From the NCBI GenBank assembly GCA_965205505.1, contig CBDBHB010000009.1, positions 2,816,001 to 2,880,000 on the forward strand: DNA of 64,000 nt. Reading direction: 5' to 3'. The first letter of the stretch is position 1. The number at the start of each line of letters is the position of its first letter. A program made the position numbers and the translations under genes. Below are positions 1 through 64,000 of the stretch, one piece after another. A model generated the notes under the pieces. It did no database searches and had not been told where the DNA came from. It saw only the letters and a list, made by a program, of their open reading frames with translations. The stretch is from Acidobacteriota bacterium. Lineage in GTDB: Bacteria; Acidobacteriota; UBA890; WLXD01.

Positions 1-924
1 CTCGCGGTGCACGGCGGTGCCTGGAATGTCCCCGACGGCGTGGTCCATCAACACCTCGTCGGCGTCGCCGAGGCGTTGCGCGATGCTTGGCGGATGCTAC
101 GCGCGGGCGCCGGATCGGTGGACGTCGTCGAGCACGCTGTTCGCCTGCTTGAAAACGACCCGGTGTTCAATGCCGGCAAGGGATCGCATCTGAATCAGTT
201 GGGCCGTGTCGAGCTCGACGCGTCAATCATGGAGGGCGAGGGCCTTGAGGCCGGAGCGGTGGCGGCGGTGCAGGGAGTGTGCAACCCGGTCACGCTGGCG
301 CGTCGTGTGATGGACGCATCGCCGCACGTGTTGCTCGTAGGATCGGGCGCTCGTCGCTTTGCCGAGGAACACGGGGTGCCGCTGTGTCGTGCGCGCGATC
401 TGCTCGTTGGCCGAGCACGGGAGCAATACTTGCGCATACGCGCCGGCGAGACGGCGCTAGTTGACGAGGAGTTCGCCCCTGGCCCCGACGATCATATGGG
501 CACCGTGGGCGCGGTCTCCCGAGATCGTGATGGTCTGATCGCCGCCGCCACGTCGACCGGAGGCACGCTCGACAAGTACCCGGGGAGGGTAGGGGATTCG
601 CCGCTCATCGGGGCCGGGACGTATGCCGACTCGCGCCATGGTGGCGCCTCATCCACCGGATGGGGGGAAGGGATAGTGCGCGTCGTGATGGCGAAGGCGG
701 CGGTTAGCTGCTTGGCATCGGGATACGATGCGGCTGCCGCAGCCCGCGCTGCCCTTGCCGACCTGGAACGCGTCGACGGTCGGGGCGGGCTCATCGTCGT
801 GGATCGTGCCGGGTCCGCCGCAGCGGTTTTCAATACACCACGAATGGCCCGAGGAATGGCCACGATGGTGAGTGGCCTGCGAGTCGGTGTCGATGCGACG
901 CTGGAGGCCTGCAGCGCAGATTGA
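1..924 (+). CDS. iaaA: Isoaspartyl peptidase/L-asparaginase (Ntn hydrolase), 5' end probably outside the window
   Basis: HGGA at the N-terminus, FNAG.G, GTVG nucleophile site, TSTGG and GRVGDSP motifs; frame open from base 1. Confidence 0.9.
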   Translation, partial: LAVHGGAWNVPDGVVHQHLVGVAEALRDAWRMLRAGAGSVDVVEHAVRLLENDPVFNAGKGSHLNQLGRVELDASIMEGEGLEAGAVAAVQGVCNPVTLARRVMDASPHVLLVGSGARRFAEEHGVPLCRARDLLVGRAREQYLRIRAGETALVDEEFAPGPDDHMGTVGAVSRDRDGLIAAATSTGGTLDKYPGRVGDSPLIGAGTYADSRHGGASSTGWGEGIVRVVMAKAAVSCLASGYDAAAAARAALADLERVDGRGGLIVVDRAGSAAAVFNTPRMARGMATMVSGLRVGVDATLEACSAD

Positions 925-1036
925 CGCCGAGCGTCGTGCGCTCTTTTGGTACGCGGCGTCCCACAAACGAACACCTCATCGACGCCAGATGTCTACCGCC
1001 GCACAATCACGCCAGGGGAGTTTGGCACCGGCACGC

Positions 1037-1051
1037 TGGCACAGAGCTTGC
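1037..1051 (+). promoter_or_regulatory. Sigma-54 (-24/-12) promoter upstream of the TolC gene
   Basis: Exact TGGCAC-N5-TTGC (TGGCACAGAGCTTGC). Confidence 0.6.
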
Positions 1052-1055
1052 TGTT

Positions 1056-1147
1056 CTATCAGGCCGTGGTGGAAGTGTGGCGGGCCTGCGACAGGGTCTT
1101 GCGAGCTGAAGGCAAGGAGAAAGGAGGAGGCGACCACGGCCTGCTAG
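1056..1147. mobile_element. Truncated CTAG-bounded MITE-like element, terminal type 1
   Basis: CTAtCAGGCCGTGGTGGAAGTGTGG...ACCACGGCCTGCTAG; interior matches the reverse complement of about 13600-13645. Confidence 0.75.
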
Positions 1148-1184
1148 TCACTCACGCCACCTGGCGAATTGAACGACCCCTCGC

Positions 1185-2885
1185 TTGGAGCCGATGATGT
1201 CCATGAACTCGAATCGCTGTTTCGCGACGATGCTGGGCTCTCTGTTTCTTCTAGTGCCCGCAATCGCCACCGCAACCCCCCAATCGGTGACTCCGACGGC
1301 CGTGCTGTCGGCCGACATCGCACCCCAGCCGGTGTCGAACGAAGCGCTTGCGGCGACGCAGGGACCGGAGGAGGCAAAGGTTCTGGAGCTGTCGCTTCGC
1401 CAGGTTGTCGAGCTGGCGCTGCGCCACAATCTCCAGGTGCGCATCGCGTCACTCAACCCAGACCTGACGGAAGAGCAGATCCGTTTCGCACGGTCGAGAT
1501 TCGACCCCGTATTCGTGTTCAATCTGCCGCAGCAGTTCAACCGATCGACTCAGCCGACAGCCTCAGTGCTTGGCGGGGCCGACGTGCTCACGCAAGAATC
1601 AATCGTGGCTGGGTTCAGCGTGTCGGCGAACACCTCGTTCGGTCTCGGGTGGTCGGTCTCGGGTAACGCATCACGGCTGGTCACCAACAACGAATTTTCG
1701 ACCTTCAACCCGCAATACACCACGAGCATGACGCTGTCCGTGCGGCAGCCGCTGCTGCGCAACTTCGGCCGCACAGCGAACCGACAGCAGCTGCTCGTGG
1801 CACAGAACGACTTTTCGGTAAGTCGCCACCAATTCGGTCAGCAACTACAGCAACAGATCGCGCAGGTGATCATCGCGTACTGGAATCTGGTATCGGCGTA
1901 CCGTTTCGTCGACATCGCCGAGCAGAGCCTCGAGCTGGCGCTGGAGCAACTCGACCGCAACAACACGATGGTGCGCATCGGTACGCTGGCCGCGGTCGAC
2001 GTGATTCAGACGGAGCAACAAGCGGCAGACGCCCAGCTCACGTTGATCCAATCGCAGATCGCGCTGCAGAACCAACAGGATCAGGTGAAGTCTCTGCTCA
2101 ACCTCGACTCGGTGGTGGCCGAAGGGTGGACTGTAGAGATCGTTCCCACTGACGAGCCGGCCAGGAACGCACCCGAGATCGACATGGAACTAGCAGTTGC
2201 GGAGGCGCTGCAGAAGAGCCCGCTCATCCGGCTCGACCGGGTGAACGTCGAGAGCCGAAAAATCGACCTCGGGGCGGCGCGCAACGGTGTACTGCCGCAG
2301 CTCGACTTCGTCGCCAGCGGTACTCTTAGCGGGTTGGGTGGCGATCAGATCTTTCGCTCCGGCGGCATTTTCGGGAGCGGCGGCGTGGTTGAGGTTCAGG
2401 AGGGCGGACTGTCCAACTCGCTGAGGCAATTGCTATCGGGTGACTTTCGCAATTGGTCGCTCGGGATCCAGGTGTCGTTTGCGGTGCGCAACGACGCAGC
2501 GCGCGCTCAGCATGCTCAAGCGTCTATTCGTGAGATGCAGGCGATGACCCAGCTCCAGGACCGGCAGGTTCAGATCCGCCTGGCCGTTCAGCAGGCGGCC
2601 AGGAACGTGACCGGGGGCGTGCAGCAAGTGAATGCGGCGCAGAACGCGCTGGCCTTGGCGGAGCGCCAGTACGCGGCAGAGCTACGGCGCTTCGAAGCGG
2701 GAATCACCTCCACCTTCCAGGTGCTCAACTTCCAGCGCCAGCTCACGCTGGCACGGTCACGGCAATTGGTGTCGCTGATCGGCCTCAACTTGTCGCTAGC
2801 GAACCTGGAGTTCAATAAGGGAACGCTGCTCCAGCAATTCGGCATCGAGATCGAAGACGCCGGTACTGGCGGACCGATGATGTGA
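1185..2885 (+). CDS. TolC family outer membrane efflux protein
   Basis: Signal peptide, LSL..VV..AL.HN, two OEP-like repeats (AYWNL, R..AG..S). Confidence 0.85.
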   Translation: MEPMMSMNSNRCFATMLGSLFLLVPAIATATPQSVTPTAVLSADIAPQPVSNEALAATQGPEEAKVLELSLRQVVELALRHNLQVRIASLNPDLTEEQIRFARSRFDPVFVFNLPQQFNRSTQPTASVLGGADVLTQESIVAGFSVSANTSFGLGWSVSGNASRLVTNNEFSTFNPQYTTSMTLSVRQPLLRNFGRTANRQQLLVAQNDFSVSRHQFGQQLQQQIAQVIIAYWNLVSAYRFVDIAEQSLELALEQLDRNNTMVRIGTLAAVDVIQTEQQAADAQLTLIQSQIALQNQQDQVKSLLNLDSVVAEGWTVEIVPTDEPARNAPEIDMELAVAEALQKSPLIRLDRVNVESRKIDLGAARNGVLPQLDFVASGTLSGLGGDQIFRSGGIFGSGGVVEVQEGGLSNSLRQLLSGDFRNWSLGIQVSFAVRNDAARAQHAQASIREMQAMTQLQDRQVQIRLAVQQAARNVTGGVQQVNAAQNALALAERQYAAELRRFEAGITSTFQVLNFQRQLTLARSRQLVSLIGLNLSLANLEFNKGTLLQQFGIEIEDAGTGGPMM

Positions 2886-3007
2886 TCGCGCTCGGCACCC
2901 GTCCAGCAGGTTCCGTTGGCGCCGCCTGACCCGCCTGCCGATCAGTTGCCGCCCCGTTAGCGTTGCAAGAGCGGCAAGTCTGGGTGGCACGCGCAGAGGA
3001 GGCGGAT

Positions 3008-3382
3008 TCAGAACGGCAAGTCTCCCTCGTCGAGGCCGAAGTGGTGACCGATCTCGTGCAGCAGCGTCTCGCGCACGATCTGCGCGATCTCGCCGCGGTG
3101 ACGCGCCTCCCGTAGCGTAGGGCCACGGAAGATCACGATACGGTCGGGAAGGTCCCACCCACCGCTGTCGCGCACGCTCTGAGGCGTGCCTTGGTACAGA
3201 CCCAACAGGTCTTGGTCATCGTCGTCTGGATGGATCCCGACCCCGGCAAGCTCTTCCGCATCAGGCTCGTCCTCGATCACGATCGCGACGTTGTCGAGAC
3301 GGTTGGCCCACTCCGGTGGCAGGCTCGCCAGAGCCTCCTCGACAATGGCCTCGAATCTCGCCAATGAGATCTTCCTGGGCAT
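3008..3382 (-). CDS. Minimal zincin metallopeptidase (Zincin_1/DUF1025)
   Basis: LLGLYQG, PDRIVIFR, HEIGHHFG. Confidence 0.9.
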   Translation of the reverse strand: MPRKISLARFEAIVEEALASLPPEWANRLDNVAIVIEDEPDAEELAGVGIHPDDDDQDLLGLYQGTPQSVRDSGGWDLPDRIVIFRGPTLREARHRGEIAQIVRETLLHEIGHHFGLDEGDLPF

Positions 3383-3421
3383 CGGTTCACGCCTATTGGG
3401 TGCCGTCTATACTGCGCGGCG

Positions 3422-6172
3422 ATGAGTGAAGCGTCCCGTGACTTTATCGAGTCGCTCCATAGCCATGCTACGGCCTACTCGGCGAGGCCGGCGTTTCGGC
3501 TCGCCAGCGAGCGTGGCACCGTGCTGCTTACCTTTGGGGCCCTCGCGGAGCGGGTGCAAAGATTCGGTTCCGCGCTGCTTGCTGCGGGGCTGTGCGATGG
3601 CGAGCGCATTGCCCTCTGCATGGAGAATCGGCCTGCATGGCCGGTGGGCTATCTGTCCACCTGGTACGCCAACGCGACGGTAGTACCGATCGATCCGGCA
3701 CTGGAGCCGCAGGCGATTCGGCGCGTGCTCGAGCATTCAGGCGCGCGACTCGTGCTGACTTCTCACAGATTGGGGCCCAAGTTCGTGGAAGCTTGTGCCG
3801 GGCTCGACGAGCCTCCAGTGTGTCTCGACGTCGATGCCTGCGGCGATCGGCGCTGGGACGGGGAGGCTGAGGAAGATGGACTGTCGACTGCCGCCGGCGA
3901 AGACTGTGGGGCTGCCTGGGACGAATTCGTCGCACAGCATCGCGAGTCTTTCGATTGGGCTCCGCGGCCGGCGACAGGCGTGCCGGCAACCATCATGTAC
4001 ACGTCCGGCACCACAGGGCTACCCAAGGGCGTCGCGTTGTCGCGAGATGCGCTGGCGACCAACATCGAAGCCGCCCTGCGGAGCATTGGACTGACCGAGG
4101 ACGATCACGTACTCGGGGTGTTGCCCTTGTTTCACGCCTTGCCCTTGATGGCCAGCTGTCTGGCTCCTGTCTTCATCGGTGCGCAGGCGACGTTTCTCGC
4201 CGACCTGCATCCGGACCGCATCATCGCCGCGTTTCCGCGCTTCGGAATCACTGCCTTCGCCTGCGTACCGTTGTTCTTCTACCGCTTTCACGATCGGGTC
4301 ATGGGTCGCATCCAAGCGCTGCCGCCACTGCGTCGCCGGTTGGCGCACGTACTCCTCCGGCTGAGCCGTTTCGCCCGCAAGGCGTTGGGAGTGTCGATCG
4401 GGCGTCGGTTGTTCCCAGCCGCGCACGCGCCGTTCGGGGCGCGGCTGCGGATCTTGTTGACGGGAGGTGCGAAGTTCAATGCCCGGGTCTTCCAGGACTT
4501 TCTCGACCTCGGCTTTCCGCTCCTCCAGGGGTACGGGCTTACCGAGGCAACGGCGCTATTGACCATTCTTCCGCCCAACGAACTACGGCCGGACACCGTG
4601 GGCAAAGCGATTGACGGGGTTGAGCTGCGGATCCGTTCGCCAAACGAAGCCGGGGTGGGAGAGATCATGGCGCGCTCGCCGAGCAGGATGATCGGCTACT
4701 ACCGCAATCCCGAGGCCACCGCCGAGGCCTTCCATGGAGATTGGTTGAAGACCGGAGACCTAGGCCGCCTGCTACGGAACGGTCACCTCCAGGTCACCGG
4801 ACGCGCCAAGGACGTGGTAGTGCTCGCCTCCGGTAAGAACATCTACCCGGAGGAGCTGGAGGATTTCTACGGCCAGTCTGAGTTCATCGACGAGATCTGT
4901 ATTCTGGGCATGGAAGATCCTGCCCGCCGCGGTGCCGAGCGCTTGCACGCGGTGGTCGTACCGAACCTCGACCATGCTCGGCGACACGGACACGTAAACA
5001 TCCGCGAGATGGTCATCTGGGAGATAGATGGCGCTGGCCTTCAGCTGCCGGCACCGCAACGCGTCACGAGCCTGGAGGTTCGTACCGATCCGTTGCCGCG
5101 CACTACCACGCGCAAGCTCAAGCGCTTCGAGCTGAAGCGAGAGATCCTGGCACGCGGCGACGTCAGATCGCAGCGTGAGGAGCCAGTTCCCGAGGTAGCG
5201 ATGGATGAGCCTCCGTGGGCTCACGCGGTGCGCAGCATCGTGGCGCGCCATGCGCGGGTGGACGGGGTGGCGCGCACGCAACACCTCGATCTCGATCTCG
5301 GTCTCGAATCGCTCGACCGAATAGAGATTCACACCGAGGTCGCCGAAGCGCTCCGTCTGAATCTACCGCAGCAAGCCGCGGCGGAGGTGCAGACGGTGGG
5401 CGAGTTACTCGACTTGATCGGTACGTACATCGACGGACCGGCACCCGTCGACGGTGCGGCCGTCGATCGCTGGGCGGACGTACTCGCGGGCACACCGCCG
5501 AAGGTTGAGCCCTACCTGCGCAGACGAGCATTCTGGGAGGCCGTGCTGTTCCGTATGTTTCGGATTGCTCGGTGGTGCCTGTCGTGGTGGGGCTTCGAAG
5601 TTCGCGGGCTCGACCGCCTGCCCGAGGACTTTCCGTTCATCCTGGCTCCTAACCACCTGAGCTTCGTGGATCCGTTCCTGCTGGTCGCCGCCTTGCCGCG
5701 CCGCGTTTACCGACGGATCTTCTTCGTCGGCCACAGCGCCTATTTTCGCGGCCTGGTTCTGGGTAGCCTCGCGAGGCTGCTGCGCACCGTTCCGATCGAT
5801 CAGAGCCGTCATCTAGAGCGCGCCATGCAGGCGGCGGCAGAAGGACTCCGGCGTGGCATGGTGTTGGGGATCTTTCCGGAGGGCGGCCGCTCGAGCGATG
5901 GCACGGTGAAGCAGTTTCGTCGTGGAACCGGCATCCTGGCCCGTCATCTAGAGGTACCCGTGGTGCCGGTGGGGCTTTGGGGCAGCTACGAGATGTGGCC
6001 ACGCGACGGAAGCTTCCGGTCGCACGCTACCGCCGTAGTGTTCGGAGAAGCAATGCGACTGCCGCGCGACGCCGACCGCGATTCGCAGGAGCTGTTCATG
6101 CGGGCGTTGCGCGCTCGGGTGATCGATCTGGTGCGTGAGGGAGAAGCGCTCTATTCGCGCAAAAAAAAATGA
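3422..6172 (+). CDS. Long-chain acyl-CoA synthetase / acyl carrier / PlsC acyltransferase fusion
   Basis: YTSGTTGLPKG, GYGLTE and TGDLG adenylation motifs; LGLESLD carrier Ser; NHLSFVD and FPEGGRS acyltransferase motifs. Confidence 0.9.
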   Translation: MSEASRDFIESLHSHATAYSARPAFRLASERGTVLLTFGALAERVQRFGSALLAAGLCDGERIALCMENRPAWPVGYLSTWYANATVVPIDPALEPQAIRRVLEHSGARLVLTSHRLGPKFVEACAGLDEPPVCLDVDACGDRRWDGEAEEDGLSTAAGEDCGAAWDEFVAQHRESFDWAPRPATGVPATIMYTSGTTGLPKGVALSRDALATNIEAALRSIGLTEDDHVLGVLPLFHALPLMASCLAPVFIGAQATFLADLHPDRIIAAFPRFGITAFACVPLFFYRFHDRVMGRIQALPPLRRRLAHVLLRLSRFARKALGVSIGRRLFPAAHAPFGARLRILLTGGAKFNARVFQDFLDLGFPLLQGYGLTEATALLTILPPNELRPDTVGKAIDGVELRIRSPNEAGVGEIMARSPSRMIGYYRNPEATAEAFHGDWLKTGDLGRLLRNGHLQVTGRAKDVVVLASGKNIYPEELEDFYGQSEFIDEICILGMEDPARRGAERLHAVVVPNLDHARRHGHVNIREMVIWEIDGAGLQLPAPQRVTSLEVRTDPLPRTTTRKLKRFELKREILARGDVRSQREEPVPEVAMDEPPWAHAVRSIVARHARVDGVARTQHLDLDLGLESLDRIEIHTEVAEALRLNLPQQAAAEVQTVGELLDLIGTYIDGPAPVDGAAVDRWADVLAGTPPKVEPYLRRRAFWEAVLFRMFRIARWCLSWWGFEVRGLDRLPEDFPFILAPNHLSFVDPFLLVAALPRRVYRRIFFVGHSAYFRGLVLGSLARLLRTVPIDQSRHLERAMQAAAEGLRRGMVLGIFPEGGRSSDGTVKQFRRGTGILARHLEVPVVPVGLWGSYEMWPRDGSFRSHATAVVFGEAMRLPRDADRDSQELFMRALRARVIDLVREGEALYSRKKK

Positions 6173-6456
6173 AGAGCGCGCCGACGATTGTCCCACCTCC
6201 CCGGTCGTAACATTGGCGACGCGCTCCTCAGAGCATTTCCTGGTCTATGCAAGAGGGAGACCCAATCCCGTTTGCTGTGACTCAGTAGGTTAAGAAATGT
6301 ATCGAATTGGTATACGCATCGCAAGACATTTATAATATCTAATAAAACGTTATAACAAGTTTAAATACCTATTAGTAACTAGCACAGGACAAGAAGGGTC
6401 ACAGATTGCGCCTGCTTTCCCGCGGCCGCGGCGATTTTTCCTGCGTCCGAGCGATT

Positions 6457-7455
6457 TCAGTAGGCCGCGCCAACCCCGATGAGCCGGCGCACGCTGCTCA
6501 TTGTCTGGGCCGCGATCTCCGTTGCTCGCTCGGCGCCGGCGCGTAGCGTTGCCGCGATGTCGGCATCGGCGAGCTCTGCTCGTCGCGTGCGTATGGGCTC
6601 CAGAGTGGCCATCAGATGCTCGGCGACGGCGGCTTTCAGATCGCCGTACATGAGCTCTCCCTGCCGCGCCGCGGCGCTCATCTGGTCGGCGAGCGGATCG
6701 GCGTCCAACAATCGCAGGATGCCGAGGAGGTTGATGACACCGGCACTTAGCTCGTCGCCAGCATCGCCACCGCTGTCGGTCACCGCGGAACGGATCTTCT
6801 TGATCGCCGAATCCACTGGCTCCATGACCCCAATGTAGTGCTTGTCGCCCAGGCTCTTGCTCATCTTCTGGGTCGGCGCGGCTAGCGACATGATGCGGCT
6901 GCCAGCAGTGAGAATGGTCTGGACGTCGGGAAAGAACTCGATGCCCACGGTTTGATTGAACCGGCGCGCAATGCCTCGCGTGAGCTCGAGATGCTGAGAC
7001 TGATCGTCGCCGACCGGAACGCCATCGGAGCGGTACAGGAGAATATCCGCGGCTTGCAACACGGGGTAGGTGAACAATCCTGCGTTGACGTAGCCGCTGC
7101 GTTCAGACTTGTCCTTGAACTGCGTCATGCGGCTGAGGTCGCCGTGCGCAGTGAACGCGCTGAAGACCCACGCGAGCTCGGTGTGCTCGGGTACGTGCGA
7201 CTGTACGAAGAGGATCGAGCGCTCGGGGTCGATTCCGCAGGCGATCAGGTCACCCGCAAGCCGTAGCGAGCGTGCGGCAAGGCCGTCGGCGTCGATCTCG
7301 TGGGTGATGGCGTGATAGTCGACCACGCAATAGATGGTCTGTTCGTACTCGTCCTGTAATCGGACCCAATTGCGCACCGCACCGAAGTAGTTCCCGAGAT
7401 GGAGGTCGCCGGTGGGTTGAATTCCGGAGAATATGCGCGATACGGGCAAGTCCAC
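6457..7455 (-). CDS. trpS: Tryptophan--tRNA ligase
   Basis: SGIQPTG, HLGN, YPVLQAADIL, VPVGDDQ.QH, KMSKS; GTG start at 7455 after AGGAG. Confidence 0.96.
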   Translation of the reverse strand: MDLPVSRIFSGIQPTGDLHLGNYFGAVRNWVRLQDEYEQTIYCVVDYHAITHEIDADGLAARSLRLAGDLIACGIDPERSILFVQSHVPEHTELAWVFSAFTAHGDLSRMTQFKDKSERSGYVNAGLFTYPVLQAADILLYRSDGVPVGDDQSQHLELTRGIARRFNQTVGIEFFPDVQTILTAGSRIMSLAAPTQKMSKSLGDKHYIGVMEPVDSAIKKIRSAVTDSGGDAGDELSAGVINLLGILRLLDADPLADQMSAAARQGELMYGDLKAAVAEHLMATLEPIRTRRAELADADIAATLRAGAERATEIAAQTMSSVRRLIGVGAAY

Positions 7456-7489
7456 ACGTTGCTCCTGCCGGGGCCGCCCAGTCCCCGAA

Positions 7490-7681
7490 CGTAGAGAAAG
7501 CCGGGGCGAGCCCGGCTTTCTCCGAGTTTCAACCCGGTGCGGCGGCCAGCTCGGCCGCCGCACCGGTTTCTGAGCAGAGGGATTCCGGTGGGGTGGGCTG
7601 TGGTGGTACCCGGAATCCCTTCAAAGGGCGGGGGTCGGGGGTGGGGGGGGCTGACCATCCCGCCCTCAGCGGCTGGGGCAG
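7490..7681 (-). ncRNA. Putative four-hairpin sRNA or trpS leader with C-rich loops
   Basis: Consecutive hairpins at 7625-7666, 7578-7620, 7534-7566 and 7494-7522, downstream of a sigma-70 promoter. Confidence 0.6.
7494..7522 (-). terminator. Intrinsic terminator-like hairpin
   Basis: 12-bp perfect stem GAGAAAGCCGGG/CCCGGCTTTCTC with a pyrimidine-rich 3' end on the minus strand. Confidence 0.5.
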
Positions 7682-7687
7682 TACAGA

Positions 7688-7716
7688 ATCATAGCCGGCA
7701 CCCCATCATGAGGCAA
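7688..7716 (-). promoter_or_regulatory. Sigma-70-type promoter
   Basis: TTGCCT-N17-TATGAT on the minus strand. Confidence 0.65.
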
Positions 7717-7778
7717 GATAGGATGCCTAGTTTCTCGTTGCCGTGCTACCGTTCGAGTAAGAAAGGGGGTAGGGAGCC

Positions 7779-8153
7779 GTGTCGCACCATCGTTTCCGCA
7801 TATTCTCGCTAGACGAGGCGAATCGGGCGCTACGCCTAGTCAACCAGGTGACCGCGAGCACGCGTCGACGCATGCGCGAGCTGCGCCAGGAGCAGGAATC
7901 CGATCCGTCGGCGGCCGAGCAAGTCGACGCCGAAACTCGACTTGTGCTCGATGAATGGGCGCGCGTGATTCTCGAGATTGGCGGCCAGCCAAAGGGCATC
8001 TTCACGGTGGATTTCCGCAGCCCCGATCCGAATGTGTTGTGGTGCTGGGCACCCGACGAGACCGAGATATCGCACCGGCACTTTACCTGGGAGTCGTTCA
8101 AGGACCGGGTATCGATCGATGCGGCCGACGCCGGATGGCCGGCGCTGAACTAG
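7779..8153 (+). CDS. DUF2203 family protein
   Basis: RIFSLDEAN N-terminus, VDF, WCW..DE.EISH.H...E.F..R pattern. Confidence 0.75.
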   Translation: MSHHRFRIFSLDEANRALRLVNQVTASTRRRMRELRQEQESDPSAAEQVDAETRLVLDEWARVILEIGGQPKGIFTVDFRSPDPNVLWCWAPDETEISHRHFTWESFKDRVSIDAADAGWPALN

Positions 8154-8188
8154 TGCTGCGTACCACTATTTGTGGGGCGTAGCACTAG
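8150..8188. mobile_element. Collapsed MITE-like element, terminal type 2
   Basis: CTAGTGCTGCG...CCACTATTTGTGGGGCGTAGCACTAG, the same ends as 10556-10724. Confidence 0.75.
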
Positions 8189-8195
8189 CCAGCTG

Positions 8196-10370
8196 CTACC
8201 TTCTTCCGGAGCGGCGAGTCGCACTGCGACCCGAGGATCTACCGGATGCGCCGCGCGACGGGGCAGAGAACGACCGCCCGGATAGCCCTCCGCTGCGGCT
8301 GCTAATGGATGGTCCTCGAGGCGCTGAGAACGATCGCGGTGCCGAGAAGGATCGTGTGCTCGACACGCTCGACCGAGAGCCGAACACGTTCCGCGGCTGG
8401 ATCGACGGCACGTACCGTGACCTCGCCGATTGCTGCGTCCGCACCGAAGCGTAGCGTGGCGGGGCGGCTTGATAACGCTGCTGCGGTATCGTGCTTGATG
8501 CCCCGGTGGGTCGGTAGCTTCCACTGCGTGGCTGATAGCGACTTGTACTGGGTTGGTAGGCGCGAGTCTGAGGTTGGTACTGGCTGGTTCGCGGCGTGTA
8601 GCGGCTGATCGGCGTGCGCGATACCGCGCGCCGCACGTCGTTGCCCGCTCCTAAGGCACCGGTCAGGTTCGCCCGCGTTGGCAGGTCCAGCCCACGCGAC
8701 AGCGTCGCCGAGGACAAGCCACTCGAAGTTCCAGAGCGCGGCTTGGCCGTCGAGCCGGCTCGTGGCTTCGAGGAGCTCCGCGGCGAAGATTCGCTGCGCG
8801 GCCGAGCGCGACCGCGTCGTCCGGCATCCGATCCTCTTCCGTTACGCGGCGAAGACGGCCGAAAGCTGTTGCCGCGAACGGTGCTCGGCCGCGTCTGGAT
8901 GGCATCCCGTAGGGAGCCCCGGCCTGTGGCCGACCTCGACCCGGTGGGCACGTCCGGCCTGGCCAAGGAGCCGCGAGGTACCGCCGAGCGACTGCCCCCG
9001 AGAGCTCCGCGGCTCGGGAGCGTGGCACCGACCCCATTGCCGCGCGAGCTCGCAACGGTTGCCAAGAGGCTCGGCTTGCGGGGTCGTAGGTTGCCCTCGA
9101 AGCTCACCGCGTTGCCCGTTGCCTGACGAGGAACCGCGCTCCGCCCGGTGGCGCGAAGCTCCGTCTTCCCAGTTCCGAAATGATCGGCGTTTACGAAGGT
9201 CCAGCCATGGTCGGCGTCAAGGTTGCGAGCGTACCCCAAACCAGCCACTGCCTTGCCGCCGCGGCGCACTGCGTAATCGTAGTTGCGGCCGCCGTGATAA
9301 CCGTTTCCGTAACCGTAGTGGCCGCCGAAGAATAGATTCGCCGACAGGAACGGCCGGTTGTAGTAGCCGAGCGGGCTCCAACCCAAGTAGCCGCTGCCGG
9401 CGTACCAGCTAACCCAGCCCGGCGAGTACACGCTGCCCGGGAACCACATCCAGCCATAGGCCGGGGTGTGGTGCCAGCGCCCATAGTGCGATGTCGCCCA
9501 GCCCCAAGATGCGTACGGTACCCAGGTCCAGCCGGCGTAGGAGTAGACCCAGCGTCCATTACGGTACGGCGCCCAGCCGGCAGCCACAGAAGGTCGCCAG
9601 GCGTAGTCTGAGAAGTCGTCGTAGTAGACCCAGTCACCGTTGCGCTCCAGATCCGCGGCATACGGACGCGCCTCCTCAGGCACGTAATCGCGGTTGCGGA
9701 CGTGGTTCTGAGTTTCGGCCATGGCCACCCAGCGCTCGATCTGCCAGCTGGAAAAGCTGTCGTGTTCCGCGGTGTTGAAATCCACTACTTCAGCGGGCGC
9801 CGTTCCGGGCTCGACGTAGGTCGTTTCGCCGGCCGCGACGATCTCGGTGAGCCCGCCGGCGTCCATGGTTGCGTTGCCGTCGTACACCGACAACCAAGTG
9901 CGATGCTCGTCGTCGAGATCGACGCGATACGAGCCTTGCGGTCGTAGCACGATGGCGGCGTCGGCGGTATCGACGCGAAGTCCCTGCTCCGGACGATCAT
10001 AGGCGCCCGGTCGCTCGACGATCAGCGAGCCACCCCACATACGGATGATCGTGTCGCCTGCGCCAGCGCGAGGCAATGCCACGACGTCGACGGTGGTCAG
10101 GTGGTCGAGCCAGATGGTAGTGCCGTCGTCAAACGTCAGCTCGACGCGCCCCTGCTCGTTCGTCCACAGGCGATCACCGGCGTCCAGTGGCAAGTTGACC
10201 AGCGCGGCGGATGTCTCAGCGGCGTGCGCGCGCTGTACGGTGACGGTGCCTTCGAAGTAGCGCACGCGCGCCGGGACTGGATCGTTACCTTCTTGCGCGT
10301 GTGCGGGCGCCGCGAGGGTGAGCGCAAGAAGCAGGGCTGCCGCCAAGGAGAAATAACCGCGGTTTCGCAT
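8196..10370 (-). CDS. Secreted FecR-like / DUF6600 domain protein with a long low-complexity tail
   Basis: Signal peptide, FecR-like N-terminus (GDRLWT...GRVEL), W.PY..GRW...GWTW...WGW..HYGRW, R/S/G-rich C-terminus. Confidence 0.85.
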   Translation of the reverse strand: MRNRGYFSLAAALLLALTLAAPAHAQEGNDPVPARVRYFEGTVTVQRAHAAETSAALVNLPLDAGDRLWTNEQGRVELTFDDGTTIWLDHLTTVDVVALPRAGAGDTIIRMWGGSLIVERPGAYDRPEQGLRVDTADAAIVLRPQGSYRVDLDDEHRTWLSVYDGNATMDAGGLTEIVAAGETTYVEPGTAPAEVVDFNTAEHDSFSSWQIERWVAMAETQNHVRNRDYVPEEARPYAADLERNGDWVYYDDFSDYAWRPSVAAGWAPYRNGRWVYSYAGWTWVPYASWGWATSHYGRWHHTPAYGWMWFPGSVYSPGWVSWYAGSGYLGWSPLGYYNRPFLSANLFFGGHYGYGNGYHGGRNYDYAVRRGGKAVAGLGYARNLDADHGWTFVNADHFGTGKTELRATGRSAVPRQATGNAVSFEGNLRPRKPSLLATVASSRGNGVGATLPSRGALGGSRSAVPRGSLARPDVPTGSRSATGRGSLRDAIQTRPSTVRGNSFRPSSPRNGRGSDAGRRGRARPRSESSPRSSSKPRAGSTAKPRSGTSSGLSSATLSRGLDLPTRANLTGALGAGNDVRRAVSRTPISRYTPRTSQYQPQTRAYQPSTSRYQPRSGSYRPTGASSTIPQQRYQAAPPRYASVRTQQSARSRYVPSIQPRNVFGSRSSVSSTRSFSAPRSFSAPRGPSISSRSGGLSGRSFSAPSRGASGRSSGRSATRRSGRR

Positions 10371-10520
10371 CGTCGAACCCCTTTATTCTAGGGGACCCAC
10401 CCCTGGCGGGGTAAGGGGATTCGCCAACGGAGATCAGCCAGAGGACCCTTTCACGATACCTGCCACAATGGCAGCGGGTCAAATCTTGGCCGGAACGTCC
10501 CGGCTCCAACGCCACGCTTG

Positions 10521-10559
10521 CACCACGATAGGCAACGATCATCTGTTACAGGCCACTAG
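10521..10559. repeat. Terminal type 3 MITE end
   Basis: CACCACGATAgGCAACGATCATCTGTTACAGGCCACTAG, near-identical to 41284-41322. Confidence 0.8.
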
Positions 10560-10724
10560 TGCTGCGCCCCACAAATAGTGGTTACGCCTGTAGCGGCGGG
10601 ACGGGACGATCCCTTTGTCGCGGCTCCTCGACGATGTTCCAACATCGCCTCCGTCGCCGCTCCGCGGACTCGTCCCGTCGCGCTCGCTACAGGCGTACCC
10701 ACTATTTGTGGGGCGTAGCACTAG
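10556..10724. mobile_element. CTAG-bounded MITE-like element, terminal type 2, with one hairpin core
   Basis: 26-bp imperfect terminal inverted repeat including CTAG; core GGCGATG..CATCGTCGAGGA on the minus strand. Confidence 0.8.
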
Positions 10725-12073
10725 CGCCCTGCTAGACCTGCCAGGTAATCGCGCGTTTCTTTCCGGCACACCGAGGCCAGCCCGATCAGGCCGATGAGGT
10801 TCGGTACCGCCATCGCGGCGTTGAGCGCATCGGCGAGCTGCCAGACGAAGTCGACGCGTCCAATCGCTCCGACGAAAACCATTGCCGTGAACACCACCCG
10901 ATACGGGGTGATTAGCCGCGAGCCGAACAAGTACTCGATCGATCGCTCACCGTAGTACGACCAACCCAGGATCGTGGAGTAGGCGAAGAAGACCAACGCC
11001 AGCGGAACTACCACGCCGCCCGCGGCGCCGGGCAGGCCGGCGCTGAAGGCGTCGACCGACAAGGGGGCACCGTCGACGCCACTGCTCCATACCCCGGTCG
11101 AGATGATCACGAAGCCGGTCATCGAGCACACGACGATCGTGTCGATGAACGTCTGCGTCATCGACACCAGCGCCTGGGTTACCGGGTGCCGCGTTTGCGC
11201 TGCCGCCGCCGCGATCGCGGCAGAGCCCAGGCCGGACTCGTTCGAGAACACGCCGCGGCCGATGCCGTAGCGCATCGCCTGGGCTACGGTGGCGCCCAGG
11301 AAGCCGCCCGCCGCGGCTGTTGGCGAGAAGGCTTGGCTAACCACCAACGCGACGACGGAGGGTATTTGGTCCAAGCGCGTCACGATGACTACGAGCGCTG
11401 CACCGACATACAGCAGGATCATCCCCGGGACCAGAAACTGCGTGACGCGCGCGATGCCGCGAATGCCACCGATTATCACGGTCCCGGTGGCCACCGCGAT
11501 TAGCAGTCCGGTAGTCCAGACAGGCCAACCGAAGTAGCTTTCCATCGCCGTCGCGACGGAGTTGCTCTGCACCATGTTGCCGATGCCGAACGCCGCCAGA
11601 GCGGTAAGCAGCGCAAAGGCACTGCCCAGGAAGGGGCTCCCTAGGCCATCGCGGAGGTAGTACATGGGGCCGCCGCTCATCTGGCCGCGTGCGTCAGTGG
11701 TGCGGTACTTCACCGCCAGCAGGGCTTCGGCGTACTTCGTGGCCATGCCGAACAGTCCGGTCACCCACATCCAGAAGAGCGCCCCCGGACCGCCGGCGGC
11801 GATCGCCGTAGCCACACCGGCGATGTTCCCGGTGCCGACCGTGGCCGCGAGCGCCATCATCAACGCTTGGAAGTGTGAGATGTCGCCGTCCGCGTCGCCT
11901 TCCTCGCGACGCTTTACCAGGGCGAGGTAGAGTGAATGCCCGAGCAGGCGGAACTGAATCCCGCCGAGCACCACCGTCAAGTAGACCCCGGTCCCGACCA
12001 ACAGCAGCAGCATGGGAGGACCCCAGAGATAGCTGTTTATCAGGACGAGAAGGTCAGTCGCTTGCTCGGACAC
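10721..12073 (-). CDS. Sodium:alanine/glycine symporter (AGCS family)
   Basis: [37 protein letters not shown]; probable GTG start at 12073 (alternative 12136). Confidence 0.93.
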
Positions 12074-12266
12074 CGATGGGCCTCCCTCGCTCGCCACCGG
12101 CGGACGAAGTGTGTTGGATCGAGTCACGGCGGCCATTGCGCCGGCTCAAGGCGCCGCGATGATAACCTGCCCGGTCGATACGATAACCGGCCATGGCTGA
12201 TTCGGCTTGCCCGGAGCGGCGCCTCTCACTACCGTTTCCCGCGTCTCTGCTGACGAGGTCGGGCGA

Positions 12267-13400
12267 ATGTCGAGCATCCAAGGGGAGCTGCAGTCCTACG
12301 CGGTGCGATCAGAAGAATCGCGCGGGCGCTGTTTTCCCGAGCCCGAGCACCCGTACAGGGGGCCTTTCGAGCGCGACCGCGACCGCATCGTTCACTCGCG
12401 TGCCTTTCGGCGGCTCGAGTACAAGACCCAGGTCTTCCCCAACCATCACGGAGACCACTTCCGTACTCGGTTGACGCACACCATCGAAGTGGCGCATCTG
12501 GCACGAACGGTGGCACGGGTCTTGGGACTCAACACTGCACTCAGCGAGGCGATCGCGCTGGCACATGACCTCGGCCATCCGCCGTTCGGACACGTTGGCG
12601 AGAGCGTCCTTGACGAGATGATGCACGATACCGGAGGCTTCGAGCATAACCGCCACACGCTGCGCACGGTGGTGGAGATTGAGGAGAAGTACGCCGGATT
12701 CCGAGGGTTGAACCTGACGTACGAGGTGCGCGAGGGAATCGCCAAGCACTCGGCGCGCTATGACCGCTTCGTCGGCGAGGAGATGCGGGAGTTTCGACCG
12801 CACGAACGCGCGCCGCTCGAGGCGCAGATCATCGATCTAGTAGACGATCTCACGTACAACGTGCACGACATCGACGACGGCGTCGAGGCGCATGTGCTTT
12901 CGGTTGATGAGTTGGTCGCGGACGCCCCGCTGTTCGGACGTATCTATACAAAGCTGAGCATCGAGCTCGCTGGCGCCTCCCGACGCGAGCTGTTCAACGA
13001 GACCATTCGGCGGATGGTGGACAGGCTCGCCACCGACTTGATCGAGAGTAGTCGCGAGGCGATCGCGGCGAGCGGAGTACGCAACCTGGCCGAGATTCGC
13101 GCCCTGCCGGCGAATCTGGCGTGCCATTCCGAGGGGGTCAAAGCGGACATGGCGGTGCTGGGCGAGGTGCTCTCGCAACGTCTCTACCAAAGTCCGTTGG
13201 TGCACGAGCAGATGGAGAGCGCCCGCCTGACGATCGAGCGACTCTTCCACGCCTACCTGGACGATCCCGAACTGCTACCTGAGCGTCATCGGCTAAGGGC
13301 GGACCGCGTCGGCACGCGTATCGCCATCGGCGACTATGTTGCCGGCATGACGGATCGTTTTGTGATCCGTGAGCACGATCGGATTATGAAAGACCGCTAG
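12267..13400 (+). CDS. dgt: Deoxyguanosinetriphosphate triphosphohydrolase
   Basis: RDRDRIVHS.AFRRL..KTQVF, RTRLTH, HDLGHPPFGH.GE, DYVAGMTD. Confidence 0.93.
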   Translation: MSSIQGELQSYAVRSEESRGRCFPEPEHPYRGPFERDRDRIVHSRAFRRLEYKTQVFPNHHGDHFRTRLTHTIEVAHLARTVARVLGLNTALSEAIALAHDLGHPPFGHVGESVLDEMMHDTGGFEHNRHTLRTVVEIEEKYAGFRGLNLTYEVREGIAKHSARYDRFVGEEMREFRPHERAPLEAQIIDLVDDLTYNVHDIDDGVEAHVLSVDELVADAPLFGRIYTKLSIELAGASRRELFNETIRRMVDRLATDLIESSREAIAASGVRNLAEIRALPANLACHSEGVKADMAVLGEVLSQRLYQSPLVHEQMESARLTIERLFHAYLDDPELLPERHRLRADRVGTRIAIGDYVAGMTDRFVIREHDRIMKDR

Positions 13401-13676
13401 CAGGCCGTGGTGGAAGTGTGGTGGGTCTGGTTACGGCGAGTTGGGGCCAGATGCAAGGCGGCCTGACACAGGCGATGCCCTAGCCATCGTCGAGGAAGGC
13501 CAACGCCGCAAGTGGCCCCAAATCGCCGTAACCCTTCGGGCGACAGGGGGGTTGCGCGCGTATGCTGCGTCGTTCCTCGTCAACGATGGAGTAACCATCG
13601 CCTCCTCCTCTCTCCTTGCCTGCACTTCGCAAGACCCTGTCGCCAGACCCACCACACTTTCACCACGGCCTGCTAG
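13397..13676. mobile_element. Full-length CTAG-bounded MITE-like element, terminal type 1 (two inverted hairpin units)
   Basis: About 34-bp terminal inverted repeat CTAGCAGGCCGTGGTGGAAGTGTGGTGGGTCTGG; followed by a type 3 remnant at 13673-13696. Confidence 0.85.
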
Positions 13677-13692
13677 TGGCCTGGTACAGGCC

Positions 13693-13956
13693 CTAGGCGG
13701 CGCCGAAGGTCGTGTCGGCATCGTCGCCGTCGTCGACCTCCACGAGGTTGGCTGCCGGCACCGCGACAGCTTGACCCCACTTGTCGAAGAGCACTGCGTA
13801 AACCCGTTCGCTGCGTTTCGGGTGGAAGCCGGCATCGGCGAGTTCCTTGTCGCTGAGCTGCCGCTGCACTGTGCCGAGCCAATCCTTGCAAACCATGATT
13901 TTGTGACCGATCTCGTCGCGCAGCTCCCCTGGCGTACGAACAACCTTGACGCGCAT
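13693..13956 (-). CDS. Small hypothetical protein (87 aa), possibly an SH3-like beta fold
   Basis: Strong GGAGGAG Shine-Dalgarno before ATG 13956; protein-like composition. Confidence 0.65.
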   Translation of the reverse strand: MRVKVVRTPGELRDEIGHKIMVCKDWLGTVQRQLSDKELADAGFHPKRSERVYAVLFDKWGQAVAVPAANLVEVDDGDDADTTFGAA

Positions 13957-14260
13957 CTGACTCCTCCGCTCCCGACCATGGACGCCCCATCGAATCGGGC
14001 GTCTTGCCACCCCATTTCACCGCGTCACGCCTCGAAAAACGCGCGTCGTGCGTGACCTGGCGACAACGTGCAAACTGCTCGCAAGTGTAGCATTTCCAAG
14101 GCGTTTCTGACTTCCGGATCGTTTGCCGGGCACCTAGGCCGATGGTACGCTGAACGAGCCTGCCGGGTGCGCTCATCGCTCCTCGTCGCCGCCCGCCGCG
14201 TGTCCTCTTTCGGTTCGATGGGAGTAGCTTGTTTCCTCACTGCCCCGCTGGAGTAGGTCT

Positions 14261-15040
14261 ATGGCCTGGACGATTTTCAGTCTCGAGAAACAAGACGGGG
14301 TAGCGATTGCCACGATGACCCGCGATCCCGGTAACAGCTACAACTCCGACCTCATGCACGAGCTAGCGGAGGTTGTCGAGGACGTCCGTCACGACTCGGC
14401 TGTTCGCGTAATGGTGCTGACCGGCGGCGGCGACAAGTTTTTCTCGGCCGGCGCCGACATCAACATGCTCGCCAGCAGCGATCCCCACACAAAGAGCGTG
14501 TTCTGCCTGCAGTGCAACGAGACGCTACAGGGACTGGAGCGTACTCCCAAGGTCATCATCGCCGCAATCAACGGTCATTGCGTCGGAGGCGGCCTGGAGA
14601 TTGCTCTCGCTTGCGATATGCGGATGATGGGACGCACGGTAGGCAAGATCGGCCTTCCCGAGGTCAAGCTCGGCGTGCTTCCGGGTACCGGTGGCTCACA
14701 GCGCCTGCCGCGCCTCATCGGCAAGGGACGAGCCCTCGAGATGATGGTCACCGGGGATCTGATCGATGCGGATGAGGCGAAGAGCATTGGCCTGGTGAAC
14801 CGCGTTGTGGACGGCGACGTGCTCGAGGAGACGGTTGCTTTCGCGAGGACCCTGGCAACTGGCGCGACGATGGCCCAGGGCCTGATCAAGCTTGCCGTTC
14901 AGGAGGGCATGGAGATGACGCTCAATTCGGGCCTTGCCCTCGAGCGTGAGCTGCAGAATCGCCTCTTCAGCTCAGCCGACGGACAGGAAGGCATCAAGGC
15001 GTACGCCGCCCGACGCGATCCCGATTTCCAAGGTCGCTGA
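14261..15040 (+). CDS. Enoyl-CoA hydratase/isomerase
   Basis: FFSAGADI, GGGLEIALACD, PEVKLG.LPG.GG. Confidence 0.92.
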   Translation: MAWTIFSLEKQDGVAIATMTRDPGNSYNSDLMHELAEVVEDVRHDSAVRVMVLTGGGDKFFSAGADINMLASSDPHTKSVFCLQCNETLQGLERTPKVIIAAINGHCVGGGLEIALACDMRMMGRTVGKIGLPEVKLGVLPGTGGSQRLPRLIGKGRALEMMVTGDLIDADEAKSIGLVNRVVDGDVLEETVAFARTLATGATMAQGLIKLAVQEGMEMTLNSGLALERELQNRLFSSADGQEGIKAYAARRDPDFQGR

Positions 15041-15056
15041 GCCAGGAGGGAGCGGC

Positions 15057-16265
15057 ATGCTCGATCTACGCGATGGTCGGCGCGTTCTGATTGCCGGCGC
15101 GGTACGTACTCCGATTGGTGCTTTTGGCGGCACCCTGCGCCCCTTGAGCGCCGTGGATCTGGGCAAGCACGCCGTGACCTGGGCCATGGAGCGCGCCGGC
15201 TTGGAGCCGACTGCCGTCGATGAAGTCATCATGGGGCATGCTCGCCAGGCGGGCTGCGGGCCAAACACCGCTCGGCAGGTCTCCGTGGGCAGCGGCATTC
15301 CCGTGACTACTCCCGCGTTCACCGTCAACCAGGCCTGTGCCTCCGGCATGAAGTCGATCATCCTGGCGGCACAGTCGATTGTTCTCGGGCTGGCTGATGT
15401 TGTCGTTGCGGGTGGCATGGAGAGCATGAGCAACACTCCGTACCTGTTGCCGACGGCGCGTTGGGGCACGCGGCTGGGGCACGCACAGCTTCTCGACGGG
15501 CAGTTCCAGGACGGCTTCATGTGTCCGCTGTGCGGCGATCTGATGGGACTTACTGCCGAGCGCCTTGCCGAACGGTACGAGATCTCCCGTACCGAACAGG
15601 ACGAGTACGCCGCGCGCAGCCAGCAGCGCGCCCAGGCAGCGCGCGCCGCTGGGGCGTTCGATGCGGAAATCGTTCCGCTGGATGTACCGGGACGGCGTGG
15701 CTCGACAGTCGTGACTCACGATGAGCACCCGCGCGTCGATGTCACCCCCGAAAGCCTGGCGCGGCTGACCCCCGTGTTCAAGAAGGGCGGCACGGTTCAT
15801 CCTGGCAATAGCAGCGGCGTTACAGACGGCGCGGCGGCCCTTGTGATGATGTCGGACGCGGCGGCGGAGAAGTATGGAGTGGAGCCCGAGGGACGGCTAC
15901 TTGCCGCAACGCAAGCGGGCGTCGATCCGGCGATCATGGGCATCGGACCTGTTCCAGCAGTTCGCGAGCTACTCGAACGGACCGACATGAGCCTGGCCGA
16001 CATTGACCGGGTGGAGCTCAACGAGGCTTTCGCGGCCCAGGTGCTGGCGGTCGATCGAGACCTGGGCTTTGATCACGCGCGGCTGAACAGCGACGGCGGC
16101 GCGATCTCGCTCGGCCACCCGATTGGCTGTACGGGGTCACGTATCGTGGTCACTTTGCTACACGCTCTACGTCGACGCGACGAGCGCTGCGGCCTGGCGA
16201 CGCTCTGCGTCTCGGGCGGCATGGGCACCAGCCTTCTGGTTGAGAGACTGGGAGCCAGTGGGTGA
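15057..16265 (+). CDS. Acetyl-CoA C-acetyltransferase (thiolase)
   Basis: NQACASG, NEAFAAQ, GHPIG, LCVSGG; AGGAGG before ATG 15057. Confidence 0.94.
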   Translation: MLDLRDGRRVLIAGAVRTPIGAFGGTLRPLSAVDLGKHAVTWAMERAGLEPTAVDEVIMGHARQAGCGPNTARQVSVGSGIPVTTPAFTVNQACASGMKSIILAAQSIVLGLADVVVAGGMESMSNTPYLLPTARWGTRLGHAQLLDGQFQDGFMCPLCGDLMGLTAERLAERYEISRTEQDEYAARSQQRAQAARAAGAFDAEIVPLDVPGRRGSTVVTHDEHPRVDVTPESLARLTPVFKKGGTVHPGNSSGVTDGAAALVMMSDAAAEKYGVEPEGRLLAATQAGVDPAIMGIGPVPAVRELLERTDMSLADIDRVELNEAFAAQVLAVDRDLGFDHARLNSDGGAISLGHPIGCTGSRIVVTLLHALRRRDERCGLATLCVSGGMGTSLLVERLGASG

Positions 16266-17059
16266 GCGCACGGTTCTTGGTGACCATGCAGCGCGACGGT
16301 GCCATTGCCGAGATCACGTTGTCGCGGGCCGAGAAGCTCAACGCACTGGCCAATGACATGCGCGAGCAACTACACGATCGCATAATCGAGGCGGCGCGTG
16401 ACGAGCGAATCGCGGCGCTGGTGATCACCGGCGAGGGCAAGGCCTTTTGCGCCGGTGGCGATGTCGACGCACTGGCGAAGCTTCGTGATGCGAACGACCA
16501 TCGCGGGTTCCACGAGATCCTCCATGCCAGTGTGGAGTGCGTTCTGGCGCTACAGGCGTTTCCCGGATTGACGGTGGCCGCGATCAACGGGGTGGCAGCG
16601 GGCGCCGGGTTCGCACTCGCACTCAATTGCGACTTGCGCGTCGCTGCTGACACTGCCCGACTCGCCGCGAGCTGGGGCAACATTGGCCTGGCGCCCGATT
16701 GGGGTGCGAGCTTCTGGCTGCCGCAGCTGGTCGGCTACTCGCGAGCCCTCGAGCTAGTGGTCAGCGGACGTGCGGTAGATAGCGCCGAAGCGCTACAGCT
16801 GGGGCTGGTACACGATGTGGTGCCCCCCGGCGAGGTTCGCAAGCGTGCAGCGATGCTCGCCCAGCGTGGCATGGCACACGAAATGGTCCGCCAGACCAAG
16901 TACCTGCTGCGGCGTGGATTGGAAGGCTCTCTGGAGGCCAGCTTGGCGGCGGAGACCGAAGCTCAGGAAGATCTGTTTGCCGGCGATGACGTAGCCGAGG
17001 GACTGAGGGCGTTCCGTAACAAGCGCGTACCACTATTTGACGGACGCAAGAAGAAGTGA
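16262..17059 (+). CDS. Crotonase-family isomerase (PaaG-like)
   Basis: AFCAGGD, AAGAG, GL.PD.G (Asp type). Confidence 0.85.
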   Translation: MSARFLVTMQRDGAIAEITLSRAEKLNALANDMREQLHDRIIEAARDERIAALVITGEGKAFCAGGDVDALAKLRDANDHRGFHEILHASVECVLALQAFPGLTVAAINGVAAGAGFALALNCDLRVAADTARLAASWGNIGLAPDWGASFWLPQLVGYSRALELVVSGRAVDSAEALQLGLVHDVVPPGEVRKRAAMLAQRGMAHEMVRQTKYLLRRGLEGSLEASLAAETEAQEDLFAGDDVAEGLRAFRNKRVPLFDGRKKK

Positions 17060-17136
17060 CTCGGGAGCGCGCGGCGGCGAGAGTCAACGACGGGCAGCGC
17101 GACCTCGTCGAGGCAGCGTCACGCCGGTCGCCGGTA

Positions 17137-17460
17137 TCATGCGGTCGCCGGCCTGCGGATCACTGTAACGAGGGCCCAAACCACCAGCCCCAGCAATAGC
17201 AGCGGCACCGCCAGGATCACGAGCTTCAGCAGCAGTAGGGTTCCGAGCAGCAGGGCCACCGGTAGCATCAGCACCACCACCGGCAACAACAACAGGCCGC
17301 CGAGCACCCAGCCGATCGTCGAGAAGGCCACCTTCACACCAAAGCCGATCAGTTTCATGAGCACGATCAACGGTAGTAGCAGTACACCGAGGAGCACTAC
17401 GAGCACACATCCGACGGCGATCAGGGCGACCAAGCCGATCAGAGCTCCAATGACTTCCAC
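17137..17460 (-). CDS. Small hydrophobic membrane protein
   Basis: AGGAGGAG Shine-Dalgarno; nearly all hydrophobic, several predicted transmembrane segments. Confidence 0.8.
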   Translation of the reverse strand: MEVIGALIGLVALIAVGCVLVVLLGVLLLPLIVLMKLIGFGVKVAFSTIGWVLGGLLLLPVVVLMLPVALLLGTLLLLKLVILAVPLLLLGLVVWALVTVIRRPATA

Positions 17461-17496
17461 GATCTCCTCCTGCCGTGTCCGAGCCTCGGTTCTCTA

Positions 17497-17522
17497 TACG
17501 CCAACCTTGTCGAGTGGTTTCG
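17497..17522 (-). promoter_or_regulatory. ECF sigma-type promoter
   Basis: CGAAAC-N16-CGTA, similar to SigW-type TGAAAC-N16-CGTA. Confidence 0.5.
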
Positions 17523-17529
17523 GTGTTCG

Positions 17530-18231
17530 TCAGAAGTACACCGAGAACACGATTACGTTGGCGATGAAGTGGGCCGTCACTGCCGACTCCCAGCCACCGC
17601 GTAGGTAGCTAACCGCCAGTAATGGAGCCAGCAGCATCGCCGGCACCGGGCTGAACGGATGGGCGAGACCGAACAGAACAGATGAGATGAGCACTGCCGC
17701 CGAAACCATCCAGCGGCTCGGCTGCGGCTGGGTCGTGATGGCGCGGGCGGCGCCCCCCTTCAGTCGTAGGCGGTATTGTCGCGGCCTCGTCCTCACGACG
17801 ATCGATACGAGGAACGGAATCATGAACAACCTGAAGAAGGTCTCCTCGAGCAACGCCGCGCGCGCCGAGAACAATACGGTTCCCAGGGGTGTCTGGATGC
17901 GCCTCCAAAACCAGGGACGGAGAGCCACCCCGTCTCCGCCCGAGAGCACGATGTTGCCGATACATAGCAATAGCCCAACCCCGACGCCGTAGATGGCCCA
18001 CCGTGTCCAGAGCGTTCGCGTTGGCAGCGGAGACAGGATCAGCAGGCTCGGAAGGCCGATCTCGCCAGCCGTCCACACTGCGAAGGTGGTGATGATGCCG
18101 GAGGTAGCGATATAGAACCCGACGATGGCCAGGGATGTAGCCGGGGTCAGACTGCCGGTGAAAGTCTCGTAGGCCAGGGCCACGACGACCATGATCGCGA
18201 CATAGCCGGTGACGGCTGCGGCTCGCCTCAC
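17530..18231 (-). CDS. CPBP (Abi/CAAX) family intramembrane glutamic protease
   Basis: EETFFR, FGLAH, AHFIAN motifs. Confidence 0.85.
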   Translation of the reverse strand: MRRAAAVTGYVAIMVVVALAYETFTGSLTPATSLAIVGFYIATSGIITTFAVWTAGEIGLPSLLILSPLPTRTLWTRWAIYGVGVGLLLCIGNIVLSGGDGVALRPWFWRRIQTPLGTVLFSARAALLEETFFRLFMIPFLVSIVVRTRPRQYRLRLKGGAARAITTQPQPSRWMVSAAVLISSVLFGLAHPFSPVPAMLLAPLLAVSYLRGGWESAVTAHFIANVIVFSVYF

Positions 18232-18284
18232 CGCAGGTCGCTATTCCGTGCCTTCTGGTTACGAGACATTTCCACCACTGCCTG

Positions 18285-19721
18285 CTAAAGTTTCAAATTC
18301 TCTTCGAGCTCGCGATTGGAGACATGGAGCCGGTAGCCGTCGTACTCGTCGATTTTGGTTTGGACCAGCTTGTCGACGACCTTGGTGCCCAGGGCTTCTC
18401 GTAGTAAGTCGGACCCGCGCGCACACTCGACTGCGTCGAACAGATCGTGTGGCAGTGCCTCGATGCCTTTCTCGACGCGATCCATGGCGGACAGGTCGTA
18501 AAGATCCTCGGGGCTCGGGGCGCGTAGCGGCAGCTCGCGCTCCAGACCATCGAGCCCTGCCGCCAGCATGGAGGCAAACGCCAAGTAGGGGTTACACGCT
18601 GCATCGGGGAATCGCAGCTCTATGCGGGTCGCCACCTCCTTGCCGGGCTTGTAGTGGGGGATGCGCACCAGAGCCGATCGGTTGCGCTCGGCCCAGGTGA
18701 TGTACACCGGGGCCTCGTAGCCCGGAACGAGCCGCTTGTACGAGTTGTACCACTGGTTGGTAAGCAGGCAGATCTCCTTTGCGTGAGCTAACACTCCGGC
18801 AAGGAAGTGCTTTGAAGTGGCCGACAGATGGTGCTCATCGTCGGCCGAATAGAAAGCGTTGTTCTCGCCGCTGAAGATCGACAGGTGGGTGTGCATGCCG
18901 CTGCCGTTTTCGCCCGCAAGAGGCTTGGGCATGAAGGTGGCGTGTACGCCGTTGCGCCGTGCGACCTCCTTGACCAACCACTTGTGAGTCTGCAGCTTGT
19001 CGGCCATCAGCAGCGCCTCGTCATACTTCAGAGCGATCTCGTGCTGCGACGGCGCTACCTCGTGATGCGTGTACTCGACCTGGATACCCATGGCTTCGAG
19101 CGCGAACACCGTTGCCTCGCGCAGGTCGTCGCCAGCATCGGTCGGCACCATGTCGAAGTACCCGGCCTGATCGAGCCCATCGGTCGAATGCCCGTCGCGA
19201 AAGTAGAAGTACTCCGCTTCGGGTCCGATGTTCATGTGGGAGAAGTTGTGGGCGGCGAGGCGGTCGAGCTGGCGCTTGAGGATGTTGCGTGGATCGCCTG
19301 AGTAGGGGCTACCGTCAGTGTTGCGGACCTCGGCAACCATGCGGATACAGCGCGAAGGGCCAATCTGGAAAGGAATGAACTGGGCCGTTTCCGCGATGGG
19401 CACCGCGACCATGTCGCTCTCTTGAATGCGCTGATACCCATGGATCGACGAACCGTCGAATCCCATGCCCTCTTCGAACGCGCCTTCGAGCTCGTGTTGG
19501 GTGATCTCGAAGGTCTTGAGGAACCCGAGGATATCGGTGAACCACAGACGGATCGATGTGATCTGATGCTCTCGAACAAACGCCAGCACCTCGTCGGCGT
19601 TCGACAGGCTCAGCCCGCGCGGCACGCCTGCGACGAGGTCCAAATGCTTCGACGTATAGCGCACCATCTCGTCGGAGAATTGCTGAACCTGCTGAATGAA
19701 CTGGTGCCCGATGAACCCCAT
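18285..19721 (-). CDS. glnA: Glutamine synthetase type I
   Basis: FTDILG, FDGSSI, HHEVAPSQHE, FMPKP...NGSGMH.H, RLVPGYEAP, NRSALVR; ATG 19721 after GGAGAG (alternative 19667). Confidence 0.95.
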   Translation of the reverse strand: MGFIGHQFIQQVQQFSDEMVRYTSKHLDLVAGVPRGLSLSNADEVLAFVREHQITSIRLWFTDILGFLKTFEITQHELEGAFEEGMGFDGSSIHGYQRIQESDMVAVPIAETAQFIPFQIGPSRCIRMVAEVRNTDGSPYSGDPRNILKRQLDRLAAHNFSHMNIGPEAEYFYFRDGHSTDGLDQAGYFDMVPTDAGDDLREATVFALEAMGIQVEYTHHEVAPSQHEIALKYDEALLMADKLQTHKWLVKEVARRNGVHATFMPKPLAGENGSGMHTHLSIFSGENNAFYSADDEHHLSATSKHFLAGVLAHAKEICLLTNQWYNSYKRLVPGYEAPVYITWAERNRSALVRIPHYKPGKEVATRIELRFPDAACNPYLAFASMLAAGLDGLERELPLRAPSPEDLYDLSAMDRVEKGIEALPHDLFDAVECARGSDLLREALGTKVVDKLVQTKIDEYDGYRLHVSNRELEENLKL

Positions 19722-20033
19722 ACAACGCTCTCCATGCAGTCGAATCCCAGATGTGTGCGGCAACAGATCGGGCTAGCGCTGGTGCAAGGAAGAACCCCCG
19801 AGCCCCTATACTCGCCCCCGATCCACATGGTCGCCGCACGCCTTTGGGGAGCCCCTGAAGGTGCCAGCCTAACCACGCCCCTGGCGGCCGTCAACCAACA
19901 TGAGCGCTGCCGATACGTTTCGCGTGTCAGGCGAGAGACTGCCGATCGAGAACGGCGCAGAATGCATGCCCGCCGCGCCCGAATCTGCTAGCGTTCCGAC
20001 TCGGGTCAACCCTGCTGAGCGGAGCCGGACGCC

Positions 20034-20594
20034 TTGGGTGAAACAATCCCGAAGACCTTCATTGATGCACGTACCCTGATGTTGGAATCGGTGCGTCTGG
20101 CACGTGAGATCTGGGACGACGGCTTCCACCCTGACTTTCTCATAGGGATCTGGCGCGGCGGCACTCCGCCGGGAATTCTCATTCACGAGTACTTCCGGCT
20201 GCGCGGCCTGGATCCGTATCACACCACCATCAAGACGCAGTCCTACGAGGGAATGCAGCGTGGTGATTCGGGCGTGGAGATCAAGGGGCTCGAGCACATC
20301 ATCGACGTGGTGGAGGCGGACAACCGCGTGTTGCTCATCGACGACGTGTTCGATACTGGCCATACGATGGCGGCGATCCTCGAACAGATCCGTCGACGAG
20401 CGCGTCGCAACGCCCCGGAGTTGCGCGTCGCAACGGTTTACTACAAGCCTTTGCGCAACGAGACCGGAATCCGGCCGGACTACTGGCAAGTCGAGACCGA
20501 CGAGTGGATCGTATTCCCGCATGAGCTCGAGGGTCTGTCCGACGAGGAGCTGCGTAACAAGGGCGAAGCGATCTACCAGGTGGTGACTGGCTGA
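20034..20594 (+). CDS. Type I phosphoribosyltransferase (purine PRT-like)
   Basis: IWRGG, VLLIDDVFDTGHT, WIVFPHE. Confidence 0.88.
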   Translation: MGETIPKTFIDARTLMLESVRLAREIWDDGFHPDFLIGIWRGGTPPGILIHEYFRLRGLDPYHTTIKTQSYEGMQRGDSGVEIKGLEHIIDVVEADNRVLLIDDVFDTGHTMAAILEQIRRRARRNAPELRVATVYYKPLRNETGIRPDYWQVETDEWIVFPHELEGLSDEELRNKGEAIYQVVTG

Positions 20595-20603
20595 ATTAGT
20601 GAG

Positions 20604-21458
20604 CTACTGAACGGTGACTGTGAAGATGCGGCTCACCGTGCCGTCGAAAGAGATCCGAAACACGGCGCCGGCCTGCGGATCGGTAACCACGTATCCATCG
20701 TCGTCGCGCACGATTCCTTGCGGGTTTATCAACGGGTCTCCCTCGGCTAGCACACTGATAGCGCCGTCCGGCGACACACGGAAAAGGGCAGCAGCGTAAC
20801 CGTCGGTCACCACAAAGCTGCCGTCCGGGTCGCGTACCAGATCGTGCGGGAAGTCGAACGGCTCGCCAGCCGCGATCGTAGAAACCCGCCCCGCCCGCGT
20901 GACGCGGAACAGCGCGCGCGCCCCATGCGACACGATCGCAAAGGCATCGTCGCCATCGACGACGATGCCTTTGGGGCTGTCGACGTCAGCGAGAAGAGTC
21001 ACCTGACCGTCGAGGGTGACGCGGTGCACTGCTCCGATGCCACTGCGCAGATCCGACACGAGCACCGATTGATCATCGAACCTGGCCAGACCTTGCGGAA
21101 TGTCGAGCTCCGTCGTGATCGTCGACAGCTCACCATCCGCACTCACACGGTACAGCCCGAACGTGCCCGGATCGGCAACGATCCAGCCGTCGCCGTCCGG
21201 TGAAGGAACGACCGAGCGCGTGCCGTACAACGGCGAGCGCGGCATTCCCGACCCCTGGTAGATCGGTCTGGTCTCGCCGGCCTGCGTCAGTCGCAACAGG
21301 CCGTGTGCCTTGAAGTCGGCGACTACCCATCCGTCGTCGTCGGGCACCAGGTCCACCGGATAGACGAGCGTCGGCGGCGGCTCGTGCGCCCAAGCCAGCA
21401 GGCAGGAGAGGGCCAGCGCCGTCAAAGCCGTGAAACGCACGTTCCGGGTGAGCCGCAT
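20604..21458 (-). CDS. Secreted beta-propeller (NHL/SMP-30-like) protein
   Basis: Signal peptide; six repeats of P.G...D.DG..VVTD....LFRV..DG. Confidence 0.8.
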   Translation of the reverse strand: MRLTRNVRFTALTALALSCLLAWAHEPPPTLVYPVDLVPDDDGWVVADFKAHGLLRLTQAGETRPIYQGSGMPRSPLYGTRSVVPSPDGDGWIVADPGTFGLYRVSADGELSTITTELDIPQGLARFDDQSVLVSDLRSGIGAVHRVTLDGQVTLLADVDSPKGIVVDGDDAFAIVSHGARALFRVTRAGRVSTIAAGEPFDFPHDLVRDPDGSFVVTDGYAAALFRVSPDGAISVLAEGDPLINPQGIVRDDDGYVVTDPQAGAVFRISFDGTVSRIFTVTVQ

Positions 21459-21478
21459 CGAACCTCCGTTGGTGCAGT

Positions 21479-22615
21479 CTAGCAGGCGTTTTCAGCACAG
21501 GACTGCAGTGCGAGCTCGATCTCCTCGCTAACCCACGCGTCGGTTTCCGCGGCGCGTGCTGCGGTCAGCGAATCGAGCGCCGTCTGGCCACCAAGGCGGC
21601 CGAGGGCCCAGGCGCAATGGCCTCGAATCAGCGGTTCGTCATCGCGCAGACGCTCGGCGAGCACGGGAGCCGAGTCCGGGTCGCCGGAGTTGCCGAGCGC
21701 CACCGCTACGTTACGGAGGAATCCTGCGTACTTGGCCCGCCGTACCGGGCTGTGGCGGGAGCGACGTCGGAAGTCCTCCCGGTCGAGACGCATGAGCTCG
21801 CGTAGGCTGGGCGCCTCGTTTTCCGGGCGCGGCGCGAACGCCGGATCTTCCGTCATTCGTGCAAAGCGGTTCCACGGACACACATCCTGGCAGTCGTCGC
21901 AGCCGAAGATCCGATTGCCGATCGGCTCGCGCAACGAGCGCGGGATCGGTCCGCGGTGCTCGATGGTCAAGTACGAGATGCACCGACGTGCATCGAGCAC
22001 GTAGGGAGCGACGATAGCCTGCGTCGGGCACACGTCGATGCACGCCCGACAGGTGCCACAGCGGTCACGCTCGGGGGTGCCGTAGTCGAGGTCGACATTC
22101 AGGATGGTCGCCGCCAGGAAGAACCAGGAGCCGGTGCGGGCCCCGAGCAGGTTCGTGTGCTTGCCGATCCACCCGAGCCCGGCCAACTCGGCCCAGGCTT
22201 TCTCCATGACCGGGCCGGTATCGACGTAGTAGCGTCCTACGGCCTCTGGACAGAGCCGCTGGATGCGCCCGTATAGGCGCTGTACGGCGGCGCCGAGCAC
22301 TTCGTGGTACTCGTCGCCCCACGCATAGCGCGACAGCCGGCCAAGTCGAGGGTCCTCGGTGGCCGCGTGGCTGGTTCCATAGTCGCGTGTCAACACCAAC
22401 ACTGAGCGAGCCCCGGGAACGACGACACCGGGCTCACAGCGACGATCGACATTCCGCTCCAACCACGCCATCTCGCCGTGGAGCCCTTGACGCAGCCATT
22501 CCCGGAGGCGCGGCGCGGCCTCGAGTGCCGCCACCGGCGCGGCCGCGCAGCGGTCGAATCCTTCGTCGCTGGCGGCCTCGCGAATGGCATCGGTCAGGCG
22601 CGCGCGGGCTTCCAT
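21479..22615 (-). CDS. queG: Epoxyqueuosine reductase
   Basis: SRYAWG.EYH, VDTGPVMEK, CGTCRACIDVCPT, CISYLTIE, GCDDCQDVCPWN, HEAT-repeat tail. Confidence 0.95.
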   Translation of the reverse strand: MEARARLTDAIREAASDEGFDRCAAAPVAALEAAPRLREWLRQGLHGEMAWLERNVDRRCEPGVVVPGARSVLVLTRDYGTSHAATEDPRLGRLSRYAWGDEYHEVLGAAVQRLYGRIQRLCPEAVGRYYVDTGPVMEKAWAELAGLGWIGKHTNLLGARTGSWFFLAATILNVDLDYGTPERDRCGTCRACIDVCPTQAIVAPYVLDARRCISYLTIEHRGPIPRSLREPIGNRIFGCDDCQDVCPWNRFARMTEDPAFAPRPENEAPSLRELMRLDREDFRRRSRHSPVRRAKYAGFLRNVAVALGNSGDPDSAPVLAERLRDDEPLIRGHCAWALGRLGGQTALDSLTAARAAETDAWVSEEIELALQSCAENAC

Positions 22616-22649
22616 GGAGAGCGAGTCTAACCTGCTACACTGCGCCCCG

Positions 22650-23864
22650 ATGAGCGCCGACACCGACCGCGCCGCGATGCGTCCCTTCGCGAGCCTCGCC
22701 AGCTACTCCGATGCTCGAGCCGTCGCGACGGAGCTGGCGATCCCCATCGACCGCACCGAGAAGATCTCGCTCGTGAGCGCCGCCGGCCGCGTGTTGGCGA
22801 GCCCGGCGGTCGCCGCCGTCGACGTGCCCACTGCCGACCGGGCGGCGATGGACGGCTTCGCTCTACGCGCTGCCGACGGTGCGACGGAGGGCGACGTTCT
22901 CAGGTGCTGCGGACGGATTGCCGCCGGACAGCCCGCCGAAATCGAGGTCCAGCCGGGTACGTGTATCGAGATCGCTACGGGCGCGCCCATGCCACCCGGT
23001 GCCGATGCGGTTGTGCCAGTCGAGCACACGACGCGCGACGGAGACAAGATGAGGATCGGCGTCGTCGTCGAGACGGGTCAACATGTCTCGCGCCGCGGCG
23101 AGGATCTGCTCGCCGGCCGTGCGATCGGGAACGCAGGACAGGTTATCCATGCCGCCTTTCTGGCGGCTTGTGTTGCAGGGGGCCTGCAAGAAGTCGAGGT
23201 GTGGGCCCGGCCGCGCGTGCTGGTGACGCCGACGGGTGATGAGGTCGTGCCCCTCGGTACCGAGTTGAAGCCGGGCCAGGTGTACGATTCCAACGCCGCC
23301 GGGTTGCAAGCGCTGCTTACCCGCGCCGGGGCGGAGGTAGATCGTGCCGACATCGTCGTCGATCACCCGGACGCCCTCGCCGAGGTACTACAGCGGCCTG
23401 GCTTCGACCTCGTGGTGACGGTCGGAGGCACCTCGGTCGGCCGGCGCGATCTCATCGCGGATGTGGTCGGGGACCTCGGCCAGGTCCTGGTCCACGGCGT
23501 TGCGGTGCGGCCCGGCAAGCCTCTGCTGGTTGGTTCGGCAGGCGGGCGCCCCGTTGTTGGTCTGCCAGGGTTTCCTACGACGTGCATGATGCAGGCGCAT
23601 GCGCTCGTCGATCCGATGGTGCGGCGCATCGGTCACCAGCCAGAGGGGCCGAATACTCGCGCCTGTGATCTCGGCGAAGAGGTGCGGTCGCCCGCCCGCA
23701 TGACACAGCTGCTGCCCGTGATCGTAGAGGGGCGCGTCGCAACCCCTTCGTTCAGGTTTTCTAGCGCGGTCAGCAGCATGGCGCAGGCGAGCGGCTGGAT
23801 CGAGATCGACCCCGATATCACAAGCGTTGCCGCGGGCGCAGAAGTCCAGGTGTTGTTGTTCTGA
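22650..23864 (+). CDS. moeA: Molybdopterin molybdotransferase
   Basis: AAMDGFA, IATGAPMP.GADAVVP.E, TGDE, GGTSVG, RPGKP, LPGFP. Confidence 0.92.
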   Translation: MSADTDRAAMRPFASLASYSDARAVATELAIPIDRTEKISLVSAAGRVLASPAVAAVDVPTADRAAMDGFALRAADGATEGDVLRCCGRIAAGQPAEIEVQPGTCIEIATGAPMPPGADAVVPVEHTTRDGDKMRIGVVVETGQHVSRRGEDLLAGRAIGNAGQVIHAAFLAACVAGGLQEVEVWARPRVLVTPTGDEVVPLGTELKPGQVYDSNAAGLQALLTRAGAEVDRADIVVDHPDALAEVLQRPGFDLVVTVGGTSVGRRDLIADVVGDLGQVLVHGVAVRPGKPLLVGSAGGRPVVGLPGFPTTCMMQAHALVDPMVRRIGHQPEGPNTRACDLGEEVRSPARMTQLLPVIVEGRVATPSFRFSSAVSSMAQASGWIEIDPDITSVAAGAEVQVLLF

Positions 23865-23882
23865 CCACAGCCCGCACGCCTG

Positions 23883-25160
23883 CTAGGCCAGATCTTCTGG
23901 GTCGACTGGATCGGCGTATACGCCTTCGATTCGTACGAGATCGATCCGGTTGCGGCTTGCCCGGCGGATGTTGAAGGTCAGATCTCCGTGCGTGAGACGC
24001 TCGCCGGGCTGCGGGATGCCACCGCTCCACTCCATCAGCAAACCGGCCAGCGTGGTGCTATCGCGAGCGTTCAGGTCGAGGCTGTAGCGTACGTTCAGAA
24101 GGCTTATCGGGCAGGTGCCTTCGACCAGCAGCGTGCCGTCGTCAAGCTCTACCAGCTGAGGCTCTTGCGGCTCATCGTGCTCATCTTCAATGTCGCCGAC
24201 GATCTCCTCGAGCAGATCCTCCAAGGAGACGATGCCCTCCACTCCACCGTACTCGTCGATGACCAACGCCATGTGCTGGCGATGGTGGCGGAACAGTCGC
24301 AGCAGTCTCTCGAGCGTCGCCGTTTCCGGAACGTAGACTGGCTTACGCATGATCGCGGCGATGTCGAGATCGGCGATGTTCGCCCAATACTGGAAGACGT
24401 CTTTCGAGTGCAGGATACCGACGGTGTCGTCGAGGTTGTCGCGATACACCGGCAATCGAGTTGCGCCGGAGTCCCGCAGTGCGTGCAGAACTTCCTCCGA
24501 GGTTGCGTCGATGGCGACAGACTTCACCTGGGTGCGAGGGATCATCACGTCTTCGATTGTTGTCTCGGTGAGACGGAAGATGCTCGACAGCATGCGACGC
24601 TTCTCGCGTGCGATAACGCGCTCCTCTTCTCCGACTTCGAGCATGCCCCGGATCTCCTCCTCGGAAACCCGCGGCGCGCCCGTCGCAGTGCCCACGATGG
24701 GACGGATCAACAGGCCCGCGATGCCGGCGGCGCAGCTCGCGAAGGGACGCAGGAGCCAAACCGTGAGCTGAATCGGGCGCGCCACGAGCAACGCCAGTCG
24801 TTCGGGGTTGCGGGCGGCGATCGTCTTCGGCGCGATCTCGGAGAAGATGAGGATCGCCGCGGTCATCGCTACGGTTGCCAGCCAGAGCGCGTTCTCACCA
24901 GCAGCGCGGATGGCGATGGCGGCCGCTAACGATGACGCCGCAATATTCACGAAGTTGTTGCCCAGCAGGATGGCCGACAGCAGGCTCTCGGGGGCTTCGA
25001 TCAGGCGTCGCACGATCTGTGCGTTGCGTACCCCGCGCCGCTCGAGATAGCGCAGGCGATAGCGGCTGACGGCCATCAAGGCCGTCTCGGCGCTGGAGAA
25101 GAACCCCGACAAGGCCAGCAGCAGGATCAGGCCGCCGAGCGGGGCGACCAAGTCGGACAT
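23883..25160 (-). CDS. CNNM/HlyC/CorC family transporter
   Basis: FFSSAETA DUF21 domain, EIAPK, CBS pair, DEYGG..GIV.LEDLLEEIVG, CorC domain. Confidence 0.92.
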   Translation of the reverse strand: MSDLVAPLGGLILLLALSGFFSSAETALMAVSRYRLRYLERRGVRNAQIVRRLIEAPESLLSAILLGNNFVNIAASSLAAAIAIRAAGENALWLATVAMTAAILIFSEIAPKTIAARNPERLALLVARPIQLTVWLLRPFASCAAGIAGLLIRPIVGTATGAPRVSEEEIRGMLEVGEEERVIAREKRRMLSSIFRLTETTIEDVMIPRTQVKSVAIDATSEEVLHALRDSGATRLPVYRDNLDDTVGILHSKDVFQYWANIADLDIAAIMRKPVYVPETATLERLLRLFRHHRQHMALVIDEYGGVEGIVSLEDLLEEIVGDIEDEHDEPQEPQLVELDDGTLLVEGTCPISLLNVRYSLDLNARDSTTLAGLLMEWSGGIPQPGERLTHGDLTFNIRRASRNRIDLVRIEGVYADPVDPEDLA

Positions 25161-25309
25161 TCCGATCTCCGAATAGAGGGTGAGCGTGGTCGAGCATACC
25201 ATCCGCGGCGGCGTCTTCAGCGCTCTCTGGCCGCCGAGGCAGCGTGCTACAGTAGCCGCCCGATCGCCTTCTCGGTACGCGCGCCGCACCCGTCTCGCGC
25301 CGCGGCCGC

Positions 25310-26221
25310 TTGTCGCGCGTGCGGCGAAGCGCCGCGTATCAGGAGCCTCAACCCTTGGGTGACACGATCCGTCCGGGCGATCAGGTGCTCGCTGCTCTCG
25401 AGGACGGCAAGACGTTCCTGATCCGTCTGCGGGCGGGCCAGAGGCACTCGACCCACAAGGGTGTGATGGACCACGACGACGTCATCGGACGGTTCTGGGG
25501 GGACGTGCTCATCACGAATACCGGGGCGCGCATCTTCCTGCTGCGACCCCGATGGATCGATCGTATGATGAAGGTGCACCGCCGCACGAACATCATGTAC
25601 CCGAAGGACGCAAGCTTCCTGATCGCGGCGCTCGGTCTGCGAGCCGGGGCGAAGGTCGTCGAGATCGGCTCCGGGTCGGGTGCTATGACGATTGCTCTGA
25701 GTTGCGCGGTGTTGCCGGGCGGAACGGTCTACTCGTATGACCGGCGCCCGGAGTTCCTCGAGCTGGCGCGCCACAACACGGCGGCGGCCGGAATCGAGGA
25801 AGGCTTGGAGTTTCGCTTGCGCGAAGTCGGCGACCCGCTCGAACCTGGAGTCGACGCCGTATTCACCGACGTCCCTGAGCCCTGGGCTGAGCTCGATCCC
25901 ATCGCCGAGGCGTTGCGCGGCAGCGGCAGATTCGCCGCCGGTACACCGACGTTCAACCAAGCGGAGCGGTTGGCAGGCGCTTTGCCCGGCTTCGGGTTCG
26001 CCGTGGTCGAGACGGTCGAGATCCTGGTGCGCGAGATCCTCGCCCGTCCCGGCAAGACACGACCGGGCCATCGGATGGTGGGCCACACGCAACTGCTGAC
26101 CACCGCCGTGAAGGTTACGGCGCCCAGCGAGGGTGAATCGGTGTCGTCGGTCGAGGACGTCGACGGCCCGGTGGCAGATCGGAACCCGCCAGAGGACGGG
26201 CCCGGGAGATCGGCCGAGTGA
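25310..26221 (+). CDS. trmI: tRNA (adenine-58-N1)-methyltransferase
   Basis: THKG, IMYPKD, EIGSGSGA, DVPEPW, RP.HRMVGHT. Confidence 0.88.
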   Translation: MSRVRRSAAYQEPQPLGDTIRPGDQVLAALEDGKTFLIRLRAGQRHSTHKGVMDHDDVIGRFWGDVLITNTGARIFLLRPRWIDRMMKVHRRTNIMYPKDASFLIAALGLRAGAKVVEIGSGSGAMTIALSCAVLPGGTVYSYDRRPEFLELARHNTAAAGIEEGLEFRLREVGDPLEPGVDAVFTDVPEPWAELDPIAEALRGSGRFAAGTPTFNQAERLAGALPGFGFAVVETVEILVREILARPGKTRPGHRMVGHTQLLTTAVKVTAPSEGESVSSVEDVDGPVADRNPPEDGPGRSAE

Positions 26222-26874
26222 CGGGGCAGCGAGAAACTGAAGTGCGGGCTGCGGAGATCCTCGATCGACTCGAGCATTGTTATCCAGAGGCGCGGGTCGA
26301 GCTTGATTTCGACGGGCCGCTGCAACTGCTCATCGCCACGATCCTGTCGGCACAGTCGACTGACAAGCGGATCAATCAGGTAACGCCGGAGCTGTTCCGC
26401 AAGTACCCCGACGCCACGGCGTTCGCCGAAGCGGCCCGTGACGAGCTCGAGGAGGAGCTGCGTAGCACGGGCTTCTTCCGCCAGAAAGCCAAGAGCGTGC
26501 AAGGCTGCTGCGCCATGCTGGTTGAGCTCCACGGCGGCGAGGTCCCGCGCGAGATGAACGAGTTGACCGCGTTGCCTGGGGTAGGGCGCAAGACTGCAAA
26601 CGTTGTCCGCGCCGGAGCCTTCGGGCTGCCGGGCATAGCGGTCGACACCCACTGTCGGCGCGTCAGCCAGCGCCTCGGACTAACCGCCGACACGGATCCG
26701 GTGAAGATTGAGCGCCGCCTCGGCGACCTGTATCCGGAGGGCCGCTGGGCGGACATCTCGCGTCTCTATATCTGGCATGGCCGCTACACGTGTAGGGCGC
26801 GCACGCCGGCGTGCGAGGACTGTGCACTGGCAGACCTGTGTCCTTGGCTGCGGGATCAGGCCGACTCCGCATAG
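26218..26874 (+). CDS. nth: Endonuclease III
   Basis: ILSAQSTD, LPGVGRKTA, VDTH, C-X6-C-X2-C-X5-C. Confidence 0.96.
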   Translation: MTGQRETEVRAAEILDRLEHCYPEARVELDFDGPLQLLIATILSAQSTDKRINQVTPELFRKYPDATAFAEAARDELEEELRSTGFFRQKAKSVQGCCAMLVELHGGEVPREMNELTALPGVGRKTANVVRAGAFGLPGIAVDTHCRRVSQRLGLTADTDPVKIERRLGDLYPEGRWADISRLYIWHGRYTCRARTPACEDCALADLCPWLRDQADSA

Positions 26875-26900
26875 CTCTGAAGACGACGGGCCGTCTTAGA

Positions 26901-26940
26901 TACCAGAAGTATTTCTTGTATACCAAAAATATATTTGGTA
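26901..26940. promoter_or_regulatory. Two abutting 20-bp palindromic operator candidates upstream of the lexA-like gene
   Basis: TACCAGAAGTATTTCTTGTA and TACCAAAAATATATTTGGTA; the second extends to GTATACCAAA-N6-TTTGGTATAC. Confidence 0.65.
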
Positions 26941-27013
26941 TACTTCGACCTCGATTTCCAGTCACGAAGAAACGCCAGCCGGCAGTCCGGTGCGCATCAC
27001 GAGGCCTGATCAG

Positions 27014-27667
27014 ATGACCACCCTGACCCGACGCCAGAGAGCGATCTACGACTTTATTGTCGGACAGGTCAGTCTCAACGGCATCCCGCCAACCCTCATG
27101 GAGATCGCCGCCGCCTTCGGTCTCAGCTCTGCCGCGGGGGTCTCGGATCACCTCAAGGCAATCGAGCGCAAGGGCTTCATTCGCCGCCGTCCCGGCGCCT
27201 CACGTGGTATCGAGTTGGCGCGTATGGCACGCCCGAGGGCTGGACGCCGCTCGATTGGTGTGCCGGTGGTCGCCGCAGTGCCCTCGGCGCGCGGCCTATC
27301 GAAGGCGCGAGCGCGTGAGGTGTATGTCGATGGCAGGCTGGTAGGGCCTAACGTGATCGCTGTGCAGGTGAGCTCAGCCTCGCTGGGCGCCCGCGGGATC
27401 CTGCAGGGTGACCTCCTGGTAGTCGATTGCGATGCCGAGGCGCGCCGCGGAGATCTGTTGCTCGGACTGCAGTCACGCAGAGTTCTGTTGATGGAGATGG
27501 CAGGGGGCGACCGTACGGCGGTGCCGTTGGCGGGGCGATTCGACGCCAACGCCGAAGTAGAGGTGGTGGGGCGCGTGGCATCGGTGATTCGTGATCTGAA
27601 CCAGCACCCATTCTCATTGACACTCGAAGGACGACATACGCCCGGATGGGGAGGGATAGCAAGATGA
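27014..27667 (+). CDS. lexA: LexA-like repressor with a degenerate peptidase domain
   Basis: LT.RQ..IYDFI, PPT..EIA, HL.AIERKG.I.R....RGI; no Ala-Gly site or catalytic Lys visible. Confidence 0.75.
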
Positions 27668-30276
27668 TCCGCTTCGACAGATTCACCGTGAAGGCGCAGG
27701 AGGCGGTCCAACGCGCCCAGGCGTTGGCGCTGTCACTCAAACACCAAGGCGTCGCTGGCGTGCACTTGTTGATGGCGCTGCTCGAGCCGGCCGACGGCGT
27801 CGTGCGCACCGTCCTCCAGCGGCTCGGAAGCGATCCGGATGCCCTGCTCCTGGCCGTCCGTGCGGAGGCCGAGGAACGTCCGCAGGTGAGCGGTGGAAAC
27901 CTCGAGCCCTATCTCCAGGCAAGCACCAAGTCGGTTTTCGAGGCCGCGCATGCCGAGGCCGATCAGCTGGAGGATCGATTCGTTTCCACCGAGCACTTGC
28001 TGCTAGGCCTGCTGGGCTCGGGCGCCAAAGCAGCCGAGCTGCTCGCCAGCCATGGCGTAGGCCGCGACGATCTCTTCGCGGCGCTGCAGAAAGTGCGTGG
28101 CAGCATGCGGGTCACCGATCCCAACCCGGAGGACAAGTACAACGCCATCGACCAGTACGGGATCGACCTTACCGAGCGTGCCCGCCGCGGCAAGCTGGAC
28201 CCGGTGATCGGCCGGGACGAAGAGATCCGCCGGGTCGTGCAGGTCCTGTCGCGGCGGACCAAGAACAACCCGGTGCTGATCGGTGAGCCGGGCGTGGGCA
28301 AGACGGCCATCGTCGAGGGGCTGGCGCAGCGCATCGTCAACGGTGACGTGCCGGAGACGCTGAAGAACCGCCGTGCGATCAGCCTGGACCTCGGCGCCAT
28401 GCTGGCCGGGGCCAAGTATCGGGGCGAGTTCGAGGATCGGCTCAAGGCATTTTTACGCGAAGTTACCGAGGCAGGCGACGTGATCCTGTTCATCGACGAG
28501 CTCCATACTGTTGTCGGCGCGGGCGCCGCCGAGGGCGCCGTCGATGCGTCCAACATGCTCAAGCCGGCGCTGGCGCGCGGTGAGCTGCACGCCATCGGTG
28601 CCACTACCTTGAGCGAGTTTCGCAAGTACGTCGAGAAAGACCCGGCGCTCGAGCGCCGCTTCCAGCCGGTGCGGGTCCAAGAGCCGGGGGTAGAGGAGAC
28701 CATCTCGATCCTGCGCGGCCTCAAGGAACGCTACGAGGTACACCACGGGGTGCGCATCCGTGACGCTGCGCTGATCGCAGCAGCGACACTCTCTCATCGC
28801 TATATCACCGACCGGTTCTTACCTGACAAGGCGATCGATCTGATGGATGAGGCCGGGGCGCGGTTGCGCGTCGAGATCGACAGCAAGCCGGCACCTCTTG
28901 ACGAGATTGAACGCCGCCGCCGCCAGATGGAGATCGAGCGCGAGGCGCTACGCAAGGAAGACGACAGCGGCTCACGGGATCGACTGGAGGCGCTCGAGGA
29001 GGAGCTGAGCGCGCTGGTCGCAGAGCATGAGCGCCTCAAGGCGCGGTGGGACGAGGAAGTTCGGCACGTGCGTGGCATTCAGGAGCTCAAGCGCCAAATC
29101 GAGGAGGCGCGCACCGATGCCGAGCGCGCCGAGCGCGACGGCGAGCTGGCGCGTGCCGCGGAGCTGCGGTACGGCGTCGTACCTGAGCGCGAGGCAGAGC
29201 TCGAAACCTCACGCCAGCGGCTGGAGGAGCTCAACGGCGACGGCAACGCGATGCTCAAAGAGGAGGTTGACGCCGAGGACGTGGCCGCCGTGGTCTCGCG
29301 GTGGACAGGCATTCCGGTCAGCAAGCTCATCGAAGGGGAGATCGACAAGCTGCTGGAAATGGAGTCCCGGCTGCACCAGCGCGTCGTCGGGCAGGAGCCA
29401 GCGGTGCGCGCCGTCTCAGACTCCATTCGCAGGGCCCGCGCCGGACTACAAGAGCGCGGGCGTCCGTACGGCTCGTTCATGTTCCTTGGTCCGACCGGCG
29501 TCGGGAAGACCGAGCTGGCGAAGGCCCTGGCAGAGTTCATGTTCGACAGCGAAGAGGCGATGATTCGTCTCGACATGACGGAGTACATGGAACGCCATGC
29601 TGTGGCGCGCATAATCGGCGCGCCGCCGGGCTACGTCGGCCACGAAGAGGGAGGTTTCCTTACCGAGGCGGTGCGCCGGCGCCCTTACTCGGTCATCCTC
29701 CTCGACGAGATCGAAAAGGCGCATGCCGACGTCTTCAACATCCTGCTCCAAATCCTCGACGATGGCCGCCTTACTGACGGCAAGGGACGCACCGTCGACT
29801 TCTCCAACAGCGTCGTAATCATGACCTCCAACCTCGGCAGCGAGCATATGCAGCGGCTGGACGAGATCGGGCCAGAGGGCATCGAAGCGGCGGTGATGGA
29901 CGCTGTGCGCCGCACCTTCCGGCCAGAGTTCGTGAACCGCATCGACGAGACGATTGTCTTCTCGCCCTTGTCGGTGGCCCAACTGCAGGAGATCGTGCGG
30001 ATCCAGCTACGCCAACTGCGAGAACGTGTCGCCGACCGTAACCTGGAGATAGAGTTCAGCGAGGCTGCCGAGCAGCTATTGGCCGAGCAGGGCTACGATC
30101 CGGTGTATGGCGCCCGCCCGCTGAAGCGCCTCATCCGCCAGCTGGTCGAAAATCCCCTGGCGCGGGCGATCCTGGCAGGCGAGTTCGTCGACGGGGACCA
30201 CATCCGCGTGGATACCGATCCCACTACCTCCGTGCTGGCGTTCCGTCGTACTCGGGCGACTGCTGCGGCGGGGTGA
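27664..30276 (+). CDS. clpB: ATP-dependent chaperone ClpB
   Basis: Two AAA+ modules ([16 protein letters not shown]) and a coiled-coil middle domain; GGAGG before ATG 27664. Confidence 0.97.
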
Positions 30277-30287
30277 CATGAAGAGCC

Positions 30288-30480
30288 CTAGAATGGCCAC
30301 TCTGACGACCCACACTTCCACCACGGCCTGCCAGCCCTCCGGGTGGCCGCGGCGGCTGGCCACCTCCGGCGTCGGCTCTCCTCTGCGATACGCACAGCAT
30401 CGCCGTCGTCGAGCCTCCTTGGATTCGACTCAGTCGTGCGCGCCACAATATGCAACGAACCTCTGTTAACAGGACACTAG
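30288..30480. mobile_element. Degenerate composite MITE-like element (type 1 end, hairpin core, type 3 end)
   Basis: CACACTTCCACCACGGCCTG, minus-strand core, GCAACGAAccTCTGTTAACAGGACACTAG immediately before the next ATG. Confidence 0.7.
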
Positions 30481-31416
30481 ATGCCGCGTAAGGACTATTA
30501 CGCTGTTCTTGGCGTCGCGAAGACAGCCGCGGCGGACGAGATCAAGCGCGCCTACCGCAAGCTCGCCCGAAAATGGCACCCGGATGTCAATTCAGGCGAT
30601 GCCAAGGCGGAGGAAAGGTTCAAGGAGATCTCCGAGGCCTACCACGTGCTCGGGGATCCCAAGCGGCGCAAGAAATACGATCACGTGGGCCCCGAGGCGT
30701 TCGCCCGCGACTTCGACGGGTCGGCCTTTTCCGAGCAGTTCGGCAACTTGTTTGGCGGCGGCGGCGGCGGTGGCTTCTCGGTCGGCGGGTTCAGCATCGA
30801 GGATCTACTCGGCGGGTTTGGCGTTGGCAGCCCGTCCGGTGGTGGCCCGCATGTTCGTCGGCCGCCACCGTCGCGCGGGCGCGACATACGAATTCGTGTC
30901 GAGCTCGGGCTCGAGGATGCGGTAAACGGAGCCGAGCGCCTGATCAGCTACCGCGGCGAGAGCGGCGACGTGCAGCGTACCCGCGTGCGAATTCCCGCCG
31001 GGGTGCGGCAGGGCAGCAAGGTTCGGGTTCGAGGGAAGGGTTCCGACGGGCTCAATGGCGGCGGACGCGGCGACCTGTATGTCGTGGTCGATATTGCGGC
31101 GCATCCGCGGTTCCGGCTCGTCGGCGACGATCTGCACACCAACGTGCCGATCACTATCTATGAGGCGGCGCTCGGTGGTCGTGTGGAGGTGCCGACGCTG
31201 TCAGGGACGACGACGATCAGCTTGCCAGCGGGCACGTCGAACGGACAGGTGTTCCGCCTGCGCGGCAAGGGCGCCGCACGTAAGGCGGGCGGCGCAGGAG
31301 ACTTGATGGCAAAGGTGGCAATCGAGTTGCCGAAACAGCTCGACGATCCGATGGTGGAGATCATGCAACAGGTACGCGATCAGCATCCCTATGATCCGCG
31401 CCACAATAACGAGTGA
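30481..31416 (+). CDS. Class B J-domain protein (CbpA-like, no zinc finger)
   Basis: KDYY.VLGV, HPD, G/F region, DnaJ C-terminal domain; no CxxCxGxG repeats. Confidence 0.9.
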   Translation: MPRKDYYAVLGVAKTAAADEIKRAYRKLARKWHPDVNSGDAKAEERFKEISEAYHVLGDPKRRKKYDHVGPEAFARDFDGSAFSEQFGNLFGGGGGGGFSVGGFSIEDLLGGFGVGSPSGGGPHVRRPPPSRGRDIRIRVELGLEDAVNGAERLISYRGESGDVQRTRVRIPAGVRQGSKVRVRGKGSDGLNGGGRGDLYVVVDIAAHPRFRLVGDDLHTNVPITIYEAALGGRVEVPTLSGTTTISLPAGTSNGQVFRLRGKGAARKAGGAGDLMAKVAIELPKQLDDPMVEIMQQVRDQHPYDPRHNNE

Positions 31417-31575
31417 GCCGCGAAGCGTGGCGCCTACTGACCCCAACTCGTCGTAGCCGAGCTCGCCCCGCTTCCACTACGAACCGGCCAGGCTGCGCTA
31501 TGCGGTCGATGGGGGCGCGGTACCATACGCGAAGCCGAATGCGTTGCAACCTACTCAGAGAGCGACCGACTACAT

Positions 31576-34071
31576 ATGCCTGAATCCGAGCCCTTCGACA
31601 CTCACCTGGACGCCGAGATTCAGCAGGAGCTCGGCCGCGCACGGGAAGCGGAGATCGAGTTCCCGGCGACATTACCGGTTTTGCCGCTGCGCGGGTCGGT
31701 GCTGTTTCCCGGCGTGGTCATGCCGGTGCTGGTCGGGCGCAAGGCCTCCCAGCAGCTGGTGGTCGAGACGATGGATGCCGATCGGCTGGTGGCTGTCGTA
31801 GCCTTGCGTGACGCCGAGATCGAAGAGCCTAACGCCGACGATCTGCATGAGATCGCCACGCTGGCGCGACTGGTGAAGGTTCTGCGTCTGCCCAACGGCA
31901 ACCTCAACGTGATCGTCCAAGGTATTCAAAGGCTGCGTCTCGACGCCGTCACGTCCACTGATCCCTACATTCACGCTACCTGGAACGACATCCCCGAGCC
32001 GACTGCGAACGCCAAGGTAGAGGTCGAGGCCAAGCGAGTCAGTGCGCTGCGCCTGTTGCAACAGCTCATCGAGCTGTCGGCCGACTTGCCGCCCGAGCTG
32101 GAAGGGCTGGCACGCACGGCCACGCGGCCCGGCGCTATGGTCGACATCATCGCAGCGCATGTTGGTACGGCGGTCGAAGACAGGCAGCGGGTGCTTGAGA
32201 CGTTGCCGCCAAACGAGCGGCTCACGGTGCTCCTGGGGCTGCTCGCGCAGCAAGTTCAGGTGCTCGAGCTGTCACAGAAGATCGAATCTGAAGTACAGGG
32301 GGAGATCGACCGCGGACAGCGCGAGATGTACCTGCGAGAACGCTTGCGGGCCATCAAGCGCGAGCTCGGCGAGGAAGAGGACGACGCCGAGATCGAGGCG
32401 CTTGGTCGGCGAATCAGCGAGGCCGCGATGCCCGACGACGTTCGGAAGATCGCAACCCAGGAGCTCGAGCGGCTTTCCCGGATGTCGCCTGCGGCAGCGG
32501 AGTATCACGTTCTGCGCACGTACATCGACTGGATCCTCGACATGCCATGGGGTGTCTATACCGAGGACAACCTCAACCTCAAGATCGCGGCAGAGCTTCT
32601 CGACAAGGACCACTACGATCTGGAGAAGGTAAAGAAGCGGATCATCGAGTACCTGGCGGTGCGCAAGCTCAAGCCGGACAAACGGGGCCCGATCCTGTGC
32701 TTCATTGGACCTCCAGGGGTAGGGAAGACGTCTTTGGGTCGCTCCATCGCCGCCGCCCTCGGACGAAAGTTCGTGCGTCTGTCGCTAGGCGGAGTGCACG
32801 ACGAGGCGGAGGTTCGGGGTCATCGTCGTACCTATGTGGGCGCCATGCCCGGCCGCATAGTCCAAAGCATCAAACGGGTCGGATCGATGAACCCGGTGTT
32901 CATGCTGGACGAGATCGACAAGATCGGCCAGGACTTCCGGGGCGACCCTTCTGCCGCCTTGCTCGAGGTGCTTGATCCGGAGCAAAACGACACGTTCTCG
33001 GACCACTATCTCGAAGTCGCGTTCGATCTCTCTCGCGTGCTGTTCATCGCTACGGGGAACACGCCCGAGGGTATCCCTGCCGTCTTGCGCGATCGCATGG
33101 AAGTTCTCGAGCTACCGGGCTACACCGCCGAGGAGAAGGTCGAGATCGCACAACGCTATCTAGTGCCACGACAGCTCGACGATCACGGGCTTACTGCCGA
33201 GCAACTCAGCTTCGCCAGCGACGCTATCGGTGCAATTGTCCGCGACTACACGGAGGAGGCTGGAGTGCGTGGGCTCGAACGCGAGATCGCGGCGATTTGC
33301 CGTGCCCACGCCAGGCTGGTGGCGGAGCGAATCGATGATCCCGATGCCGCCCCCGCGGAGGCACTCGATGTGACTGTCGCGCATCTGCACCGCTTCCTGG
33401 GCCCGATAAAGTTCTTCTCCGATCTGGCGGAGCGAACCGCTGCTCCGGGTGTTGCGGTCGGCCTCGCGTGGACGGTCACCGGAGGCGACATCCTGTTCAT
33501 CGAGGCGACGCGAATGAAGGGGAAAGGCGAGCTGCGCCTGACGGGTCAGCTCGGTGACGTGATGAAGGAATCTGCGCAGGCAGCGATGTCGTACCTGCGC
33601 GGTCACGCTGTGCAGCTGGGAATCGCAGATAGTGCGTTCAGGAACCATGACGTGCACGTCCATGTCCCGGCCGGTGCCACTCCGAAAGATGGTCCGTCTG
33701 CCGGGGTTGCGATGCTCGTAGCCTTGGCCTCGTTGTTTACGGGGCGGCGAGTCGCGAGCGATCTGGGCCTCACCGGCGAGCTGACGTTGCGTGGGTTGGC
33801 GCTGCCGGTGGGTGGCATCAAGAACAAAGTCTTGGCGGCACACCGAGCCGGGCTCAAGCGAGTCCTCATGCCTCGAAAGAACGAGAAGGATCTCGAAGAG
33901 ATTCCGGAGCAAGCGCGGCGGGGCTTGGAGTTTGTGTTCATCGACCGGGTCGAGGAAGCACTGGAGCATGCATTGACGTCGCCGCCGCCGGCGCCGCGAA
34001 AAGCGGCAATCAAACCAGCACCTCGACGCAAGAAGAAGGCACCTCGCCGCCGGCCGGCAGGTTTGGGCTAG
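31576..34071 (+). CDS. lon: ATP-dependent protease La
   Basis: LPVLPLR, GPPGVGKTS, RGHRRTYVGA, PKDGPSAG. Confidence 0.97.
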   Translation: MPESEPFDTHLDAEIQQELGRAREAEIEFPATLPVLPLRGSVLFPGVVMPVLVGRKASQQLVVETMDADRLVAVVALRDAEIEEPNADDLHEIATLARLVKVLRLPNGNLNVIVQGIQRLRLDAVTSTDPYIHATWNDIPEPTANAKVEVEAKRVSALRLLQQLIELSADLPPELEGLARTATRPGAMVDIIAAHVGTAVEDRQRVLETLPPNERLTVLLGLLAQQVQVLELSQKIESEVQGEIDRGQREMYLRERLRAIKRELGEEEDDAEIEALGRRISEAAMPDDVRKIATQELERLSRMSPAAAEYHVLRTYIDWILDMPWGVYTEDNLNLKIAAELLDKDHYDLEKVKKRIIEYLAVRKLKPDKRGPILCFIGPPGVGKTSLGRSIAAALGRKFVRLSLGGVHDEAEVRGHRRTYVGAMPGRIVQSIKRVGSMNPVFMLDEIDKIGQDFRGDPSAALLEVLDPEQNDTFSDHYLEVAFDLSRVLFIATGNTPEGIPAVLRDRMEVLELPGYTAEEKVEIAQRYLVPRQLDDHGLTAEQLSFASDAIGAIVRDYTEEAGVRGLEREIAAICRAHARLVAERIDDPDAAPAEALDVTVAHLHRFLGPIKFFSDLAERTAAPGVAVGLAWTVTGGDILFIEATRMKGKGELRLTGQLGDVMKESAQAAMSYLRGHAVQLGIADSAFRNHDVHVHVPAGATPKDGPSAGVAMLVALASLFTGRRVASDLGLTGELTLRGLALPVGGIKNKVLAAHRAGLKRVLMPRKNEKDLEEIPEQARRGLEFVFIDRVEEALEHALTSPPPAPRKAAIKPAPRRKKKAPRRRPAGLG

Positions 34072-34135
34072 CAGGCCGCCTTGCATCTGGCCCCAACTCG
34101 CCGTAACCAGACCCACCACACTTTCACTCATCTAG
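34068..34135. mobile_element. MITE-like fragment between the convergent lon and rarA stops
   Basis: 34072-34122 is the reverse complement of about 13414-13465; the CTAG at each end supplies a TAG stop. Confidence 0.8.
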
Positions 34136-35511
34136 TCGGCGAGACCGGCTGCGCTGCGCCGGCGGCGGGCTGTATCGAAGTCTCGAAGTCGCTTGGCTAT
34201 CTCTATCTCGGCGCCGCGCTTGCCAGCGACATAGAAGCGGCGGTCGCTGATCTCCGCAGGGAGGCAGTCCATCGCGGCGACTCCGTCATCGAGATCGTGC
34301 GCATAGACATAGCCTGCACCATAGCCCTCCTCCTTCATCAGCCGCGTCGAAGCGTTGCGTAGCTGCATCGGTACGGCGAGGTTGCCGCTCGCCTGAGTCT
34401 CATCTACCGCAGCGCTGTAGGCGGTTTGGATGGTATTGCTCTTGGGAGCTGCGGCTAGGTAGATGGCCACCTCGGCCAGTGCCAGGGCGCCCTCGGGCAT
34501 GCCGATGGCGTGCATGGTCTGCATGCCGGCCACGGCGAGCGGTAGCGCTCCGGGATCGGCCAGGCCGACGTCCTCGCTCGCCATGCGCACCAGCCGTCGC
34601 GCCACGTAGAGTGGTGCCTCACCTGCTTCGAGCATGCGCGCGAGCCAGTAAAGCGCCGCATCGGCGTCGCTGTTGCGGATGCTCTTCTGCAACGCCGAAA
34701 TCTGGTTGAAATGCTCCTCGCGATCGTAGCGGAGATGGGGGCGTTGGAGCGCCTCTTTGACATCGTCGTCGCCTACCGAGAGCTGTCGCCCGCCCCGCTG
34801 GCGAGCCAGGCTTACGGCGAGCTCCAGTGCTGACAGAGCGGCGCGGGCGTCACCGTCCGCGAGAGCAGCGATCTGACGCAGCAGCCGTTCGGGAAACTCG
34901 ATCGCCGAGGCTCCTAACCCGCGCGGCAGCGACGTATCGAGGGCACGTCGAAGCAGTAGCTCCAGGTGCTCCGGAGTCAGCGCCGCGAGGCGAACGACGC
35001 GGCAGCGCGACAACAACGGTGGAATGACTTCGAAGGACGGGTTCTCCGTGGTGGCGCCGATAAGAATAATCGAACCGTCCTCAACCCATGGCAGCAGCGC
35101 GTCCTGCTGACCCTTGTGGAAACGATGAATCTCGTCGATGAACATGACGGTGCGGCCGCCAGAATGCTGGCGGAGACGAGATGCGTGGTCGGCGACTTCG
35201 CGTACCTGCTTGACTCCCGAAGAGGTCGCGGACAGCGTCACCAGCTGGCTGCCGGTAGCAATGCCGACGATGCGCGCCAGCGTCGTCTTTCCCACCCCGG
35301 CCGGGCCCCACAGGATCAGCGACGTCGGATGCCCTGACGCTACTAGCTGGCTCAGAAGCCGGCCCTCACCGAGCAGATGTTCCTGACCGAGAACCTCCTC
35401 GATGGTGCGCGGACGCATGCGCTCGGCGAGCGGCGAGCTCGGATCGACCTCGGCGGTCGTCGCCGACCCGTCGGCGGGGGCAAACAGGTCTCCGGATGCG
35501 GCGTCTGCCAT
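34132..35511 (-). CDS. rarA: Replication-associated recombination protein A
   Basis: PLAERMRP, GPAGVGKTT, DEIHRF, GATTENPSF, SEDVGLADP, GYGAGY.YAHD. Confidence 0.95.
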   Translation of the reverse strand: MADAASGDLFAPADGSATTAEVDPSSPLAERMRPRTIEEVLGQEHLLGEGRLLSQLVASGHPTSLILWGPAGVGKTTLARIVGIATGSQLVTLSATSSGVKQVREVADHASRLRQHSGGRTVMFIDEIHRFHKGQQDALLPWVEDGSIILIGATTENPSFEVIPPLLSRCRVVRLAALTPEHLELLLRRALDTSLPRGLGASAIEFPERLLRQIAALADGDARAALSALELAVSLARQRGGRQLSVGDDDVKEALQRPHLRYDREEHFNQISALQKSIRNSDADAALYWLARMLEAGEAPLYVARRLVRMASEDVGLADPGALPLAVAGMQTMHAIGMPEGALALAEVAIYLAAAPKSNTIQTAYSAAVDETQASGNLAVPMQLRNASTRLMKEEGYGAGYVYAHDLDDGVAAMDCLPAEISDRRFYVAGKRGAEIEIAKRLRDFDTARRRRSAAGLAD

Positions 35512-35633
35512 ATCGAGGTTACCGGCGACTTGATCTAAGAGAAGTTGAACATGGCAACGGGGAGCGATGATGGGCAAGAGGTGGCGCAGCGCTCAGGTTA
35601 TCCTGAAACGGCCCGCCTGGGGCCGGAGGCGAG

Positions 35634-36269
35634 ATGCAGCGCTGGATCATTCGTTCGGACGCCGACCTCGATCTGGAGCTTGCGGCCATCGCCGCCGTCC
35701 TCGAAAAGGGCGGGATCATCGCTGTGCCCACCGGCAGCTTCTATGCTCTCGCCGCCGACGTGCGTTGTGGCGAAGCGCTCAACCGCCTGCAACGCCTCAA
35801 GGGCAGGGGCCTCGAGAAGCCCTTGCTGGTTCTTGTGGCTACGGCATCCGCCGCACGCGAGCTGGCGCCGTCTTCGCCGCCATTGCTCGAAGAGCTTGCG
35901 GCGCATTTCTGGCCGGGTCGACTAACGCTTCTTCTGCCAGCACGAGATGATTTGGCCGGGCCGCTTGTCGGCTCAACCAGGGCGGTCGCCGTGCGGGTAC
36001 CGAGTATCCTGGCGACGCGGCGAATTGCCGCTCGGGTGGGTGGCGTGACTGGTACCTCGGCAAACCGAACGGGCGAGGCGCCGGCCCGGGACCCCGAGAT
36101 GTTGGGGATTGACCACGCGGCGCTCGCCGGGATCGTCGATGCCGGACGGACCGCCGGGGGCAAGCCTTCTACTCTGCTCGATATCACCCAGGAGCCCGCT
36201 CGAATCGTCCGCCACGGGGCGTTACACGAGTCGGAGGTGCGGCAGTTCTTGGGCGCACGACTGGTATAA
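35634..36269 (+). CDS. tsaC: L-threonylcarbamoyladenylate synthase (YrdC/Sua5)
   Basis: VPT..FYAL, K.R...KP, FWPG.LT, TSAN, PST. Confidence 0.85.
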   Translation: MQRWIIRSDADLDLELAAIAAVLEKGGIIAVPTGSFYALAADVRCGEALNRLQRLKGRGLEKPLLVLVATASAARELAPSSPPLLEELAAHFWPGRLTLLLPARDDLAGPLVGSTRAVAVRVPSILATRRIAARVGGVTGTSANRTGEAPARDPEMLGIDHAALAGIVDAGRTAGGKPSTLLDITQEPARIVRHGALHESEVRQFLGARLV

Positions 36270-36347
36270 TCCGCCTTTCACGACGCCGAATACGCGGTTT
36301 CCAGGCGCGGAGTCCTTCAGACCGAGCCACACCGGACAGCCCATCGA

Positions 36348-37769
36348 ATGACCGACCTTGACAGGCTGCGCATGTCTGAGACGAGCGTGAGTCCGTTGCG
36401 CAAGCCACGCTATTGGATCAAGACGTTCGGCTGTCAGATGAACGTGCACGATTCGGAGATCTATGCCGGCCTTCTCGATGGCATGGGGTACGAGGCCGCC
36501 GAGCAGGCATCCGACGCCGATCTCGTGCTGGTCAACACCTGCTCGGTGCGCGAACGTGCCGAGGACAAGCTCTTCTCGCAGCTCGGCAGGTTGCGCCAGA
36601 TCAAGGATGTGTTGTCGCGCGAGGGCGGTCGAGGCGGCGAGCCGCGCGAGTTGCTAGTGGGGGTTACCGGCTGCATCGCGCAGCAGCGTGGCGGGGAGAT
36701 CATCGATCGCCAACCCAGCGTGGACTTCGTCATCGGTACGCGTGCCATTCATAGCCTGGGCAGCGTTCTCGGTCGGGTACAAGCTGGCCTCGGCCCACAG
36801 GTCAATACCGAGGACCAGGTTCAGTTCGAAACTCCAGAAGCCCACCGCGCAGACCGCGTTCGCGCCTTCGTAACCATCATGGAGGGATGCAACAACTATT
36901 GCTCCTTCTGCATCGTTCCGAGCACCCGCGGCTTGGAGATCTATCGTCCGGCACACGCGATTGTGGACGAGATTCGGGGCCTTGGATTGCGTGGCTACCG
37001 TGAGGTGACCCTGCTGGGGCAGAACGTGAATTCGTGGGCCGACCCCGAGACCGGGATGGATTTCCCCGGACTCCTCGCGGCGATCGACGACATGCTGCAG
37101 GCGACTCCGAGCACGGAGCCGAGCGTTGAGCGCGTCCGCTTTCTCACGTCACACCCCAAAGATATGTCGTCGCGCCTCATCGAGGCGATGGCCGAGCGCC
37201 CGACCGTGGCCAACCATATCCACCTGCCGGTGCAATCAGGTTCCGACCGCATCCTCCATCAGATGAACCGCCACTACACGGTCGATACATATCGCGGCCA
37301 GGTCGAGGAACTCCGCCGCCGGATACCGGAGGTCGGGCTGTCCACCGATATCATCGTCGGTTTTCCGGGCGAGACCGACGCCGACTTCGAGGCCACCCTC
37401 GGTCTTGTACGCGACGTCGAGTACGACTCTTTTTTCTCGTTCGAATACTCGCCACGTCCTGACACGGCCGCGCTCAACTACGAGGACGACGTGTCTGCGA
37501 AGGTCAAGCGCGACCGCCTCCTTGAGCTCCAGGACGTCGGTCGCGAGATCCAAGAGCAGCACAACGCGTCGTGGCTGGGTCGTCGTACGGAGGTGCTGGT
37601 CGACTCCGTCAGCAAGCGCACCGCTGAGGACGTGTCGGGCCGCACCTCCTCGAACCACATCGTCAACATGCCCGGCGCCCACGAGCTAATCGGTAGCCTG
37701 GTCGATGTGAGGGTCACATCGTACGCGGCGCATAGCCTGTATGGCCGGGTGGTCGGCGATCCACAGTGA
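36348..37769 (+). CDS. miaB: tRNA-2-methylthio-N6-dimethylallyladenosine synthase
   Basis: TFGCQMN.HDSE, NTCSVRE, EGCNNYCSFCIVP, TRAM domain. Confidence 0.95.
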   Translation: MTDLDRLRMSETSVSPLRKPRYWIKTFGCQMNVHDSEIYAGLLDGMGYEAAEQASDADLVLVNTCSVRERAEDKLFSQLGRLRQIKDVLSREGGRGGEPRELLVGVTGCIAQQRGGEIIDRQPSVDFVIGTRAIHSLGSVLGRVQAGLGPQVNTEDQVQFETPEAHRADRVRAFVTIMEGCNNYCSFCIVPSTRGLEIYRPAHAIVDEIRGLGLRGYREVTLLGQNVNSWADPETGMDFPGLLAAIDDMLQATPSTEPSVERVRFLTSHPKDMSSRLIEAMAERPTVANHIHLPVQSGSDRILHQMNRHYTVDTYRGQVEELRRRIPEVGLSTDIIVGFPGETDADFEATLGLVRDVEYDSFFSFEYSPRPDTAALNYEDDVSAKVKRDRLLELQDVGREIQEQHNASWLGRRTEVLVDSVSKRTAEDVSGRTSSNHIVNMPGAHELIGSLVDVRVTSYAAHSLYGRVVGDPQ

Positions 37770-37848
37770 CGATCGCGTCAGGTGCAGCGCGATGCTTGAT
37801 CCGATCTTCGATGCGCGCATATAGTCGTCTACAAGTGAGGAGCGCCGC

Positions 37849-38334
37849 ATGCAGGTGGAGATGAAGGTCATGGGGTTGATGGTCGACCCGGTGACGAACA
37901 TGCCGATCGTCATTCTCAAGGATGACTCGGAAAACCACGTCTTGCCGATCTGGGTGGGGATCTTCGAAGCCAACGCCATCGCCTTGAAGGTCGAGGCGAT
38001 AGATACGCCGCGGCCGATGACGCATGACCTGCTGTACAGCATGGTTGGAGCGTTCGGCGCCCGGGTTGACAAGATCGTAGTCACCGAGCTTCGCGAGAAC
38101 ACGTATTTCGCGCAGATCCACATGCAGATGAAAGGCAGCGAGATCACGGTCGATTCGAGGCCGAGCGATGCGCTCGCGTTGGCCCTTCGGACCGAGGCGC
38201 CGATCTTTGTCGAGGAGGCGGTGCTCAATCAGGCGCGCTCCGTCGACGACGGCCGGGACTTGTCGAACTCGGAGCGGTTGCGGCGCTGGTTTGAGAACTT
38301 GGACCCCGACGAGTTCTCGAAATACGAGATGTAG
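37849..38334 (+). CDS. Bifunctional nuclease family protein (DUF151)
   Basis: LPIWVG.FEA.AI, RPMTHDL, DSRPSDA. Confidence 0.92.
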   Translation: MQVEMKVMGLMVDPVTNMPIVILKDDSENHVLPIWVGIFEANAIALKVEAIDTPRPMTHDLLYSMVGAFGARVDKIVVTELRENTYFAQIHMQMKGSEITVDSRPSDALALALRTEAPIFVEEAVLNQARSVDDGRDLSNSERLRRWFENLDPDEFSKYEM

Positions 38335-38622
38335 GCGTGTCGAGGGCGAGATTCGGTTGCGCTCTCTGAGGTCCTCCTGCATGATGGGTCGTCCCGCGGA
38401 CAACGACGGGTTCGCAGCCGGTTCGGCGGGATGCGCAGCGCACGGGTTTGAGGCGAGCGCCGGCGCGTAGTGGGCGGGCATAGAACCCTGGCAGCCGGGA
38501 AAGCAGTCGCCGTGGGATGACCTCGTCGGGCACGGGGGCGGGTGCCGGCGCCGCCGCGGAAGGACTTGCTCAGGGTGGTATCTGGGAACGGCTATACGAC
38601 CAAGAAAGCCGGTCGCCCGACG

Positions 38623-39378
38623 ATGATCGTCTCGGTGGCGAACCAAAAAGGCGGCGTGGGGAAGACCACGACCGCGGTGAACCTGGCGGCGGCACTGGCG
38701 CTAAAAGGGCACCGCACGTTGCTCGTCGACCTGGACCCGCAGGCACACAGCACGATTTCCTACGTTGACTCGAGCGAGTTGGAGCTGACGATCTACGACG
38801 TTCTGGTCGATACAAGTATCGAGCTCGAGCGAATCGTGTGCGCGACGGGGCTCGAGAACCTCGACGTGGCCCCGGCTCGAATTGCGCTGGCTAAGCTCGA
38901 GATCAAGCTGTCGGGCGAGTTTGATGGTCACTATCGACTGCGGGACCATCTGGCTACTATTAGTCAGAAGTATCGTTTTATAGTCATTGATACGCCCCCG
39001 ACACTAGGACTGCTCACAATTAACGCACTTGTCGCATCTTCACACGTCCTCATCCCTATACAGTCGTCGTACCTAGCGATGGAAGGCACGGACGACTTGC
39101 TCGACACGGTGCAGCGCGTCCGACAGCGAGTGAACCCGAAATTGGAGCTGCTCGGAGTGTTGATCACGATGCTCGATCGCCGCACGGTGTTGGGACGTGA
39201 TGTGGTCGAGCAGGTGCGTCGCGTCTTCGGTGACAAGGTGTTCGATACGGTGATCAGCCGGAATGTAAGGTTGGAAGAGAGCCCTGCATACAAGGAAGCG
39301 ATCTTCACACATGCGCCGTCGTCGACCGGCGCGGAGCAATACGCAAAGCTTGGAGAGGAGGTATTGGCGCGTGTCTAA
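38623..39378 (+). CDS. parA: ParA/Soj family ATPase
   Basis: NQKGGVGKTTTAVNL, DLDPQ, DTPP.LG.LT.NAL. Confidence 0.92.
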   Translation: MIVSVANQKGGVGKTTTAVNLAAALALKGHRTLLVDLDPQAHSTISYVDSSELELTIYDVLVDTSIELERIVCATGLENLDVAPARIALAKLEIKLSGEFDGHYRLRDHLATISQKYRFIVIDTPPTLGLLTINALVASSHVLIPIQSSYLAMEGTDDLLDTVQRVRQRVNPKLELLGVLITMLDRRTVLGRDVVEQVRRVFGDKVFDTVISRNVRLEESPAYKEAIFTHAPSSTGAEQYAKLGEEVLARV

Positions 39379-40234
39379 GCGACTTGGGCTGCCGGTCACG
39401 ACACGAATGCGGCATGACGCTCACTTTGTAGAGGAGTTGGCGGCGGAGCATACCCGTGCTCTCGGGCAATTCCTGTCTTTGGAGTTGATACGTCCGAATC
39501 CCAACCAGCCGCGGCAAGTGTTTGAGCGACTCGAGGAGCTCGTTGCCTCGATTCAGCGCGTGGGCATACTGGAGCCACTGCTGGTCCGACGAGCCGCAAG
39601 CGGTTACCAGATCATATCGGGCGAACGTCGCTTCCGGGCAGCCCGCGCTGCTCAGCTCAAGGAGGTCCCCTGCATAGTTCTCGATGTTGATGATGCGCGT
39701 GCGCTCGAAATTGCGCTAATCGAGAACCTGCAGCGCCAGGACCTATCAGCTTTCGAGGAGTCCGAGGCGCTCCAGGCGCTCATCGACCAGTTCGGATTCA
39801 CCCACGACGACGTCGCGGAGCGGATCAGCAAGTCCCGTTCGAGCGTTACGGAGTCCCTAAGCCTGCTGGTCATGCCACGCGAGGTCCGCGCGCAGCTGGA
39901 GGAGGCAGGGATCCGCGGCAAGTCACTGCTACTCGAGATCACCCGGTGCGACACGGCTAAGGAAATGGCAGCGCTCGCGCAGCGCGTCATCAACGAGGGG
40001 CTGACGCGAGACGATCTTCGCAAGATACGGCGGGCCGAACAAAAGGCAGCGGCGGCCGAAGAGGTAGCCAGCACCACGAAGCGGCGGGCGCCTCGACGGC
40101 TCACCTTCCGGTCCAAGGAAGGAGTGACCGTGAGTGTCTTCTTGGGAAACGACGAGGTTTCGCTAGCCGACGTCGAGCGATCGCTGCTCGAGGCGATCCG
40201 CAGCCTGAGATCCAACGGCATCCCCGCAATCTAG
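39371..40234 (+). CDS. parB: ParB/Spo0J family CTPase with a non-canonical HTH
   Basis: PNPNQPR, GERRFRA, LIENLQR, HTH KSRSSVTESLSLL; GTG start overlapping parA after GGAGG. Confidence 0.88.
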   Translation: MSKRLGLPVTTRMRHDAHFVEELAAEHTRALGQFLSLELIRPNPNQPRQVFERLEELVASIQRVGILEPLLVRRAASGYQIISGERRFRAARAAQLKEVPCIVLDVDDARALEIALIENLQRQDLSAFEESEALQALIDQFGFTHDDVAERISKSRSSVTESLSLLVMPREVRAQLEEAGIRGKSLLLEITRCDTAKEMAALAQRVINEGLTRDDLRKIRRAEQKAAAAEEVASTTKRRAPRRLTFRSKEGVTVSVFLGNDEVSLADVERSLLEAIRSLRSNGIPAI

Positions 40235-40370
40235 GTACGCGGACGCTTTCCTTCCTTGCGCGTTACGGACCGGCGGCGCGCCCCGGACTACGGGAGGGGT
40301 GCCCGCCTGAATTGTCCTCGTGCAAGACCGGCCTCGACCGGACGGCATCAACCTAAAGTAACGTCTTAGA

Positions 40371-40392
40371 GAATGTCGGCGCGCCGACATTC
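40371..40392. promoter_or_regulatory. Perfect 22-bp palindrome, candidate parS-like site
   Basis: GAATGTCGGCG|CGCCGACATTC, 137 bp after the parB stop; 16-bp TGT...ACA core. Confidence 0.5.
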
Positions 40393-40781
40393 GGCGCTCG
40401 CTGCGGAGGCAACTCACGTCCCTTGCAGGGTGGCCGCTCGCAGGAAAGCCGGAAACTGTTACTCGGCGAAGCGAGCCAGTTCGACGCGGCACTCCTACGT
40501 GCTGGACCTGGCGGCGCGGACAGTAACGATTATAGGAAGCGACTTATCGCTGACGGCAGGATCGAGGGGAGCCCTCGCTCGTGTGGCGAGGCGGTGCGGC
40601 CAATTGAGTCGTGGCGAAGTGGTCCGCGAGCAAGGCTGTCCTGATCAGGCGTTTCGCCGCCCCGGATGGCGCTTCCGGTCGGTGGCACGCGCAGGCATCG
40701 AGGCCGCGCCGTCTGTCTCGCAGGGTTGACGGCGGCACCGGCTGGATGCCTACTTGGCGGGGAGGGTGGGGCAGCGATGCC

Positions 40782-41322
40782 GTAACAGATGATCGTTGCA
40801 TATCGCAGATGGGATTTGCGGGTGAGATCAAGGCGCGGCGAGGATGTCGATGCTAGCAGGCCGTGATGGAAGTGTGGTGGGTCTGGCAAGTGGGACTCAC
40901 GGGCTAGGGCAAGGATCGACGACGAGGCGATGCTGGAGCCATCGTCGAGGAGAGAGACGCCGCCATCGCCCGTGACTCCCACTTGCCCTACGGGTTACGC
41001 CGCCAAGGGCGCGTCTCCGGCGTTGCCGCTCCTAGACGATGCGCACGGGCATCGCCGGCGACGCGGCGCCTTGGATCTGCGCCCTTGGCGGCGTAACCAG
41101 ACCCATCACACTTCCATCACGACCTGCTGGGGCATCGTCGACGAGGCGCAACGCCGATATCGCCCGCAACTGCCCATCTGTCCGCAGGATGGCGGCGAAA
41201 TCGGCCCGTCTGCGGCGTTGCTCCTCCTCCAAGATGGGCAAACATCGTCTCCTCGTCGCGCCTGGCATCCGGACCCATTTCGCCACCACGATACGCAACG
41301 ATCATCTGTTACAGGCCACTAG
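40782..41322. mobile_element. Type 3 MITE-like element carrying a nested type 1 element (40853-41130)
   Basis: Outer repeats GTAACAGATGATCGTTGC / GCAACGATCATCTGTTAC; inner repeats CTAGCAGGCCGTGATGGAAGTG / CACTTCCATCACGACCTGCTGG. Confidence 0.85.
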
Positions 41323-41879
41323 GAGCCGGCAATCGCGAGGTCGCGTTCAATCGCAGCGCGTCCGCGATCGGTGATTCGGTACTCGTAGGCGCGACCGCGG
41401 CGCCGGCGGTCAACGAGCTCTCGCGCCGCACGTAGCGCGTTACTCACGTTCGTGCGGTATACGGACCGCACGCGGCCTCGCTCCGCCAGGAAGCGCTCGA
41501 TCTCGCGCGGGGTCATCCATTCGATTCCCAGTTGCACGCTCGTTGCCTCCAATGCGACGAGCGCTTTTAGAAGCATCTTTCCAGGCGTCGCCAGAACCGA
41601 CGCGTAACGCGCCAGCCGCAACCGCGAGGAGTCGGACCCAGCGCGCCGTGGCACGGCCGTACCCGGCTCACTTGCTGACTTTCCAATGGCGCGGGGGAGG
41701 AGGGCCCGGACAATTTCGATCCGATACGCCTCGGGTACCCGGTGCTCCACGATGGCAATCAATGAGAGGGCGCGATCCACTTCCTCGGAAATGTCCGGGT
41801 CATCCCGACGCTCGGCCTGCGCGGACGTGCTCCTGGCGCAAGATGTCTGGCTCGGAGCCGGGTCGTGTGGCTTGCTCAA
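41319..41879 (-). CDS. Hypothetical protein with a C-terminal winged helix-turn-helix
   Basis: MTPREI...NVSNAL...LVDR...YEYRITDRG wing pattern; AGGA before TTG. Confidence 0.65.
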   Translation of the reverse strand: MSKPHDPAPSQTSCARSTSAQAERRDDPDISEEVDRALSLIAIVEHRVPEAYRIEIVRALLPRAIGKSASEPGTAVPRRAGSDSSRLRLARYASVLATPGKMLLKALVALEATSVQLGIEWMTPREIERFLAERGRVRSVYRTNVSNALRAARELVDRRRRGRAYEYRITDRGRAAIERDLAIAGS

Positions 41880-41973
41880 CGCGCCATCCTATCTCGTTTT
41901 CCCAGAATCGGTGGCTACACCCGGGCACCTGTCGACGAATATCGTCGTCATACACCTTGGCGTCAGGGGTCGC

Positions 41974-42143
41974 TGTGGATAATCCGTGGTAGAAGCAGCA
42001 CGTTTTGCGCCGCGCCGAGGGTGAGGCGCCTATGTACAAAGGGCTTTCGGCGTATTACGTACGGAACGTCAGCCTCTTGGCGCTTGTGGAAAAACTGTAA
42101 ATTATTGTTAATACGATTTTAATACGATAACTATATCAAGAAA
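41974..42143. promoter_or_regulatory. DnaA boxes plus an AT-rich tract
   Basis: TGTGGATAA 41974-41982, TGTGGAAAA 42085-42093, AT-rich 42091-42143 with TTAATACGAT twice. Confidence 0.4.
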
Positions 42144-42172
42144 ACGAGACACAAGCGCGTATAATCCGCCGC

Positions 42173-42823
42173 ATGAACGTTCCGCAGGCGTTACTGCAGC
42201 GCTCGAGCCTCCGTTTCTGCAAGGCGTTCTTCGAGGTTACCGACAACGCGGCGACGCATGAATGCCTGCTCAGGCTGGGAGCGCAGGAGTTGTCGGAAGC
42301 GATAGGTGACGCCGCCACCGAGTGTTGGTATTGGTGGTACGGTGGGCGGGACGATGCCGATCGCCGCTACGACGCCTTCCTGCTCCGTCTGCGCCCCGCC
42401 CGACTTGTGCTGGAAGGAGCCACAGCGGCGTCGGTGGGTCGCGGTTGGCGCGTGCTGGATCAGCAATTGCGACCGCACGCCCGGGCGCGGGTCGCCGCGC
42501 GCGACGACTTGGCGCGCTTCGTTCCGGGCCGGCGACAGCACTCCGCAGACCGACCGGAAACGTGGAGCGCCGGCCACGAGGCTCGCGTGCTGGCCGAATT
42601 CTACGCCTCTTTCGCGGCGCGCTGGGCGCGGCAACCCCACTCGCGCCTTGGTGGGATGAGTCCGCTGGATGCCCTGCGGCATCCAGCGAAGCGGGCGTGC
42701 GTCGACGAACTATTGGCTCGCATGGAGCGCCTCGAAGAAGAGCGCCGGCAACGCGGCATGCAGAGTTTCGCAGTCGAGGATTTGCGACGTGCTGTCTTCG
42801 GCGTTGACGGAGACGCAGAGTGA
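42173..42823 (+). CDS. Hypothetical protein with a Xre/MbcA/ParS-like C-terminal motif
   Basis: W..QPH..LGGMSPLDAL.......VDELL..ME. Confidence 0.6.
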   Translation: MNVPQALLQRSSLRFCKAFFEVTDNAATHECLLRLGAQELSEAIGDAATECWYWWYGGRDDADRRYDAFLLRLRPARLVLEGATAASVGRGWRVLDQQLRPHARARVAARDDLARFVPGRRQHSADRPETWSAGHEARVLAEFYASFAARWARQPHSRLGGMSPLDALRHPAKRACVDELLARMERLEEERRQRGMQSFAVEDLRRAVFGVDGDAE

Positions 42824-44004
42824 GGATCTTCTGGGGCCCGCGTATGACGGCAAGCTTGACGCTCATCCTGTTCACAGCGACTGCTTTGGCAGTGGCGGCG
42901 CAAGCCCCGGAGACGCGCGGGCGTGCCCGCGACTTCGGGATTGCGCCAGGTGTTCTGGCTGCCGGGCCGCTGAACGCCATTACCGATGTGGCCGGCGTCC
43001 TCGTCGGCCACGTCACTCTCGTCGTACCGCCCACCACGAACACTGGGGTGACGGCGATTCTGCCGCACTCCGGTAACATATTCCGCGACAAGGTTCCCGC
43101 TGCGGTCTTCGTGGCCAATGGATTCGGGAAGCTGACCGGCATCAGCCAGATCCGCGAGCTCGGAACCATCGAGACGCCCATCCTGCTCACCGGTACGCTC
43201 AGTGTTCCGCGCGCCGCAGACGGGTTGATCTCGTACATGCTCGGCCTGCCGGGCAACGAAGATGTCCGCTCCATCAATCCGGTCGTAGGCGAGACCAACG
43301 ATGGTTACCTGAGCGACATCCGCGCCCGCCCGATCCGACCGGAGCATGTACGCGAGGCGATCGAGTCCGCCAGTTCCGGCGCCGTTGTGGAGGGCAACGT
43401 AGGAGCGGGCAGCGGGACGATCGCGTTCGGGTTCAAGGGTGGCATTGGCACCTCATCGCGGCGACTACCTGAGCGTCTGGGTGGCTGGACGGTAGGTGCC
43501 CTGGTGCAGACCAACTTCGGAGGCGTGCTCACCATCGCCGGAGCACCGGTCGGCGTGAAGCTCGGCCGCTACTACCTGCGCGATGTGCTGACGGGCTCGG
43601 CCGACGAGAGGGGCGGAGCCGACGGCTCCTGCATGATGGTAATCGCGACCGACGCGCCGGTGGATGCCGCCAATCTCGAGCGCCTGGCGCTGCGTGCTTT
43701 CATGGGCATGGCGCGCACCGGGGCGTCTGGATCGAACGGTAGCGGCGACTATGTGATCGTGTTCTCCACCCACTCGGGACTACGCTCCGGGCCGGATGGC
43801 GAGGCGCGCCCACGGGTCACCCCGCTGGCCGCCGAGCGACTATCGCCGCTGTTCATGGCTGCCATCGAGGCCACCGAGGAATCGATCTACAACAGCCTGT
43901 TTCAGGCGCGCACCACCGTCGGCGCTCGAGGCACCATAGAGGCGCTGCCTTTACAGAGGACGCTCGACATCCTCAGAGAGCACGGCGTCGTGGAACAGCG
44001 CTAG
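42820..44004 (+). CDS. DmpA/P1 family aminopeptidase
   Basis: NAITDV.GV.VGH, NGFGK, ETNDG.L, EGNVGAG, FKGGIG, DG|SC cleavage site, GSGD. Confidence 0.92.
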   Translation: MRIFWGPRMTASLTLILFTATALAVAAQAPETRGRARDFGIAPGVLAAGPLNAITDVAGVLVGHVTLVVPPTTNTGVTAILPHSGNIFRDKVPAAVFVANGFGKLTGISQIRELGTIETPILLTGTLSVPRAADGLISYMLGLPGNEDVRSINPVVGETNDGYLSDIRARPIRPEHVREAIESASSGAVVEGNVGAGSGTIAFGFKGGIGTSSRRLPERLGGWTVGALVQTNFGGVLTIAGAPVGVKLGRYYLRDVLTGSADERGGADGSCMMVIATDAPVDAANLERLALRAFMGMARTGASGSNGSGDYVIVFSTHSGLRSGPDGEARPRVTPLAAERLSPLFMAAIEATEESIYNSLFQARTTVGARGTIEALPLQRTLDILREHGVVEQR

Positions 44005-44078
44005 CAGACCACCGCCCGGCCACGCCTGCTAATGTAGATGGTCTGTTTTCGCGACCGCGTCGCAGCCGGGAGCAAGAT

Positions 44079-44675
44079 GTGTTGAACTCCAGTGTCCTCG
44101 TTCTGAACCGCCTTTGGCAGGTGGTCAACGTGGTCAACGCGCGACGTGCAATCACGCTGCTTTACGTGGGGCGAGGGAAGGTCGTCGCCGACGACTTCGC
44201 TACCTACACCTGGGAGAGTTGGACGGAGGCCTCCGTGCTGGCGCCCGAGGATCTGGCCAACTGCATTTCGGGACCGTCGTTGCGCGTGGTCGTGCCGCGC
44301 ATCATTCAGCTGCTCGAGTACGACCGGGTGCCTCGTCCCCGGGTGAAGTTCACGCGTGCCAACGTGTACCTGCGAGACCGCAACCAGTGTCAGTATTGCG
44401 GCCGCGTCACACGGCCCTCGCAACTGACGCTGGATCATATTCACCCACGGTCGCGCGGTGGCCGCACCACGTGGCGCAACATCGTCGTCTCGTGCTTCCG
44501 ATGCAACGCCCGGAAAGCCAACCGAAGCCCGGAGGAAGCCGGCATGGAGCTGCTCCGTGAGCCCCGGCAACCGGCCTGGCACCCGGCGACCTCTCTGCTG
44601 CCCGCGATCGATCCGTACGACGAGTGGATCCCGTTCCTGGACTGGGGGCACGGGGTTAAGGCCGCGGCGCCGTAG
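44079..44675 (+). CDS. HNH endonuclease (McrA-like)
   Basis: VLVLN, RD...CQYCG, TLDHIHPRSRGG...W.N.V.SC..CN..K. Confidence 0.92.
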   Translation: MLNSSVLVLNRLWQVVNVVNARRAITLLYVGRGKVVADDFATYTWESWTEASVLAPEDLANCISGPSLRVVVPRIIQLLEYDRVPRPRVKFTRANVYLRDRNQCQYCGRVTRPSQLTLDHIHPRSRGGRTTWRNIVVSCFRCNARKANRSPEEAGMELLREPRQPAWHPATSLLPAIDPYDEWIPFLDWGHGVKAAAP

Positions 44676-44827
44676 TAGGCGCCGCGGAGCGCCTCTGTCG
44701 GCGAAACGCTATGCTACGCTTGGCTCACACGCGTCGCCCTCCACCGCGCGTCCGCAGATTGCTACGAGCCAGTCGAGCGTACCTCGACCGCATCCAGCAA
44801 CAGGCACCCCACGAGCTTTTGCGAACG

Positions 44828-45874
44828 ATGAGCCAGCGACCCATCCGTGCACTCGGGTTGATGTCCGGAGGACTCGACTCGACGCTCGCCGCGAGCATTC
44901 TTCAGCGCCTCGGTGTTGAAGTACTCGGATTGCACTTCTCGACCGGCTTCTGCGTCGCCGATCGCCATCGCATCATGGGGAACGCGAACAACCGGGACAA
45001 GCCGTACCGCAACGATGCGCTCCATGCCGGCGGGCAACTTCAAATCCCCGTAGAGATCATCGATATCAAGGACGACTACCTTCAGCAGGTCGTGCTGAAT
45101 CCCAAGCATGGCTATGGCTCGGGAATGAACCCGTGCATCGATTGCCGCATCTTCATGCTCAAGCGTGCCAAGGTGATGCTGGAGGAGGGCGGCTACGACT
45201 TCATCTTCACCGGCGAGGTGCTCGGGCAGCGCCCGATGAGTCAGCGGCGGCCACCGATGCAGGCGATCGAGCAGGAGACGGAGCTCGAGGGATTGCTGCT
45301 ACGCCCATTGTCCGCGAAGCTATTGGCGCCGACGATTGCGGAGCAGAAGGGTTGGGTTTGTCGCGACGATCTGTATGCAATCTCAGGCCGCTCGCGGCAC
45401 GAGCAGATGCGATTGGCGGACGAGTTCGGCTTGGTCGACTACCCGCAGCCGGCCGGCGGGTGCTGCTTCCTACCCGACGAGAACTTCGCACGTAAGCTTC
45501 GTGACCTGCTTGCTGACCGTGGCAACGTAGTCGACCCGGACGACATGATGCTGCTCAAGGTCGGCCGCCATTTTCGTCTCGGCGATGGCGTCAAGATCAT
45601 TGTCGGACGCCACGAGGCGGAGAACGACTTTCTCGAACGGTTCCGTGTCGGGCGAGGAGCCGTGTGGGTCGAGGAGTTCAGCTCACCGCTAACCCTCATC
45701 GAAGGGGCTCCGTCGGCCGAGCAGCTCGAGCTCGCCTGCAAGATCACTGCGAGATATTGCGCTGGTCGTACCGAGAACGAGGTACCGGTGCACTGGCGCC
45801 TCGACGATCATGCGGGGCAGTTGGTGGTCGAGCCCGTACGCGAGGATGTTCTGCTCGACGAGATCCGGATCTAA
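44828..45874 (+). CDS. ThiI/MnmA-like PP-loop tRNA thiolation protein with an NFACT-R (DUF814)-like C-terminus
   Basis: SGGLDS, NPCIDCR, GEVLGQRPMSQ, PAGGCC, GRHFR...IVGR...EN. Confidence 0.8.
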   Translation: MSQRPIRALGLMSGGLDSTLAASILQRLGVEVLGLHFSTGFCVADRHRIMGNANNRDKPYRNDALHAGGQLQIPVEIIDIKDDYLQQVVLNPKHGYGSGMNPCIDCRIFMLKRAKVMLEEGGYDFIFTGEVLGQRPMSQRRPPMQAIEQETELEGLLLRPLSAKLLAPTIAEQKGWVCRDDLYAISGRSRHEQMRLADEFGLVDYPQPAGGCCFLPDENFARKLRDLLADRGNVVDPDDMMLLKVGRHFRLGDGVKIIVGRHEAENDFLERFRVGRGAVWVEEFSSPLTLIEGAPSAEQLELACKITARYCAGRTENEVPVHWRLDDHAGQLVVEPVREDVLLDEIRI

Positions 45875-45886
45875 GACGTTGGTGAG

Positions 45887-46210
45887 TTGAACATGTTGCG
45901 CCGCGCGCCGGACCGTCAGAAGATGCGGTTTCGCCGGCAGGTGCACGGTAGTGTCACCGACGATCAGCTGCGCTCGCTAATCGAAGTCGCCGAGGTTGCA
46001 GTAGACGCCCGAGGCACCTTCTGCCCGGAGCCCGTGATCCGCGTACAGGAGGCGGCTCGCGCGATGTGCCTGGGCGAGACGGCCATGCTGTTAGCCGACG
46101 ACGCCGGCGTCGAGTTGGACCTGCCCGCTTGGTGCATGAGCACCGGCAACGAGTACCTCGGCCTAGTGCGTGAAGACACCTTCCTGCGGGTCTTCATTCG
46201 TCGCGGCTAG
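45887..46210 (+). CDS. TusA/SirA family sulfur carrier (start uncertain)
   Basis: VDARG.FCPEP, DD......DLPAWC. Confidence 0.85.
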   Translation: MNMLRRAPDRQKMRFRRQVHGSVTDDQLRSLIEVAEVAVDARGTFCPEPVIRVQEAARAMCLGETAMLLADDAGVELDLPAWCMSTGNEYLGLVREDTFLRVFIRRG

Positions 46211-46238
46211 CAGGCCCGCCACACTTCCACCACGACCC
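46207..46238. repeat. Type 1 MITE remnant
   Basis: CTAGCAGGCCCGCCACACTTCCACCACGACC between convergent stops. Confidence 0.7.
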
Positions 46239-46239
46239 C

Positions 46240-46551
46240 TCAACCGTAGAGGTACGTGACCCCGTAGCCGCCCTGCGGGTTGTTCCACGTCGTGTAGCGG
46301 CGCGCCACCTGACAGGTGCCGCACTCGAGGCAATCCTCGTAGTTGACGATGCAGCTCGAGTCTTCGGCGTTGAGCTTGAATACCTGGGCCGGGCAGATGA
46401 AGAGGACCGCTTGGTCGGGGTCCTGACGGAACGCATCTTGATCTACGTGGATATGGCTCTCGTCAGCGAACCGCCGCTTTACGAGATCGAGGCGCTGAGC
46501 CATCGACAGCGACTTGTGGGGCGTCAAGTACTCGCGAACGTCGATTGCCAT
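46240..46551 (-). CDS. fixX: FixX-like ferredoxin
   Basis: HI.V, CPA, CLECGTC, W.NP.GG.GV.Y.YG. Confidence 0.85.
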   Translation of the reverse strand: MAIDVREYLTPHKSLSMAQRLDLVKRRFADESHIHVDQDAFRQDPDQAVLFICPAQVFKLNAEDSSCIVNYEDCLECGTCQVARRYTTWNNPQGGYGVTYLYG

Positions 46552-46558
46552 GAATGCC

Positions 46559-47863
46559 TCAGAGCATGGTTTTGCGGGCGCGCCACATTTGTCGCGCCGC
46601 CTTGAAGAAGCTGACCTCGTCGCGGATGACCCGCCAGAGCTCTCGAATCACGTCGTCCTTAGGCGTGTCGTCGATGGTGAAGTAGCGCCGGATCAGACGA
46701 ACGGTCAGGTCCGGATAATCGCTGACGAACTCTCGGTTCTCCAGCAAGAAATGAACCGTGTCGCGGTAACGCTTCAGGTCCTTCATGACCCAAGACTGCT
46801 CGAGGTGCTCGCGATAGGTTGCCAGCGAAGACTTCGAGAAATCGTTCTTCCTACGTGCCTCGAGCACGGCCTCCGCCGCCGCCACGCCGGATGCCATGGC
46901 CAAGTTCGTGCCCTCATGATGAATCGAAGGATTCACCAGGCCGGCACAATCTCCGATGAGCAGAAGACCGTCCTCATATAGATCGGACAGGTGGTCATAC
47001 GAGTCTTCAGGAATCATCTTGGTGGCGTATTCGACCGTCTCGCCGCCACGCAGCAGCGGTGCGACCATCGGATGCGCCTTAAACGAATCGAGCATCTCGT
47101 AGGGAGCAAGCCGCAGCCGCAGGTACTCGGCGATGATGCTACCGACGCCGACCGAGAGGCTATCGTGATTGGTGTAGATGAATGCGGAGCCAACGGTGCC
47201 TTTGACCGCGCCGCCGAAGTACTCGATCGCGGCACCCTGCTTGCCCTCGAGATGGAATCGATCCTCGATGATCTCGGACGGCAACGCGATTACTTCTTTG
47301 ACGGCGTTGACCCGGTTGGTCGGGCTCATCTTTGGCCGGAAACCGGCACGCTCGGCCAGCAGAGCGTTTGCGCCTTCGGCGAGGATGACGCAGTCCGCCT
47401 CGACATCGCCGTCATCCCGGCCGGTGCGGACACCACGAACCCTGCCGCGATCGACGATCAGATCCTCCACGTTGGTCTCGCAGATGATCATCGCCCCGGC
47501 TTCCTCGGCCTGGTCGGCGAACCACCGGTCCCATTTGGAGCGCAACGCCGTAAACGTGTTGTTGTAGGGCGGGACGTCGAACTTGGCGCTCTTCAGATCG
47601 AGGCCTACCTGCGTGTCGTCGTCGAGCGCCAACCAGCGGCGGTTGATGATGTGTCGCTCGATCGGCGCATCGTTCCAGAACTCTGGGATGAGCTCGTTGA
47701 CTACGCTGGTGTACAAGATGCCGCCAAACAGATTCTTGGCGCCCGGATAATCCCCACGCTCGAGGACGAGCACTTCGACACCATCGCGCGCCAGCGTCAG
47801 CGCTGCAGCAGCGCCGGCCGGGCCGGCACCGACGATCACTACCTCGAAGCGTTCGTCCGACAT
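46559..47863 (-). CDS. fixC: FixC-like ETF-quinone oxidoreductase flavoprotein
   Basis: GAGPAG, ERG.YPGAKN.FGG, APIER, R.KWD.W.A. Confidence 0.85.
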   Translation of the reverse strand: MSDERFEVVIVGAGPAGAAAALTLARDGVEVLVLERGDYPGAKNLFGGILYTSVVNELIPEFWNDAPIERHIINRRWLALDDDTQVGLDLKSAKFDVPPYNNTFTALRSKWDRWFADQAEEAGAMIICETNVEDLIVDRGRVRGVRTGRDDGDVEADCVILAEGANALLAERAGFRPKMSPTNRVNAVKEVIALPSEIIEDRFHLEGKQGAAIEYFGGAVKGTVGSAFIYTNHDSLSVGVGSIIAEYLRLRLAPYEMLDSFKAHPMVAPLLRGGETVEYATKMIPEDSYDHLSDLYEDGLLLIGDCAGLVNPSIHHEGTNLAMASGVAAAEAVLEARRKNDFSKSSLATYREHLEQSWVMKDLKRYRDTVHFLLENREFVSDYPDLTVRLIRRYFTIDDTPKDDVIRELWRVIRDEVSFFKAARQMWRARKTML

Positions 47864-48066
47864 CGTTCAAATCTCGTTTCGGCTGTCGGGCAGGCTACGC
47901 TGCTGCAACGTGCCCAACGCCCTGGATTGGCCTTCTGACGTCTCCGTGTAATCCAGTAAAACGTTTATCATCAGTTAGATACGCCGTATCTGGACAAGTA
48001 CCGTGAAGACGGGAGTGGGTACGCAAGCCCGGTTTCGAGCTTCGCCCCGATGCTATACTCGAACGC

Positions 48067-50868
48067 ATGATAGATGTCCGCAAGGAGTCTTGCCGCGCCG
48101 TGGCGTGCGTGGCGCTGGTGGCGATATCGGTGCCGAGTGTCTCGGGGGCGACGGCGCCATCAGCGGCGCAGGCGGCGACCCTGCACCTGTCCAACGCGCC
48201 GATTCGGCTCGAGTATCCCGAACCGTGGCGCGACTGGGCCATCAACCTGGCATCGTTCGCCGACGTGGCGGCAACACGCATCGCGAACCTGATCGGTGTG
48301 TCCGTGCCCGCGGGCACGATTCGCTGGGAGCCGACGGCTTCCGGGCCGGGCAGTAGCGCTGACGGAGTCGTGGAGGTGCGCGGCGAGGGCCGGCAGGCGG
48401 TCGTCGTCATGCACACCAACGTACCCCTGTTGCTGCGGGACTTCGGCGCTGCCCATGCGCTCGGCTACGCGCGTTGGCTCGGCGCCTACGTGGTGGCGCG
48501 AGTTGCCATGGGAGCGCCGGGCAGTGATGCGCCATGGTGGACGGAAGGCGCGGCGCTGTACCTCACCGACCTGATCTACCGCGATCTCAAGTCGACCACT
48601 CCGGTGCTATATGGCATCGAGGCGAACTTCACACGTGCTGCCCAGAGCCGGCGTCTGGTTGACCTGTCGGAGAGGGTGCTCACGGACGCCGCGCGGGGGA
48701 AGGCCTACGCCACCTTCAAGCTACTGGAGGGACTGTACGGTGCCGATGCCGTCACTTCTGCGATCGGGCAGATGGTTTCCCGACCCTCGGTGAACTTGGC
48801 GGCGATCATCGACGCCATCGGCCGCGAGCGTCAGCCGGACCCGGATATCGTGGTACGCGATTGGCTCAAGCCAACGGTGACCTTCGATGTGGGTATCGAC
48901 CGTGTCAGTCTTCGAGACGGAGATACACGGCTGCGAGCCCGGTTGCTACGCGAGGTGCCGTTCCCAGTGCCCCTGACGGTCCAGGTGCGCTGTCCCGGCG
49001 ACCAGGTCATTACTGAATCGGTGGCGGCAGGTACGGACGACGAGTCGTTCGAGATGGAGTTGCCCTGCGTTCCGGTCAGTGTGGCCGTCGATCCGAACCG
49101 ACTGATCCCCGATGTGAACCGCTCCAACAACAGCCACGGCTTTGGCGACGCCGACACGATCCGTCGGTTCTTCGCCTTCGACGAGCGCTTCACGGTCGGG
49201 GAGTTGCGGTTCTCGACCACGATGGCGCTGGACGAGGCACAGCAACGAGTCGAGCCGTTTCAGTTGAGGGTCACGAATCGTACCGATCGGGCCACCGGTG
49301 TCGGTGTGTTGATTAGTACCGAATGGTTCCATCGCCCAGAACGTGTGCAGCGTGCCTACTTCGTGAAGATGGGCCCGCGCGAAACGCGCCTGCTCGACGA
49401 GTCGCTGGGATACCCGAATCGCGGCACTGGCCACGCTCGGGTGGAAGCGAGGTTTTGGGAAGCGGCCAGCGTCGAGGACCTGACGGACAAGATCGTGGCG
49501 CGCCCGCCCGGTGCCATCAACTCCTACATCGTCGTGCGCGATGCACCGGAGGCGCCACGTCGGGCCCGACGTGGCATCTACCGTCTCCCGCCGACCATTG
49601 CCGAGACCACTGCCGTCTTGAGCGACAAGCCGGAGGAGCGGTCGACGGAAGCGGTGACCCGCTTCTCGAGCGGGTTGGGCACGCCGTCGAATGGCTCGGG
49701 CGTCGAAAGCGAGAGCGCCGCGGCGACCGAAGCGCCGGCCACCGCAGGAGATGTGTTCCGCGTGCGGATCCGGTCTCCTGCGCCGGGCACGTTGCCTATC
49801 GGGGACGTCGAGCTCGTCGCCGATGTGGTCGGAAACCGATCAGCCGAGCGAGTCGATTTCTATGTCAACGACCGCCGTGTCGGATCCGCGGAGGATGAGC
49901 CCTTCCGAGTTTCGTGGAGCTTCCCCGATGACGAAGAGGTCTTTGTCATACGGGCGGTCGCGGTGGCCGACGACCGCGTCGCCAGTGACGATGTGGTGCT
50001 CGACCGAGCCACGGTCTCCTTCGGCGCGACTGTCAACCTGGTGACCCTACACGCTACCGTGCGGGACTCCCAAGGGCGCCTCGTGCGCGACTTGACACCG
50101 GAGGACTTCCGGCTGACCGAAGACGGGGCGGACCAGGAGATCGTGCAGTTCGATTTCGGCGAAGTTCCAGTTTCGGCGGCCATCTCGCTTGATCAGAGCA
50201 GCAGCATGCTGGGCGGCGGCGTGCGCGCCGAGCGGGCCGGCGGGCTACGCCTTGTCGATGCCCTGGTGAGCGACATCAACCGAGCCATGATTCTCGGTTT
50301 CAATGATCGCCTTTGGCTCTACGCCGATTTCACGCATGACAAAGAGGCGCTGGCGGCGGCGCTGGAGGCGATCGACCCGGATGGCAGCACGGCGCTCTTC
50401 GATACGCTGGCCGAGTCGATTCGCAAGCTCGATCGGCGCACCGGAAAGCGTGCCTTGGTGGTGTTGTCGGACGGGCTCGACACCAACAGCAAGATGATCT
50501 ACGCGGATGTATTGGAGTTCCTCCGCCAGTCGGATGTTCTCGTCTATACCGTCGGCCTTCAGCTGATGCAGGAGGGCACCGAGTACGGCGATGCCAGCGG
50601 CGCGGTGAAGCGGGGCATCGAGCAGCTCCAGGCAATCGCCGATGCCACCGGCGGCGCCTCCTATTTCCCCATCGCCCTCCAAGAGCTCGAGGAGATCTAC
50701 GGTCTCATCGCCGACGAGCTCAACAGCCAGTACGCGCTCTCGTACTACCCCACCAATAGCCGCTACGATGGCAACTGGCGAAGGTTGGCTGTGGAGGTCA
50801 AGGGAAGGCCGGGAGTCTGGGTACAGGTGCGCGAGGGTTACTACGGCGTTGACCCCGACGGCCGCTGA
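48067..50868 (+). CDS. Secreted multidomain protein: gluzincin-like, Ig-like and VWA domains
   Basis: Signal peptide, WWTEGAALY, VDP.RLIPDVNRSNN, Ig-like VDFYVN, MIDAS DQSSS, TALFD, LSDG.D. Confidence 0.8.
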   Translation: MIDVRKESCRAVACVALVAISVPSVSGATAPSAAQAATLHLSNAPIRLEYPEPWRDWAINLASFADVAATRIANLIGVSVPAGTIRWEPTASGPGSSADGVVEVRGEGRQAVVVMHTNVPLLLRDFGAAHALGYARWLGAYVVARVAMGAPGSDAPWWTEGAALYLTDLIYRDLKSTTPVLYGIEANFTRAAQSRRLVDLSERVLTDAARGKAYATFKLLEGLYGADAVTSAIGQMVSRPSVNLAAIIDAIGRERQPDPDIVVRDWLKPTVTFDVGIDRVSLRDGDTRLRARLLREVPFPVPLTVQVRCPGDQVITESVAAGTDDESFEMELPCVPVSVAVDPNRLIPDVNRSNNSHGFGDADTIRRFFAFDERFTVGELRFSTTMALDEAQQRVEPFQLRVTNRTDRATGVGVLISTEWFHRPERVQRAYFVKMGPRETRLLDESLGYPNRGTGHARVEARFWEAASVEDLTDKIVARPPGAINSYIVVRDAPEAPRRARRGIYRLPPTIAETTAVLSDKPEERSTEAVTRFSSGLGTPSNGSGVESESAAATEAPATAGDVFRVRIRSPAPGTLPIGDVELVADVVGNRSAERVDFYVNDRRVGSAEDEPFRVSWSFPDDEEVFVIRAVAVADDRVASDDVVLDRATVSFGATVNLVTLHATVRDSQGRLVRDLTPEDFRLTEDGADQEIVQFDFGEVPVSAAISLDQSSSMLGGGVRAERAGGLRLVDALVSDINRAMILGFNDRLWLYADFTHDKEALAAALEAIDPDGSTALFDTLAESIRKLDRRTGKRALVVLSDGLDTNSKMIYADVLEFLRQSDVLVYTVGLQLMQEGTEYGDASGAVKRGIEQLQAIADATGGASYFPIALQELEEIYGLIADELNSQYALSYYPTNSRYDGNWRRLAVEVKGRPGVWVQVREGYYGVDPDGR

Positions 50869-50882
50869 CGGGCCGCCGGATT

Positions 50883-52598
50883 CTGCATAACGCGGATATC
50901 GCCCGCGTTCTCGACGAGATCGCCGACATCCGTGAGATCCAGGGCGCTAACACGTTCCGCGTCCGCGCCTACCGCCTCGCCGGGGAGACCGTCCGCGGGC
51001 TTGGCCAGCCCCTCGAATCGCAGCGTCAGATCCACCCCGTTGCCGAACTACCTCATGTCGGCAAGGCCATCGCCGCGAAGATCGAGGAGCTGCTCGACAC
51101 AGGTGTTTGTCGAGAGCACACGGAGCTGCTCGCCAGTCGGGAGGGTGGCCTGGTGGAGATGGTGCGGCTACCGGGAATCGGCCCCAAGCGGGCTCGTGCG
51201 ATAGCGGAGACGCTGGACATCTGGTCGATCGAGGATCTCGAGCTGGCCGCTGCAAGCGGCGCCCTGCGCGACGTGCCAGGACTTGGTACGAAAACGCAGG
51301 CGCGTATCCTTCGGGCGCTCCAACGCCGTCGTACCGAGCACGGACGCATCTTGCTCGGTGATGCACTGTCGCGAGCAGAAGCTCTACAGCAGGAGCTCTC
51401 GAAACTCCCGGGCGTACAGCGCGTCGAGATCGCCGGTAGTGTGCGACGGGGTCTGGAGACCGTCATGGGCATCGACCTAGTGGCGGCATCGAGCCGGCCC
51501 ACCGAGATCGTCCCTGGGTTCGTGAGCCGCCCCGAGGTTGAGCAGATCCTGTCGCGCGAAAGCGACCGGGCGCGTGTGCGGCTCGACGACGGAACAATCG
51601 TCGATCTTCGCGTCACCAAGCCGGCGTCCTTCGGAAGCCTTTGGCACTTGGCTACCGGGCCCGACGAACACACGCGCGCCGTACGCCGCCTCGCAGAGCA
51701 GCGCCTGGTGCGCACAGCCGACAACACCGACCCAGCGGATCGCAGCGCCGAACCGGGCGAAGCGGCGACCGAGGAGGGAGTGTATGCGGCCGCTGGCTTG
51801 CCGGTTATCCCGCCGGAGCTCCGAGAGCAGGTGGGCGCTCTAGAGACAGCGGCGGCTGGCGACCTTGCGGCGCTCGTGGAGCTTGACGATGTGCGTGGCG
51901 ATTGCCAAATGCACACCACCGCGAGCGACGGGCGCGCTGATTTGGCGGTCATGGTCTCGACCGCAGTGCAACGAGGCTACGAGTATGCCGCGGTCACCGA
52001 CCATTCGAGGCGAATGCCCGGGGGACTGGATGCGCGTCAACTTGCCCGCCAGTGGGCCCAGGTGGAGAAACTCAACAGCCGGCTCGGAGCGTTCCGCATT
52101 TTGCGCGGGGTAGAGGTCGACATTCTCGATGACGGCACACTCGATCTCGACGACGCTTGTCTTGCAGATGCCGAGATCGTCGTTGCTGCGGTGCATTCGC
52201 AAATGGATCAGGAGCGCGAGGAGATGACCGGACGATTGCTACGAGCGCTCGACAACCGCCACGTGCACATCCTGGCGCACCCGACGGGACGCCGCCTGCT
52301 GCGTCGTGAGCCGTACGCCGTAGCCTTGGAGCGGGTCTTCGTCGGCGCCCGTGCTCGCGGCGTATTACTCGAGTGCAACGCCCATCCGCAGCGTCTCGAC
52401 CTGTGCGCCGAGCACCTCCGTCGAGCAGTGGAGGTCGGTGCGGGCGTGGTGATATCCACGGATGCCCATGACGTCGCCGGGTTGGGTCACATGCGTTTGG
52501 GGGTGGCGACGGCGCGTCGTGCGGGGCTGACCGCAGAACGGGTGGCGAATACGCGGAACGCAGATGAGTTCCTGACGCTGATAGGCGAGACTGGCTGA
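50883..52598 (+). CDS. polX: DNA polymerase X / PHP domain protein; non-canonical palm and apparent CTG start
   Basis: In-frame (L)HNADIARVLDEIAD...FRVRAYR upstream of the tracked ORF; GSVRR; PHP motifs QMHT, TDHS, HPTGR, TDAH. Confidence 0.88.
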   Translation: MHNADIARVLDEIADIREIQGANTFRVRAYRLAGETVRGLGQPLESQRQIHPVAELPHVGKAIAAKIEELLDTGVCREHTELLASREGGLVEMVRLPGIGPKRARAIAETLDIWSIEDLELAAASGALRDVPGLGTKTQARILRALQRRRTEHGRILLGDALSRAEALQQELSKLPGVQRVEIAGSVRRGLETVMGIDLVAASSRPTEIVPGFVSRPEVEQILSRESDRARVRLDDGTIVDLRVTKPASFGSLWHLATGPDEHTRAVRRLAEQRLVRTADNTDPADRSAEPGEAATEEGVYAAAGLPVIPPELREQVGALETAAAGDLAALVELDDVRGDCQMHTTASDGRADLAVMVSTAVQRGYEYAAVTDHSRRMPGGLDARQLARQWAQVEKLNSRLGAFRILRGVEVDILDDGTLDLDDACLADAEIVVAAVHSQMDQEREEMTGRLLRALDNRHVHILAHPTGRRLLRREPYAVALERVFVGARARGVLLECNAHPQRLDLCAEHLRRAVEVGAGVVISTDAHDVAGLGHMRLGVATARRAGLTAERVANTRNADEFLTLIGETG

Positions 52599-52648
52599 GG
52601 CTCTGCCGCTCACCGGGGCCTGCGGTCGATCATCGGAGGTACGAGACG

Positions 52649-53101
52649 ATGCCGAACTGGACCTATCTGATACTCCATTTCTTGCACACTGCCGCTCTCG
52701 GCATCTGGATCGGTGGGATTGTGACCCTCGGTGCTGTTGCTGCGCCAGCGATATTTCGCGATGCGTCGAGCCGCCAAGAGGCCGGTCGCATCATGGCGGC
52801 GGTGTTTCGTCGTTTCGACGTCGTCGTGATGGGGTGCATACTGCTGTTGTTGATCACCAGCCCATTGTTGGTGGTTTGGTTTGGCCGGCTGTCTCCCTGG
52901 TACGCCATCGAGTACGTTTGCATCGCCATGATGAGCGCTAGCGCAGTCTATTCCGCACGCGTGGTCTCGCCGCGCATCCGCCGTCTGCGTGAAGAGGGTC
53001 ATGCCTCCGATAGTCCGCAGTTCGAGCAGCTGCATCGCGCTTCCGTAATGAGCATGCAATTCAACCTCGCATGCGGTTGTGTGGCGCTGTTTTTCTCATG
53101 A
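52649..53101 (+). CDS. DUF4149/TMEM205-like membrane protein
   Basis: Four hydrophobic segments, W.GG, AP.IF, AG.....F, F..LH..S. Confidence 0.75.
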   Translation: MPNWTYLILHFLHTAALGIWIGGIVTLGAVAAPAIFRDASSRQEAGRIMAAVFRRFDVVVMGCILLLLITSPLLVVWFGRLSPWYAIEYVCIAMMSASAVYSARVVSPRIRRLREEGHASDSPQFEQLHRASVMSMQFNLACGCVALFFS

Positions 53102-54153
53102 CCCGCCTGGTCGCCTGCATATTCGCTACGATCGCCTGCACCGCCGTTTCTGCGCAGACGAGCGAGGTCGCGTATCCAGCCGAGGACGAGAGTCGGCTAG
53201 GACGCGAGGTGCTAGAGCTGTTGAACGTAGCGCGCACCGCGGCGGGCGTTGCCGAGCTGGAGGGTCACCCGGATCTGGACCTGTTGGCCTACCAGCACAG
53301 TCGAGAGATGGCGGCCAGCGGCGTCGTTACGCACTACTCACATCGCTACGGCGTGAGCACCGAGACGCGTGTCAAATTGGCGTTCCCACGCGTGTTTCAG
53401 TTCGGCGAGAATGTCGCTCTCAACCGGACAGTCGAGGCGCTGCACGGGGGGCTGCAGGCGAGCGACGGACATCGCTTGAATCGTCTTGATCCGGCGTTCA
53501 CGCACGTTGGTCTCGGAGTCGCGCAGGTCGGCCGCTACCAGCTGTTTCTGACCGAAGTATTCGTGCGCGTGCTCCGACCAGCGCTCCTTGACGGAATCGA
53601 CACGCTCTATACAGAGGCTCCGCCCGAGTCCTTGCCGGAGGATGAGCCGCAGTACGGGTATTTTGTAGGCACTACGGTACGTGTCGGTGCACCGGAGCCC
53701 GACAATCCGGCGTACTGGACACACCGGGGTATCACGGCGTACTTGGACGAGCGCTACGCCGACGCGATTGGCGACTTCCGGCGAGCCGTGGATATTCAGC
53801 CAGAATACCGATTTGCACGCTATGACTTGGCGCGCGCCCTCATCGCGGATGACCAGCCGGCGAGGGCAGCCGAGGTGCTGGCTGACCACCTGAGCCGTCA
53901 TCCCGATGATCTGGATGGGTGGGTCACCAGCGGTACAGCGGCGCTTCTGCTACAAGACTACGAAGTGGCCGAACGGGTTTTCCGCCATGTGATCGAGCAC
54001 CGTGCCCGGGACGCTGGCGCTTGGTATAACCTCGGCTTGTCGCTGGAAATGCAGGATCGGTTGGCCGGGGCGGAGAAGGCCTACAGGCAAGCCCTTCACC
54101 TCGACAGCACATTGCGGGCCGTCGTCGTCGCCTTGGCGCGCGTCCGACGCTGA
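53098..54153 (+). CDS. CAP/SCP domain plus TPR repeat secreted protein
   Basis: LN.AR, HS.EMA, GENVA, S.GHR.N.L...FTHVG.G; C-terminal TPRs (WYNLG). Confidence 0.85.
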   Translation: MTRLVACIFATIACTAVSAQTSEVAYPAEDESRLGREVLELLNVARTAAGVAELEGHPDLDLLAYQHSREMAASGVVTHYSHRYGVSTETRVKLAFPRVFQFGENVALNRTVEALHGGLQASDGHRLNRLDPAFTHVGLGVAQVGRYQLFLTEVFVRVLRPALLDGIDTLYTEAPPESLPEDEPQYGYFVGTTVRVGAPEPDNPAYWTHRGITAYLDERYADAIGDFRRAVDIQPEYRFARYDLARALIADDQPARAAEVLADHLSRHPDDLDGWVTSGTAALLLQDYEVAERVFRHVIEHRARDAGAWYNLGLSLEMQDRLAGAEKAYRQALHLDSTLRAVVVALARVRR

Positions 54154-54230
54154 GCGAGCTGGCTCGCAACCTTACGGCTCGCGGACAGGCTGCCGAGTTC
54201 GAAACCTACTAGCCAAATCAGGACCCGCCG

Positions 54231-54713
54231 ATGGGCATTCGTGAAGACCTACTGAAGAGTCTCGCCGTTGAAGTGAGCGCCTTGGAGCGCGAGCTCAAGG
54301 TCGAGCTACCGCGCCAGCTGGCCGAGGCCGCCGCGCACGGTGATTTGAGTGAGAACGCAGAGCATGAAGCGGCCAAGGATCGTAAGGATACGGTCACCGC
54401 TCTGCTCCTGCGCCTCTACCAGAAACGGCAGGCCATCTCGAGCATGAACACCGAGATGATCTCTCGCGACACGATCGGTTTCGGCTCGACGGTGGAGTTG
54501 CTTGACCTCGACAACGACGAAGAGATCTCGTACGCGCTCGTTTCCGCTGACGAGACCGACCCGAAAGCGGGCCGTATCTCGATCACCTCACCAATCGGTC
54601 AAGCGCTCGCAGGCAAGGCGGACGGGGACGAGATCACCGTTCAAACACCCAGGGGCAGCCGCAACTACGAGGTTCTGAGTTTCCGCACGATTCACGATGG
54701 TGAGCTCGGCTGA
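54231..54713 (+). CDS. greA: Transcription elongation factor GreA
   Basis: HGDLSENAE, FGSTV, IS..SPIG.AL.GK. Confidence 0.92.
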   Translation: MGIREDLLKSLAVEVSALERELKVELPRQLAEAAAHGDLSENAEHEAAKDRKDTVTALLLRLYQKRQAISSMNTEMISRDTIGFGSTVELLDLDNDEEISYALVSADETDPKAGRISITSPIGQALAGKADGDEITVQTPRGSRNYEVLSFRTIHDGELG

Positions 54714-55770
54714 AAGCTTGGATTCAACCGCGTCCCCCGGTGGTCGGCCGCCGTATAGTGCCAGCGACGTAGAGTACCGGCGGCGTCTGCAAGCAGCGCG
54801 CCTGGGCCTTGCGGCGATCGCCTTCATCCTGATCGTCGGTACCGTCGGGTATGTGCTCGTCGAGGGCTGGACGCTCGTCGACAGCCTCTACATGGTCATC
54901 TTGACGTTGAGCACCGTCGGCTTCCAGGAGGTGCGGCCGCTGAGCACCGGGGGGCGGGTCCTCACCATGGCCTTGATCCTTACCGGTGCGAGTGCCTTTC
55001 TGTACGTCGCCGCGATGTTCTCGCGACTGGCGATCGAAGGGGATCTGCGCCGTGTGGTCGGGAGGAGAAGGATGGACAAGGAGATCTCGCGCATCGCCAA
55101 CCACCACATCATCTGCGGCTATGGCCGAGTCGGACGTGAGGCGTGTCGGCACCTCTTGGCAGACGGGGTCTCTGTGCTGGTGATCGACATCAATGAGGAA
55201 GCTCTTGGTGATCTCGACGCCACGAGGGTGCCACACCTGCGTGGCGACGCGGTGAAGGAGAGCGTTCTGCGAGCGGCAGGCATCGAGCGAGCCGCCGGCT
55301 TGCTGCTAACGCTCTCGCACGAGGCCGACAACGTCTACGTGACGCTTCTAGCGCGGGATCTTTGCGTCGGACTGCAGATCATCGCGCGCAGTGTCACCGA
55401 GCAGGGTGAGCGGCGGCTGCTTGCCGCAGGAGCCGACCGAGTGGTGTCGCCAGAGCGTATCGGCGCCCGGTCGATGTCGAACTCCGTCACGCGCCCTCAC
55501 ACGGTGGACTTCACCGAGATCGTCACCGCCAGCACCGGGCTGGACCTGCAGCTAGAGGAGCTCAGCATCCCGACTGGCTCGGCGTTGATCGGCAAATCCA
55601 TCCAGGATTGCAACCTGCAGCGCGACTTTGGCGTGATCGTCGTGGGCATTCTGAGTACTGACGGTGAGATCTTGTTTGATCCGGCGCCCGAGTATTGCCT
55701 GGAGGCAGGCTCCACCTTGATCATCCTGGGCAAGCGAAACGATGTCATCCGCTTCGCGCGCTCCGCGTGA
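54697..55770 (+). CDS. Two-TM potassium channel with RCK (TrkA-N/C) domains
   Basis: STVGF pore motif, CGYGRVG, GDA, TrkA-C. Confidence 0.9.
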   Translation: MVSSAESLDSTASPGGRPPYSASDVEYRRRLQAARLGLAAIAFILIVGTVGYVLVEGWTLVDSLYMVILTLSTVGFQEVRPLSTGGRVLTMALILTGASAFLYVAAMFSRLAIEGDLRRVVGRRRMDKEISRIANHHIICGYGRVGREACRHLLADGVSVLVIDINEEALGDLDATRVPHLRGDAVKESVLRAAGIERAAGLLLTLSHEADNVYVTLLARDLCVGLQIIARSVTEQGERRLLAAGADRVVSPERIGARSMSNSVTRPHTVDFTEIVTASTGLDLQLEELSIPTGSALIGKSIQDCNLQRDFGVIVVGILSTDGEILFDPAPEYCLEAGSTLIILGKRNDVIRFARSA

Positions 55771-55916
55771 GGTTGATTGCTATCCGCAACTCGACATGCC
55801 TCCGTATCGGCGCTTATAATGCGCCAGCCTCCAAATACCCCGCTGGCATCTCTGCCAGGGAAGACCAAAAGCTGGCAATCGCACGAACCCCGCACCACGT
55901 CCTGGGGAGCGGCCCG

Positions 55917-57011
55917 ATGGCGCTCAAGAAACTTCTGACAGATCCCCTCAACTGGCTCCTGCTCTTACTAGCGGCGGCCTTCGGCTACTACATCTTCGCG
56001 GTGCCGTACTTCACCAACTTCTACTTGAAGACACCGCAGCAGCTGACCTTGGCCGAGTACCTTGCGAGTCCGAGCCATCCGCGGCCGTTCATGCTGCACG
56101 CGCTGAGTGCCCCGCCGCCGAGCATCGAGGTGGTGGTCACCGGGCTGCGGGTCTCGCATGTTGACCAGGACTCGATCATGCTCGTGGATGCCGATGCGGC
56201 AGCGCCGGCGACGACGCCGGTCGCGGTCCCGTCGGCGACCTCGGATGAGGGGACGGACGGCGAGGACGCCGCTGAGGATCAAGGCGCCGCCGACGCCGAG
56301 CCGGTGCTCACGTTCCAGCAAGAGGGGTCGCCCCCTTCCGGGCAGATCATCATTCCCGGAGACAATCTCGATCTGCTAGCCATAACGGTCGGGCAGGAAA
56401 TCGATCTCCGGGTCAATGGCCTCTACGAGAGCCCACTTGGATGGGTACCGCAGAACCCGGCACTCGATCGCAACGACGAGGAGCTGTTTACGAAGGAGGA
56501 GCTCGACGCCCTCGAGTTCATGCGCGTGCTCGTGGATGGCAACGAAATCCAGATGCCGTACATTCCGGCGGATGACCTGCGCTTCGCCGCCAGCGTGCAT
56601 CCGTTGGGCACGCCGATGACCCTCGAGGAGTTGGCGAACGACACCACCTACATTCAGACCGTCCAGCGGTTGGCCGGCGGCACCGTCGATGTGTACGACG
56701 TGCGACTCACTGAGAAGCGTTTCATCGAGCGTGCTCCGTACTTCGTTGTCGAGGACGGGGAAGGCCGGAGGGCGCAGGTTTTCTTCAACTCGCGCTTGCT
56801 GTCGGAATGGTACTGGGCGCTCGATCGCCTGGGTGGCCAGGGCATCGTGGCCCGAGGTACGCTGCGTCCCTTCACCCCAAGTGATCTACGACAACTCGAG
56901 TCTGACGACAATATCCAGGTGGTCATGGACGGCTATGCTCTTCTGTCGCGCGACGGCACCACCGTGGTGAGCCTCGAGAACCCGCTCGGCGGCTTCGGCG
57001 CCAGCCAGTAG
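55917..57011 (+). CDS. Membrane-anchored hypothetical protein
   Basis: N-terminal transmembrane segment and an acidic soluble part; long ORF with GC-rich third positions. Confidence 0.7.
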   Translation: MALKKLLTDPLNWLLLLLAAAFGYYIFAVPYFTNFYLKTPQQLTLAEYLASPSHPRPFMLHALSAPPPSIEVVVTGLRVSHVDQDSIMLVDADAAAPATTPVAVPSATSDEGTDGEDAAEDQGAADAEPVLTFQQEGSPPSGQIIIPGDNLDLLAITVGQEIDLRVNGLYESPLGWVPQNPALDRNDEELFTKEELDALEFMRVLVDGNEIQMPYIPADDLRFAASVHPLGTPMTLEELANDTTYIQTVQRLAGGTVDVYDVRLTEKRFIERAPYFVVEDGEGRRAQVFFNSRLLSEWYWALDRLGGQGIVARGTLRPFTPSDLRQLESDDNIQVVMDGYALLSRDGTTVVSLENPLGGFGASQ

Positions 57012-57032
57012 CCTTTACCTCGATCGCGATCG

Positions 57033-57599
57033 ATGGTCCCGACGCGGCAGCAGGCCTGGGCGTTGCTCAGCGAGCACACGCAGAACGCCAACCTCGTCAA
57101 GCACGCGCTCGGTGTGGAAGCTGCCATGCGCGGCTACGCACGGCACTTCGAAGAGGACGAGGAGCTGTGGGGAGTCGTCGGGCTGCTGCACGACTTCGAC
57201 TACGAGGAGCACCCCTCTTTGGAGGAGCACCCCTACGTGGGTGCCAGGATCCTGCGCGAGCTCGGGTACGCGGAGGAGATCGTCCACGCGATTCTGGGGC
57301 ACTCGGATCATACCGGCGTCGAGCGGACGAGCCGCCTAGACCAGACGCTTTATGCCGTGGACGAGCTCGTAGGGCTTATCGTCGCGGTGGCGCTCGTGCG
57401 TCCGAGCAAGTCGGTGGTCGATCTTCCGGTAAAGTCGATCATCAAGAAGTTCAAGGACAAGGCGTTCTGTCGCGCCATCGATCGCGAGCACCTGCGCGCC
57501 GGCGCCGCCGAGCTCGGTGTTGACATGAAGGAGCACGTGGCCTGCATCGTCGAGTCGCTGCGCTCCATCGCCCCCGAGCTCGGCCTGGCAGGGCGCTGA
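57033..57599 (+). CDS. HDIG/HD-domain hydrolase
   Basis: KHAL.VEA.M, GLLHDFDYE, H, AI.GH, DEL.G. Confidence 0.88.
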   Translation: MVPTRQQAWALLSEHTQNANLVKHALGVEAAMRGYARHFEEDEELWGVVGLLHDFDYEEHPSLEEHPYVGARILRELGYAEEIVHAILGHSDHTGVERTSRLDQTLYAVDELVGLIVAVALVRPSKSVVDLPVKSIIKKFKDKAFCRAIDREHLRAGAAELGVDMKEHVACIVESLRSIAPELGLAGR

Positions 57600-57671
57600 A
57601 GAACTCGGGCCGGTCGGGTGCAGGCGCCCCACCAGAGTTCTTCAGCACCCCTCCGAGAGCAAACGGTGCCG

Positions 57672-58985
57672 TCAGCCTTCGTGGTCTCTTCCGAGCACCA
57701 GTCCGGCGCTGGCGGCGAAGGGCAATGTGGTCGCGAAGAGCAGAACCATGAGTACTTCCGAGTCAGAAAAGTTGTACTCGAACAGCCCCATCGTGAGGAA
57801 TGCCCCGAGGGCGGCCAGGGCAGCGCGGGCCTCCGGCCCACCTTCGGCGAAGGGCCCCGTGTAGCGCAGAACTCGCCAGGCGCCGACGGCGAATGCGGCC
57901 ATGAGCCACAGCCAAGTCGCCAATCCGAGCAAGCCGCGCTCGGCCGCCAGGTGCAGCGCGTCGTTGTGCAAGTGAGGGTTGGTCTCTTTCGCCGCCCATT
58001 CCACCCGCCAGGCGGGGTAGACGCGGGGAATCAGCCCTGGCCCGACACCGAGAAGAGGATGCGCCTGGATGATGCGCAACCCGGTTGCTGCCATCGCCAG
58101 CCGATCGAGGTTCGTCGGGTTGTCGAGGGTGAAAATGCTCGCGCCACGCTCGTACAGTGCTTCCGGACCGGCGAGCATCAGCAATACCACGCCTCCGACG
58201 ACGACACCGATGAGCAGCAGCACTACGTATGCGGCCCATCGGCGAGGCGGCGGGCCGCCGCCGGCTGAGCGGCTGGGCACGAACCGCAAGCCGAACCAAA
58301 GTGCGAGGCCGACCAAGCAACCGATCCAGGCAGAACGCGTCATCGTGAGACCAATGACGACGAGCGCTCCCAAGGCCAGCGCACGGTGGAGCATGCCGAC
58401 CCATCCGTCGCGCAGCACCAGAAGCGTCGGAATCGCCAACATCAATGCTCCCGCATACGTCATGTAGTGCCCGAGCGTGCCATCTGGACGATACGCTCCC
58501 GGGAACTCGCCTCGTTGAACCGCCAGCACGGTGCCCAACAGCCCAACGACGATCGCTATCAACACGCCGATTCCGAGAGCGCGCAATCCGAGCCGGCGCA
58601 TCGATGGGTGCCGGTAAGCAAGGTAGGTGACCATCGGGGCCGCGAATAGGAATACCTCTCGCAAGGACCAGAGGCTCTCGACAGGTGCGCGCGACGCCAG
58701 GGCGGAGATCATCGAAACCCCCCAGAACGCCATCAGAGGGGTACCGACAAGAGAGAAAACGTCACCGGCGGGGCCGCGCGCCGGCGGCTCAGGTACGGAG
58801 CCGGCGCGCGCCAACTCCAACCGGAGCCAGTTGGCGCACCACAGGACCAGGGAGGTCCACAGCGCGATCTCCGCCACGGCAATCGAAAGCGGAATCGCCA
58901 GTGCCCACAGCAGCGCCACGCCGAGAAAGACCTGGCCCCAGGGATCGCGACCGACCCGTGAGCTGGCAAACGCGGGGAGTCGAAT
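57672..58985 (-). CDS. O-antigen ligase (Wzy_C) family protein, apparent ATT start
   Basis: Multiple transmembrane segments, TRSAWIG, HPLLGVG, HLHND.L..AAERG; AGGAGGT 6 nt before in-frame ATT 58985 (first GTG 58919). Confidence 0.85.
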   Translation of the reverse strand: MRLPAFASSRVGRDPWGQVFLGVALLWALAIPLSIAVAEIALWTSLVLWCANWLRLELARAGSVPEPPARGPAGDVFSLVGTPLMAFWGVSMISALASRAPVESLWSLREVFLFAAPMVTYLAYRHPSMRRLGLRALGIGVLIAIVVGLLGTVLAVQRGEFPGAYRPDGTLGHYMTYAGALMLAIPTLLVLRDGWVGMLHRALALGALVVIGLTMTRSAWIGCLVGLALWFGLRFVPSRSAGGGPPPRRWAAYVVLLLIGVVVGGVVLLMLAGPEALYERGASIFTLDNPTNLDRLAMAATGLRIIQAHPLLGVGPGLIPRVYPAWRVEWAAKETNPHLHNDALHLAAERGLLGLATWLWLMAAFAVGAWRVLRYTGPFAEGGPEARAALAALGAFLTMGLFEYNFSDSEVLMVLLFATTLPFAASAGLVLGRDHEG

Positions 58986-59054
58986 GGCTACACCTCCTGA
59001 TGAGGCTCGATACTACCGTCGCTAGCGCGCCGTTGTCGGTAGAATGGTCGTTCG

Positions 59055-59339
59055 ATGAGCATGGTTCAACGCGTTCGCCTGAGAATTCGAGGGCGGGTAC
59101 AGGGAGTGTATTACCGCGCCCACGCGCGTACCGCAGCGACACGACTCGCTTTGCGAGGGTGGGTGCGCAACTGCGACAACGGGGCCGTGGAAGCTGTGGT
59201 GGAGGGACCACCCGCAACAGTGGAGGACTTCATCGCGTGGTGCCATCAAGGCTCGCCGACCGCACGGGTAGATCGGCTCGAAGTGAGCGACGAGCCTGAC
59301 GAGGCTGCGCTGGCGAGCAGTTTTGACGTCGTATTCTAG
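59055..59339 (+). CDS. acyP: Acylphosphatase
   Basis: GRVQGV.YR, GWVRN..NG.VE, GSP.ARV. Confidence 0.93.
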   Translation: MSMVQRVRLRIRGRVQGVYYRAHARTAATRLALRGWVRNCDNGAVEAVVEGPPATVEDFIAWCHQGSPTARVDRLEVSDEPDEAALASSFDVVF

Positions 59340-59477
59340 ATGAGAAGGCCAACCTCCTTGGGCTTCGAGCCCGTTGCGTTTGCTTAAACGTTTGCAGAGC
59401 CGTCAGGCTACTGCGTCAGGAGGTTGGCCTTCTCATCTCATCTAGGTCTTGGACGAGGAAAAGGCGGGGGCGGGCGG

Positions 59478-61244
59478 ATGGCGCAACGGCGGAGTACCTG
59501 GACATGGGTGATCCTGGGGTTCCTGTTGTTGGTATTGCTGTTCTGGTGGGCGACCCAGTTTCTCAATCGCGCCGTCCTCGGACAGCGGGGGAGTCTAGGC
59601 ACAGACAATGTGCTAGAGGTCAGTCTGGTGGGGCAGGTCGTGGAACGACCAGCTTACCTCTGGGGCAGCCGCTCGATCGGTCCGCTGTCGGTTCGAGAGA
59701 TCGATAACGCGCTGCGGCGAGCGGCCGATGACCCGCGCGTCTCCGCCGCCGTGTTGCGCGTCGGTCCGATGCTCGGCGGCTTCGCGAAAGCGCAAGAGAT
59801 TCGTTCTGCTGTGCACGCGTTCCGCGACTCAGGCAAGCCGGTGGTGGCGATGCTCGAGCTCGGCACGCTGATCGATCTGTACGTCGCTTCAGCTGCGGAC
59901 ACGCTGGTTCAGGTGCCGACCGGTAGCTTCGTGCTGGGACTGGCCGCCCGCACGCAGTACTACCGAGAGTTGCTCGACAAGCTCGGGATAGAGTTCGAGA
60001 CGTTCGCCACCGGGCCCTATAAGTCGGCGATGAACCCGTACACGAAGACCGGCATGAGCGACGAAGAGCGGGAGGTGTTGGAGAGCCTGCTCGATAGCAT
60101 CTATGGCCAGATCCTCGACGGCATCGCCGAGGATCGGGATCTCGACCGGGGAACAGTGCAGGCGGCGGTCGACCGCGGCATCCTCCCGGCAGCTGCGGCT
60201 CGGGAGCTGGGCCTCGTCGACGAGCTGGGCTTCCACGACAGCCTCGCCGATGTCCTTGCGGGTGGCGACGCTCAACGCGTCAGCGTTCGCGATTACTGGG
60301 AGCTTGCCGGACCCAGCGGATGGAGCCTGGGGCGTCCGGCCATCGCTCTGGTTCACGTCGACGGGCTGATCCTGCCAGGCGACGTCACCAACGATCCGTT
60401 CGGTGGTGCGGTTGCCGGTGGCGATACGATCGCCCGGGCCATCCGGAGGGCGCGTCAAAGCGCTAGCGTGCGCGCGATCGTCGTGCGAGTTGACAGTCCG
60501 GGAGGGGCGGTCACGGCGTCGGATGTGATCTGGCGCGAAGCAGCGCTGGCGGCGGAGTCCATGCCGGTTATCGTGAGCATGTCCGACGTCGCCGCGTCGG
60601 GCGGGTATTGGATTGCCACTGCCGGAACTCGCGTCCTTGCCGACGGTGCTACCTATACCGGCTCGATCGGCGTGACCATGGGTCGTTACAACCTGGCTGG
60701 CGCCTACGCCAAGCTCGGCATCGCCAATGATGCCGTCACGCGTGGTGCTAACGCTGGCCTTTTTCTCGACTCGCGGAGGCTGTCGTCGTCAGAGCGCGAG
60801 GTTATCGAGGCTTCCATCGCGGAGACCTACAACACCTTCCTCGAGAAAGTGGCTGACGCCCGCGATCTGAGCTTGGCCGAGGTTGAACGGCTGGCCGCTG
60901 GGCGAGTATGGACCGGCCAGCAGGCTCTCGAAGTGGGCCTGGTCGACGAGATCGGCGGACTGCGCGCAGCCCTCAGCGCCGCCCGGCGCGCTGCAGGCAT
61001 CGATGCTCGCACCGAGGTGGATGTGCAGGTATATCCGCGACAACGCACCATGTTCGAGCAGATCGGCGGTCTTCTGACCGGCGCTGGCGCGGCGGCGGCT
61101 CCCGTTTGGACGGTCGACGAACTCTCGATCGTCATCCCAGATCCCGCAGCCCTGGCCCGCCGAATGGCGTTGCTGCGCTTGATGAGCTCGGGCAGCGCGC
61201 GGTGGGCGCTGATCGACGGACCCGTCCCAACTCCGGTTCACTGA
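59478..61244 (+). CDS. sppA: Signal peptide peptidase SppA (long type)
   Basis: Two S49 domains, G.YKSA, RVDSPGG, AASGGYW, TGSIGV, GRVWTG. Confidence 0.92.
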   Translation: MAQRRSTWTWVILGFLLLVLLFWWATQFLNRAVLGQRGSLGTDNVLEVSLVGQVVERPAYLWGSRSIGPLSVREIDNALRRAADDPRVSAAVLRVGPMLGGFAKAQEIRSAVHAFRDSGKPVVAMLELGTLIDLYVASAADTLVQVPTGSFVLGLAARTQYYRELLDKLGIEFETFATGPYKSAMNPYTKTGMSDEEREVLESLLDSIYGQILDGIAEDRDLDRGTVQAAVDRGILPAAAARELGLVDELGFHDSLADVLAGGDAQRVSVRDYWELAGPSGWSLGRPAIALVHVDGLILPGDVTNDPFGGAVAGGDTIARAIRRARQSASVRAIVVRVDSPGGAVTASDVIWREAALAAESMPVIVSMSDVAASGGYWIATAGTRVLADGATYTGSIGVTMGRYNLAGAYAKLGIANDAVTRGANAGLFLDSRRLSSSEREVIEASIAETYNTFLEKVADARDLSLAEVERLAAGRVWTGQQALEVGLVDEIGGLRAALSAARRAAGIDARTEVDVQVYPRQRTMFEQIGGLLTGAGAAAAPVWTVDELSIVIPDPAALARRMALLRLMSSGSARWALIDGPVPTPVH

Positions 61245-61248
61245 CGCG

Positions 61249-63354
61249 GTGGCGCGGAAGTTTGTAATCCCACGCCGTGCCGGCCCTGAGCTCGATGTGG
61301 ACTTCGAGGGCGACCTCAACGAGCAGCAATACAACGCCGTAAGCAGTGGCGACGGTGGGAAGCTGGTAATCGCCGGCGCCGGCACGGGCAAGACGCGTAC
61401 GCTGACCTATCGCGTCGCCTGGCTGCTTGCTCGCGGCGTGCCCGCCGATGCGATCCTTCTCGTCACGTTCACCAACAAGGCGGCACGCGAAATGGTGGGC
61501 CGGGTCCGCGAGTTGACAAGCGTGGAGACCGACCGTCTATGGGGCGGGACATTCCACTCCGTGGGAGCAAAGGTCTTGCGGCGGCACGGGGCATTGCTCG
61601 GCTTCACCGACTCGTTCTCCATCCTCGATGAGGGTGACCAGCGCGATCTCATCCGACTGTGCATCACAGACGTCGGTGTGGAAGTCGAGCGGCGACGTTT
61701 TCCATCTCCGAAGGTGCTGGGATCGCTGATTTCGCTGCACGTCAACTCGCGCACGGAGCTGTCCGATCTGTTGGCAGAGCGTTTTCCGCGCTTCTTTGAC
61801 TGGGAAGAGCAGATCACAGCGGTCTCTCGAAGGTACGCAGAGCGCAAGCTGGCAGCAAACGCGATGGATTATGACGACCTGCTGGTGATGTGGCTGCGCC
61901 TACTCCGTGAGGTGCCAGAGGTGCGCCGCCGCTACGGTCAGCAGCTGCGATACGTGCTCGTCGACGAGTACCAGGACACCAACCTGATTCAGGGCGAGCT
62001 TGTAGAGACGCTGGCGCGTGAGAACGGCGGCAACCTGATGGTCGTGGGCGACGATTGCCAGAGCATCTACTCCTTCCGCGGTGCTCACTACGACAACATC
62101 CTCGGCTTTGCGGAACGTCATCCGAACGCCGAGGTCTTCAAGCTGGAGATCAACTACCGCTCGACTCCGGAGATCCTGCGGCTGACCAACGCGAGCATCG
62201 GCTTCAACACCGGCCAATATCAGAAGGAGCTACGGGCACGACGCCAGTCAGGGCAACTACCCGCCGTGGTGCCGTGCAACTATGCCGAGCAGGAGGGCGC
62301 CTTCGTGGCGGAACGCATCCTGCAGCTGCGCGACGAGGGGACGCCCCTGAACGGCATCGCGGTGCTGTATCGAGCGCATTCGCACCGGCTCTCTGTCGAG
62401 ACCACACTGCTCCGCTACGACATCCCTTATGACGTTCGTGGCGGCGTGCGCTTTTTTGAGCAGGCGCATGTGAAGGACGTCACGGCGCATCTGCGGCTGG
62501 TCGACAACCCACGCGACGAGATCGCGTTTCGGCGTGCCCTCATGCTTCAAAGAGGAATCGGCAACGTCACCGCCCGCCGCTTGTGGGAGGCGCTGACAAC
62601 GGCGAGCTCGGCCGACGAGCTGATTGTCCAGCTCTGTTCGGAACGCATTGGTCGTCTGCTGCCACGACGTGCCCACGACGCCTGGGACGCCTTTGTTGCG
62701 CGACTGCAGACGGTGGCCGCGTACCCAGCCGAGCCAGAGGCGGCTATCCGTGCCGTGATCGAGGGCGGCTACGACGAGTTCGCGGCCACCCAGTTCACCA
62801 ACTACGAGTCGCGAGTCGAGGACCTCGAGCAGCTGGCCCTGTTCGCAGCGCAGTATGAGTCGATCGGCGCGTTCCTGGAGGAGCTGGTCCTGCTCGGGGA
62901 GCTTTACGGACAAGATGTGCGCAGCGGCGGCGAACCGACCGAGGCGCGGGTGGTGTTGTCGACCGTCCATCAAGCCAAGGGGCTCGAGTGGTGTGTGGTG
63001 TTCGCCATTCACCTGGTCGAGGGTGCGCTACCGAGCCCGCGATCGCTGGACGAAGCGGGCGGGGAAGAGGAGGAGCGTCGGATCTTCTACGTCGCCATGA
63101 CGCGAGCCCGCGACGAGCTATATCTGAGCTATCCGATCGTGCGGCCGGGCGGAACGGGCGGTGCGTTGCTGCAGCAGCCTTCGCGGTTCCTTCAGGAGTT
63201 GCCGCGTGAGCTACTGGAACCATGGGAGCTGTTCGAGGCAGACAGCACCAGGCAGATCGCGCCCAATACTCCAGACTCCGTGGCCAAGACGGTCAGCGAC
63301 GAGTACGACCCCAACGTCGACCCGCTGTGGGACGACGAAGACTACCCCCAATGA
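61249..63354 (+). CDS. UvrD/PcrA family ATP-dependent DNA helicase
   Basis: AGAGTGKT, TFTNKAA, VDEYQD, GDD.QSIYSFRGA, NYRS, TVHQAKGLE, YVAMTRA. Confidence 0.93.
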   Translation: MARKFVIPRRAGPELDVDFEGDLNEQQYNAVSSGDGGKLVIAGAGTGKTRTLTYRVAWLLARGVPADAILLVTFTNKAAREMVGRVRELTSVETDRLWGGTFHSVGAKVLRRHGALLGFTDSFSILDEGDQRDLIRLCITDVGVEVERRRFPSPKVLGSLISLHVNSRTELSDLLAERFPRFFDWEEQITAVSRRYAERKLAANAMDYDDLLVMWLRLLREVPEVRRRYGQQLRYVLVDEYQDTNLIQGELVETLARENGGNLMVVGDDCQSIYSFRGAHYDNILGFAERHPNAEVFKLEINYRSTPEILRLTNASIGFNTGQYQKELRARRQSGQLPAVVPCNYAEQEGAFVAERILQLRDEGTPLNGIAVLYRAHSHRLSVETTLLRYDIPYDVRGGVRFFEQAHVKDVTAHLRLVDNPRDEIAFRRALMLQRGIGNVTARRLWEALTTASSADELIVQLCSERIGRLLPRRAHDAWDAFVARLQTVAAYPAEPEAAIRAVIEGGYDEFAATQFTNYESRVEDLEQLALFAAQYESIGAFLEELVLLGELYGQDVRSGGEPTEARVVLSTVHQAKGLEWCVVFAIHLVEGALPSPRSLDEAGGEEEERRIFYVAMTRARDELYLSYPIVRPGGTGGALLQQPSRFLQELPRELLEPWELFEADSTRQIAPNTPDSVAKTVSDEYDPNVDPLWDDEDYPQ

Positions 63355-63427
63355 GTCGAGCTTGGGTTGCGCGCAAGGTCCCCGCGGTACTTTGACCCTC
63401 GGGCAGCGACCATGCTAGCTTCGACTC

Positions 63428-63874
63428 ATGGGGTTGGGCAGTTGGTTCTCTGTTGCTCGGGGCCGGGCGGCTCGGCGAGCGCCGACAAGCGTGGCACGCT
63501 CGTCGAGGACGTGTCTCGCAGGCGTGTTGGTGCTCGGCGTACTTCTAGCGCCCCTGGTTGGATCGGTCCTGGCGGCACAGGATCTTCGCCTGGGTGAGCA
63601 CGAATTCGATTGGAGTGCGGTCGAGCAAGAGCGGGCTCACTTCCGTTGGTCTGCCGAGGTCATCAACGACACGACCCGCGCGTTCGACGTCGAGGTGGCG
63701 ATCGATTTACTCGACGACGACGACGGCGTGCTGCACACCGACAGCGGAACAGTGACGGTGGTGGCGGGCGAGGTCGTAACCGTTGACCATGAGGGTTCGA
63801 TGCCCTTCGATGGCGCCGCCGACGTGGTGTCGTTTCGGTTTCGACTGCTGCCGAGCCCGCCTGCGTCTCGCTGA
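63428..63874 (+). CDS. Secreted hypothetical beta-sandwich-like protein (start uncertain)
   Basis: Signal-like hydrophobic stretch followed by an acidic beta-rich domain. Confidence 0.6.
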   Translation: MGLGSWFSVARGRAARRAPTSVARSSRTCLAGVLVLGVLLAPLVGSVLAAQDLRLGEHEFDWSAVEQERAHFRWSAEVINDTTRAFDVEVAIDLLDDDDGVLHTDSGTVTVVAGEVVTVDHEGSMPFDGAADVVSFRFRLLPSPPASR

Positions 63875-64000
63875 CCGACGTAACAAAACGCGAAATTCGA
63901 CCTCGTATGACCTCGAACCGTCGCCAGAGCCATGAGTCGGCTGGCGGCCGCTGGCGCTTCTTGCTATAAACGCGCCTCTATGTCGGCACGTCGTTCATCT

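Follow-up and report, generated by a model that had tools for sequence, protein, structure and literature searches.

CTAG-bounded repeats and their end types

The window, the whole 64,000-nt stretch of Acidobacteriota DNA analysed here, contains short repeats without genes that are bounded by CTAG and often meet the ends of ORFs: 12 of its 74 CTAGs overlap an ORF stop, among them 8 at which an element begins or ends. The full type-1 element at 13397..13676 (280 bp) lies between two converging ORFs, 12207..13400 (+) and 13673..14176 (-), whose stop codons fall within its two CTAGs, and carries one hairpin unit of the class beginning TGGTTAC (13428..13534 (+), 120 bits) and one of the class beginning TGGCGAC (13538..13645 (-), 75.9 bits). 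The second full type-1 element (40853..41130, 278 bp; units 40884-40988 (+) and 40992-41099 (-)) lies inside the apical-loop CTAG of a unit belonging to a type-3 element (40782..41322) that has lost its left tip. In this host element the first unit is thereby cut into 40806-40856 and 41131-41186; the second occupies 41187-41291 (-), and ORF 41319..41879 (-) stops in the right CTAG of the host. A full type-2 element of 169 bp (10556..10724) has a single unit (10588-10692 (-)), shares CTAG 10556-10559 with an adjoining type-3 end fragment (10521..10559 (-)), and ends on the right in a CTAG where ORF 10721..12136 (-) stops.

The remaining copies are reduced. They comprise a type-1 element of 92 bp with an internal deletion and no intact unit (1056..1147, left CTAT, right CTAG); a 39-bp type-2 mini copy running from CTAG to CTAG (8150..8188), whose left CTAG, at 8150, holds the stop of ORF 7779..8153; and a solo type-1 end (30310..30334 (-)) beside a decayed type-3 element (30335..30480) with one unit (30345-30445 (-)), whose CTAG 30477-30480 directly precedes the ATG of a DnaJ-like ORF at 30481. 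A 68-bp type-1 fragment (34068..34135) exactly fills the space from the lon stop (31576..34071) to that of ORF 34132..35577 (-), and the CTAG of a solo type-1 terminal hairpin (46207..46238 (-)) holds the stop of a TusA-like ORF (45887..46210). An unoccupied CTAG at 44001..44004 is the common stop of convergent ORFs 42820..44004 (+) and 44001..44651 (-). Beyond the range covered by the original prediction (1056..46238) lies a fourth CTAG-bounded palindrome of 110 bp (59336..59445) with 18-nt inverted ends and without the shared core, so the CTAG boundary is independent of that core.

The three terminal repeat types that had been proposed are real, with 5, 3 and 2 matches for types 1, 2 and 3 against 0 in 100 shuffles. 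Type-1 ends with at most 3 mismatches were located at 1056 (+), 13397 (+), 13652-13676 (-), 30310-30334 (-) and 40853 (+), while none occurred in 100 shuffles, and diverged copies lie at 41097-41130 (-), 46207-46238 and 34107-34127. The type-2 end matched at 8163-8188 (-), 10556 (+) and 10699-10724 (-), and the full type-3 end at 10532-10559 (-) and 41295-41322 (-), neither being found by chance. Among the type-3 sites named earlier, those at 10559 and 41322 are thus full ends, but the others are partial: the inner 24 nt only at 40782-40805, a stretch 62% alike at 30441-30479 (given as 30480), and at 13673-13696 a 24-bp mini hairpin, type-3-like and enclosed by two CTAGs, which abuts the type-1 element 13397..13676. 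Type-3 ends share a CTAG with type-1 or type-2 ends both in the window and in locus L030.

Full type-1 copies measure 278-281 bp and consist of an inverted-repeat stem of about 30 bp enclosing two inward-facing units of about 105 nt, one from each of the two classes and each facing inward from the nearer end; the head-to-head pair is as first described and runs plus then minus. In full copies of types 1 and 2, the inverted arms are 32-53 nt long with 83-94% complementarity. Folding z-scores of the two full type-1 copies in the window were -14.3 and -15.2, and the single-stranded full element is predicted to form a three-way junction. ORFs that cross elements resemble each other through the repeat DNA only, and a Pfam search of those scanned (e.g., L002:1877-2191 and L058:1995-2315) returned no match.

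A covarying hairpin unit behind different tips

At least three tip types carry homologous hairpin modules behind different tips of 20-30 nt. About 8 shared units had been claimed, and a covariance model recovered 7 intact sense copies (E<=3e-11) plus the one split by the nested element 40853-41130, while a strict core regex found 5. The alternative outer stems quoted with that claim are present and pair. Conservation of structure over sequence also held up, with compensatory pairs both in alignment A3 and in 16 non-redundant unit lineages. In A3, 93% of cells pair, compared with 75% after shuffling and 35-48% with the partners slid; 23 of 36 pairs are compensatory, and none of 500 shuffles reached any observed measure. 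In the set of 16 lineages, compensatory changes affect 24 of 35 predicted pairs, although such counts among related rows overstate the number of independent events.

The apical 7-bp helix, including a G.T pair, and several internal-loop motifs are nearly constant, whereas the lower stems covary; the purine-rich motifs AAGG and GAGGA are unpaired and nearly invariant. The model scored the sense strand far above the antisense strand (120 vs 48, 101 vs 38, 92 vs 33 and 64 vs 20 bits). Paired positions of 18 lineages held 530 Watson-Crick, 33 G.U and 4 A.C combinations, and in young subfamilies single changes at paired positions gave G.U 9 times and A.C 3 times. These subfamilies had accumulated 40 changes in 72 paired columns versus 53 in the 58 remaining columns, some of which are gap columns. 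From these patterns we infer that selection maintains the fold of the hairpin module, on one of its strands. The gap between sense and antisense scores, together with the excess of G.U over A.C, points indirectly to a putative protein that reads the module as a folded single-stranded nucleic acid, most likely the reason for this selection.

No Rfam 15 family matched the window at gathering score. At E<=1, elements in 5 loci were matched by two long-hairpin microRNA-precursor models only (36-40 bits against gathering scores of 105-137), and searches of plasmid and phage records gave no match to the elements.

Distribution, target site and mobility

The type-1 end was found in at least 69 loci of public genomes, nearly all of them Acidobacteriota MAGs, and 64 among the matches listed were true copies with similarity beyond the search pattern (L022, L040, L046, L055 and L059 lacked it). 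Hairpin units turned up in the window and in 25 loci belonging to 6 MAG assemblies. Similarity among 12 full copies of assembly CAXWPH01 ranges from 91.8 to 99.6% (median 95.7%), and the window copy is 92.9-97.5% alike to them; orthologous background DNA shows 91.4% identity. Most of 22 copies compared have CTAG, or a variant NTAG, at both ends, and their flanks outside CTAG are unrelated.

At 77 type-1 termini, the outermost base was C in 63, T in 9, A in 3 and G in 2, and the next three bases were T in 71, A in 73 and G in 74. Departures from the consensus thus number 14 at position 1 and 3 at position 4, a poor fit to a symmetric 4-bp duplication (binomial p=0.013), in a test based on 17 variant termini that takes the insertions to be independent. 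These flank statistics favour a TA duplication within a preferred C-TA-G, as in IS630. IS630 itself reportedly prefers TA within CTAG, as the title of a 1991 paper by Tenzen and Ohtsubo, cited in PMC2170065, has it.

Besides the CTAGs shared by type-3 and other ends, two observations support mobility. Locus L009 has 30 extra bases at the window's empty CTAG 44001, a mini type-1 hairpin; this single empty/filled pair is imperfect, as the insert is a 25-nt mini hairpin with one G beyond a clean duplication. In addition, joining the flanks of 40853-41130 by their coordinates gave a hairpin of 107 nt (-55.3 kcal/mol) resembling a unit, with the full set of motifs in their usual order and with the CTAG in its apical loop, into which the nested element had inserted. 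The proposal that the core is shuffled between mobile ends stands as far as homologous units occur behind different tips, but no shuffling event could be reconstructed; insertion of elements into each other's CTAGs offers a route to chimeras. Many short derivatives carry hairpin-associated deletions.

That the window lacks a transposase was borne out, since none of its 52 ORFs has a transposase, integrase or HUH domain. The same domains were absent from 205 ORFs of the loci at E<=1e-12 and also at E<=1e-6, thresholds at which many of these ORFs have no Pfam match at all. No cognate autonomous IS with matching ends turned up in the window or at most 2 kb away from any of 68 loci, nor did a RAYT or other Y1 gene in the approximately 300 kb examined, and no proteins recur among the loci except ordinary paralogues.

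Mobilisation, rival readings and significance

The evidence supports multi-copy, CTAG-bounded, probably mobile MITE-like elements without genes in uncultured soil-type Acidobacteriota, and they probably form a new and unusually structured MITE family. We assign a probability of about 0.65 to the reading that these repeats are non-autonomous DNA transposons that enter TA within CTAG and are moved in trans. The transposase would be encoded elsewhere in the genome. Element ends would begin right after the TA inside CTAG, and insertion into TA, usually within CTAG, would duplicate TA as IS630/Tc1-mariner elements do, to judge from the flanks; such a duplication would rebuild the old CTAG on both sides. 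CTAG reads TAG on both strands, so an insertion at a stop CTAG would spare one or two convergent genes and the copy would survive. With each copy further CTAGs would arrive, both in its ends and, in many cases, in a hairpin loop, and copies arriving later would insert next to or within older ones and produce nested and chimeric elements, while hairpin-mediated deletions would generate the many short derivatives. The protein presumed to read the module may be the enzyme that mobilises the elements or may come from the host, with a role either in transposition or on read-through transcripts. Against the MITE reading stand, besides the failure to find an autonomous element in the ORFs scanned and the imperfect empty site, two further points: recognition by the tips would call for one cognate transposase for each of three or four unrelated tips, and palindrome stems may likewise persist through template-switch repair.

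Several known systems resemble the family in part. RUP of Streptococcus pneumoniae is likewise small and non-coding, with inverted ends and TA insertion, and an IS630-family transposase, with IS630-Spn1 as the proposed source, presumably mobilises it in trans; RUP is 107 bp long with 9-bp inverted ends, and the account in PMC2229807, where it bears on RUP, reports no internal structure or function motif. The present family differs in its length of 280 bp, its two covarying hairpin modules, its several tip types and the lack of any matching IS found. Bcr1 of the Bacillus cereus group is mobile too, and compensatory base changes preserve its secondary structure, but this repeat is about 155 bp long and flanked by 5-bp direct repeats (PMC3184786, in part), belongs to another phylum, and has no CTAG boundary, two-module head-to-head layout or alternative tips. 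Correia/NEMIS elements of Neisseria are MITEs with 24-bp inverted ends, TA at the termini, size variants differing by an internal segment and long RNA hairpins (PMC2229807, in part); they differ in having an IHF site instead of a covarying hairpin module, and the collections searched held no matches that would relate them to the present elements by sequence.

The best-surviving alternative, which we still consider unlikely, is that these are REP/REPIN-like elements whose hairpin is read by an ssDNA-specific HUH tyrosine transposase (RAYT, TIRYT or class-3 Y1) that cuts at CTAG, the variable tips mattering little. One core-reading enzyme would account for three tip types sharing a core, and the covarying fold, bulge motifs, G.T pair and strand asymmetry are typical of ssDNA hairpin sites. 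According to the relevant part of PMC3733652, palindromes of the REP/BIME/REPIN class (RAYT/TIRYT) are intergenic and recognised by structure on single strands; they are mostly head-to-head, as are the unit pairs here, and their dimers are sometimes embedded in longer palindromes. The same part describes TIR-flanked tyrosine transposases as a well-defined group in Acidobacteria, where class-3 Y1 proteins flanked by atypical structures also occur (PMC6006769, in part). However, the feet described in those parts of the two sources are GTAG, CGTC or CnGA rather than CTAG, and REPs are 20-40 bp palindromes with a GTAG or CGTC tag as described in PMC3733652. REPs are not known to be bounded by long inverted repeats with a TA or CTAG duplication. 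Here, a unit measures about 105 nt, the elements end in long inverted repeats that are nearly perfect, the flanks favour TA duplication, which is not a product of HUH insertion, the fourth CTAG-bounded element lacks the core, and the approximately 300 kb examined contained no Y1 gene. Assignment to REP/REPIN palindromes (20-40 bp, unpaired GTAG/CGTC) was rejected on unit length and the CTAG-flanked inverted repeats, and assignment to IS200/IS605-derived PATEs, which would lack terminal inverted repeats and a duplication and have unlike left and right hairpins, on the long inverted ends, which are nearly perfect, and on a boundary that is identical left and right.

It is similarly doubtful, in our judgement, that an enzyme recognises the hairpin module and flanking CTAG instead of the terminal repeat, in a structure-guided, single-strand-based mobilisation; the enzyme may be of HUH type or another nuclease that cuts CTAG beside a folded hairpin. 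Such mobilisation would explain one covarying core under unrelated tips as well as the hits on hairpin-loop CTAGs and, if true, could move any cargo bounded by hairpin and CTAG.

We think it improbable that the module acts chiefly at the level of the host, as an RNA element co-transcribed with the upstream gene that stabilises a 3' end, provides a processing site or binds a protein, the transposon being only its vehicle. Units lie directly after stop codons, the inward-facing layout presents a sense unit first to transcripts from either side, G.U exceeds A.C at paired positions, AAGG and GAGGA stay unpaired and nearly invariant, and MITEs with RNA-level compensatory changes are known, such as bcr1 (PMC3184786, in part). 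Yet survival of harmless insertions at CTAG stops explains gene-end placement equally well, region 13300-13800 has no promoter-like or intrinsic-terminator-like site, and the window contains no Rfam family at gathering score, the microRNA-precursor matches falling far below it.

Template-switch repair of palindromes yields apparent compensatory changes without selection, and the elements are nested palindromes with many hairpin-associated deletion derivatives; that the structure is unselected, intrastrand template switching correcting the palindromes and inverted duplication of diverged arms founding subfamilies, is nevertheless very improbable, because bulges, the G.T pair and differing 5'/3' internal-loop motifs are kept asymmetric in 16-24 lineages, sense and antisense scores lie 40-70 bits apart, and young subfamilies vary less in their paired columns than in the unpaired remainder.

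The usual view of MITEs is of decaying shells that their ends define. In the elements described here it is the internal hairpin, not the tips, that is most conserved, with compensatory changes maintaining it in at least 16 lineages and no fewer than 6 MAG species. The relation of CTAG to stop codons means that a transposon can occupy the gap between convergent genes without harm to either gene. Such repeats break Acidobacteriota metagenome assemblies; to spot them, one could use a covariance model built on the unit. The family is a natural test case for the role of folded ssDNA or RNA in transposition or host gene expression.

Terminal types and architecture of the elements

The original prediction described a structured, CTAG-bounded repeat family with three terminal types, and this family is real. 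All three types lie at or beside their predicted positions in the window: with up to three mismatches allowed, the type-1, type-2 and type-3 ends gave five, three and two matches, respectively, and each gave none in 100 shuffles. Decayed type-1 pieces were located at 34107-34127, 41097-41130 and 46207-46238. The predicted type-3 sites stood in part, as two are full matches and those at 13673-13696, 30441-30479 and 40782-40805 are partial.

Two copies in the window, at 13397-13676 and 40853-41130, are full type-1 elements. As a single strand, each is predicted to fold into a three-way junction consisting of a terminal stem of about 30 bp and two long hairpins, with energies of -180 and -194 kcal/mol and z-scores of -14.3 and -15.2 against shuffles, respectively. 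Every full copy carries a left unit (the conserved hairpin of about 105 nt) on the + strand and a right unit on the - strand, so that each unit points inward from the nearer end. The two units within one copy belong to different classes, one starting with TGGTTAC or a close variant and the other with TGGCGA or TGGCAAG. One unit is present in the type-2 copy at 10556-10724 and two in the type-3 copy at 40782-41322, whose first unit is interrupted. Unit sequence is homologous in types 1-3 behind tips of 20-30 nt that differ between them, and none of the elements encodes a protein. Shortened forms (25, 67 and about 170 bp) also occur. Since their internal breakpoints differ and fall inside units or ends, these forms are deletion derivatives, and modular assembly is ruled out on the same ground.

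Covariation and strandedness of the hairpin unit

A strict core pattern occurred five times in the window, and a covariance model built from related copies recovered seven intact units (E ≤ 3e-11). An eighth was cut in two by another element, in agreement with the predicted number of about eight. Among the loci listed from a scan of public genomes, the model detected at least 50 sense units in at least 25 loci and at least six assemblies, in addition to the window, and the detected units fall into 18 lineages at less than 88% identity. At 12106-12158, at the 5' end of an alanine symporter ORF in a divergent intergenic region, there is a fragment with 74% complementarity to a stretch of the 41062-41114 unit. 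Weak unit-model matches on both strands (19.9 and 15.7 bits) were also given by a GC-rich hairpin at 57591-57650, between convergent ORFs 57033..57599 and 57672..58919, which is probably unrelated to the units.

The unit keeps its fold while its stem sequence changes, as originally proposed. In an alignment of 24 units, 23 of 36 predicted pairs showed compensatory change and 93% of cells paired, compared with 75% when partners were shuffled and 35-48% when they were slid by 1-3 columns; none of 500 shuffles attained any observed measure. Compensatory change was likewise found at 24 of 35 pairs in 16 non-redundant lineages that included type-2 and type-3 units, although such counts overstate the number of independent events because the alignment rows are related to one another. 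The apical 7-bp helix was invariant in the 24-unit alignment, with a G.T pair in all 24 rows, and the internal-loop motifs AAGG, GAC, GAGGA and AACGCC were invariant or nearly so. The apical loop, of 6-8 nt, is free in sequence.

Unit model scores were far higher for sense than for antisense (120 vs 48, 101 vs 38, 92 vs 33 and 64 vs 20 bits). Paired positions across the 18 lineages comprised 530 Watson-Crick, 33 G.U and 4 A.C combinations; single stem changes in two young subfamilies gave nine G.U and three A.C, and paired columns in these subfamilies had changed less than other columns. Because of the sense scores, the excess of G.U over A.C and the slower change of paired columns, the data speak for folding that is important on one strand, be it of RNA or of single-stranded DNA. 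A protein might plausibly recognise the folded module. The Rfam search proposed with the original prediction returned no family match in Rfam 15.

Target site, stop codons and movement

Flanks beyond the CTAG were unrelated among 22 copies. In 77 type-1 termini, counted from the outermost base, position 1 was C in 63, T in 9, A in 3 and G in 2, and the consensus bases T, A and G stood in 71, 73 and 74 termini at positions 2, 3 and 4, respectively. Position 1 departed from consensus 14 times and position 4 three times (p = 0.013). On the simplest reading of these termini, the element proper would begin at the G, TA would be the duplicated target, and the C before and G after it would reflect target preference, because position 1 varies far more than position 4. 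An IS5-like duplication of all four bases of CTAG is disfavoured, since variants would then be expected equally at both positions. Cytosine deamination of methylated CTAG would account for TTAG variants, but an equal number of CTAA is expected, and nine TTAG were found against no CTAA.

The window contains 74 CTAGs, with 97 expected from a Markov model and 212 from base composition alone. Twelve of them overlap the stop codon of one of the 52 window ORFs, and eight of these twelve are element boundaries. The 52 stop codons comprise 30 TGA, 19 TAG and 3 TAA; C precedes 13 of the 19 TAG stops, part of this excess coming from element boundaries. At 13397-13676 and 34068-34135, the element exactly spans the gap between the stops of two convergent ORFs. 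If insertion restores a CTAG at each end, the stops of both flanking genes would be kept, and copies at stop codons would persist because both stops are spared. No intrinsic terminator or promoter was found in 13300-13800, which spans the type-1 element at 13397-13676.

Three other sites were noted. A 25-nt stretch at 18264-18288, 76% like the type-1 right end and terminating in CTAA, is positioned exactly where the glutamine synthetase ORF 18285..19763(-) stops; it may be what is left of a copy inserted at a site other than CTAG. The 28 bases following the CTAG at 44001 (to 44032) resemble a type-1 tip at their start and finish with CCTGCTAA; to judge by this likeness, an ancient, degraded copy may here have come to encode the C-terminus of ORF 44001..44651. 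At 59336-59445 lies a fourth palindromic element with CTAG boundaries (110 bp, 18-nt inverted ends), which either overlaps the predicted start of an S49 peptidase ORF or ends immediately upstream of it. It lacks the shared core, indicating that CTAG targeting does not depend on the core.

The direct evidence for movement is sparse but coherent. At 44001, one CTAG still serves as the stop for two convergent ORFs, and the orthologous site in locus L009 has 30 extra bases, in which a 25-nt mini type-1 hairpin is accompanied by another CTAG and an additional G. The apical loop of a type-3 unit houses the type-1 copy 40853-41130, and when this copy was removed in silico, the flanks folded into a 107-nt hairpin that has every unit motif in its proper order and a CTAG in its loop. 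In three places (10556, 13673 and locus L030), a single CTAG is common to ends of different types. Among the listed loci, only L014/L051 and L021/L044 share flanks, and neither pair holds an empty site. In the former, from two MAG species (L014:7-787 and L051:2227-3032), a type-1 copy sits at the same place next to homologous flanks that are 73.6% identical, reflecting either an ancient insertion common to both species or the recurrent use of a single target.

Host range, mobilisation and related systems

Representative genomes were scanned once with a degenerate 19-nt type-1 pattern, which gave at least 69 loci. Among the matches listed, likeness extended beyond the pattern in 64 of 69 loci; the other five (L022, L040, L046, L055 and L059) showed none and look like chance matches. 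The true matches listed came nearly all from MAGs labelled Acidobacteriota or Acidobacteria. Window 42006-45996 has its orthologue in locus L009 of assembly CAXWPH01 (91.4% identity), so the source of the window is closely related to that MAG. Among the matches listed, twelve full CAXWPH01 copies were 91.8-99.6% alike (median 95.7%), and the window copy was 92.9-97.5% alike to them, closer than the orthologous background DNA. Matches in L014, L025, L029, L032, L036 and L041 lay within about 120 nt of contig position 1; as several MAG contigs start inside an element, these repeats appear to break short-read assemblies.

As predicted, no transposase was found in the window: its 52 ORFs are ordinary chromosomal genes, including clpB, dnaJ-like, lon, parAB, glnA and uvrD-like genes. 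A Pfam scan of all 205 locus ORFs of at least 100 aa, with L009 and the duplicate L065 omitted (182 at E ≤ 1e-12, 23 at E ≤ 1e-6), detected no domain of a transposase, an integrase or an HUH enzyme; since many ORFs stayed without any match at such thresholds, a divergent enzyme may have escaped detection. When 1797 ORF translations from the loci and the window were compared all against all, no recurrent gene near the ends emerged, the matches being read-throughs of elements and ordinary paralogues (MacB/FtsX, histidine kinases, ABC, NHL). In L016, two inverted type-1 ends 1858 bp apart resemble a full-length IS, but one is part of a 150-bp fragment and the other of a distinct full copy at 3605-3883, and the ORF between them had no Pfam match.

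Mobilisation by an IS630-like transposase is inferred as the most likely mechanism. A preference of IS630 for TA in CTAG is reported in a title cited in PMC2170065, which also describes TA duplication in the IS630 family, and this matches the target pattern inferred for type-1 elements. RUP of pneumococcus is a proposed MITE moved in trans by an IS630-type enzyme (PMC2229807), and the present family behaves likewise. It is unlikely that the module and CTAG, rather than the tips, form the recognition signal of a single-strand-specific enzyme. TIR-flanked tyrosine transposases (PMC3733652) and class-3 Y1 proteins (PMC6006769) are reported from Acidobacteria, and the head-to-head palindromic units recall REP dimers, which sometimes lie inside longer palindromes (PMC3733652). 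In contrast to the present elements, REP-type repeats are described as 20-40 bp long with feet GTAG, CGTC or CnGA (PMC3733652, PMC6006769). For a fold kept by compensatory changes, as in these units, the mobile repeat bcr1 is a precedent (PMC3184786).

In plasmid and phage collections, neither the type-1 nor the type-2/3 elements nor the nested locus had a match, and searches of the literature on Acidobacteria MITEs, bacterial CTAG-target MITEs and Acidobacteria RAYT/REPIN returned no description of the family. A large MITE census exists (PMC11602168), and its supplementary lists may already catalogue the family without describing it. We regard the family as a new variant of bacterial MITEs with an unusual degree of structure, defined by its several tip types, by a single conserved and covarying hairpin module that occurs once or twice, and by probable targeting of TA within CTAG.

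Follow-up and report, generated by a model that had tools for sequence, protein, structure and literature searches.

Among the closest described systems to the locus reported here are the canonical ParABS systems of B. subtilis (Soj/Spo0J), Caulobacter and M. xanthus, whose centromeric site, parS, reads TGTTNCACGTGAAACA. Origins are located and SMC loading sites predicted by means of this site, which also guides the annotation of partition systems and was reportedly surveyed by phylum by Livny et al. in 2007. Canonical parS is described as a shared mark of bacterial chromosomal systems (PMC5450999, PMC7022226). The residues that contact it (Q162, G170, K171, S172, N178 and R204) are conserved across ParB and Noc, with the parS-contacting Asn178 conserved in about 1,800 ParB and about 400 Noc proteins (PMC7383237). 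Noc, which binds NBS in Bacillota, is the documented ParB paralogue with a changed DNA specificity, for which residues Q173, K179, K184 and R201 are responsible (PMC7383237). The Bsr sites of Burkholderiales secondary replicons are also 16-bp palindromes, related in form to chromosomal parS and narrow in their cognate specificity (PMC5450999). At the other end of the protein, the N-terminal ParA-binding motif of ParB is defined as (L/F/I)G(K/R)G(L/F/I) (PMC12704722).

We analyzed a parA-parB operon within a 64-kb stretch of acidobacterial DNA (the window). Our preferred reading, which we consider probable on comparative grounds, is that the operon is the chromosomal ParABS of a large monophyletic acidobacterial ParB clade and that its centromere has been re-specified. 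The support for a re-specified centromere is the co-occurrence of a palindromic site and this ParB clade.

The parAB operon and its neighborhood

The operon and its conserved 5' neighbors are as follows.
36348-37769, plus strand: miaB (Pfam), the conserved 5' neighbor of parAB in the clade
37849-38334, plus strand: a BFN-domain gene (Pfam) between miaB and parA
38623..39378, plus strand: parA, encoding a 251-aa ParA ATPase of Soj type (deviant Walker A motif, KGGVGKT)
39352..39361, plus strand: Shine-Dalgarno-like GGAGAGGAGG, read from the sequence, 9 nt 5' of the parB GTG and within the 3' end of parA
39371..40234, plus strand: parB, 287 aa, comprising the ParB_N CTPase fold, HTH_ParB and a C-terminal domain predicted as beta-beta-alpha

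The ParA protein has NQKGGVGKTT at residues 7-16 and, at about 250 aa without an N-terminal HTH extension, is of the Soj type. It matched the Pfam families AAA_31 (8e-56) and CbiA (7e-27), scored under the cut-off of every NCBIfam equivalog model and was 56-93% identical to the ParA whose gene precedes parB in each of 14 aligned loci. The parB start, set by the N termini of homologues, is a GTG that overlaps the parA stop, and this overlap together with GGAGAGGAGG inside the end of parA points to translational coupling. In each of the 21 clade loci a parA gene stood 5' of parB (truncated by the end of the contig in L012 and L020), and wherever flank was present parB showed translational coupling to this Soj-type gene.

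The first-pass annotation of this DNA had placed the operon away from the usual mnmG-rsmG context, and this was borne out, with none of mnmG, rsmG or dnaA among the 41 large window ORFs scanned. The same Pfam scan of ORFs did find housekeeping genes in the window. There was no switch in GC skew within the 64 kb, no tRNA was found, and an Rfam search of positions 37500-43000 returned only one sub-threshold miRNA match. The BFN gene stood immediately 5' of parA in the window and 16 other loci, with miaB next upstream in the window and 15 loci, and the order miaB-BFN-parA-parB was kept across acidobacterial classes. A PLSDB search gave 3,687 matching records, none at 60% identity (the best was about 43%), and we rejected a plasmid origin on the grounds that no plasmid ParB reached that level. 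Synteny across classes, with no close plasmid relative in PLSDB, points to a vertically inherited chromosomal system.

These data bear on whether the operon might be a second, auxiliary partition or positioning system, in which case a canonical parAB-parS would lie near oriC on the same chromosomes and the operon and its own site would serve another cargo or function. A position not adjoining mnmG, rsmG or dnaA is consistent with such a role, as are the single site in the 64-kb window and a probably orthogonal specificity, as expected of co-resident systems such as the secondary replicons of Burkholderia (PMC5450999). However, the housekeeping synteny is conserved across classes, ParA has the size and type of Soj, close plasmid relatives are lacking in PLSDB, and no canonical recognition helix was present in the matches listed for at least 25 acidobacterial loci, which were obtained with search patterns that favored this clade. 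We consider an auxiliary system unlikely and favor the re-specified chromosomal ParABS.

ParB sequence, fold and recognition helix

The ParB features used in this section are given below.
39377..39439, plus strand: clade-specific N-terminal motif K-R-x-G-L-P...M-R-H-D-x-H-F-V-E-E-L, residues 3-23
39620..39640, plus strand: Box II, GERRFRA at residues 84-90, which belongs to the CTP-binding motif
39722..39736, plus strand: Box III ENLQR, residues 118-122
39830..39868, plus strand: recognition helix of the HTH, KSRSSVTESLSLL at residues 154-166, in alignment with 6s6h, the DNA-binding domain of Caulobacter ParB
39920..39925, plus strand: K184-S185, where the following DNA-facing helix begins, at or adjoining the Caulobacter G201 specificity position

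Domain searches and structure prediction place the protein among chromosomal ParBs. It matched ParB_N (1.6e-28) and HTH_ParB (4.4e-16) in Pfam and scored above the cut-off of TIGR00180, the chromosomal ParB/Spo0J model (144.5 versus 58.45 bits). The best Foldseek matches of its AF2 model (pLDDT 80.7) were ParB structures, and the DNA-binding domain fitted 6s6h with an rmsd of 2.3 over 110 columns. The C-terminal part had no Pfam match and was modeled as beta-beta-alpha at residues 242-282 (pLDDT about 80); R242, R243, G251 and T253 were invariant in the A1 alignment. The CTP motifs GERRFRA and ENLQR are present as first quoted. E85, R86 and R87 of Box II, a region matched in alignment by the CDP-bound structure of M. 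xanthus ParB, and N119 and R122 of Box III were kept in 120 of 120 close homologues.

The N terminus had been described as unusual, and it does read (M)SKRLGLPVTTRMRHDAHFVEEL. Residues M13, R14, H15, D16, H18, F19 and V20 were invariant in the A1 alignment. The LG[KR]GL ParA-binding motif was missing from all 22 rows of that alignment and all 25 locus rows; it was present in 13 of 13 canonical ParBs checked, which came from 13 of 56 ParB loci of other phyla. To judge from the alignments, the clade motif replaces the canonical LG(R/K)GL ParA-binding motif.

The recognition helix, placed by AF2 at residues 156-167, likewise reads as the annotation had it, with changes that are invariant in the clade. 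T160 and E161 stand in place of the canonical Ala and Asn, and S164 stands in place of Arg. T160, E161 and the retained R156 were found in 120 of 120 close homologues; position 164 varied (S in 85, R in 12 and T in 11 of the 120). The canonical K, S and R173 have kept equivalents, and the N178 equivalent was Glu in every one of the 120 homologues. R173 is the reader of guanine 1, and that G is likewise kept in the site described below. The equivalent of Q162 is His145, which is not diagnostic because 18 canonical-type representatives also have His there. At the start of the next helix, position 184 was K in 118 of 120 homologues and R in 2, followed by S185 in all 120. MAFFT placed K184 under the canonical Gly and HMMER placed it one residue later, and neither alignment had an Arg at the R204 equivalent.

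One residue assignment in the annotation needs correction. The missing Arg had been equated with R149 of B. subtilis. Box II residues G77, R79, R80 and R82 (PMC4052768) set the numbering of chain 6sdk at an offset of +19, which makes R149 the Arg of GKSR; this residue aligns with R156 and is kept in 120 of 120 homologues. The Arg actually lost is that of LRLL, which reads LSLL here, at position 164 and distinct from R149.

A Noc-like CTP clamp that has its own binding site and no part in partition was also considered. The best NCBIfam E value was for the Noc model (5e-47), position 6 of the site is a C, which the Noc site also has, and a basic residue lies at or adjoining position 201. The score on that model (TIGR04285) was nevertheless 160.4 against a cut-off of 315, parB is translationally coupled to parA, and the ParB N terminus is charged and, judged by its sequence, not evidently membrane-targeting. 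The equivalents of Noc Q173, K179 and K184 are R156, S162 and V167, that is, Arg at 173 and no lysine at 179 or 184, and only the 201 region is basic, through K184, whose exact alignment is ambiguous. We regard a Noc-like clamp as highly improbable. The first reading of this DNA had proposed a ParB-site pair of new specificity; the conserved site and the changed helix indicate such a pair, and the Noc-like version of it is unlikely.

A palindromic site that accompanies the ParB clade

Two nested, unstranded features follow parB.
40371-40392: perfect 22-bp palindrome GAATGTCGGCGCGCCGACATTC, starting 137 bp past the parB stop
40374-40389: 16-bp core TGTCGGCGCGCCGACA (GTCGGC-NN-GCCGAC), the proposed centromere and parS-like candidate site

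The position and length of the palindrome and the TGT/ACA ends of its core were as annotated. We write the site motif as TGTCGGCNNGCCGACA. The core had one copy in the 64-kb window, even at up to 3 mismatches, and this lone site is 139 bp from parB. The 14-mer GTCGGCNNGCCGAC had 9 matches at up to 2 mismatches, versus 13.2 expected, and no further sites were found in the window beyond its single exact copy. Canonical parS, which the annotation had not seen in the window, gave 0 matches there at up to 3 mismatches. The window holds 2 perfect 22-bp palindromes, and palindromes of at least 22 bp were reached in 11 of 200 Markov-1 shuffles, so the length of the palindrome is not significant by itself; its significance comes from conservation in relatives. 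Separately, we observed a palindrome, CACCTGNCAGGTG, at 46306 that is common to L001 and L002 and appears to lie within a small coding region.

We fetched all comparison loci through ParB, with search patterns that favored this clade, and obtained 22 sources that encode the clade ParB type (window included; 363,927 b) and 56 ParB loci from other phyla (874,265 b). The exact 16-mer occurred 9 times in the clade sources versus 0.0012 expected, and GTCGGCNNGCCGAC occurred 13 times versus 0.21 expected, in 8 of the 22 sources and in none of the 56 loci from other phyla. Canonical parS at up to 1 mismatch was present in 20 of those 56 loci and in 0 of 22 clade sources. Besides the window, the site carriers were L001-L004, L006, L008 and L013, where the site adjoins parAB. 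ParB identity among carriers ranged from 42 to 92%, and the carriers fell in at least five separate lineages within the ParB clade, which was monophyletic (100/100). The first-pass annotation had proposed this check of co-occurrence and had named a unique, unconserved palindrome as the outcome that would tell against it; the palindrome is neither, as the same letters stand beside orthologous parAB in those lineages. Neither the 16-mer nor the 14-bp core occurred in the literature searched.

Site positions 2-7 and 10-15 were identical in 13 of 13 copies; within the site only the two middle bases and the outermost one varied, and the flanks differed. Fixed half-sites with a variable center and variable flanks are the pattern of a site for a dimeric HTH protein. 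The site kept TGTCGGCATGCCGACA in L006, at 32% G+C, and was the longest perfectly conserved block in an intergenic alignment of the window with L001.

These comparisons weigh heavily against chance or a terminator of parAB transcription as the origin of the palindrome. It does sit downstream of the operon, its RNA can form a 9-bp hairpin, and 22-bp palindromes arose in the shuffles mentioned above. What is conserved across ParBs of 42-92% identity is the exact sequence, however, not a structure, and this includes copies 5' of parA and inside parB. We rejected the terminator reading on the basis that the terminator scan made no call, there was no T-run, and the fold energy was ordinary (z of -0.76, with 37 of 200 shuffles folding equally well). 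Of the explanations considered, chance or a terminator is the one we find hardest to credit.

The placement of the site differed among carriers. It lay 0-139 bp past the parB stop in the window, L001, L002, L003 and L008 and about 60-70 bp upstream of parA in L004 and L006. L013 had four exact copies in 20.8 kb, one inside parB and others 3-8 kb away, and L002 and L003 had a common second, syntenic site 3.2-3.5 kb downstream. If the palindrome were mainly an operator and not a centromere, ParB (in the manner of KorB) or another regulator would control parAB transcription through it. The sites just 5' of parA in L004 and L006 are suggestive, that in L004 preceding a TTGACC -35-like element by about 30 bp, and most genomes had one site, at the operon. 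Against this, the operon-proximal site is 3' of parB and away from the promoter in 5 of 8 carriers, L013 has its dispersed copies, one of them in the parB coding sequence, and L002 and L003 have their second syntenic sites. We consider an operator as the main function quite improbable. In known ParBs, autoregulation and centromere function are not mutually exclusive.

The site was not found within the 5-20 kb of flank in 14 of the 22 sources (L005, L007, L009-L012, L014-L020 and L026; L020 was without flank upstream of parA), and 13 of these 14 make up one Thermoanaerobaculia subclade. We searched the 14 site-less loci for an alternative palindrome (6+gap+6 patterns, 16-mers with at most one broken pair, and clustering of near-palindromic 14- and 16-mers) and found nothing centromere-like. 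The palindrome matches that recurred were rejected as candidates; all fell in coding sequence at syntenic places, such as those for LIDLD in parA and IELD in parB. Heptamer-repeat hairpins in the BFN-parA spacer of site-less loci, in which GTCGG is common to L005 and L007, were also rejected as ParB sites because the repeat unit differs between near-identical ParBs.

Proposed mechanism

We infer from the conserved site and the changed helix that ParB dimers of this clade would nucleate on the 16-bp TGTCGGC-NN-GCCGACA rather than on canonical parS. The outer TGT/ACA, common to parS, may be read by the retained Arg156 (Caulobacter R173, B. subtilis R149), and the changed inner bases may be read by Thr160 and Glu161 of the recognition helix together with Lys184 of the next helix. 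ParB would bind CTP through intact Boxes I-III, close as a clamp and spread from the site. The resulting complex would be predicted to activate the co-transcribed Soj-type ParA through the variant peptide (K/R)(K/R)GLP...MRHDxHFVEEL.

A stronger version of this proposal is that the operon is the sole chromosomal ParABS of the clade and has re-specified both ends of ParB, with the Asn-to-Glu helix paired to a new parS and LG(R/K)GL changed to (K/R)(K/R)GLP...MRHDxHFVEEL. A near-universal centromere would then have been replaced in a major soil and sediment phylum, yielding a naturally orthogonal machine, and the site-less Thermoanaerobaculia subclade may have moved to another site. We advance this version tentatively and judge it slightly more likely to be wrong than right.

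If the re-specification is true, it would be a phylum-scale exception, and parS-based scans would miss the centromeres of many Acidobacteriota. It would also be a second natural specificity switch in the ParB family besides Noc, by a different route, with the universally conserved Asn changed and the Arg that changed in Noc kept. The ParB/site pair, and possibly the ParA/peptide pair, would probably be orthogonal to the canonical one and of use in multi-color locus labeling.

Comparison with known systems

The operon resembles canonical ParABS in its parA-parB arrangement and Soj-type ParA, in the ParB_N CTPase fold (GERRxRA and ENLQR), ParB-type HTH and predicted C-terminal domain of its ParB, and in the Arg kept at the R173/R149 equivalent. 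Like canonical parS, its site spans 16 bp as a perfect palindrome bounded by TGT and ACA, and in one relative (L013) a copy lies inside parB. It departs from the canonical system in 10 of 16 site positions (the inner bases are CGGCG here versus TTCAC), in the ParB changes Asn178 to Glu and Ala177 to Thr, in having no Arg at the R204 equivalent, in the replacement of LG(R/K)GL and in the location of the operon away from rsmG and mnmG.

The likeness to Noc-NBS is that specificity appears to have been retuned through a small number of substitutions in the HTH and the helix beside it, with a basic residue at or adjoining position 201 and a C as the sixth base of the site. Noc, however, keeps Asn178 and has R173 changed to Q, whereas the clade ParB keeps the Arg and changes the Asn; and Noc acts with the membrane as an orphan, in contrast to the ParA-coupled clade ParB. 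The Bsr ParB-parS families share with this system a 16-bp palindromic site of parS-like form, but their sites are T-rich at the 5' end and lie on secondary chromosomes and plasmids, whereas the clade site is G+C-rich and lies in a conserved housekeeping locus of the apparent main chromosome. KorB of RK2, a CTP-dependent ParB-family clamp and repressor that acts at OB, shares the ParB fold (Foldseek 8qa9, TM 0.55/0.72) and, in some relatives of the window, a palindromic site near the promoter. Unlike KorB-OB, the clade system has no KorA-type partner, its ParB has low sequence similarity to KorB (E of 8.5e-11), and its sites are mostly 3' of the operon or dispersed.

The parA-parB operon and its chromosomal setting

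The operon and the other features that we discuss from the window are as follows.

37849-38334: BFN-domain gene (bifunctional nuclease, PF02577), directly upstream of parA
38623-39378, + strand: parA, encoding a 251-aa Soj-type ParA (Pfam AAA_31/CbiA)
39371-40234, + strand: parB (Pfam ParB_N and HTH_ParB)
40371-40392: perfect 22-bp palindrome GAATGTCGGCGCGCCGACATTC, starting 137 bp past the parB stop
41319-41879, - strand: ORF without a Pfam family
42173-42823, + strand: ORF without a Pfam family
49554-49575: second perfect 22-bp palindrome, GCCACGTCGGGCCCGACGTGGC, inside a 933-aa VWA/Big_7 ORF (48067-50868)

The GTG start of parB sits within the final codons of parA, with a GGAGAGGAGG box 9 nt before it, and thus the two genes are translationally coupled. 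All of the ParB strings quoted in the first-pass annotation (SKRLGLPVTTRMRHDAHFVEEL, GERRFRA, ENLQR, and KSRSSVTESLSLL) were found in the translated window. With the NCBIfam models, the protein scored 144.5, above the TIGR00180 cut-off of 58.45, and 160.4, below the Noc cut-off of 315. The Noc-like clamp that had been offered as one reading of this ParB is disfavored both by this score and by the coupling to parA, and we consider such a role very improbable.

Elsewhere, the window carries ordinary chromosomal housekeeping genes, for a class I W/Y aminoacyl-tRNA synthetase, GlnA, QueG, MoeA, ClpB, Lon, RarA, TsaC, MiaB, the BFN-domain protein, and UvrD. The operon had been described as lying outside the mnmG-rsmG context, and neither gene was found in the 64 kb, nor were dnaA, any tRNA, or a GC-skew switch. 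The two ORFs without a Pfam family recurred among the fetched loci only in the close relative L001. The DNA following parB (40235-41318, ∼1.08 kb) has no convincing ORF and no Rfam match; relative to L001 (10865-11310), it carries ∼100-bp and ∼540-bp insertions, and blocks besides the palindrome are conserved, such as GCGGCACCGGCTGGATGCCT near 40735.

The miaB-BFN-parA-parB order is conserved: besides the window, 16 loci have BFN directly 5′ of parA, and 15 have miaB upstream of BFN as well. Short-flanked loci, together with L006, are the exceptions. No plasmid ParB at least 60% identical to the window ParB was found. Together, these results argue for a vertically inherited chromosomal system. 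The nuclease-domain (BFN) gene is in a fixed pairing with parAB across acidobacterial classes (L001-L005, L007-L010, L013-L015, L017-L019, and L026). In L002 and L003, an S58 peptidase gene lies directly 3′ of parB.

A distinct acidobacterial ParB clade

Among the matches listed, the window ParB has 120 relatives (51 to 100% identity), and the named ones are from Acidobacteriota. We scanned species-representative genomes with patterns that favored this ParB clade and fetched the loci via ParB. From at least 80 loci, 21 (L001-L020 and L026) encode a clade-type ParB, defined by the N-terminal motif plus a (V/I)TE helix, and 56 are ParB loci from other phyla. Three Aminicenantes loci carry ParB-like genes that have the (V)TE helix and lack the clade N terminus with its MRHD, an adjoining parA, and a flanking palindrome; they look like orphan clade members.

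L021, 2973-3689: Aminicenantes ParB-like gene
L022, 755-1480: Aminicenantes ParB-like gene
L023, 2311-3036: Aminicenantes ParB-like gene

In a careful maximum-likelihood tree with seven of the 56 other-phyla loci, picked by us, as outgroups, the 25 acidobacterial rows (24 loci and the window) formed a single clade with 100/100 support. Locus L006 (5004 bases, 32% G+C) bears the label uncultured Clostridia bacterium. Both of its partition proteins, ParA and ParB, are of the acidobacterial clade and grouped beside Aminicenantes; the label or binning may be wrong.

A palindrome conserved with the clade

The first-pass annotation had noticed the perfect 22-bp palindrome 137 bp downstream of parB and the lack of a canonical parS in the window; the sequence bears out the palindrome, and a scan allowing up to three mismatches detected no canonical parS in the 64 kb. 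Taken alone, the palindrome scarcely exceeds chance. It is one of two perfect 22-bp palindromes in the window, and palindromes of at least 22 bp were reached in 11 of 200 Markov-1 shuffles. With up to three mismatches allowed, the window has a single copy of the 16-bp core (1.9 expected); relaxed matching of the 14-mer gave 9 hits, no enrichment over the 13.2 expected, and the palindrome is the only exact copy. Relatives were therefore needed to decide its significance. The core of the second palindrome, CGTCGGNNCCGACG, recurs in L001 and L002 in the stretch matching the VWA/Big_7 ORF, where coding constraint is probably the cause; L013 and L026 contain it too.

In the window and the 21 clade-type loci (22 clade sources; 363,927 bases), the exact 16-mer has nine copies versus 0.0012 expected under a first-order model, and the 14-bp inner core, GTCGGCNNGCCGAC, has 13 copies in eight sources (the window, L001, L002, L003, L004, L006, L008, and L013) versus 0.21 expected. 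Neither sequence occurred in the three Aminicenantes loci (29,957 bases) or in the 56 other-phyla loci (874,265 bases). The co-occurrence with this ParB clade that the first-pass annotation had proposed to check thus amounts to 8 of 22 clade sources versus 0 of 56, and the palindrome is conserved rather than unique to the window. Canonical parS, at up to one mismatch, was present in 20 of the 56 other-phyla loci and in none of the 22 clade sources or the three Aminicenantes loci. The main rival reading, that a canonical parABS is co-resident in the clade genomes, we regard as unlikely.

All 13 sites agree at positions 2 to 7 and 10 to 15; they differ only in the outermost base and in the two central bases (GC in 11 sites, AT in L006, and AC in L008). 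Only the window and the near-identical L001 have related flanks, and in the intergenic alignment of these two, the palindrome is the longest block of perfect conservation. Even L006, at just 32% G+C, retains TGTCGGCATGCCGACA amid A+T-rich flanks. The carriers span at least five separate lineages of the clade in the tree, with ParB identity to the window as low as ∼42%. This letter-for-letter conservation contradicts a terminator or a chance palindrome, as do the missing T-run and an unremarkable fold energy, and we give that explanation almost no weight.

The placement of the sites is centromere-like. The window, L001, L002, L003, and L008 have a site 0 to 139 bp past the stop codon of parB; L004 and L006 have one ∼60 to 70 bp before parA. 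L002 and L003 have a second, syntenic site 3.2 to 3.5 kb downstream, and L013 (Blastocatellia) has four exact copies across 14.5 kb, one of them within parB, where it encodes CRRAD. A purely operator role for the palindrome would suit L004 and L006; it does not account for the copies that lie downstream, dispersed, or inside a gene, which makes this reading improbable.

Clade loci without the site

Fourteen of the 22 clade sources have no GTCGGCNNGCCGAC site in the 5- to 20-kb flanks at hand. Thirteen of these (L005, L007, L009-L012, L014-L019, and L026) form a single Thermoanaerobaculia subclade (100/100). The fourteenth, L020, begins inside parA, and the place of the site in its sister L004 is therefore missing. 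We searched the site-less loci in three ways for a different palindrome in common, and only codon-constrained ones emerged.

In the site-less Thermoanaerobaculia loci, directly repeated 7-nt units form arrays in the BFN-parA spacer, most of them set out as long inverted arms. The units include GAGTCGG, GTGCCGA, CCGGTAA, and GGGGAGT and vary even between genomes with nearly identical ParBs.

L005, 9094-9235: repeat array
L007, 9088-9223: repeat array
L014, 9063-9158: repeat array
L015, 9160-9229: repeat array
L026, 9105-9235: repeat array

Downstream of parB, the distantly related Thermoanaerobaculia loci L009 (∼10920-10950) and L020 (∼1780-1810) share a promoter-like motif, (T)TGACATAAT-N-TATCTTAT-N-GGAC.

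Intact CTP motifs and a variant N terminus

Neither Box II nor Box III varies among the 120 close homologues. In the M. xanthus ParB entries 7bnr and 7o0n, a Gln and a Glu were mutated to Ala; the window ParB residues that align with them are Gln46 and Glu85. The ParB structures that an AF2 model of the window ParB (mean pLDDT, 80.7) matches best contain CDP or CTPγS. The machine is intact except for the ParA-binding peptide. The ParA-binding motif, (L/F/I)G(K/R)G(L/F/I) (PMC12704722), occurs in none of the 22 rows of the homologue alignment and in none of the 25 locus rows; each of the 13 canonical ParBs examined has it, as LGRGL or LGRGI. In the clade proteins, its place is taken by (K/R)(K/R)GLP-x(4-5)-MRHDxH(F/Y)VE(E/Q)L, and M13-R14-H15-D16, H18-F19-V20, and T160-E161 are invariant in the 22-relative alignment. 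Because parB is always coupled to parA, we infer that this N terminus is a putative variant ParA-activating peptide.

DNA-reading residues and comparison with ParB and Noc

Residue equivalences were read off by aligning the window ParB with 6s6h, the parS-bound structure of the DNA-binding domain of Caulobacter ParB.

Caulobacter ParB residues and their window ParB equivalents
K171: K154
S172: S155
R173: R156
A177: T160
N178: E161
T179: S162
R181: S164
A184: V167

Contacts with parS are made by Q162, G170, K171, S172, N178, and R204, all of them conserved in ∼1,800 ParB and ∼400 Noc proteins (Jalal et al. 2020, PMC7383237). In the window ParB, N178 is replaced by Glu161, and no Arg stands at the R204 equivalent in either the MAFFT or the HMMER alignment. 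His145, the Q162 equivalent, is not diagnostic, since His is also found there in 18 canonical-type representatives. All 120 close homologues have R156, T160, E161, and S185; window position 184 is Lys in 118 and Arg in 2. In a 1.84-billion-protein library, 149 of the best 150 cluster representatives were not among the 120 listed relatives, and in those 149, position 161 is Glu in 62 and the canonical Asn in 80.

The first-pass annotation had equated a missing Arg with R149 of B. subtilis Spo0J. Specific parS binding does require R149 (PMC5731820), but this residue is not the Arg of LRLL. With the 6sdk_A offset of +19, fixed by the Box II residues G77, R79, R80, and R82 (PMC4052768), R149 is chain residue 130, the Arg of GKSR, and it aligns with R156 of the window ParB, which is retained. 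The Arg actually lost is at position 164 (Arg to Ser), which varies in the clade (S in 85, R in 12, and T in 11 of 120).

In a full-text literature search, the 16-mer and the 14-bp core appeared in no paper found, and nothing relevant turned up on parS or ParB in Acidobacteria/Acidobacteriota or on "non-canonical parS"; the main text of a 2025 survey of the ParB-CTPase fold (PMC12704722) does not mention Acidobacteria. We read this as a ParABS whose candidate centromere and putative ParA-binding peptide have both been re-specified and which is conserved in several acidobacterial classes.

In the numbering of PMC7383237, the new half-site reads G1 T2 C3 G4 G5 C6 G7. G1 is retained, as is the Arg that reads it; Caulobacter R173 hydrogen bonds to guanine 1 (PMC7383237). 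Positions 3 to 5 and 7 are changed, and Thr160 and Glu161 may act there. The kept and the changed parts of protein and site co-vary in the data. Caulobacter ParB is switched to the Noc site by R173Q, T179K, A184K, and G201R together, and R201 of Noc reads cytosine 6 (PMC7383237). The window K184 falls under the canonical Gly equivalent to G201 in the MAFFT alignment and one residue later in the HMMER alignment. The new half-site has C at position 6 in common with the Noc site, and the window ParB has a basic residue at or beside 201.
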